Assembly (NCBI GenBank): GCA_023231475.1
Contig: JALJEE010001120.1
Coordinates: 62,001-99,809 of the forward strand
From: Seison nebaliae
Taxonomy: Eukaryota
DNA: 37,809 nucleotides
Direction: 5' to 3'
Shown here: positions 1 through 37,809 of the stretch, piece by piece
Layout of the letters: every line of letters starts with the position of its first letter
Position numbering within the stretch: position 1 is the first letter of the stretch
Position numbers and translations under genes: made by a program
The notes under the pieces: generated by a model
Seen by the model: only the letters and a program-made list of their open reading frames with translations
What the model was told of the DNA's origin: nothing
The model's database searches: none

Positions 1-70
1 TCTTTTCCTGATTTCTTTTCTTTCTTCACTTCTTTTCCTGATTTCTTTTCTTTCTTTCCTTCTTTTCCTC
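1..70 (-). repeat. 30-bp coding tandem repeat (GKExKKEKKS) in the EPRS linker
   Basis: tcttttcctgatttcttttctttct unit occurs at 1 and 31, with a partial copy at 61. Confidence 0.8.
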
Positions 71-2476
71 CAATTTTCTCATTAGGATTATTATTTTTGG
101 TGGTAGTAGTCGTGGTTGTAGTGACGGTAGTAGTGGTCAGTTGAGATTTCGACGAATCCTTCTTCTCTAATGGTTTACCGCTCGTACTCATTTTCCCAAT
201 TAATGATGTTGATTTCGTTCTCGTACTCTCGTCCGGTATGTCGAATAAGACAAACTTATTTTTTCCGATCACGTCATCAATTTGATCGAACTGACGAAAT
301 TGTTCATCGTATCGTATCGCTTCCTTATTCCTGTACATGCCCGTCATCATTATCGATTAAATTCAAATTAGAAAAATTTAACGTCAACTTATCAAACGTT
401 TCGTCGCATCGATAAAAGCCTTTTCGTTGTAATTGAATCACCTTAAGAAAATTTAAATAATTAATTAATTATTTAAATTAAAATTGAAAAAACTTGATCT
501 AATTTCATTTGATGAGTGATGGCCGATTCTCCAATTAAATGGAATTCTTGACGACTATTCGGATTAATATATTTCTTGAAATCATCACCTTTGTCCAATG
601 TGGCGATGGTGAGTAAATGTTCGAAATGAATACAAATTATATGAGGGAATTTCACCCTCGCCAATTCTTCGTTATCACCAAATTTCGATTTATTTAAAAT
701 CCACGACACTTTTACCGTCTTTTTGAAATCCTTATCATCGGGAAGATATTCCAAAATGATTTTCTTCTTTTTCATCTCATCAATACGGAAATTGCCCCAT
801 TGTAATAAAGTGATTTTGTCGTCAACTTTCGAATTGACGAAATCCACTTCCTCACATAACACATATGATCCATACCAAATTTCTTTCATTCCATATTCTT
901 CGAATTTTGGATGAAGACGTTGTAACTTCATTTCAACTCCCTTCACATTCTTCACTTCCACTTCAATCAAATCATCACATCTGAGTGCAGTAAATCGGAA
1001 TGATTTCGGATCAATCACTTTCTTATTGATCGCCCAAATCTTATCCCACGACATACTAATATTACTACGAGAACTACCTTGAGCAATGACGAATTGTTTC
1101 AACGCTTCCACGTCCATTCCTCTCCGAACAATTCCACGAACGGTGGGAAAACGAGGATCGTTCCATCCTTCTGCAATCTTCTCATCGACGAACCAAGCCA
1201 ATTTCCGTTTAGACAGGAGAGTATATTGGAGATTCAATCGAGAATATTCCCAAATATTCACCGATCGCAATCCCAATTTGTTGATGAACCAATGGAATTG
1301 ATCGTCACGATCATGATATTCCGTCGTACGTAGAGCGTGTGTCACACCTTCGATCGAATCAACAATTGGACAAGCGAAATCATAAGTCGGATACACTTTA
1401 TATTTGGTGCCATGACGAACATGCGATTGTGTTTTCGATCGATAAATGACCGGATCTCTCAGACAACCGTTTTTCGATTCATAATCAATTTTCGCTCTCA
1501 CACAATATTTCTTCTCATTATTTCCATTCTTCATTTCATTCCAAATTTTCAAATTTTCATCAACCGACAAATTTCGACATTTACTCGCCTCACAATTTTC
1601 TCGTTCTTTCTTCATCGTCTCACCGTCAGTGTTGTCACAATAGGCATGAGAATTCTTCAAAAGAAATTCACATTTCTCCATCATCAAATCGAAATAATCA
1701 GATGTTCGAGTGAACGAATCATATGAGACATTCAACATTTTCAAATCCTCTTCAATGATCTTTTCGAAATGTTCGTCCTCCTTCTCCGGATTCGTGTCAT
1801 CGAATCGCAGAATTAATTTACCTTTAAATTTCTCTTTATAGTGTTGATTGAGGAGGGCGGCTTTGGCGTGGCCGATGTGTAAATATCCACTCGCCTCTGG
1901 TGGAAATCTCACCACCACTTCCCCATCAACTGCATTCTCCAATTCGATGAATTTTCCTTCACCTGCATAATCTTTTCCCGTTTTCTCCACTTTCTTCTTT
2001 TCTTTTTTTTCGTCAATTTTAATATCATTTGATGGTTTTGTTCGTTTGAAATTCTCACATATTCGTCGATATTCTTTATTCGATTTCAATGAATTCAATT
2101 CCTTCAAACTATCTAAATGATTCTTGTAACGGAAGACGTTGGGAAATGTCTTGATTAATTTCAAATCGATCAAATTGAACAGATGCCACACCCATAAATC
2201 GGCTAACGTCAATTTGTCATTGATGATGAATGGTGCAATGATTTCTAATCGATCATTTAATCGTTTCAAGAATTGTCCCAATTCATTCATGTCCATTCCC
2301 GAATCCATCACATATTCCATGTTGCACAACAATTCGTCACATTTCAAACGATCTTTGACGTCTAATGACCAATAAGCGATCTCGTTCGTTTCCTTCACGA
2401 GCACTTTCGACGTATTGATCGATGAGTCTAAATTGATCGATTCCTTCGAAGGAAAATAACATGAGAGGAAATCCAT
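1..2476 (-). CDS. EPRS1: Glutamyl-tRNA synthetase part of bifunctional Glu-Pro-tRNA synthetase (3' end runs off the window); exons 2476-494, 441-389 (or 441-383), 330-<1
   Basis: N-terminal GST-like segment (LTLADLWVW), RFPPEASGYLHIGHAKAA (HIGH motif), LLSKRKL and WNDPRFPTVRG. Removing introns 442-493 and 331-388 restores VIQLQRKGFYRCD...FVLFDIPD. The ProRS half is not visible, so a stand-alone GluRS is not excluded. Confidence 0.93.
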
Positions 2477-2870
2477 TCTGGAAAAAAATTAAAAAAAAAT
2501 TTTAATTAATTAAATAATTTCATTATTCTTCATTCTTTTATAGGCAGAGAAGTAACGTGCAATTTTAAAATACAATGAACTAAACATTTCAATATATATC
2601 TTCCTCATAAACTCAGGTGGTTCGATTGAGCCAAACATTCGAATATGAATGAGTAAATTTTATAATTGCAAATCGAGTTGAGAAGAGACTGAGTTGGAAG
2701 AAAGCGAAAATTCTCAATGTGGCAAAGTTGAAATTAAACGTAATTGCCATTCGTCTATTCGAAAGATTTTTGCTTTTTCTCCGAGTTCATTTCTTTTTTG
2801 TTTAATCCTTATCGGAAAAGTTTATTTATTTCTTACCCAAATTTCTTTCATTTATTCTCCAAAAGAAAAT

Positions 2871-3478
2871 ATGTTGACTATTTATCAAATCATCTCATTC
2901 TTCTGTATGTTGTTATTGGCGGAATGCAAGGAGATTGCCGATGCAAATCTGTTGGTAAAGAAGTCGATTTTGAATTCGTTCTATGCTGAATCAATCGATC
3001 TCATCATCAAATATGACGTCTACAATGTGGGCGAGAGGTCTTTCATTTTTTCCTTTAAATTTTCAACATTTTTTCTTTTCCCAGTGATGCTTATAACGTG
3101 ATTGTGAAAGACACGTACGAAATTGACGACCTCAAATTGAAGAGTGATTCGAGTGAATTAAAATGGAGTAAAATCGTTCATAAAACCAACGTTTCCGCCG
3201 TCATCATTTATGAGCCGTTACAACCGAAAATCATGAACATTTCCGTCGGACTCATTCAATACGAGCAAGAAGAAGGCGGAAGTACAAGACAAATTGGACG
3301 AAGTAATAAAATGCCACAAATCGCCGTGATGGCCTTCAACGAATATAGTCGACAATACGCCTCCCACAAATTCGAATGGCTCGTCTTTTTCGGACTTTGC
3401 ATTCTCTCACTCTTCTTCCCATACATGTTGTGGAAACAGAGCGTCGATAAATATGAAGGAATCCAAAAGAAGTTGTAG
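2871..3478 (+). CDS. SSR2: Translocon-associated protein subunit beta (TRAP-beta); exons 2871-3037, 3085-3478
   Basis: Signal peptide followed by ANLLVKKSILN..AESIDLIIKYDVYNVGE|SDAYNV and a C-terminal EYSRQYASHKFEWLVFF...PYMLWKQS..KYE. A 47-bp GTC..CAG intron (3038-3084) joins the two ORFs. Confidence 0.92.
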
Positions 3479-3762
3479 ATAAATATTCCGTTCGATCTCC
3501 TTTCTTATTTGTTCCCAAAAAATTTTTCTTTCCATCAAACGAATTATCTGTTCAATTATTCATTGTGTGAGACAAAACGGCGTTTTTTCCACTAATCATT
3601 TCATCGATTAGAATTTGTTTAATTTATAATAAATTTGTTTTTCCCAACAAAATTTTCCCTTTTTAAAACTCAAAATTTTCCTTTTTTACTACTCAAAATT
3701 TTTCCATTTATCGACTAAAATTTATTAACTAAATTTCTAATTTTAAAATTTAAAATTTTTTT

Positions 3763-5064
3763 TTATTCATCTTTTCCATCGAGGAAATTTCTGATTTCTT
3801 CCGGTAATTCATCATCATCTACACAACCACAATTGAGTTTATCTTCTTTTCCTTTCGGAGCGAATGATGGTGTGACAGATGGTTCGCCAGAAAATCGTGA
3901 AGCGATCGCTGGCGACATTTCCCGAAGTTTATCGATAGCTGCTTCTTGAAACGATTGGATGATATTTTTCTTCTCCGTAAATTGTCTTTCGGACCATTTC
4001 CCTTTTTCCTCTGACAATTTCTGCGACGAATGTTTTCCACTCGATAATGGTCGTCGTTCTGATGGTTTTTTTTCCGAAAACATTTCTTCCACATTTTCCT
4101 CTTCGTTTATTTCTGAAACGACCGTTTTCTTCCCATTACCGAACAAGATTCTTGAGAGGGTCGAATAAAACGTTTCGCCACTCACTTCCACTTCATTTTC
4201 CTGAATTTTCCCTTCCGATGGTAATGTGATGGAAGCGTAAACTTTCGGTGGTTCCGTCAAAAATTGACATTCCTCCTCCTCCGGAAATTTGTATAATGGT
4301 CGTTCGATGATTCCGTTGGGAAGATTGTCATGATATAACCAATCGCCATATTGACGTTCATTCCAATCGAATTCATTCACACCAGTCACTGTCACATAAT
4401 TTTTTATCGTTTCCTCCCCGAAAATTTCACTTAAATAATGTTTGATTTTCGGCCACAATAATTTCGGATACCATCTCACACGATCCACATTACTCTTACA
4501 ACACTTATATTTATGATATGGATTTTCGTTCGTTAATTGATATTTCGGATTGAGATTTTCCAGACACGTTTGTCGTTCTTCTTCCGTGGAGCAACCGGAA
4601 CATGGTAACGGGAGACATGGCAATTGTTCGTAGAATGAATTAATCTCTCGATTCAAAGTTATGATTTCTTGAGGTCTGGCCGATCGATAAGCGTCAGTTC
4701 TCGATGGCATAAATTTCCCTCGTTGATGTGCCGCTGTGAGATGATTGAACGGTCCATCGATCGGATCATTCCAACGACTTCTCGCCCAAATCGTATCGAG
4801 TGTCGTATAACCGAAATAAGGAAACCAGAAAAACCATAAAACTAACGGCCACGGACCGATTAACATGATGGGCAGAACGGAATAATTCGATGCATAATAT
4901 GAAGGAGTGAAGAATTTTTGAATTCCATAACCCGAATGAGTTTTCGGTTTACGTGCGATCGTCTTCGCGATGTCTCTCACATACTGACGACGACTCAAAC
5001 TAAAAGTTCGTTTAGCCAAATGACTGACCAAAGTGGGACGTCTTAGGGTTGATAAGATGGACAT
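3763..5064 (-). CDS. 433-aa putative mitochondrial single-pass membrane protein, N-terminal part weakly NDUFA4/C15orf48 (B12D)-like
   Basis: Intronless ORF with an Arg/Ser-rich, acid-free presequence-like N-terminus. One TM segment (VLPIMLIGPWPLVLWFFWF) is followed by DTIWARSRWNDP..PFNHL. The family assignment is by eye only. Confidence 0.6.
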   Translation of the reverse strand: MSILSTLRRPTLVSHLAKRTFSLSRRQYVRDIAKTIARKPKTHSGYGIQKFFTPSYYASNYSVLPIMLIGPWPLVLWFFWFPYFGYTTLDTIWARSRWNDPIDGPFNHLTAAHQRGKFMPSRTDAYRSARPQEIITLNREINSFYEQLPCLPLPCSGCSTEEERQTCLENLNPKYQLTNENPYHKYKCCKSNVDRVRWYPKLLWPKIKHYLSEIFGEETIKNYVTVTGVNEFDWNERQYGDWLYHDNLPNGIIERPLYKFPEEEECQFLTEPPKVYASITLPSEGKIQENEVEVSGETFYSTLSRILFGNGKKTVVSEINEEENVEEMFSEKKPSERRPLSSGKHSSQKLSEEKGKWSERQFTEKKNIIQSFQEAAIDKLREMSPAIASRFSGEPSVTPSFAPKGKEDKLNCGCVDDDELPEEIRNFLDGKDE

Positions 5065-5229
5065 ATAAAAACGGAGAGATGGAGATCAAAACAAAAAAAA
5101 AAAGAAAAATGAAATGAAAATTTTAGTTTTATTTGACGTGAAAACTTTTCACTGCTAATACCATAAAAATCAACTATTTATGAAAAAGAACAATTTATGT
5201 TTCTCATTTATGAAAATTCATCGACTTCA

Positions 5230-5840
5230 TTAATAGAAGTTGCAATTTTTCGAATTTAAAATCGATCGTTGATATCTCTTGTCGATCGGGGGGAGATCAT
5301 TAATACCGTTCAAACGGTAAAATTCTTTTTGAATATTCGTCGAAACCGGTAGCGGCGGTAAATCATATAACCTGTTCACATAACGACCATATTCGCTACT
5401 GGTCTTTACCGGAATTTTCCGTTTCTCCTCTTGATAGGCTAAAGCGTCGCCCAATTTTTTCATGACATATTTTTTCTCTGTAAAAATACGAGCGAGAGGA
5501 TATGCCGTTTTATCCGGTTTCTTCCAATAATTGTAACTCAATCGCTCCAAATCACAACAATGACCATACGCCTTAAATTCGTTGATATGATCGACGGCCG
5601 TTGGTACGTCGTACTTACTCCACGTCTCATAATTGACTGGTCTTTCGAACGACTTGAAAAAAAAAATTTGAAATTTTTAGGAAAAAAAATTGAAATTGTT
5701 AGAGAAAAATTTAGTTTTGAAGTAAAGTGAGAAACTTCGCTAATTCGTTCGAGCTTGAGAATGCGATCGAGGTCGTGAGTAGTTCGATAGACTTGTTCGG
5801 GCTTCGGTCGTATTTCGTTATGAAAGCGATTGTTAAACAT
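5230..5840 (-). CDS. CFAP90: CFAP90/C5orf49-like ciliary protein; exons 5840-5736, 5652-5230
   Basis: C-terminal EEKRKIPVKTSSEYGR...IQKEFYRLNGI resembles the C5orf49 signature. An 83-bp GTT..AAG intron (5653-5735) joins the two ORFs. Confidence 0.72.
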
Positions 5841-6030
5841 ATTCCACTTTTTTTTTGTGTCTATTTCCTTAAAATAATAGGGAAAGGGAAGCGAAAATTA
5901 AACTTTAATTAGGAAAATTGAATTTAGTGCGGAAAAAGAATTTCATTTAACTTTTAGTTTTTCCGTTCCTTTCTATTGAATCACATTTCCAACGTGACGA
6001 GTCCTTGTCCCTAAATTACTCAATTATATC

Positions 6031-6901
6031 ATGAACGATGATGGCAAAATGGTGCAGCACTGCAAACAATTCCGAAAATTATATGAGAACGACTCGGCGG
6101 TCATTCGTGATGAGTTGAATTCATTAAGTTCCTCTCATCTGAAACCAACCAATCTTGCCGTAATTGATACGAATGACGATTTCTGCGATTCTGAAAACAC
6201 ATTGAACTGGCCCTCCAAACCGATCTGTCACCATCACGGTTCAAGTAATAAAGTCCTGCCTGAAGTTCATTTTGAAATTTTCTCTCAAAAAATATTTCTC
6301 TCTATATCCAACTTAGAAATTGAAGTATCGATCTAGAAATTATAAATTTCTCAAACAATTAAGGAAAGGCAGAAAAAATAGTCGAGACAACAACAACAAC
6401 AACAACCGGCATAGATCGAACGTCTTATATCGGGATCAAGACAATTGGCACATGAATAGTGAAGCAGGAAATCCTTTTAATGACAGTTCAGAAAAGGGTC
6501 AGGACTCTCAAGTTCATCTCCGTGAACAGAAATTACAATTCATCTCTCACACCGATGAAGTTTCGAGTGCGAGTAATCTCATTTCGAAAGTGGAAGAGAA
6601 GCCGATGCAGAAATTCTTCGATATGATCTCGACGGCATTCAACAAAACGAACAATAATTGTGGAGAGACGCCCGATATCGTCAATCCGTTGGAGAACATC
6701 GATTTTCGACGATTGGCACAGAAAATCGAAAATTTCGATTTGAGTTTCCTCAAGAATTTATCCATCAAGAATAATGGTAAGACGTCGGCATTCTGCTCAC
6801 TCATCTTCCTCATCATATTAGTCATTGTGTCCATGTCGAAATTGACGCAAATGCTCTGCATTCTGCTCGCGTTGAACATAGTCGTTTTCATCAAACTCTA
6901 A
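6031..6901 (+). CDS. Uncharacterised protein with C-terminal hydrophobic hairpin; exons 6031-6264, 6317-6901
   Basis: A 52-bp GTT..TAG intron (6265-6316) fuses two ORFs in frame (VLPE|KLKYRS). Two terminal hydrophobic stretches; no family recognised. Confidence 0.75.
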
Positions 6902-7070
6902 AAATTGGACTGAAGAGATTCAATGAGATTTAATTGAAAGAAAAAATAATTTTCATCAATTTCCTTTCTTTTGAAAAACTATTTCAATGAGAATAGTTTT
7001 CAATTATTAAAAATTAGTTTAATGTATGTCATCAGAGGAAATCTTTCCAAACTCTCCAAAACTGCTTAAA

Positions 7071-7296
7071 ATTCCGAAAATTTTCTAAACTTATTTAAAA
7101 TTCTAAAAATTTTCTTAACTAATTTAAGATTCCGAAAATTTTCTAAACTTATTTAAAATTCTAAAAATTTCCTTAACTTATTTAAAATGCCAAAAAATTT
7201 CCTAAAATTATTTAAAATAACAAAAAATTTTCCAAAATTATTTATAATTCTAAAAAGTTTTCCAGTTTGTTTAAACTTCTAAAAAATTTTCAAAAC
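7071..7296. repeat. AT-rich minisatellite, ~29-30-bp unit, ~8 copies
   Basis: Units ttccgaaaattttctaaacttatttaaaa and ttctaaaaattttcttaactaatttaaga alternate, then degenerate rightwards. Confidence 0.85.
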
Positions 7297-7362
7297 AGTC
7301 TAAAGTAAAATAATACGTAATAGTAAAAGAAAAGAAGAAGAAATAGATAATTTTATTGAGAA

Positions 7363-8866
7363 TCATTGACGGAACCGTTTCCGCCATCCGATTGCTATGC
7401 AGAAGATGAAGAGGGAGAGTAAGATGAGAATCAACACTTTATAAATGAACGATTCCGTTCGAATCATAAACAGTCCGTAAACTTTCTCCTTATTCACATG
7501 TGGCATATGTGGAGTCAGTGATAGTAGTGGAATAGTTGTGGAATTATTATATCTCGCACAATATTCCACACCTCTCCCCAGCACATTGACGGGAGTGATA
7601 CAAATGAGTTGGATAGTCTCGTTACAAATGATGACGATGTGTCGATAAGATGGTTTTATGTTAATCGTTCGATTAATCTCATTAGTTTTCGTTGTTAATC
7701 GAACGAAAAAATGTTTCAATGGCTCTTCATTTTCGCTTCCATTAAATTGCCAATTCACCATATATTTATCGGAACATATTCGATTGATGATCAACGAATT
7801 GATCACTTTCGGTTTAGTTCGAATTCGCACATACGTCGTATGAGTGGAATAACCATATCGATTCTTGATGACACATGTATAGAAACCGTTATCGTCCAAT
7901 GTGGCGTTATTTTTTTTTAGACGATAACCGTCGAAAACGAAACGATCCCAACTCTCGTCCACCTCTCGACGATTATGATACCATTGAATAGAGGGTATGG
8001 GAAATCCGGACGCCGGACAATTGAGAAATATGGTGGACTGATATGAGACGTAGAGCAGTTTTGGGAGATTACTCACGGAGAATACGGGTAGGGAAACGGC
8101 GACCAAATAGAGAATTCCAGTTGCTTTTATTTTAAGAAGGAAAAATGAGAGATAGAGAAAAAATTTAAAAAATGAACTGGTGGCGATATTGTCGATGATG
8201 GATTCGATAATCAAATTCTTCCATTGATCTCTCTTATCGTCGGACAATGTCTCTTTGAGTTTGACGAGACTGAATCGTAATCGATACGATTTGGTCAATT
8301 CGACCACAGAATTACTCTCGACACGTTTCTGACAAATGTAGATACCTTGAAAGGATTTGAAAATAATTATAATATTAAATAAATAATATAATAGAATGAG
8401 AAAGAAATTTGAAATAACCTCGATCGTTGATGGTCGTTTGTCGAATGATGAAGAGATCGGCGACGTCGTTTCGTCGAATACAATGATGGTCGGAATCGTT
8501 CCAACAATCGGGCACTTTGTGGATTTGTTCCGTTTCGAAAACATATCGTTTCCATTTGCTGTGAATAGGACATTTGAGGATGATGTAATTATTCTCGAGT
8601 AGAGATAATCGAAAATTGGAGAATAATGAGGGAATATCCTGATTGACTGGTAATTCTTTATAGAATGTCTGGAGAATTTGATCCAAACGGAACTGAAGTA
8701 ATTTATTTGGAATGATCGTCGAGTTATGTTGATCTAGAGAGACATTCTCGAACACTTGAATGGGACGTATATCTTCATCGCTATTAATTCTATTTGTGTA
8801 AACCAGATGAACTGATAGGAAATGAAAAAGAAATATATTGAGCAAAAAATTAAAATAATGCTTCAT
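7363..8866 (-). CDS. Type I membrane protein with two Ig-like domains and an FN3-like domain; exons 8866-8419, 8345-8178, 8123-7363
   Basis: Signal peptide; Ig1 (ILKCP..W..NDRG|IYIC); Ig2 I-set (LNCPASGFPIPSIQWYHN...DDNGFYTCVIKNRYG); FN3-like (VNWQ..ITPVNVLGRG); TM and short basic tail. Introns at 8346-8418 and 8124-8177. Confidence 0.85.
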
Positions 8867-10809
8867 TTATCGACGGTATGCATGTCATTTTCCCATATTA
8901 CATTTCCATTTGAAATTCTTTCAAAATTCTTTCCCTTCTTTCCTTTTTTGTGCGCAAATTTACAGTTGTTAAGAAGAAATAAATGTAAGAAAAAAAACTA
9001 TTTCTTTTCTTACCAGTAATTCTTATGCCGTTTAATTGCTTACCAGCCTCAACTTGTCATAAACTATCTCCTTTTCAACAACTACATGACTTTCACACGC
9101 AACTCCAACAAATGTTGTGTGATGAGAGACATTTGTCTTCCGATTCTCCTACTTTTTCTTCACGGTCAATCACTGGAAATTAAATGAAATAATTGAAGAA
9201 AAAAAAATTATGAGATAAAAAGAAAGACACAATTTTATTTGTTGTTAAACATAATCTATTACCGAATCATTATACCTTTCCATTGATGGTCGACCTCTCT
9301 CGCTATGACGATATTGTCAATATAATAATTCCATTGAGAATCAGTATAATCTCTTCGAATGAAATGGAATGGAGGAAAAGTAAGATATCCATTAAGCAAA
9401 TAATGGAATGATAAAAAATTATCATTTTTCTTTCGAAAAGGAAAAAATATGGAAGAAAAAAGGAAACTCATAGTTGATTTATAAGGAGATTTTCTTCCTT
9501 CCCGAACTCAATTTAATAAGGATGGAACATGCTTAAACATTTTATTGTTGTGCATATTAGATGAATATATCGATGATCTAAATAACTTTAAATAAATTGA
9601 ATAATTTTATTGCCTTCTCTACTTACTCACTTGTTAGTGTATGGGAGAGCGAGGACTTTTCCAAGCAATAGTAACAACAACAACAAAATAAAACAAACGA
9701 GATATTCACATGAGAGGATGTCCCATGAATTGTTTATAATCACACAACTGACTACACCTCACATAACATGTCCATCGAAAGTGATGAATATCAGAATAAT
9801 AATTTTAGAATATCTAACCGACTTAATCGATTGCCATTGACAAATGTTGATGATAAGGACAGTATCCCTCCAAAATTGTTTACTCTACAACAACTATAAT
9901 TGTGGAAGATGATTAATATGTAGTAATTGGTTAAGGAGGAGAATTGATGGCAGATTTTCATCAATAACTTCGATGTGGGGAGGATGAAATACTTAGGAGA
10001 TAGAATGATTAGAGGAGACGGCGCAGGTAAAAGGGCACTTGAGAATAATTTTAATTTTCATCTTATCATTTGGAATGGCAGAAAAGAGCCTCATATATCC
10101 TCTCACAAATTACTCACAATTAATGCATTGTAGTGTTTGAGAAGGATTTGTTTTGATGAATATTCGTCGTCTTTCTTCTCGATGCGTCGTCAGCAGCGGA
10201 TTGTGAAGGATATGTGTCCTGCTCATTGCTTAGTCTCTCCAAATTAGGTGGGAGGGAAGGAAGCTTTAATTAAATTCTCGCATACACACAAACTGAAATA
10301 TCTTTCCGTCTTTCCTTCTCCTTTCCGTCTCTTATATAATGATGTGATATGAAAGTCATCTTTCATTTCTAACATGTCCCATTCCAATAAATATGTAGAA
10401 GGAAAATAATAATGTAGTCGTTATTATTTTTATAACTAATATTCACAATATCATTAATAGAAACAGGCAAGTTCTCATCCAGTCGTAAACAAAAGAAAAG
10501 GGAGAATTTATTATTCTGTTGTAGTTTCACTAACCAACCAACCAACCAGCCAACCAACCGACCATCCATTCATTCATTCATCCTACTATTTGTAAGAGAG
10601 AATATTTTATGATAATGTTCCACTTGTTCATCCGTCAGGAAACAACGATATTAGAAAGAAAGATGATTACTGTCTCATAACACAATAATCTATAAGGGAG
10701 AGGGAAGCGATAGGTATTCTAATCACAAAATTTTTCTTCCACATTCTTCCTCCCCATTACCTAAATTATTCATTCTCACTCACACTTCCCAATTCTCCAC
10801 ATCAGACTA

Positions 10810-12844
10810 ATGCTTGTCAATCTCAGTGGTGATTATAAGAAATATGCTGCGATTTTCGGTGCTTTCCTCCTACATCTAACCATCGGAGTCAATCATTCGT
10901 TTGGTTAGTGTCCGTCTTCACTTCTACCGCCACTTAACACTTATCCTCTTCCCACCCTCCAGGTAACATAGCGCCTTATATTGTCTCGTATATTCGGTTC
11001 GGTGAGAATGGAACGACCAAATACGTCGACTTCAATCAAACTGAAGTGGTCGATGAGCGGCACTTGAACAAGTATTATTTATTCGGTGGTGATTACAGTC
11101 AAATCGTTTGGATTTATGGAACGATGTTCGGATTGCAAGGTCTCTGTTCATTCATCGGAGGATTCTATGCACCCAAATTATCCACCCGAACATTGACCTT
11201 GATTGGTTGTAGCATTGCTGAGTTACTAATAAAATTTAATTTTAAAAATTACTAATTTACATTTTTCTCACATTAAGTTTGGGCATCATCTTAACCGGAT
11301 GGACGTTGACTTCTCGTAGTTTCGGTCCCATCATAATAACATTCGGAATTATGTTCGGTTTGGGCTCCGGTATCGTCTATATCCCGCCAATACAATGTGC
11401 TATGAATGTTCGTCATTACAATTTCCTATCAATTAATCTCATTTTAAACACTTTCAGTGGATGCCAGATAAACGAGGATTAGCAACTGGAATCGTTCTTT
11501 CCGGACAAGGATTCGCTGTATTCTTTTTCAGTTTAATTCAATCAAAATTCGTCAATCCCAACAATTTACCCCCAACCAAAGTTCGAGACAGAACGGCAAT
11601 AGAAGCGTTTTCTTTAAATCTTCTCTCTCTCCCTCTCTTTCAAATATCTCATAATTTACAGTTTCTTCACACAAAAAGAATTACTTGTTCGTGTGCCCAA
11701 CATGTTTTATTTGTTAGGCGGAATTTTCATCGGAATTCAAATATTCGCCATCAGTTGGCTGCAAGATCCCGAACCGGAAGATGAAGCTAGTCCGTTGGAT
11801 GTGCACAAAATCATTCGGAATGAAAAATCGATCGATTCAATTGAGAATACGGAAATCAGTGAAAATTCTGTGTCATCCGATCACACCACAACCGAACCGT
11901 CATATCAAAATCGAGAATTGTCGACCGGTTTTCTTTCATTTCCTCATTCATCAATCTCAATTCTCACATATAATCAGTACCGGAAAAATTTACTGATCCG
12001 ATCGATAACGATTTAAACCGAACTTCGACACATGTCGAAATTTTCAATCGATTACGGTTCGAATTTATTTTGGGAAGAATAATATTTAAATATTTTATTA
12101 AAATTCAATTTCCCTTTTTTAGCGAGTCGTTATCAGATCCAGCATTTCTCATCTTATATGTCACTATGTTTTGCATTCAAACCAGTGTCGTTCTATTAGA
12201 TTCATTGTATAAAGTTTGTAATTCATCAAAATCATCAAAATCATCAAAATCCTCATCAACCTTTTCTTTCGATTTTTAGTCTTATGGACAAACATTCATT
12301 CAAGACGATCATTTCTTGAGTTATGTGGGAGCGTTTGCTTATATCGCTCATGGTTTTGGACGTATGTTCGGCGGTTATGCTTTCGATAAATTCGATTACA
12401 AAGTTAATTTAGTTTAATATTTTTTATTGTATTAAATATCGGCTAGCTATCAATGGGAGTGTCTTGTGCGGCTACTGGTGTTCTGACAGCGACCATGATC
12501 CTCACACCGTACGGACATAAGGCCATGTTCTTCATTTGGATCGTTCTCCTCTATAATTTTTGGGCATGGTGCTTCTCCATCGTGCCGTCGGCAACTGCCG
12601 CTTATTTTGGAGAGAAGAATTTCGGTCCGAATTATGGACTCATTTTCTCATCAATCTCCATCTCATCAATCTTTGGTGCTACTTTATCACACATCTTATT
12701 GGACTATGTTGGCTGGAATGGAATTTTTCTTGTGGCGGCTGTTTTCGATCTGATCTGTTAGTTCTTTTTAGAATTATCGTCAATTTAAATATGTTCCTCC
12801 GTACAGGTCTCATTCTCGTGTTTATGATCCGTTTGAAGAAATGA
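10810..12844 (+). CDS. MFS transporter, oxalate:formate antiporter/monocarboxylate-like; 10 exons
   Basis: Motifs LLHLTIG..SFG|NIAPYIVSY, GIMFGLGSGIVYIPPIQCAMN|WMPDKRGLATGIV and YFGEKNFGPNYGLIF. Introns 10904-10962, 11222-11277, 11408-11457, 11607-11661, 11928-11977, 12057-12122, 12214-12279, 12403-12446 and 12757-12806 give one continuous frame. Confidence 0.92.
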
Positions 12845-13136
12845 GAGTGAGAGGAAAAAGTAACGTTAAAAAGAAAGTGACAATTAAATTTTAAAATAAA
12901 TTAAATTTTCTAATAAAATCTACTGTCGAACCAAATTACTCAATAATCTACGAAATTAACTATCATAATAATGACGATAAGATATGATGAATATAAAACG
13001 GTTTTGACATCGGAAAATAATAAACATAAATATTTCCTTTCGTATATTGAAAGAGAGGAAAATAAAAGAAAATTTTTTTTTTAATTTTAAAAATTTCAAA
13101 ATTTTAGTTTGTCGTTCAATATTTAACTATTTGACG

Positions 13137-13818
13137 ATGGCTATCCATACGTTGGGCCATATCACTAACCATAACATCGAACAATTGCGTTTACTGAATT
13201 CCATCATTTTCCCAGTGAAATATCCACAAACCTTCTATGACAAAGTGACGACGATCTACAATAAATATTCGAAATTCGGTTCCTCATCATTCTTCCTTCT
13301 CAAATCATCATTCGTCTTCTTTTTCTCAGCTCTATACAACGACATAATTGTCGGTGCAATTTGTGCACGTATCGAACATCGAGACAATGAGACGTCGATG
13401 TATATCATGACGATTGGCGTGTTACCAGCGTACAGGAAAATGAATATCGGTTCGCATATGAGAAAGATTGATGAAAAATTTTATTTTTTTTCTTTTACGA
13501 TAGGAAGTGAGTTGATGGATGAAATCGAGAAATGTGCAAAAGCAGATAAGAGTATTCGAAGGATTTATCTGTTATTTTCTTTCACTCACACACACAAAAC
13601 AACTTTAATCTTTCTTCCAATTCGACGGGAAAAGACACGTCCAAATTGACAACGTACCTGCATTGGAGTTCTATGAGAAACGCGGTTACATTCTCGTAGA
13701 GAAAGTGGAGAATTATTACGATCTCAGTAACATGCCACACGCGTATTTATTGGAGAAGATGTTGGAGGAGGAGGAAGAGGAGAAAAAGGAAGACGAAGTG
13801 GAAAATAGTTCAACATGA
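13137..13818 (+). CDS. NAA50: N-alpha-acetyltransferase 50 (NatE catalytic subunit); 4 exons
   Basis: LGHITNHNIEQLRLLNSIIFPVKY, YIMTIGVLPAYRKMNIG, IYL|HVQIDN.PALEFYEKRGY and ENYY. Introns 13279-13329, 13450-13503, 13571-13634. Confidence 0.92.
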
Positions 13819-14584
13819 ACTTGAATTGAAGAGAGAAATGATTTATATTAAAATTCAAATATAGAACAAAATGAATTTTCCTTTTTTTTCCTCATTATAA
13901 AGAAGGAAGTCGTTGTATAAGAACAATAAAAGTTTTTACTTTATTTTCTCGTGGAAATGAAATGAAACTATTTTAAAAAATTTTTGTAATTGTGGAGGAA
14001 ATTGATGAAAATTTTTATTTTAATTAATAATTAAATTTCCCTCCTTTCAATATAATGGGTGAGGGGTGATGGAATAGTACACGTTCATTTATTCGAATAG
14101 ATAAGAAATGGATCATAAAATATATATAAGAATTTATTTATAGAAATTTGGATATCTTTTTTTTCTCTTGTGTAATTTTTGGGAGTAGTAATGATAAAAA
14201 TAAATCATCCGGGGTATTTTGTGTGTAATTGTGTTTGAGTGTGTTTGTGTGTGTGTGTGTGTTTTTGTTCATGCTTCTGTTGAGTGTATATCGTCGATAT
14301 GTTGTTGTGATGTATGATCGACATTCATTTAATTTATTTGAGAATGAAAGTACGTTTTGATAAATGATTTGTGCAATTTATAGGAAATGTTCGAATGAGC
14401 GAATCGTGTAAACTTTGAACTTTTTTTTGAACGGGCAAAATGTATTTTTGAATTTTATTGTGAGTGGGCAGAATGTGTAAATTTGTGTGTGTGTGTTCGA
14501 ATGAGGAGCATTGTTAAAAACTGTTGTGGATAAAAGTGAGAGGAATGCGCGTGTGGAAATGTGGCATTCATTTGAGATTCTACT

Positions 14585-16697
14585 TTATGAGATGTGACAA
14601 CACGATAACAATTTGGCTTTACCTGGCGAATTGTGGACTTGATCGCTATGAGGATATTCGTATAACATCTCGTCATGCTCACTCATGTTATCTTTGGAAT
14701 ATGAATTAAATTTCGATGTTTTCGTTTTATTTCGATCGGACGATGTATAATTCCGTTTTCCTCCTTCCTTACCGTTATTCTTCTGTTGTTGTTGTTTGAT
14801 TGTGAGATGATTGAAGAGTTCTTTTTCTTGTTCCAATGTGATCTTTTTCTTCTCTAACGATTCCACATTATTCGTGTTGTCTTCACTCTTCGTTTTGTCG
14901 CTCGTTTTCAAATTGTTTGAGGAAGCGGTGGCATTGGAGACGGTGGTAGCGGATGACGGGGGCGGTATTGTTATGGCACTTGTTGTTGCTACTGATGGAT
15001 AATTGTTGGAATTGGATGAGTATAAACTATTTTTTTGCTCTCCATCACCACTCTCGTCACAATCGTAAAATTTCGTTACTGTCGACGACGATTCTTCGCC
15101 GTTCGCTTTGCCGGACGGTCTGGATGGTGGAGGAGGAGTCGCTGTCGTTCCAGTAACAACTTCAGCGAAATTTGTATCATATTTTCTCGCTTTTTCTCTC
15201 ATCGACGCACGACGAATCGATGACGTTCGATTAACCGTACTTCCCGTTCTTTTGAATTCTTTATTTGAACGGAATTCACAATTATTTATCTCCTTCTGTT
15301 GTTGTTGTTGTTGTTGTTGTCTTTTCTCCAACATCCAATCGACGAGATTTTGATCAGGACAAATATCTAATGGTGTGTTACCACTATCATTCTTCTTGTA
15401 CAGATCGGCACTATGTTCGATGAGATATTGAATGATTTGCGGATTTGTCCACCATGTTGCTGCGTGTAACGGTGTCCAACCGTCACTATCGGTCGGATTA
15501 ATTTCTACGTTACATTCATCAATCAGAAATTTTATAACATCGAAATAAGAATATGCCGCTGCCACATGCAAATAAGTCGCGTTGTCTTTCGAATCGAAAT
15601 CTTTCCCCAATGTTTCTTGTTGAGATTTGTACGTATTCTGGTGAATTTGACTGATGGGCAACGAGAATTGCATCGACACCAATTGCCCACTCGATTTTGG
15701 TGCAGTCAATAATGAATTCTTCACTGAATTCTCCACCACCTCCTTCAATTCTCGTAAACGTCTCAACAAATCACGTTCTGGTTGACTTCTCGTCTCATCT
15801 ATCACTTTCTGCGTAATTCCTTGATCGGCCATCTTCATCTCGATTTGAATGAGTGTGTCATTATCCTCACAGATATCATACGGCATATTTCCATCAGTAT
15901 TCACCGCAAGAACATCAGCATTGTTCTCGATCAAAATGAGAGAAACGTCTTTATGACCACAAGTAGCGGCAGCGTGTAACGGTGTCCATCCGTCATGATC
16001 CCGAATGTTCACATCCGCGTTTTTCTCCAACAAACATTTCAACAATTCAACATTGTTATCGATACAAGTCTACCATACAAACGGTTTTATAAAAAAATTT
16101 AAAAAAAATTTAAAAAAAATTTAAAAAAAATTTAAAAAAAATTGAAAAAAAATTGAAAAAAAATTGAAAAAAAATTGAAAAAAAATTGAAAAAAAATTGA
16201 AAAAAAATTGAAAAAAAAATTGGAAATAAATTGAAAAAAAATTTAAAAAAAATTTAAAAAAACTGAAAAAAAATTGAAAAAAATTTCGATAATTTTTTTG
16301 TTTGAGATGGTAAATAAAGGTAAAAAAAATAATTAATTAACCTGATGTAGAGCTGTCAAACCATCTTCGTTTGACACATTCGGATCGACACCTTCATCCA
16401 ATAATCGTTTCACTTCCTCGATATCATTTCGGAAGGTGGCGTCCAACAACGTGACGGTTTCCGTGAAATGGACATCCGATTCATGATCCAGCATGACTTC
16501 GTTGGGAACGTCTGGAAAAGATGGAAATGATGTGATAGAAGAAGGAATTGATGGAAACCGTTTAATGACGATTCATAAACATGATACTTCTCCAATTGGA
16601 GTTCACGTCGCTTCTTGGCTTGGAGAAGTCGCTCGCCAGCCGACAAACGTTCGATATTCTCCATTTCTCTTATCAATTCTTCATGTGATAGAGCCAT
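14585..16697 (-). CDS. PPP1R16A: Protein phosphatase 1 regulatory subunit 16 (MYPT3/TIMAP family); exons 16697-16559, 16511-16342, 16069-14585
   Basis: N-terminal [22 protein letters not shown], ankyrin repeats ([41 protein letters not shown]) and C-terminal CCHIS CaaX box. The A versus B paralog distinction is vertebrate-specific. Confidence 0.92.
16091..16285. repeat. A-rich 10-12-bp tandem repeat (aaaaaaattt[a] / aaaaaaaattg) inside PPP1R16 intron 2
   Basis: Directly visible array of about 17 units. Confidence 0.9.
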
Positions 16698-17149
16698 GGC
16701 GAGAAAATGGTTTAATGTTGAGCGATTTTTCTGATTGTCGATTATCTAATTATGTGGGAAGCAGTTGTGGAAGTTCATAAATATTTATCTTCTATTCTAT
16801 ATATATATATATATTGTTTGTGTATGCTATGTCAGTTCCACATCAATACGTGTACACGACCATCATGTTTATCATGATCTGTGATCGATAGTGAAGTACG
16901 ATAGTTTTCGTTTCAGGAAAAGAAGAATTAGATTGTTGTAAGAAAAAGAAGTTTTTTCTTGAGAATCTTTTTTTTTTCTTTCCAAATTAAAACGACATTG
17001 AAGGAATGAAATGAAATATCATCTGTCGAACGAAATGAAAAGAGATGAGTCATTATTGCAAAATAATTCAATTGTTTCATTTCATTCATTTCCTCTCTCT
17101 CGAAATGAGAGAGAAATAATGATCATGACCATCATCACTAACAATGAGA

Positions 17150-17194
17150 ACATCATCATTATCATTATTATCATTATTATTATTATTATTATTA
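17150..17194. repeat. (ATT/ATC)n microsatellite
   Basis: Run reading catcatcattatcattattatcattattattattattatt. Confidence 0.85.
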
Positions 17195-18674
17195 GTGAAT
17201 AGTAGAAAATCGTTTTAAATAAAAAGTTCCATTTCCAAACTTCTTTTACGTCGTTATCTCCTTCTTCCCTCGTTTCCCTTCTCCCTTTCTCCTCGACTTC
17301 ACTCACTCACTCAATTATTGATTTGACATCATTCTCATTTATTCTTCTCTCATATCGAATATGCTGACAATGAACGATTTCTTTTACGGAAAATTAGACA
17401 GCAACTATTTTCTCCTCCTTCAAAACTCTCTCTCATTTCACATTATCATTCGTTCGTTCGTCCGTTCGTTCATCCATCAGTCAATCCCTCAAAATAACAC
17501 GATTGTTGTTTTTGAGTGAGAGTTAGATAGAAATTGAGAGAAAGGAAATCATATTCGCTAAATGACGACTCGTTCATTGGTATTCGTGCATGTCGCCCGC
17601 TCAATTGTCCGGTGGAACGGCCTCTCTCCTATTCCTCCTCCCCCTTCACTGCATCGAACGAGCAGAGAAAGAATAAAGTTTGATGGTAACTTGATCGATT
17701 AGAGTTTAGTTTGTCCTTGAAAAATGAAACATGGATCTCCATTAAACTTCTCCTCTCCCATTTGTCAAATTAGTGGACATAATTTTTTGGATGAAAGACA
17801 CTTGCTTTTTTTTCTTTCTTTCATTCACTTTTCCTCTACTCTATATCGTCATCACTTCTGGATCTCCATCTGATTCATTTCCATCATCTTTCATCGATTC
17901 CTTCATACATGATGAGTGGAGTGGTGGGGGGGCAAGTGTGTGCCATATAATGTGTAGTGAGGGAATGGATGTGGAACGAGGAAGACCATCAGCTCGTAAT
18001 GATTGAAACAGATTCAAAAAAAAAAAAAGGAAAAGAAAAGAAGGAATAAAAGAGAAAATGTTTGTGTGTTGGGCCCTTCCATTTTTTCTTCTTCTTCTTC
18101 TTGTTGTTGTTTCACAATCATCGAGAAAGAAATAGAAGGAAAATGACGAGAGGATGCATTCTACACACACCACTAATAATAACAACATCATTAAAATGAT
18201 TCTTGTCGTTCGTCTGGGAGAAGAAATTTATTGAACATTTCATCATCCATTCGATTCGATCGAGAAACATAATAATTTCCATCGAAAAGAAATTGGGGAT
18301 CGCATGAAAATGACATAAGAAATAAGAAACGAATCATAATGATGATACAGATGAATCAGTGTTAAACTACTATCCAGCATCAGGGATATCATCGATGTTT
18401 CCCAAGAATAATAATCTGTCTATCATCCATCTTCCATCCTCTCCGCTTTTGCGTCAGCAGTTCATTCGGATAATTATTTAGGAAGATTATAAAAATTCTC
18501 AAATTCTTCTTGATGATGAACAAAATAAATTAATTACATCAAATGGAATTAAATACATTTCATCATATCCATTTCTCTCATTTATATATCTCACTTATTT
18601 ATGGATGTCCTCTTCAATACCTCTCTCCATATCCATATGCAGAAGACACTGCTCTTATTCACCTACGTGTGCAT

Positions 18675-18697
18675 GTGTGTGTGTGTGTGTGTGTGTG
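18675..18697. repeat. (GT)n microsatellite
   Basis: Pure gt run; similar runs at ~14238-14262 and (CA) ~33092-33128. Confidence 0.85.
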
Positions 18698-19706
18698 TTG
18701 TGTTGTGTGTACACATGCGTGTAATATATTTTTATGATTGATACATCTTCAATCGCCACATATTGATCTTATTTAATTATGTAATTTCATTAAATTCACT
18801 TCTTTCTCCATTTTCTCAAATCTTGAAGTGTGTATGGGGAAAAAAAAGAATGAATTTATTAGCATTATGTACGAAAATCATATATTTATGAGAGATGGAC
18901 AATGATGGGAAACAATAGATAAGTTGAAAAACGATTTGAACAATTCAACTGATTGAAAAGGCTAAACTTTCAATTCAACAAATTTTCCCTTCTCATCCAT
19001 CTCCCCCCACTCGCCATCATTAGCGAGAAAATCATTCCAACCGATCGACGCTCGTCACCAACGACCGTTTTTCACCGTTTTTTTACCGTTTCTCACACAT
19101 TTAATATCTGGAAAGATGATTGATGGAATGAACGTTCCATCTCTCACCCATCATTCTGACACTAGTAGTAGTAGAGATATGGTAGTAGGAGGAATTGCGT
19201 TCGTACGTGATCAACGATTAATTGTTGGTCAACTGTTGAGGAGGGACATGAGTTTGGGATGATGGATGGGAACAGAAGCAATTGGAAATATGTTCCAATC
19301 TGCCAATCATTCGGAAGATTATTAGTTTGTTCTTCTCAACACTGGCAGCGTGCTTCCAATCTGAATTTTCCGTCTTTATCAGAAGTATGAATTGAGCGGA
19401 GAAAGTAGGAAGGAAGTGGAGGAAGGTGAAGGATGAAACAAATTTTCAAGTAGTTGCCCTACTGAATAAATTTGAATTTCATTAAGCGATGAATTCTTTT
19501 CAGATGTGAATGAGAACGACGAATGTAATTGTCGTTCAGTGTCGTGCGCATCATCCGAATCATAATGACGATTAATTTTATTATCATGTACATAAAATAA
19601 ATAAACTAGTTTAATGGAAGCACGACTAACTCAATTGATAACGATTATTTGATGACGATGCTGAACGAAATAGAAGAAGAAATTCTTTTAAGATTCTTAA
19701 AAGATA

Positions 19707-19708
<2 letters not shown>

Positions 19709-19739
<31 letters not shown>

Positions 19740-19740
19740 C
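19709..19740. repeat. (TTC)n microsatellite
   Basis: About 10 ttc units. Confidence 0.85.
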
Positions 19741-21944
19741 GTCCCTTCCATTACTCTCTATTACATCCCCTCCATTCCTGTCATACTTCTTCTCCTACTT
19801 ATTGATATTAGAAAAATATAATAATAATTAATATAACATTATCAAGAAGAAGAAGAAGAAAAAAAATACTCTAATTTCCATTCTACTACGACTCAAACGC
19901 ATCACACCATGTCTACTCGAGAATAACCGTCCTTCCTTCTCGCCATATCCACTCGATCGGTTCCTATTGCGCAAAAGATAATATGAATCCACTTAATACC
20001 AGTCATTGACATCTTCTCGGCTTGAGAGAGTGAGCCATGTCCCTTCAAACATTCCTTACCCTCCACCCACTAACATCAATCTGCATCGTCCTACTTAATT
20101 AATTATAATTAATTTTTGATTATTCTCTTATGTTGACGTCAATTCGAAATAAAATGTTTCCTATTATCGTCTCTCTCTCTCTCTCTCTCTTTCTCTTTCT
20201 CCATCATCATTTCCTCCTTACAAACTGAACGAACATACGGATAAATAGACAGATATATATATCCGCAATCGTCCTATCTTCCAAATGGAATTACTTCTCC
20301 AATTCGATTGTTCCCAACGACTTCTGGAAGTGCCTCTTTGTCTGATTACACTAACGATTATTGAATTGTTGAAGCAACTTGTCAATTCTAATACCTTTAT
20401 CATCTCATTGTCGAACACGAAGGAAATGTCAATTCTCTTCAATTCCAATTCTATTTAATAACCGATCACTTCTATCGTCCAATAAACGAGTCTCGTTCAA
20501 CTATCTCCCATTCAACATCGATGTAACTTGTTAATAATTCAACGAGTGGAATTTTCATTTACATTACAATGACATCCGAGTGCCATCCCCAATAAATATG
20601 ATATCATTTCCACAATACTTCGAATATATCATGAACTATTTATTAAGTTAATTATCAATAACGAGATCAATGTTGAGTAACACGAGAATTAATAGAAAAT
20701 TCGCTCGAGGCAAATTGTCGGTAGCTAACGCTCCGCACTTCCTACGGGAAAGACCATCATAATTCTTCATTTACCTAATCGACAGTCCTTCATAATGAGT
20801 AATGATGCTTTCGGAAATGCGTAATCTACCTTTTAAATTGATTATTCTCCATTAAATCTTTTCATTTTTTCTCTTTCTCCATCTCTTTTTTTTTTGGAAA
20901 AAAACACATTCCTCATTTACCATTTCTCTAATTATTGCATCGAGAAATCTGCTCGTTCCATCTTTCTCTCCCTCGTTCACAATGAGAGGAAGTGAGAGGC
21001 AGAATATGGAACTAGCAAGAAATTAGAAATTTCTTTATTTCATATAAACTTATTTTTAAAATAATATTTTCTATATGAAATTGTTCGGACTGACACGAGT
21101 GAGAAAAAAATGTGAATTAATTAATTAATTAATTTTATTAAAACTAAACATGTTTTTATTAGAAGTTGATGATAAATCCGTTCAAATCATTCCATCTGAT
21201 TATTTTAATTGTCTTAAAATTAAATTTTGACGATGACTCCATTCAATTTTGATGGAATGAAACTTTAAATAAATAATTTGACTAAATTAAATTGGACATT
21301 GAATGTGGTCATTTGAGAAAATATGGAATAGACACAAGTAGTAACAAGTTTTGTTAATTGATGTTTAAATTGAAATTTGGAGGATGATGTTGGGAAAAAA
21401 GAATTAATGAAAGGAACTGTTATTAAAATGGACGAGTTGAGGCTTTCTTTCAAGCAGTTTTTCTTTGTGAAATTCGAAGGGGATGAAAAGGAAGAGGGAC
21501 GAGAAGATCGAGCTCGACGTCAAGAGAGACGGGGAGAAGATAAGATAAATATAAGATAAACATACAGCGGTAAATGATATAAATAAATGGAGGCAAATAA
21601 GTGTATGGTAGTAGGGATGAATATGAAAGAAGTGTATATGTTATAGGACGATATATGTCAGACAAATCTCACCAAAAAAGAGAAGGTGACTAGTTATTTT
21701 TCAAATTAAATAAAAACTTCTTTTCAAAATTCATATAACCAATTCTTTATGTAATATGTATATAATTGCTATACGATAATGTACGTCGTACACGTGAACA
21801 CCATTAAACACAATTGAAACAAATGAAAAGTTTCTTTTTTATAGATTCTTGAGAATTCCCTTAAATTTCTCATTGTCAAGTTATAATACTGAAAGTGGAC
21901 ATATTTGACTGAGAGACACCCAGAAAATTATCAATTAAACGATC

Positions 21945-24771
21945 ATGAATGAGCATGAGAAGATCTCGCCCGAGCTCATATCGGATGTGGAGCGATTGCA
22001 GGAGTTGCGCAAAGAGGCCGCACATCAACTCGACAGTACGGAACTACTCATATTCGTCTCATTACTCATAGTCGTCATTCTAACGATTTGGCTCTTCAAA
22101 TATAAGCGAGTGCGATTCGTCCACGAGACGGGTTGTGCTATCGTTTACGGATTGGTCATCGGCTCCATCATCAAATACATCGTTCCTTCTCACTCAGCTG
22201 ATCATTCTTACGTCAATTTGAACGTGACGAGTAACATAATTACGAATTATCGTGACCCACCTCAAATCTTGAGAATTCCCGCCGAAAATTCATCGATCAT
22301 TTTCTCGTACGAATTGAATGACGCTCATTTGCGTACCGTCAAAGAACGATCGGCAATCGTCGATAAAATGACATTTTCACCCGAAATCTTCTTCAATCTC
22401 CTCTTGCCACCTATCATCTTTTATGCCGGTTATTCGATGCATCGAGGTCATTTCTTTAAGAATTTCGGGACGATACTCACTTTCGCTTTCATCGGAACGA
22501 CGATCGCTTGTTTCATTTTTGGAAGTATCGTCTATACCGTCGTCGTATCGTCGAGTATCAAAGAATGGATGGATTTTTCTGATTGCACTTTCTTCGGCGC
22601 ATTAATCAGTGCCACCGATCCCGTCACCGTTCTCGCCATTTTCAACGATCTACATGTCGATGTGGATTTGTATGCGATGGTATTCGGTGAGAGTGTGATG
22701 AACGATGCTGTTGCACTCGTTCTAGCCGAGTTAGTCCATTTAATTTAATAAATTATTTAGTATTTTATTTAAATTTCTTTCTTTTTCCATAAAATTTTTA
22801 ATTTTAATTATTAGTATAATTCATGGAGTTAAAGAAAAGAAGTATGTTTCCAATTCTCGTTTTTCTGATAATGATAAAAAAAAACTGTCATCGTCTCTTT
22901 CTTTCTCTTTCTCTTTCTACTCTATCTCACGAGAGGAAAATGCACGTATTCAAATTCAACTCTTTTAGTCAACAAACTCATTTGAATTTTCTTTCGGTCC
23001 TCTCATCGGAAAAAACTAATAGCCAGACAATTAATATCTCACTCATTATATTCTGTGTATTCTTTTAAATTTAATAAATTAATCCAATTTCTTTTAGTAC
23101 AATCGAATCGTTCTCCACCTCGCACAAACCACCCACCATCGGTCTACTAGAGGCAGTTGGCAGATTCATTATGATCTTCACCGGTGGTTTCGCCATCGGT
23201 GCCAGCATCGCCATCATTACCGCTCTCATCACCAAGATGACGAATTTGAGAGATCATCCTTTACTCGAAATCGTCTTGTTCTTTCTCATGTCATATTCGT
23301 CGTTCTTGGCAGCGGAAGCTGTCAAATTCACTGGCATCGTATCGATATTATTTTGTGGAATTCTTCAAGCACATTACACCTATCACAACTTGTCAACAGA
23401 AGGGAAAAATAGAAGTAAAGAAGTTGAATTTGAAATTTGAAAAAAAATTAAAATTTTTTTTTTTTAAGATTTTTGAATTACTCAGTTTTATGAGTGAGAA
23501 TTTCATATTCCTTTATATCGGCATAACTCTCACTACCTTCCCATATCATCAATGGCAATATGCTTTCCTCATCGTCTCTTTCGTTAATTTCATTAATTAT
23601 CAACAATAATTTATTATTTATAAAATTAATTAATTTGAAGATCGGAATCGCTGTAGCACGAGCTATTTCCGTTTATGTTCTTTCATTCTGTTTGAATTTT
23701 GGACGAATTCAAAAAATTTCTTGGAATCAACAACATATGCTCTGGTTCTCTGGATTGAGAGGAGCGGTGGCGTTCGCTCTTGCCATTCGTAACACCTCCA
23801 CAAAAGCACGACAATTGATGATAACGAATACGGCACTCATCGTTCTCGTGACGGTTATCATCAACGGTGGATTGACGACGACCGTTTTATCATTCCTCAA
23901 AATTCCCATAAATGTTTCAGATGATATTGAAAATGAAGTTTCCAATTTTGTTCAAATTAAAATTTAAATTTCCATCATCAGCATCAATTGTTGACGAATG
24001 AGAATAATGTGAACGATTTAAAGAACGTGGATAAACGTGTGGCACTTCCTCTCCGATTATTTCAGAAATTCGACCACAATTACTTGAAACCCTTTCTCAC
24101 ACATAGTCGTCCCACTCTCATCGAGACATGTCCTCGATGGTTATTCTGGTTCGCTTACATCTTCACATCGGACGAACAAAAAACGTCGCGCACTTCCCCA
24201 ATTCATAGTTCGGATGAGAACGATCAACCCAATATCAACAAACAATTCAATCCCATGTTCATGCCACACGACGACAATCATCAGAATAATGAAATGGTTA
24301 GTAAGAATGACGAGAAGGAAAGAAAAGAATAAGAATTAAATTTTCCTTTAACTCTATTGACACTCAACGAGAATAAGTTTGACATTTTCCACTTTTTTTG
24401 GCATTTGGAAATTTATCGTTTGCTGCTACTTTCATTACCATCTGTTTCTCCTCAACACATCATTCCCATTCGACAGATCCAGCTATCCCATTATTTCGAG
24501 ACATGTTCCGTTTTCTGGTTTTTTATAGAAAAAATAATTTGAAAAAAAAAATTTTTGAAAATATAATAATTTGAAAAAAAAAATTTTTGAAAAAAAAAGT
24601 TTGAAAAAAAAATTATAATTTCTGCTAAATTCCGTATGATATTGATAACCGTTTTGCTTGTGGGAAAAATTTTAATTCTCTTCCAAATACTTTCTCTAGA
24701 TGAACGAAAGAAGTTTGAAGAGGCCGATGGAGAGTCGTGATAATATTGACGTAAATTTTATTGATCTGTAA
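21945..24771 (+). CDS. Endosomal/organellar Na+(K+)/H+ exchanger, NHE6/7/9 clade; 6 exons
   Basis: [66 protein letters not shown] and [13 protein letters not shown]. Introns 22730-23097, 23423-23468, 23583-23640, 23938-23981 and 24297-24699 (the last is less certain). Confidence 0.94.
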
Positions 24772-24879
24772 AAAATCAGAAAAAAATTTTTTTTTCATTC
24801 AATAGTTTATTTATTAAATCAATTCTATTTGAACTATCAATTTATTTATTCTAATAAAATTTCATTTCATCCAATCAAA

Positions 24880-25140
24880 TTATTCTTCCACGTTATATCT
24901 TAATTTGGAATTGTCTTCAATGAACTTCTCTTCGACTTTGTGATGAACTTGATCGTATGGTGATATCATCAGATTCACTCCCTTCACATATTGGACGTAA
25001 GCGAAGATTGGAACGGTTACCATGAAAGTTCTCCACACCATCTTCACAAACGGCGAATTGTTGTACTGATAACGCCAGGGAAACATCGCCACTTTCTGGA
25101 GTAGTCCATATGGATATTTAACTTTCACTCGACCTTCCAT
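24880..25140 (-). CDS. Small (86 aa) single-pass membrane protein resembling Drosophila roh (CG30415)
   Basis: GRVKVKYPYGLLQKVAMFPWRY...TVPIFAYV matches my recollection of the GRxxxYPYTxxAKxAQFP pattern of roh-like proteins. The first ATG is at 25140. Confidence 0.65.
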   Translation of the reverse strand: MEGRVKVKYPYGLLQKVAMFPWRYQYNNSPFVKMVWRTFMVTVPIFAYVQYVKGVNLMISPYDQVHHKVEEKFIEDNSKLRYNVEE

Positions 25141-26959
25141 TGCTGATTCCAAATTATATTTATTTCTTCTCGTTGATGAGAGCTTCACTTTCACAATCTT
25201 ATCTAAATAACTTTTCTGTTTTTTCAGTCTTTTATTTTATAATGTTTGACTTGTTTCGTATTTTTTGGGAAATTATTTTCATTTATATTTACTCTCATTT
25301 TATTAGCAAGAGAATCATATTTTCTCGCAAAAAATAGGCCTTTCATAGACCTCGGTTGTCATAGGCCTTTCAATAGAGCATTTATGTTCACGATTTGCGA
25401 ATTGACTCCTTTGTCATTACTCTTGGTGCAGTTCCAACGTATACACAATGTGAGAGCTTCTCGTCGCCTCTCCAGTTTTTTTGAAACTAATACTCAATTA
25501 ATTATCCTCTTTCACTTGAGGATGCGCTATTGTTGACGTCAAACTTCAACATTTCCTCCTATGTTCCTGATTCTCTCAAAAATTACATAGAAGCAGGGAG
25601 GAGTTTGTTACTTAATAACTCTTTTAAGGATTTATCTTTATTTCTTTATAATTTACCCCGCGGGGATTTGGTCTAATAATAAAAAAAAACCTATATCCTA
25701 AAACCGATGTATGATAAGTAAAACGTAAAATTAGGTTCTGAATGTATCAATTTCTTTACCTCTTACAATCCATTGTTAATCTTCTTCTTACAATAAACTT
25801 GATAGTTTAAACTATTTCTATTAAACTTTTGCGAAATGTGGCTAAACAAATAGTTTAAACTAAACAAAAACATTTATTTTACTCATAGTTCAGTTTAAAT
25901 GAGGCAAAATATTAAGATGCACATTTATTCGTTAATAAAATTGTTATACAATAACACTTCCTTCTCGAAACTATTGGTCGATTGGTTTGACATTGCGTCA
26001 AAGATGCAAGAATGACTAAAATTAAAATTCCATATTTTATTAATAAGAAAAAATTAGTTTTTCTCGCTTTTCAAAATTCCAATACATTTGAATAACATGA
26101 AAACATTTTCTCACCGAACTTTCATAAACTGATAATTTATTATTAATAATTAATTCATAACTCAGTTAAAGATTAGTTTGGATTTTTTGCAACTGTTCTT
26201 TTCTTCCAACGGTTCGATGAGCGGTTTAGAATATCAAAATTCTTCCTCGTCAAAAGATCTTCAGTATTCACGTAAAATATTTGAATCGAAAAAATTGATG
26301 TTGGTATCGACTTCAATGAACTCAAACTATCTGATCATGACCATCTTCGAATCATACTCCGTATGAATAGGAACCATATGAAGTCTGGATTTTTTTCTCA
26401 AAATGTATAGGAGAATCGAGTCTTATTACACTCGAATGACGAATCACTTGCACAGTCCTTCACATGTGAGAGGAAAATCGAGAGTAGGAAAGTGAAGAGA
26501 ACTAGTTAAGAGAATTTTAATAATGAGAAATTATTAATGAATGCGCGTCCATTTATACCGGATGATTATACAATGATGAACTATGAAGTGTTGCACAATA
26601 CAACATGCCTTACTGACGATGTTGAATTCAATTACGTATTGATAGTCCCATCATAACAAGTGAACAAACGATTTCACATATTGATTCCATAAAGGTTTAT
26701 CAGAACATGCAATGATTTAGTGAGTATCTGTGAAAATTATAATGGTTTGTTCTGATTTGTTCTACCGTTCAAAAAATTACTAATGAGAAACGTTTTATCT
26801 CATACTTAAAATTTTTATTTCTAGTTTTCCATTCTATTACACGAACATGTTAGAATTATATAGGAACATTAAATTTATTATTAAAGAATTAAGACGATTA
26901 AGATTTATTGGGGGGAGGGAGGGGAGGAGGATGGTTTAGAGAAGGATAAAGGGCAAATA

Positions 26960-28003
26960 TTAAATGGTGCAAACACAGATAATTAAGATGATAACGAAAC
27001 AAGCGACTACAGTAAATAGAATAAAAATTCCAAAATATATGTAATGTTGTTGAATTTCCATTTTGGACATTTGTGGATGTTCGGACTTGAATAATAATTC
27101 CTTAACCGTAAAACGGACATTCTGGAAAAAAGTTTCTTGATGTGGAACGATGGAGCGTTGGCTTCTCTCACTCTCTTCCACTTTATTGTTCGCTTTCTTC
27201 GTTTGATACATACTCTTCAAATCGTGTTTGCAGAACGGTTTCAATTGTTGGGCATAACGACACCGACGTTTCTGATAGATGAATCCGTTGTCACAATTGG
27301 AATCGTTGACATCTAAACATCGTCGTTTTCTCATCATCCATTTCTGACATTGTTTCATCAACTTTTTGATATTGGTTTGGAAGATGATTGTACTGTCGCT
27401 ACGTTTCTTCTGAGTGAACATTTCGAATTGTTTTCCGTCTTCCATTGAACATTGACTCGTATCCCAAATGGTCCATCGATAATTTCTCTTTCGTCTTCTC
27501 AATGAAATTAATCTTTTTTTTCGTTCGTTATCTGGTAAATGTTGACCACGATAAGGTGTGAGATGCATATGTTTATAGGCCGATTTCCTCCAAAACACTT
27601 GTGGCTCTTTTCGATAGAGTGGCGCATTCATAAACTCTTTCAATCTCTCTCTATGTCTCTCTTTGGAGGATTCGAAGAAATATTTGGCATGCTGTTTGGG
27701 ACACTCCCAAGGGAACAAACTACAATGATAGGGACCTAAAACGGAATCTGGTCTATCTGCCGGTAAGCCTTTCTCGACATATGTCACAATGTCATCGAAC
27801 GAACATTGAATCAACGTCTGTCCACACAATTCATAAAGTGCACGTTTCTGATCTTCGTTCAACAATGTCATGAGAGCCCAGACACCTGGTGAGATATAAT
27901 ACTTTTTATCATTATACTCACCGACGATGTTCGGAAAAATAAAACTTCCACAATGACAATAACTTAAGAAATTAATGAATAAAATGAATAATTCTTTCTT
28001 CAT
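26960..28003 (-). CDS. 347-aa type I membrane protein with TSP1-like repeat
   Basis: Signal peptide, furin-like RRRKR, then WTIWDTSQCS...RKRRC..C...QKRRC, and a C-terminal TM helix. Intronless. Confidence 0.72.
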   Translation of the reverse strand: MKKELFILFINFLSYCHCGSFIFPNIVGEYNDKKYYISPGVWALMTLLNEDQKRALYELCGQTLIQCSFDDIVTYVEKGLPADRPDSVLGPYHCSLFPWECPKQHAKYFFESSKERHRERLKEFMNAPLYRKEPQVFWRKSAYKHMHLTPYRGQHLPDNERKKRLISLRRRKRNYRWTIWDTSQCSMEDGKQFEMFTQKKRSDSTIIFQTNIKKLMKQCQKWMMRKRRCLDVNDSNCDNGFIYQKRRCRYAQQLKPFCKHDLKSMYQTKKANNKVEESERSQRSIVPHQETFFQNVRFTVKELLFKSEHPQMSKMEIQQHYIYFGIFILFTVVACFVIILIICVCTI

Positions 28004-28108
28004 TACTCATTATAAAAAACGGTTATGGAAATGAATAAATTAACAATTATTCGATTGTTCAACTGTCTTCAAATGGAACTTCTTTTTCTTCTTCTTCTTC
28101 TTCTTCTT

Positions 28109-29624
28109 CTACAATCCATCCATTAACGACAGTAAATTCATCGAATTATCCACTCCATTTTTCTTCATTCGACTCTGCATATTCGTCAGATGTTTATTAT
28201 GTTCCGACTACAATTTAAAATTATTTATTATTTTTAATTATTATTATTATCATAATTAATTTAACATTCTCTTTAAATTGGAGTACGGTAAAATTGACTT
28301 TTTCTTCTTTCTCCTCTTCAACATCCGTTCGATACTCATTATAATCTCTAAAAATAATCAATTTTTTCCATTCTATTCAAAATGCTCAACAATTCGTCAC
28401 AGTCGTCAGCGAACAAATCAATTTGAATATCATCTTTCCGTGATTTTTGTTCGCCAATAATCATTTTTTGCAATAAATCCGATTTCCTTACTATAAATCC
28501 TTGATCGATATCAGGTACGACATACGACGATGTCTGAGAGACTTGGTCTGTTGAATTTCTGTAATTACTTGTCGTAGTGGTCGGTGTGTTAATGTACCTG
28601 AATTTATTTTTAAATTTGAACGAAACTATTTGATTTTAAAGACCAACATATTCTCACCCAACTTACTTGGCAATCGATGTCCTTTGTATTTGATGGCGAA
28701 ATTGCCAGGACTATTACAAATAATATATTTAACATTCGTTTCGAATCGTTTCGTTTCCACTACTCTCTTATCCTCGTAATATCTAAGCAATTTTTGATGA
28801 GTGATGGTGTGAGGAAAGAAACCTGATTTCACCTGGTACTTCAGTATCGAATGGCATGAGACCACTATCGTCGATGATGAAGGAACCGTCGGAATTCTGT
28901 TTTTTATTTTTGAGGAAAATCGAGACGCGAATACGCAGATCTTGGAAATAGATAAGGATTTGTTGATAACATGTCAACAATTCATAATCGGACATCTCAC
29001 AATATGCCTAACAAATTAATGTTATGGAAATAAATGATGGAAATAAATGTGAACTTTACGAAATAATTCTGCCGTGAAATCGATATTTCTCAGAACTAAT
29101 TTACAATTGTTCGTATTTCCTTGATTCATCTCCGTCAACATTTGACGTAACGTGTCTAAGTGGGCGAGACTGATAAGAATGCAATCTCGAGGACGGAGAA
29201 CTTTCGTCAACTGATATTTGACAATCATTGTCATCAGATCATATAACTAACAATAAAAAATAAAAAAAGGAAAAATTTTCAAATTAAATTAAATTGAAAA
29301 ATCCTTTCCAAACTTTGTTCATGTTATTTGAATTTAATTTTAAGATGGATGCATGTGCAATCTTGTCGAAAATATTTCTCAGATTCGATGTGGAGAACAT
29401 TTCTTGTGGTTTGAACACCTCCTCCACAAACGGTCGATGAAACATCGAAGTGATGATATCTTGCATAACTGTAATCGGATTAATCACTTCGACTGATCAA
29501 TCAAATTGAAACTTTTTCTTTTCTTTTCACTCGTAATTTCCTGATCGCGTAACCGTTGATCAAGAATGTAAACCATTTCACCACCTAAATTAATTAGTAG
29601 GAATGGAAGGGTTTTCAACGACAT
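28109..29624 (-). CDS. OSCP1: OSCP1 (organic solute carrier partner 1; ciliary protein); 8 exons
   Basis: MSLKTLPFLLINLGGEMVYILDQRL, AHASILKLN..MNK|LYDLMTM.VKYQ, FQDLRIRVSIFLK, EVPGEIR, LGENM|Y and terminal NLLSLMDGL*. Introns 29469-29512, 29247-29313, 29008-29054, 28783-28822, 28598-28647, 28348-28390, 28208-28265. Confidence 0.94.
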
Positions 29625-29715
29625 TCTCCTAATATACTTTTTCCAATATAAAATTGATTTTTTTCCAAAAGTATCGGTTTCTTTAATTTTAGAAAGTGGA
29701 GCAGATACTTTTAAC

Positions 29716-29729
29716 ATTGCCAAGGCAAC
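29716..29729 (-). promoter_or_regulatory. X-box-like RFX site GTTGCCTTGGCAAT
   Basis: Near-match to GTTNCCATGGNAAC, ~90 bp upstream of the OSCP1 ATG. Confidence 0.55.
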
Positions 29730-29863
29730 GACTAAATTCCATAGCATCATTCGAGAAATATCACAAATAAGAACAATCATCACTTTTAACTATTAGTTCT
29801 TAAGCTTTTCATATTATTTATTTATTATTTATATTATTTCTTTCTTAATTTTTATAGAATTTC

Positions 29864-29877
29864 GTTTCCATGGAAAC
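29864..29877. promoter_or_regulatory. Perfect RFX X-box GTTTCCATGGAAAC
   Basis: Exact palindromic X-box within a 22-bp perfect palindrome (29860-29881), ~240 bp upstream of the ciliary gene OSCP1. Confidence 0.8.
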
Positions 29878-29977
29878 GAAAAAGAAGAAATTCGAATCGT
29901 ATAATAATTTAATTAGGAAGAATACAAAGAAAAAAATTGATAGAATTCATTAAAATCGCATGTATAATTATCGACAA

Positions 29978-32812
29978 TTACGCGCCCTTATCCTCTCTCA
30001 AGTTCACCATCATTTGAATAATATTACGGTTTAATGTCGCTAGAATGGCATTGGAATCATCATCATCCTCATCGTTCGTGATTTGTGCAACTCCGTTATT
30101 CGCCAATATCATTTGAACATTAATCGGAGCGACAATTAACAGATTTGTCAATGAATACAACGTATTAAACACTTGATCGACAACGAGTGAATTGCACGAT
30201 TTCAAAACGTCCCGATATATTTTCACATCGAACAATACCATCATTCCACCTGAATATATGTTAAAAAAAATATGTTATTTTATCATTTCTCTCTCATAAA
30301 TCAGGATACAAATGTGAAATTTCTTAAGTGAAATTAAATTAAGATTTTTCTCTTTGAATTTCATTCAGAATTTTAAATTTTCAAAAATTTTCAAAAATTC
30401 CATTAAGTAATTCATAATAATTTTCCAATTTATAAAATTCATCAGAAATAATTGGAGAAGAAGGAGAAAAAGTAAGTACTAACCGAGTTCGTTGTATTCG
30501 AAGCGACAAATATGGTCATAAATTATTCGATGTAAACGTAATCCGTATTCCATTAGAATGGGATGTTGAAATTCGAACTGTTCGATTGGCAGTTTCCGTT
30601 GGGCATCGATACTGACAAGATCGACTTGCGTTTTCTCCACACGATCATTGATGGAGATTTTGGAAATGTTGCCTTTATATCGATTGGTGATATTGAGTCG
30701 ATTAATCTCGTCGATATATCGATGTTCTTCGTTGGCTTGTTCGGAGGTCAATCGGAACAATATGGATTTGATTCGTTTGATTTGTTCGCTGATCACTTTC
30801 GATGTGAATTGACAAGCGACGGTACTCTCCTTCATTTCCAATCCGTTCTGAACCGGTTTATAATCGGTTTTTTTTTGTTTCTGAGTGAGAATTAATTGAA
30901 GATAAGAAATGCAAGCGGAAAGATATTTTTCTTGTCCGTCAATCAATCGTTGTTCGATGGATCGAATGAATTTTAGTTTTTCACTCAATATAATATTCTT
31001 CGATTTCGACGAATAGATGTTGGGTAGAATGAAAGCGTTAGTAATCAAATTTAATTTTAAAACGATAATTTCAATTCGATGAATCGCATGTAACATATCG
31101 AGATTAACACCGTTTGTGAACAAGACATCCTCGCTATTCAGAGCGAGTTGTTGTGATCGATTATTCAAGAGATTTTGTGATGGCAAATTTTGTGTGATGA
31201 GATCGAATATGAAATAAAGAAATTCATCGAACAAGAACTTGAGAAGATAATGATATAATTGAATGACATTCTCTTCGATCTTCTCTCGCCAACTCGTCAT
31301 TTGAACGAAGAGAACATTGTTCATCCGTTTGATGGTTCGATAAAGGACATTGAAGAATTGTTTGACGGTGTTGACAGAAAGGAGTGTAGACAAATCATCA
31401 ACATTGATCAAATTATCATTTGATTCATTTATTTTGATCAGTTTATTAATGGACTGATATTTTTTCATTAATTGATTTGAAATATTTTCGAGATGACGAA
31501 AACGTTTCGATTCATTTGAATAGAATTTTATTAAAATAAATTGTAAAGAATATTGAAAATTTTTCATCTCATTGAAAACGTATCGATTGATCAATGTCTC
31601 ATTACTTTCCATCAATTCCACATAGAATCGATTGACGAATTGATAATCGTTAATTACTCGAACATTAATTAATTCTTCATGAAATCGTTGAATTAATTCA
31701 CAATTATCTTTTAAAAATTCGAGAGAATTAAATGAATTCCTTTCATTATTCTTTTCCTCTCCATCTTCTTCCTCCTCTACGACTACAATTTTACCATTCC
31801 CACTCACTTTCATTCGTTCGATTAAATCGATGGTATAACGACGGAATGATTGTTGATAAATTTCTTTCACAATCTTTTCCGTCGTTTTCTCATTAACATC
31901 GGGATAGATTTGATTCAATAATTTTTGCGAGTCTTCCGCTACTTGAACTAATTTTGTAATGTTGATTATTTCAGACGACGTCTTTCCATTTGACATACCA
32001 CCCCCCGCACGATAATAAATGAGATATTGAAGAATGACAAATTGAATGAATTGTTGATATGAATAGAATGAGATTAACATTCGTGAAATGGAATTTAATC
32101 GATTAATATTCGTTTTATTTAATAAATTCTCTTCAAATTGTTTCTTTACATTTAATTTCATTTCTACATATTTTTTCTCGATATATTTCTTCACGAATTG
32201 ATATCGATCCATATTTATATCGGAACTAATCGAATATAATTTTACCCACAATCGACAATTTCTCTCGTTCATCTCATCGTCCGAATTCGTCGAAGATGGT
32301 GCAGCAGCACATGATGGTAATTGATCGTTAATTTCAATCGTCGAATTGATGAGAATAAAAGTGTCTTCATTATCCAAATTATTTTCATTCTCGATTATAT
32401 CGACGAGAATGGTAAGAACGTCTTTCGTCTCAATTAATCGTTGACGTGGTAAACTGATTTTCTCGAGATCGTGACCGATTCCTGCGATCTTCGTCGCAAT
32501 ATTCGTTATCGAATCATCCAATGTCGTAGCTGTGGATGAAGAATGGACAATACTCTTCTCATTATCATTCAACATCATACTGAAACCGTTCAATTGAGTG
32601 GATGCATAAAAATTCTGACAATCTTCGATATATCTCTGTCTCGTCTCTTCGTATTCCTCGTCTAAATTCTCGAGGACATTATTGAAATAGTCGGTCATGT
32701 AAGAGGCGTCGCGAAGACCATCTTCATCGATGACGGAGATGATAGTTTCTACCGCTTTATTCACATCGAAACCATGAAGAGAATCGGAAGAGAAATTCAC
32801 AAGATTTGTCAT
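29978..32812 (-). CDS. EXOC5: Exocyst complex component 5 (Sec10), divergent; exons 32812-30484, 30249-29978
   Basis: LDDSITNIATKIAGIGHDLE..PRQR, ILTQKQKKTDYKP, STVACQ, EYGLRLHRIIYDHI..FEYNEL|GGMMVLFDVKIYR and LTNLLIVAP.N. Intron 30250-30483. Confidence 0.88.
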
Positions 32813-33615
32813 CTTTTAAAAATTATCATAATTTTTCGTATTTTGAAGCGGAAAATTTGAAATTAGAAAATCTTCCAAGTCATCTTCCCAACAACTCATT
32901 GGACGTTTAATATTATTTCTTTTTCAATTTTATCTTTAAATCAATTATTTTTTCCATTATCATTCGTCCTTCTTCGCCTCTCACTCATCCATCATATCAA
33001 CTGCTGATTAGAGAATAACATTTCGGCTACAAATCTCCCTCATAAATGAATCATGTATCTTTCTTATATAGCTAAATGAATTGTCTTTCCAACACACACA
33101 AACACACGCACACACACACACACACGCACGAGCGAATGAGTAAGTGTGTGAGTGAAATGGGATTTGTGTTTACTTACTCCATTTTCTTCCCATGTCAATG
33201 ACAAATACCGCGTTCCTCATCAAACATATGAATCTCATAAAGTATCATCAATGACTTTTATAAAAGTTTACATGAAAAACAAATATTGTAAGATTGCGAT
33301 GTGGAAACGATAAAAAAAAGTGGAAATTCTCATTTTCCTTTCACATTTTCTCTCCGTCCTGAAATGACCAGAAAATGGTGTGCATTTTTTCTTTCAAGAA
33401 TTCTTTCGTTTCTTTTTCACATTCTATTCTCTAATGTCTTATAAACTTTCTAACTCTTACAAACTAGTCCTTTCTCCACTCAAGTATTATATGTTATATT
33501 TTATTCTTCATTTCCTCATGAAAATCATTTATACTTTTCTTTTATTTTCAATTTAATTTTCCTTCCACTATTCGTTATGTTGAATTTTTCTAATTTTCAA
33601 CTTCGTCAAATGTGA

Positions 33616-35240
33616 TTAAATCCATTCGAATCGAAACCATGGATCATAATATTGGAAGCTCGTTTTCAGAATTGTGATGTAGAGTTCATGATTCGGTATT
33701 TGACCGGGATCGGCTTCGAGAATTGCTTTCAGGAAACCATGAAGTACGGGCGGGAGAGAAGGATAAATCGATTCGATAACAAACTCATTTTTCATCTAAT
33801 AATAATGGGAAATGAGTGAAAAAAAATAATTGGATGGGAACTTTCCTTGTCAATTGAATGAGATATTCCTCGTCTGATGGTTTCATTTCCGGAATATCAG
33901 TACGTAATCCAGCCGCTGGTTCGAATAGTTTCGGATCTTTCGTATAAATACTATTATCTAACTGAAAAGGATATTTTAATTTAAATTTTTTAATTTTAAT
34001 TTAAACTGTTTCCGTATTACTCGCTGATAATCCTTCAACGTTCAGACCGAATTCCTCTCTCTCACTAATATGTCGTTTGATTCGAGCGACTGCTTGAGCG
34101 TCTGATGCTTTATGACTGAAAGCTAAACGTTTCTCCAATATCGCCAGAACGATATGTTCCGCCGACCAAGGTAAAATACCCAAATGTAAATAAATAAGTA
34201 AGAAGGCGAGCGATTCAATATCATCGATCATACGGAGAGTTTGATTTTTGGACGTCATTCTCGGTTCGAAGAGTGATTGTAATGCAGTAATTTTCTCTTC
34301 TTTCAAACTATTCTCATCTCTTAATAGAGGCAAATTCGGATCGTCGTCTAAAGTAGAAATGAATCGACCGTATTGTTTCGTGGGTGTAGAACACACGTGC
34401 ATTCGAGAGAAGTCGATCAAATAAATTTTATTCACTTCATTTCCTTTTCCTACCACGATATTTTTCGTACTCAAATTACTTCCAATTCCAATTTGATTAT
34501 AGAAAAATGAATGGAAAATTTCCGTTTTTTTTTTTTAAATTAATGAAAAGTTTCCATTTTTTTTTTCAAATCAATAAATAATTTTCGTTATTGAAATATT
34601 TGATTGAAAGAAGAAAATTTAACTTGTATACCAATCCCAGATTGTGTAGAGTGCTCAATTGGAGCAATACCATAATTCCGATATAGGAGATGGATTTCAA
34701 CGACAATTTATCTTTCAATCGCAATTGTAACGAGTGAATACTGCCCCGATGCAATTGCATAGAGATGAATTCGTACATTTTCTCATTCTTCACATCTTTT
34801 GTCGACGATTTAACTGGTATTCGACCGTAAGCATAAACCGTTGAGAATCGATACATGTACGGCACATGTTTTTTGAGAATTTTATAAATTAAATATTCGT
34901 GACATAACGATTGGCGATTCTTTTCGTCTCTTTCACCGCCTCCATTTAACAATTTCAAGGCAATATTAATCTGCAACAATTTATCATGACATTCGAGTAG
35001 AGAGACTCGATTCGACGCTTCCAAATGATCTAGAACTTCGTATCGACCTTCAATCGTCGTTCCAATCGGAAAGTCAGATTCCAGAGTTTCTGGTGCGTTA
35101 GGAGCGGCGTCGACTAGTGAACACAAATTGAGTAATTGATATGTTTCCAAATCAGTCGAATCTTCTCTCACTAAACAACTTCGTGAGAAATCGGTTCGTT
35201 GTGAAGTAATGAATTCGATGGACTTCTTTTTCAGTGCCAT
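33616..35240 (-). CDS. CK1-group (CK1/TTBK/VRK-like) kinase-fold protein, probable pseudokinase; 4 exons
   Basis: IALK, HEYLIYKIL, QLSTLHNLGLVY|NNLSTKNIVVG, KIYLIDFS, DDIESLAFLLIYLHLGILPW and terminal FEW. Introns 34479-34623, 33962-34006, 33796-33841. Confidence 0.82.
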
Positions 35241-35551
35241 TTAACGCCCCTTTTGTCTCTCACCTTTTAAAGTGTATTTCTAACTTGAAAATTTTTATCA
35301 CGAAATTTCTAACGGAAAAAGAAAATTTTTTTTCATTAAAAACTTCGAACCTTCAACAATTCCATAATTATTCCGTTTGTTTGGAAAAGAGAATTTTTTA
35401 TTTAATTTAATTTTTATTGGAAATAATAAATTTAATTAGGAAATCTATTTTATAATTATATTATAAATATGTTTAAAAATAACGGTTGACTTCTTTTTGA
35501 AAAAATTTGACAGACAATATGAAATAGGATGTGGAGGGAGTGGAGAGGAAA

Positions 35552-36928
35552 ATGATTTTCTGGAATTTTCTCATTCTAATTTCAATTTGTGTGACGAACG
35601 TGACGAGTTATAATGAATTATCAATTAATCAAAATAGTCGTGAGAGGAGAGATGGTAATATATCCGATAATTTCCTTGTTAACGTTCGCAAACGACGATA
35701 TATCCATTTGGAAGGTTTATTATCGTTAGTTCTCGATACGATGTTGCAGAACGGTAGACGACCGTGTTACAATCAACAACTATCAAACAAGTTCGAGGGA
35801 ATGGGAAAAGCGGGATATATCCGACAAGCTCATTTACCCGCCGCATCTAACGGTTGTGGGAGTAACAATTATATCGTCACTCCCGATATTCTTCGATATA
35901 AATTGGAACCGTTAAATTTCTGTTGCGATCAACACGATTGGTGTTATCAGAGATGTGACGTTCCTGATCAATTAACATGTGATCGGAATTTTTTGAATTG
36001 TTTAAAGAAAAGATGTCCTGGAAGTACAGCGAATGAAAAAGTTGATTGTCACAAGAACGTCGCTCATCACATGTACAATATGGTGAGAATGGTGGGAGCG
36101 AAATTATTTTGTAATGCAGAAAATGTTACAGGAAATCGAGAGGAAGAGAAAGTCTTTTTTCCCTTATGTCAAGTGGTGGAGAAGAAAGAAGAATTAACAT
36201 CTGTCACTTGGTTTCGAAAAAAGAAACGGATCGAAATCATCAAAAATGAAGATTATGTTCGACAATTCATTCGATTCTTCATTCCCAAACGTTATCAAAC
36301 GATGAGATATAACAAGAGAATTCCTCAATTCCACAATTTGATGATTGAATTGTATGGAGGCGTTTGCAAGAGCAACATGAGTGACAATCATCAATTTCTC
36401 AATTTAAATTTAAAAGAATTGGACGAATTAATTTTCCCCTTCACTAATCATTCGGATGACGATCTCTCCTGGAGATTGTTGTCCACGAAAATTCTTCTCA
36501 TGTCTCAATTATACGAAAAATTAGATGAAACGTTCAAAGAGAATTTGAAGGTTTTGGATGAGAAAAACATTTTGCTCAATTTCCATCAACATGTCAATGT
36601 GGCGATGAAAATGATCTCGGAGAATATTCCCATATTTCGTACGTGGATCAAATTTATGCCCGTCAATTGTACGAAGGAGAATTATTTTATGCATTTCTTG
36701 TCCATCATCACACAAATCAATCTACTTCATTCGAGTAGTGTCCAACCATTCCTGTTAACGGATTTCGAAGAATATCAAAACCGTTCGTTAACGATGACTG
36801 GAGTTGATGGAATTCGAACGAATTATGTGATGTTGAGACGGAGAGCGAATAACACAAGTTTGACAATTCGTTACAATTCTTGTTGGATTTTACTTCTATT
36901 CATCATCTCCTTATTGTCATCATGTTGA
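35552..36928 (+). CDS. Secreted phospholipase A2 (group XII-like domain) with long C-terminal extension
   Basis: Signal peptide from ATG 35552; NGCGS, CCDQHDWCYQRC (His-Asp) and CDRNFLNCL; hydrophobic C-terminus. Confidence 0.85.
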   Translation: MIFWNFLILISICVTNVTSYNELSINQNSRERRDGNISDNFLVNVRKRRYIHLEGLLSLVLDTMLQNGRRPCYNQQLSNKFEGMGKAGYIRQAHLPAASNGCGSNNYIVTPDILRYKLEPLNFCCDQHDWCYQRCDVPDQLTCDRNFLNCLKKRCPGSTANEKVDCHKNVAHHMYNMVRMVGAKLFCNAENVTGNREEEKVFFPLCQVVEKKEELTSVTWFRKKKRIEIIKNEDYVRQFIRFFIPKRYQTMRYNKRIPQFHNLMIELYGGVCKSNMSDNHQFLNLNLKELDELIFPFTNHSDDDLSWRLLSTKILLMSQLYEKLDETFKENLKVLDEKNILLNFHQHVNVAMKMISENIPIFRTWIKFMPVNCTKENYFMHFLSIITQINLLHSSSVQPFLLTDFEEYQNRSLTMTGVDGIRTNYVMLRRRANNTSLTIRYNSCWILLLFIISLLSSC

Positions 36929-37809
36929 GGATGTTCCATTTATTTCATTCTTCCACCGTTTCACCATTTGTTATGAAAAAATTATTTTGTTATATTAAAT
37001 CATTTTCCCGGTCGATTCTTTTTTTTTTCAAACTCCAAAAATTTATTGCCTATCTATTTTTCGTTCATTTCAGTTTACAGTCAAATAAATAATCTGAAAA
37101 ATCATCTTTCCAATTTTCTCATAAAATAATAGAAAGAGAACAATGAAAAAAATCAAAATAATTTGAATATGTCAAAAACAATGCTAATTAAGATAGCACT
37201 TTAATTTTTTTACAAATTAGTTTTAAATTAGTGTCTAAATTCATACAAATTGTATTATATGCAGAATGATAGATAATTGTACAGAAATATAAAATTAATC
37301 ACTGTAATTCAAAGTTGAAATATTTGATTTATTTGTAGACTAGACAAGACTAGGTAATTTTGATGAAAATAAAATTCAAATGATAAATCCTATTAATTTC
37401 ATGAAGAATTGAAGAATTTGGTAGAAATCCTTTAAGAATTTCTTCAATTCTTATTTTATGATATACGATATTTGAATTTTGATTATACGATTTCAATCCA
37501 CACTTCAAATTTAGTTAGACGATGGAATAGTTCTAGAACAGAGACATAATTAGACATAGGAATTAAAGGTCTGGTGGAAGACTAATATGAATGTGAAGAA
37601 TAATCCGTTCGAAATGGAATCTGTCAAGTTTTTAAATCTTCATTCCCTCATTTTCCGGCGTTATCCAAATGTTTCCCATTGTCATTTATGTTCGGAAAGG
37701 TTAATGTTAATCTGCTTTTTTGTGGTAACGATTAACGGAGAATTTCTCGGACGATGTACAAAATGTAGATGTAGAAAAAGGAAAACATTAGAACTTAAAA
37801 ATTAGGAAA

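Follow-up and report, generated by a model that had tools for sequence, protein, structure and literature searches.

Introns in animals usually start with GTA or GTG, and the base at donor +3 is faced by position 6 of U1, which is normally a pseudouridine. Most documented cases of co-evolution between splice signals and the spliceosome come from protists with few introns, in which few substrates have to change. In Entamoeba, GUUUGU(U) donors are reported to have co-evolved with a U1 carrying AACAAAC; the ACAAAC part pairs with GUUUGU, and U6 keeps its ACAGA (Roy and Bowser, 10.1101/2022.06.08.495308). A +4 A-to-U switch linked to METTL16 and SNRNP27K, with snRNAs reported as unchanged, is described in Saccharomycotina (PMC10581693), and non-canonical introns with altered snRNA m6A are reported for Fritillaria borealis (PMC13326754). 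Among rotifers, a paper on bdelloid tubulin describes 'GGT' at 5' sites (PMC3464624); neither the main text nor the supplements of the Seison genome paper mention snRNA or donor motifs.

The DNA analysed here, hereafter the window, is a stretch of 37,809 nt from Seison nebaliae, a tiny rotifer that rides on crustaceans. Our own gene models place 36 predicted coding introns in 12 genes on both strands: nine in MFS, seven in OSCP1, four in NHE, three each in NAA50 and the CK1-like kinase, two each in GluRS, the Ig-domain gene and the PPP1R16-like gene, and one each in SSR2, CFAP90, EXOC5 and an unnamed gene. Nine is the maximum per gene, and several other ORFs of the window have no introns. Donor +3 is T in 35 introns, C in one and A or G in none, the sole non-GTT donor being the GTC of SSR2 at 3038; unlike the major U2-type rule (GURAG), a purine is found at +3 in 0/36. 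Against the 0.366 share of GTT among the GTN trinucleotides of the window, the binomial P of this count is about 1e-14. All 36 introns have GT...AG ends, partly by construction since the models were built on GT-AG; their median length is about 52 nt and their interiors are G-poor and T-rich.

The original prediction had counted 36 GTT donors in 37 introns. The pattern holds and the total becomes 35 of 36, because NHE has four introns and not five: the fifth is absent from the deposited model P0001 and from the gapless homologue alignment. Models rebuilt in the same 12 genes agree with its other statements, namely that GTA and GTG donors are absent, that one donor is GTC, and that every intron of MFS, OSCP1 and NAA50 starts with GTT. 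A further 5' intron considered for GluRS, at 2478-2556 and likewise with GTT, breaks the frame; it was rejected as coding and is excluded from the count. Near-universal GTT donors in the predicted introns of the window are confirmed; the introns and the evidence for their placement are as follows.

331..388, minus: GluRS intron 2, GTTGAC; frame needs intron, no GTA/GTG alternative; Pfam tRNA-synt_1c
442..493, minus: GluRS intron 1, GTTTTT; frame needs intron, only GT choice
3038..3084, plus: SSR2 (TRAP-beta) intron, GTCTTT; frame needs intron, only GT choice; Pfam states 49/49 meet
5653..5735, minus: CFAP90-like intron, GTTTCT; frame needs intron, no GTA/GTG alternative
6265..6316, plus: unnamed-gene intron, GTTCAT; frame needs intron, no GTA/GTG alternative; no homologue, ends approximate
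8124..8177, minus: Ig-domain gene intron 2, GTTCAT; 3n, stop-free, weakest; composition only
8346..8418, minus: Ig-domain gene intron 1, GTTATT; frame needs intron, only GT choice
10904..10962, plus: MFS intron 1, GTTAGT; GTG alternative at least 25 bits worse; deposited model P0121
11222..11277, plus: MFS intron 2, GTTACT; P0121, placement test; second lineage aligned to +3
11408..11457, plus: MFS intron 3, GTTCGT; P0121, placement test; second lineage aligned to +3
11607..11661, plus: MFS intron 4, GTTTTC; P0121, placement test; second lineage aligned to +4
11928..11977, plus: MFS intron 5, GTTTTC; P0121, placement test
12057..12122, plus: MFS intron 6, GTTCGA; 3n, stop-free; P0121, placement test; second lineage aligned to +3
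12214..12279, plus: MFS intron 7, GTTTGT; GTA/GTG alternatives at least 32 bits worse
12403..12446, plus: MFS intron 8, GTTAAT; P0121, placement test; second lineage aligned to +4
12757..12806, plus: MFS intron 9, GTTAGT; P0121, placement test
13279..13329, plus: NAA50 intron 1, GTTCCT; gapless against human NAA50; second lineage aligned to +7
13450..13503, plus: NAA50 intron 2, GTTCGC; gapless against human NAA50; GTA/GTG alternatives at least 17 bits worse
13571..13634, plus: NAA50 intron 3, GTTATT; gapless against human NAA50, placement test
16070..16341, minus: PPP1R16/MYPT-like intron 2, GTTAAT; exons join at MYPT1 residues 79/81
16512..16558, minus: PPP1R16/MYPT-like intron 1, GTTTCC; frame needs intron, no GTA/GTG alternative
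22730..23097, plus: NHE6/7/9-like intron 1, GTTAGT; deposited model P0001, placement test, homologues
23423..23468, plus: NHE intron 2, GTTGAA; P0001, placement test; position common to annelid model
23583..23640, plus: NHE intron 3, GTTAAT; P0001, placement test; position common to annelid model
23938..23981, plus: NHE intron 4, GTTTCC; P0001; no GTA/GTG alternative, other GTY ends possible
28208..28265, minus: OSCP1 intron 7, GTTAAA; deposited model P0271; GTA alternative 21 nt upstream
28348..28390, minus: OSCP1 intron 6, GTTGAG; P0271, composition
28598..28647, minus: OSCP1 intron 5, GTTGGT; P0271, composition
28783..28822, minus: OSCP1 intron 4, GTTTCT; P0271, composition
29008..29054, minus: OSCP1 intron 3, GTTCAC; P0271, placement test
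29247..29313, minus: OSCP1 intron 2, GTTTGG; P0271, placement test
29469..29512, minus: OSCP1 intron 1, GTTTCA; P0271; contiguous Pfam Oscp1 states
30250..30483, minus: EXOC5/Sec10 intron, GTTAGT; frame needs intron, no GTA/GTG alternative
33796..33841, minus: CK1-like kinase intron 3, GTTCCC; placement test
33962..34006, minus: CK1-like kinase intron 2, GTTTAA; preferred over GTA alternative by composition
34479..34623, minus: CK1-like kinase intron 1, GTTAAA; frame needs intron, no GTA/GTG alternative

The +3 T is retained between lineages. DNA contigs of a second, diverged lineage, with 81-89% exon identity to the window, reached six of the 12 donors in the compared stretch and align through GTT at all six, the alignment ending at +4 (three donors), +5 (two) or +8 (one) and the rest of the introns being unalignable. 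If +3 were free, the chance of this retention would be 0.47^6 = 0.011 (hand calculation); it is a new result of the present analysis. Two intronic matches of 35-36 nt to the second lineage (11232-11266, 12216-12251) were set aside as low-complexity. GTT donors also occur at the two NHE intron positions common to an annelid model, which argues against a new (introner) origin there. When metagenomes were scanned for relatives of NHE, 80 loci were obtained, nine of them with split matches at 49-71% GC; none of the nine could be assigned to a rotifer, and in the five that were viewed the donors, judged by eye and lying at other positions, are mostly of GTA type. Taking into consideration that T stands at +3 in nearly all introns, is kept in the second lineage and is present at annelid-common positions, it is likely, on sequence evidence, that the splicing machinery of Seison reads a different third letter, as had been proposed, and that +3 T in the predicted introns is under selection. 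We found no published report of such a shift in an animal in the literature searched.

Around this position the donor is loose: +3 holds 1.82 bits, nearly as fixed as +1/+2, and the neighbouring U1-facing positions vary. Positions +4 to +6 had been described as mostly degenerate, which holds for +4 and +6. At +4, A (12/36) equals the 12.0 expected from the intron background, and T (12/36 vs 16.9 expected) shows no enrichment, so there is no +4U preference. At +5, G exceeds the intron background (10/36 vs 2.0 expected), but not decoy GTT sites (0.29 at donors vs 0.26). A is weakly kept at -2. Minor U12-type donors read RTATCCT, and none of the 36 introns has one; ZMAT5 and ZCRB1 are scored missing in Seison (BUSCO). 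No branch-point motif stood above shuffles near the 3' ends of the 36 introns, and an Rfam search of the window gave two chance matches only and no snRNA. In other respects the predicted introns are of the common short major type with GT-AG ends; they are read in the normal register, in which -2A and +5G are weakly kept.

We propose, at even confidence, that U1 position 6 changed from pseudouridine to A, so that only U would pair at +3; the 5' end of Seison U1 would then differ from AUACUUACCUG. The T:C ratio at +3 is 35:1, vs 3.3:1 in intron interiors, which fits an A partner, since a G partner would take C at least equally. In a pairing scan, which is circular for +3 and fixes no base at U1 position 5, the four U1 arms that carry A at position 6 come first (AUC 0.79-0.83 vs 0.66 for the canonical arm). 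The contact of donor +3 with U6 G44 is described as weak (PMC11732430), which points to U1. Against a U1 change, pairing reaches only about 5.2/9 matches even with the altered arm, and most lineages with shifted donors are reported to keep a canonical U1: in Saccharomycotina, all 227 genomes that yielded a U1 candidate carry an invariant ACUUACC (PMC10581693), and U1 is given as unchanged in Thecamonas and Micromonas (10.1101/2022.06.08.495308).

The +4 base, for its part, would probably go unread. A published BUSCO table of 25 syndermatans lists METTL16, the U6 m6A writer, as 'Missing' in Seison and in no other (PMC12256650 supplement), an apparent loss that could explain why +4 is flat and the usual +4A preference gone, although the call comes from BUSCO and concerns a long branch, where 76/954 genes are Seison-only losses. 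METTL16 loss in other lineages is reported to lead to +4U (PMC10581693), and the absent +4T excess counts against the explanation. With donors this poor in information, the intron is likely defined in part by its short length and by an interior poor in G and rich in T. The wider scenario, in which an intron-rich animal recoded U1:donor pairing at one position genome-wide, with GTA/GTG dead as donors, thousands of ancestral introns converted in place and U6 m6A lost, we rate slightly below an even chance.

Spliced-leader RNA donors are largely U1-independent. With a canonical U1, +3 could be checked at the catalytic stage, by a change in U6 ACAGAGA (G44 to A) or a U6/PRP8 geometry demanding U, aided by unmethylated U6. 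Such an active-site rule would resemble the observed fixation of +3 near that of +1/+2 beside loose neighbours; LSm2 and SNRNP40, like METTL16, are scored missing in Seison only (BUSCO), and Cyanidioschyzon has a known change in U6 ACAGA (PMC10581693). We nevertheless consider this unlikely: the same source reports ACAGA as invariant across 240 fungal species, Entamoeba is described as keeping it (10.1101/2022.06.08.495308), and an unchanged G44 would favour C like U, whereas C occurs in 1/36. It is similarly doubtful that, with both snRNAs canonical, a protein (U1C, LUC7, a TIA-1-like U-binding factor or PRP8) gained a base-specific contact to U at +3. Yeast donor shifts are reported to follow METTL16 and SNRNP27K and not snRNA sequence (PMC10581693), and U1C is highly diverged in Entamoeba (10.1101/2022.06.08.495308); but those yeast shifts affect +4, U1C is described as contacting the backbone irrespective of sequence (PMC10599564), and SNRNP27 is scored complete in Seison (BUSCO).

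That the machinery is unchanged, and that T-rich introns with biased placement by both readers and the gene predictor give the pattern, is very improbable. Intron interiors are 47% T and the evidence comes from DNA-based models, the deposited ones containing false fusions; yet against that T share (0.473) the +3 count has P about 8e-11, interior GTA (10) is about equal to GTT (11), and T is kept in the second lineage. As a circularity test, all frame-restoring GT/GC-AG pairs at most 45 nt from each intron end were enumerated. No frame-restoring GTA/GTG donor exists for 24/36 introns. Homology fixes GTT in seven more: in five, the alternatives are at least 17 bits worse against homologue HMMs, and two (PPP1R16 intron 2, OSCP1 intron 1) are fixed by contiguous homology. 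In four (OSCP1 introns 4-6, kinase intron 2) GTT is favoured by composition only, and in OSCP1 intron 7 composition favours neither donor clearly, the GTA alternative scoring slightly above GTT. Four of the 36 introns have a length of 3n and contain no stop, Ig intron 2 among them being without support from homology; 23/36 junctions are identical to those of the deposited models. Canonical U1 bound one base downstream (GTTAAGT-type) is rejected: -1 A is raised as a shift predicts (17/36, P 0.04), but +6 G (2/36) and +7 T (15/36) are at background, +5 A is not enriched, and G is enriched at +5 in the normal register.

A switch at +3 in Seison, an animal with many ancestral introns, would mean that thousands of sites can be recoded together with a core snRNA that pairs with them. 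Seison would then also offer a natural way to tell whether +3 is enforced by U1, by U6 or by a protein, and what U6 m6A does for +4. A practical consequence is that standard donor models would mis-score its genome.

Among known systems, the shifted-register human 5' splice sites reportedly described by Roca and Krainer start with GTT as in Seison, but need the +6G/+7T absent here. Entamoeba, the closest precedent, shares +3 U in nearly all introns and major-type GT-AG ends; it is, however, described as intron-poor, against 36 introns in 12 genes in the window, and its motif is strict (96.9-98.5% GUUUGN), whereas GTTTG occurs in only 2/36 Seison donors. The Entamoeba U1 sequence is known; in Seison the change is read from the donors and concerns +3 only, with +4 to +6 loose. 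Saccharomycotina, as reported, likewise combine a shifted donor preference with apparent METTL16 loss, and the +4A preference is absent in Seison too, but their switch is at +4 and that of Seison at +3, with no +4U excess. Fritillaria is likewise an animal, in which donors are described as being read differently across the genome and U6 m6A as reduced; it has non-GT/AG introns and a duplicated U2AF, whereas Seison keeps GT-AG and has narrowed +3 rather than relaxed it.

The window's first NHE exon agrees at 99% with a protein deposited for Seison nebaliae, a seisonid rotifer, and its MFS and OSCP1 exons likewise find Seison models. Gene models were built from reading frames, Pfam, PDB homologues and three deposited Seison models, and contain 36 predicted coding introns across 12 genes of the window, 40-368 nt long with a median of about 52 nt. 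A 5' candidate intron in GluRS was left out of the count, its reading frame being broken. At the third intron base of the donor (+3), T is found in 35 introns, C in one and a purine in none, giving 1.82 bits of information. The original prediction had tallied GTT at 36 of 37 introns with no GTA or GTG; the near-universal GTT and the absence of purines hold, while the count becomes 35 of 36, with four introns in NHE. The excess of T has P about 1e-14 relative to the GTT share of all GTN in the window (0.366) and about 8e-11 relative to intron T content (0.473). Because GTA is as frequent as GTT inside introns (10 versus 11), AT bias does not account for the pattern, in agreement with the original prediction. 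The GTT-donor pattern in the window is real.

To check placement, all frame-restoring GT/GC-AG pairs up to 45 nt from either end of each intron were enumerated, and 24 of the 36 introns had no GTA or GTG alternative. Five alternative donor options score at least 17 bits worse against HMMs from non-Seison homologues, PPP1R16 intron 2 and OSCP1 intron 1 were placed by contiguous homology, and four introns were placed by composition alone. For OSCP1 intron 7 a GTA donor is about as plausible as the GTT, with composition scores of 21.2 and 19.5, and the Ig-domain gene's intron 2 is doubtful as an intron. The junctions in NAA50, three in number, are all gapless against human NAA50, and 23 of the 36 junctions are identical to those of deposited Seison models, including P0121, which joins MFS to NAA50 (10810-13818), and P0271, which joins OSCP1 to downstream ORFs (24625-29624), both likely false fusions of tightly spaced genes.

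DNA contigs aligned at 80% likeness over 10790-13860 revealed a second, diverged lineage at depth 2-4, with 81-89% exon identity and exon differences mostly spaced three bases. It also appears at low depth over 25081-25111, alongside 11056-13285, in the same sequencing runs. Two lineages of this kind are reported within the species in the Seison genome paper (PMC8351084), and we infer that this is one of them. Its contigs cover six of the 12 donors in 10790-13860, and the alignment extends through GTT at all six, ending at +3 (11224, 11410, 12059), +4 (11610, 12406) or +7 (13285), past which the introns are unalignable. These end points fix the intron boundaries independently of our own gene models. 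The chance of six retained +3 T is 0.47^6 = 0.011 by hand calculation, where the +3 base is read from the alignment end and 13285 may, though improbably, have a +3 mismatch. Since GTT is kept at every covered donor and the intron is then unalignable, the sequence comparison indicates that +3 T is under selection.

Elsewhere the splice signals are weak or loose. Position +4 shows no preference, A and T occurring 12 times each, C 8 times and G 4 times (n = 36); +5G occurs in 10 of 36 introns versus 2.0 expected from intron background, a level no higher than at decoy GTT sites; the penultimate exon base is A in 20 of 36 (P 0.003). Acceptor -3 is C 14, T 13, A 9, no branch-point motif rose above shuffles in the 36 introns, interiors are 5.5% G, and an AG farther than about 30 nt from the donor occurs in only three of the 36. 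Canonical-type GTAAGT (28666) and GTATGT (12362) sit within predicted coding exons. Pyrimidine-rich AG acceptors also lie immediately upstream of two start codons, as candidate 5' UTR introns or spliced-leader acceptors, with possible operon-like gene packing around them:
2478 (-), acceptor upstream of GluRS
13109 (+), acceptor upstream of NAA50

Donor +3 lies opposite U1 position 6 and afterwards U6 G44. Our favoured explanation, at about even chances, is that U1 position 6 is now A in Seison, which would pair with +3 U; A as the partner fits, because T exceeds C 35:1, and the same change is reported for Entamoeba in the accessible part of 10.1101/2022.06.08.495308. Against it, canonical U1 is kept in most lineages with shifted donors, and the remaining U1 arm pairs poorly with Seison donors. 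A U6 change or active-site check enforcing +3 U is unlikely, and the +3 contact with U6 G44 is described as weak in the available passages of PMC11732430; a protein contact specifying +3 U is similarly doubtful. An artefact, the pattern arising with the machinery unchanged, is very improbable, and U1 bound in a shifted register is scarcely credible, since +6G is at background level.

In the accessible part of the PMC12256650 supplement, METTL16, SNRNP40 and LSm2 are BUSCO-missing in Seison alone, ZMAT5 (a minor-spliceosome factor) in Seison and acanthocephalans, and ZCRB1 in these and monogononts; SNRNP27 is complete. METTL16 loss would abolish the +4A preference and, given the available text of PMC10581693, could explain the lost +4A; however, +4U is not in excess among the 36 introns, and 76 of 954 genes are scored as Seison-only losses.

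An annelid NHE model lacks precisely the exon between Seison NHE introns 2 and 3, so these two positions are common to annelid and Seison. With this, and with NAA50 exon sizes that presumably agree with human, Seison donors likely changed in place at old intron positions. A metagenome scan for NHE relatives found no rotifer to serve as control.

Other features of the window are:
25350-25690, high-copy element with a poly(A) end, contig depth 1,700-5,300 versus 8-17 in the flanks, a likely non-LTR retroposon 3' end
26363-26869, mildly multi-copy (depth 36-85), frames broken
3763-5067 (-), 24880-25140 (-), 26960-28003 (-) and 6031-6901 (+), long or medium ORFs with no Pfam match
33616-35240 (-), CK1-like kinase with a divergent catalytic loop (VYNNLSTKN), likely a pseudokinase

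No account of donor motifs in Seison or in rotifers turned up in a literature search that reached few subscription papers, and splice signals are not discussed in the text passages and supplements searched of two Seison genome papers; the available part of a pan-eukaryote intron survey (PMC10639083) includes Seison nebaliae among its species. Entamoeba shares the +3 T/U donors; however, Seison introns do not keep to its strict donor motif, and its genome is intron-poor whereas the 12 Seison genes contain 36 introns.

Follow-up and report, generated by a model that had tools for sequence, protein, structure and literature searches.

Among described systems, Entamoeba is the sole lineage reported to have uridine at the third intron position (+3U), and a genome search gave a U1 arm reading ACAAAC there (Roy and Bowser, bioRxiv 10.1101/2022.06.08.495308). 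Its +3U is near-universal, its introns are few and its donor hexamer is strict (88-90% GUUUGU), changed at both +3 and +4. Other amoebozoans carry a compensatory change at U1 position 5, which faces intron +4: the U1 arm of Mastigamoeba balamuthi, an intron-rich species, reads ACGUAC, while Physarum has both standard and ACAUAC copies (bioRxiv 10.1101/2022.06.08.495308). In Saccharomycotina, an A/U switch at +4 is tied to METTL16 and SNRNP27K, and U1 is standard in 227 of 230 genomes (PMC10581693). U1 is also standard despite atypical donors in Thecamonas, Mamiellales, Giardia and Trichomonas (bioRxiv 10.1101/2022.06.08.495308).

We analyzed a window of 37,809 nt, meaning the whole stretch of DNA under study (GCA_023231475.1, contig JALJEE010001120.1, positions 62,001-99,809, forward strand), from Seison nebaliae, a parasite-like rotifer. 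The window is intron-rich, with 34 introns in 37.8 kb and several per gene. The main set comprises four supported long introns and 30 short ones; the putative intron at 24297 was left out. Median length is 53 nt, and all 34 introns have ordinary GT...AG ends and restore the reading frame. Agreement with deposited or library proteins was found for 21, the others resting on frame or homology, and five such proteins together imply 24 donors (Table 1). The choice of donor was not the analyst's own, since no in-frame alternative GT lies within 30 nt in 23 of the 34 introns. At the NAA50-like donor 13450, a GC alternative at 13454 yields an identical peptide.

Table 1. Introns and related features of the window; a slash marks the exon-intron boundary.
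Feature	Position	Strand	Support
EPRS (493, 388) and CFAP90-like (5735) short introns, all GTT	within 331..8418		hand-called, frame kept
Unnamed gene (6265) and Ig-domain gene (8418, 8177) short introns, all GTT	within 331..8418		hand-called, frame kept
TRAP-beta intron, 47 nt, GAG/GTCTTT (+3C)	3038..3084	+	frame; Pfam TRAP_beta 10-49 and 49-177 adjoin
MFS transporter, 9 introns of 44-66 nt, all GTT; GTTAGT at 10904 and 12757	10904..12806	+	P0122
Donors with GTT in the second genome	11222, 11408, 11607, 12057, 12403 (MFS), 13279 (NAA50-like)	+	DNA alignment
Deposited-model intron, 277 nt, GTTTGA	12831-13107	+	deposited model only
NAA50-like acetyltransferase, 3 introns of 51-64 nt, all GTT	13279..13634	+	frame, deposited models, second genome (13279)
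PPP1R16/MYPT-like ankyrin gene intron 2, 272 nt, CAG/GTTAAT	16070..16341	-	spliced model and library protein P0124 agree in full
PPP1R16/MYPT-like ankyrin gene intron 1, 47 nt, GTTTCC	16512..16558	-	P0124
NHE6/7/9-type exchanger intron 1, 368 nt, CGA/GTTAGT	22730..23097	+	P0001 maps exactly; homolog alignment continuous
NHE alternative exon, 27 nt, inside intron 1	22815..22841	+	deposited isoform P0121
NHE isoform intron, 256 nt, GTATGT (+3A)	22842-23097	+	P0121
NHE short introns of 46, 58 and 44 nt: GTTGAA, GTTAAT, GTTTCC	23423..23981	+	P0001, homologs
Putative NHE long intron, GTTAGT, unsupported; isoforms reach stop 24330-24332	24297..24699	+	both deposited isoforms
OSCP1, 5 introns of 40-67 nt, all GTT	28598..29512	-	frame kept; Pfam Oscp1
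Sec10 intron, 234 nt, TCG/GTTAGT	30250..30483	-	frame kept; Sec10_HB domain runs on into next exon
CK1-like kinase short introns of 45 and 46 nt: GTTTAA, GTTCCC	33796..34006	-	P0123
CK1-like kinase long intron, 145 nt, CAA/GTTAAA, acceptor AAG	34479..34623	-	P0123

Of the 34 introns, 33 have T as third base, while T follows GT at a background of 37% in the window (p = 8e-14). This bias is far beyond chance and is a wider feature than the long-intron preference claimed by the first-pass annotation; we found no paper describing a GTT donor bias in Seison. The sole other base at +3 is the C of the TRAP-beta donor 3038, which has AG on the exon side. Purines are absent from +3 in the main set and occur once among the 24 donors implied by proteins, 23 of which carry +3T and one, 22842, +3A. 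Positions +4 to +6 are degenerate: the +4 base (T 12, A 11, C 8, G 3) has almost no information (0.06 bits), and +5G, present in 10 of 34 introns, is nevertheless enriched against the 6.4% G of intron interiors (p = 4e-5). Exon ends are A-rich (-2A in 19/35, -1A in 17/35). GT-AG ends, +5G enrichment and stronger donors in longer introns are shared with standard U2-type introns (GUAAGU / GURAG), which differ in having a purine where Seison has U; Seison also has AAG acceptors in 9 of 34 introns. As in Saccharomycotina, one donor base is shifted lineage-wide, but there the shift is at the position that is nearly uninformative in Seison, and U1 and U6 sequences are invariant. The likeness to Entamoeba lies in +3U itself, whereas Seison is an intron-rich animal in which, across this window, +3 alone is fixed.

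Branch-point motifs CTRAY/YTRAY were not in excess near the 3' ends of the 34 introns; CTCAT was found there in seven (p = 0.0005, best of nine patterns tried). Minor (U12-type) introns have a strict RTATCCTT donor, which matched none of 38 donor rows. A seesaw between -1G and +5G on the exon and intron sides was undetectable (p = 0.45). Intramolecular pairing between donor and branch point was rejected, the reverse complement of the donor hexamer occurring in none of 38 intron rows.

T-rich introns, hand-calling or a self-trained gene predictor can hardly account for the bias. The introns are 46% T, donors were called without RNA reads, and the deposited models may share one trained donor model; six introns within 331..8418 (52-83 nt) were hand-called without match to deposited proteins. 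Even so, +3T remains extreme when set against the composition of the introns themselves (p = 1e-10), and junctions are pinned by homology, as at one OSCP1 junction where Pfam Oscp1 positions 20-75 and 74-118 adjoin. A second, low-depth and diverged genome, in which introns are otherwise unalignable, keeps GTT at 6 of 6 visible orthologous donors, with a chance expectation of 0.458^6 = 0.009. All six alignments stop at +3, +4 or +7, and only 8 of 16 positions from +4 to +6 are conserved. Because +3T in this genome owes nothing to annotation, it counts against a gene-predictor artefact. Eleven length patterns from window genes gave no recognisable row in the available part of the published Seison transcript-mapping table (PMC8351084 file 2), where a control pattern was found; the sequencing runs compared with the window, which are DNA contigs, contained no splice joints.

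The first-pass annotation had listed five introns over 100 bp, all starting GTTA, and each hexamer was found where it had been placed. Four of these introns stand (22730, 16341, 34623 and 30483). The fifth, at 24297, keeps frame when spliced, yet is unsupported, and both deposited NHE isoforms read through it. The generalization also fails at the GTATGT intron 22842-23097, which arises where the NHE alternative exon divides intron 1 into 85 + 256 nt. GTTAGT is thus the donor of two of the four supported long introns (22730 and 30483 on the minus strand). The 277-nt intron at 12831 was rejected as a true long counter-example: the second genome is alike through 12844, the MFS stop codon, and this intron is probably a gene-fusion artefact. 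Short introns start with GTTA in 7 of 30 cases on recount, close to the annotated figure of about 8 of 32, and with GTTAGT in two (10904, 12757). Enrichment of GTTA in long introns was evident in the originally listed set (5/5 versus 7/30, one-sided Fisher p = 0.0024) and weakened with other sets: p = 0.0071 without 24297 (4/4 long), 0.026 with 22842 added (4/5), 0.057 with 22842 and 12831 added (4/6), and 0.082 under isoform P0121 (3/4 versus 8/31). For GTTAGT, p = 0.014 faded to 0.06-0.4 with other sets; all these tests are post hoc, with only four to six long introns.

The expectation that longer introns have donors nearer to U1 complementarity was borne out outside +3. Of the 10 remaining positions, long donors match 6-7, against 5.07 in short introns (p = 0.004). 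Within the short introns alone, too, the +4 to +6 match to the U1 target improves as introns lengthen (rho = 0.43, p = 0.019). In the two long donors lacking +5G, the adjoining exon ends in CAG or CAA. +3T is retained in all four supported long introns, with a better U1 match elsewhere. Selection for U1-like pairing therefore acts on donors yet never restores +3A in these four introns.

Intron +3 faces U1 position 6, so that +3U predicts an arm reading ACUAAC, and in this respect the pairing logic of the first-pass annotation is right. GTTAGT in long introns does not by itself single out U1, since +4 to +6 are also U6 contacts and only half of the supported long introns carry it. We consider that the GTT donors are most likely due to a predicted U1 arm ACUAAC, with A for U at position 6, and hold this with slightly better than even confidence. 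The prediction is partly supported by the near-fixation of +3T, its conservation in the second genome, the stronger long donors elsewhere and the Entamoeba precedent; there, the change of U1 position 6 to A was predicted by genome search, whereas in Seison we infer it. The standard U would pair with A or, by wobble, G, consistent with the mixed +3R of other eukaryotes, while A would have +3U as its single partner, which would fix that base. For short, AT-rich introns, recognition would span the intron and require little beyond GUU and A-rich exon ends, and longer introns would need the fuller CAG/GUUAGU duplex. After hand-over, the wobble between +3U and U6 G50 would be tolerated. The change would probably have passed through a period with two U1 versions, the newer spreading while donors drifted.

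In the main rival reading, which we regard as possible but rather unlikely, U1 would be standard and +3U set later by U6 or by an altered protein (Prp28, Prp8, U1C or Luc7) that selects GUU. U6 G50 could then wobble with +3U, or U6 could be altered, and m6A-modified U6 could favour +4A, a preference known to depend on that modification (PMC10581693). GTTAGT would likewise be the best donor. According to the accessible text of PMC3632134 on yeast, U6 position 50 is matched with intron +3, prp28 alleles shift selectivity most at +3 and +5, and A3U makes a suboptimal donor with standard U1 and U6. Splicing-factor loss is plausible in Seison, from which roughly one third of BUSCO genes are missing (PMC8351084). 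The standard U1 kept in most lineages with atypical donors also favours this alternative and would weigh against A at position 6, albeit those changes are mostly at +4. Many short donors, moreover, have almost no complementarity past GTT, which protein recognition also fits, and the deposited donor 22842 carries +3A. If U1 were standard, however, +3A should be an advantage to the strongest donors, whereas all four supported long introns stay +3T while improving elsewhere. In-register pairing, a circular test, gave stable duplexes for 16 of 34 donors with the standard arm and 25 of 34 with A6.

The same circular test gave 34 of 34 with G at position 6 (ACUGAC), and this arm and A6 discriminate equally well between real donors and decoys (AUC 0.68 and 0.67, respectively, against 0.55 for standard U1, pseudouridine not being modelled), so that the modelled pairing energies would suit G equally. 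Such an arm would pair with +3U by wobble and with +3C by Watson-Crick, and the one exception among the 34 donors is indeed +3C. That base is nonetheless rarer than the 22% C found after GT in the window. Keeping it rare requires a second assumption, an over-stabilised duplex with U6 G50, of the kind described for yeast as C3-G50 hyper-stabilisation in the part of PMC3632134 available. We judge G at position 6 improbable.

Still less probable is that U1 has been lost or does not pair, U5/U6 and proteins alone choosing the donor, for which the available portion of PMC10158995 offers a precedent in Cyanidioschyzon merolae. Short introns with very weak donors and the A-rich exon ends would suit this, but Seison genes are intron-rich and alternatively spliced, long donors fit the U1 target including exon-side C-A-G, and longer introns show no better match to unmodified U6 (TGT; p = 0.27).

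As annotated, the window has no U1 gene: Rfam found no snRNA there, only two weak matches far below threshold. A U1 pattern had no match in viral contigs, and a strict pattern for variant arms (position 6 not T) had none in metagenome contigs, where Seison is not expected, so this result is uninformative on its own U1. An arm-free pattern matched at least 131 loci in environmental contigs; among the matches listed, 110 had readable arms, 11 were armless and 10 incomplete, and position 6 was T in all 110 readable arms. Together with the lack of variant matches, this indicates that a change at position 6 would be rare.

The reports that we found of U1 changes matching +3U donors concern amoebae only, and in Seison the change is a prediction. 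With confidence evenly balanced, we propose that Seison may be an intron-rich animal with a re-coded major spliceosome, in which an ACUAAC arm would serve GUU donors numbering in the tens of thousands (extrapolating the window density to 43.9 Mb gives about 39,000). Among animals it would be the first U1-donor swap of this kind, and it would have come about with the introns retained and the consensus loose. Few eukaryotic sequences are as fixed as the U1 5' arm, and changing it should be hardest with many introns. If the prediction is true, an animal with several introns per gene and a compensated U1 would show that a donor code can be rewritten across a whole genome while the introns are kept. 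If U1 is standard, Seison would lend itself to finding out which other component (U6, Prp28, Prp8, U1C) can fix +3. In practice, standard donor models would mis-score Seison introns.

The window yielded 35 hand-called introns over 12 genes, with the frame kept in all, and all intron counts refer to this window alone. A candidate at 24297 was removed since both deposited isoforms of the Na+/H+ exchanger (NHE), P0001 and P0121, read through it to a stop, leaving 34 introns of 40-368 nt (median 53). Exact mapping of P0001, P0121, P0122 (MFS transporter) and P0123 (CK1-like kinase), together with an ankyrin model identical to P0124, backed 21 hand-called introns. Donors 22842, 12831 and 35036 come from deposited models, giving 24 distinct deposited donors. 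The NHE first exon is 99% identical to Seison nebaliae SNEBB_011328 (NCBI name), with next-best matches only 47-54% identical, and two other window genes match SNEBB_011326 and SNEBB_011331. For intron 13450, a GC alternative at 13454 yields an identical peptide.

The P0122 model joins the MFS transporter to a NAA50-like gene. This fusion is probably an annotation artefact, because the likeness of a second genome reaches as far as the MFS stop codon (12844) and resumes at the AG of 13102-13107; that AG may be a 5' UTR or a trans-splice acceptor. In P0121, the alternative exon splits the 368-nt NHE intron; its full nine-residue insert was found in none of 11 aligned homologs, one of which has three residues there. 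Contig depth in the bin 25147-25813 reached 1136 and 3593, versus about 8 and 17 elsewhere. CTAA comes only a few bases after the palindrome there, an arrangement reminiscent of a putative Helitron-type end.

Coordinates of features in the window
Feature	Position	Strand	Detail
TRAP-beta intron	3038-3084		
P0122 fusion intron	12831-13107		277 nt, GTTTGA
Long-intron donor	16341		GTTAAT
NHE first exon	21945		
Long-intron donor	22730		GTTAGT
P0121 alternative exon	22815-22841		27 nt
High-copy element	25350-25700		
GC palindrome	25656-25665		
Long-intron donor	30483		GTTAGT
Long-intron donor	34623		GTTAAA
Extra P0123 intron, in frame	34971-35036	-	66 nt, GTTCTA; coding in hand-called model

The third intron base (+3) is T in 33/34 introns and C in the remaining one, while T follows GT at 37% of window positions (p 8e-14) and accounts for 46% of the bases inside introns (p 1e-10). 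Among deposited donors, 23/24 carry +3T, the sole +3A donor being that after the 27-nt NHE exon (22842). Within 30 nt of the donor, 23/34 introns offer no other in-frame GT. An artefactual bias is scarcely credible. Position +4 holds 0.06 bits, and +5G is enriched (10/34, p 4e-5). In other AT-rich invertebrates, +3U donors are a minority class. Acceptors comprise 14 CAG, 11 TAG and 9 AAG; nine AAG among 34 looks high for an animal, and in one case the second genome has TAG instead. The change at +3 may be connected with relaxed selection at acceptor -3.

Four DNA runs were aligned to 10780-13850 at 80% likeness. Besides the exact genome, they contained low-depth contigs (depth 2-4) with exons about 85% alike and unalignable introns. 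The available part of PMC8351084 reports two diverged strains of S. nebaliae, and these contigs probably represent such a second lineage. They cover 6 of the 12 donors in this region, with alignments ending at +3 (11224, 11410, 12059), +4 (11610, 12406) and +7 (13285). The +3T is retained in 6/6: five calls are secure because of where the alignments end, and donor 13279, unchanged among the differences listed, is only probable since 33 more differences exist. Donor 12057 differs at +4, and the loose ends read GTTTCA/GTTACT, GTTTAT/GTTCGT, GTTTCT/GTTTTC and GTTACT/GTTAAT (second genome/window). Positions +4 to +6 are retained at 8/16, not above chance (p 0.15). The +3T bias is a real, conserved lineage trait.

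The first-pass annotation held that all long introns start with GTTA. Its five hexamers are present in the sequence and four are real donors; the fifth, 24297, is unsupported, and the 256-nt intron downstream of the P0121 alternative exon starts with GTATGT. The P0122 fusion intron also counts against the claim, if it is not an artefact, and two short introns likewise open with GTTAGT. For an excess of GTTA among long introns, the Fisher test gives p 0.0024 with the first-pass set and 0.007, 0.026, 0.057 or 0.082 with corrected sets. The broader idea that long introns lie nearer to U1 complementarity held at positions other than +3, where the four long donors agree with the U1 target at 7, 6, 7 and 6 of 10 positions and short donors average 5.07 (p 0.004; p 0.002 with the GTATGT intron). 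This measure is steadier than the GTTA test. Among 30 short introns, the +4 to +6 match increases with intron length (rho 0.43, p 0.019).

GMAP calls a short gap an intron only if both ends score well under a standard splice model. By-eye counting in part 1/400 of the transcript mapping in file 2 of PMC8351084 gave 32/36 distinct 42-92-nt gaps recorded as deletions, a hint of atypical donors throughout the genome that weak acceptors could also give. Our literature search, mainly of freely accessible papers, found no paper on Seison or rotifer introns, splice sites or U1 with this donor bias, nor any account of a compensated U1 in animals. The available parts of PMC10125929 and of PMC10639083 (including a supplement search) mention Seison and not its donors, and that of PMC8351084 does not mention snRNA.

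Environmental contigs gave at least 131 U1-like loci, with position 6 reading T in 110/110 readable arms among the matches listed; Rfam confirms 11 of those listed as U1. Four of these 110 arms (L018, L068, L111, L118), plant-like, carry A at position 5, matching +4U donors, and show that variant arms are able to persist alongside standard ones. Four animal-like U1 genes (L092, L094, L095, L124; Rfam 118-125 bits), mostly in AT-rich DNA, have arms beginning AAAC with a position-9 T that would pair with exon -1A. On one metagenome contig a U5 gene adjoins a U1 gene (L013:40-154). The first-pass annotation saw no U1 gene in the window, and Rfam finds no snRNA there. Loss of U1 altogether is a very unlikely cause of the bias.

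Intron +3 lies opposite U1 position 6 (ACUUAC versus GUAAGU). In-register energies, in a calculation that is circular and ignores pseudouridine, predict a stable duplex at 16 of the 34 donors under the standard arm, at 25 when position 6 is A and at all 34 when it is G. A change to G is improbable, and these energies show no more than that it is compatible with the donors. A standard U1, with +3U caused by U6 or a protein, is a lesser but real possibility. U6 G50 also lies opposite +3 and prp28 alleles alter selectivity there (PMC3632134, in part), so that such a route exists and also predicts GTTAGT. In the available parts of bioRxiv 10.1101/2022.06.08.495308 and PMC10581693, yeasts, Thecamonas, Mamiellales, Giardia and Trichomonas keep a standard U1 despite atypical, mostly +4, donors, which counts against a U1 change; U6 methylation explains +4 shifts (PMC10581693 and PMC11347140, in part). 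Only Entamoeba is reported to have +3U donors, and the arm of its candidate U1 is ACAAAC (bioRxiv 10.1101/2022.06.08.495308, in part). The four supported long donors improve at the other positions and do not restore +3A, which argues against a standard U1 and in the direction of A at position 6. A U there would pair with A or G and an A with U alone, which would account for a single fixed base within an otherwise loose donor. A mechanism by U1 change is plausible, and we lean slightly towards a Seison U1 with the predicted A at arm position 6.
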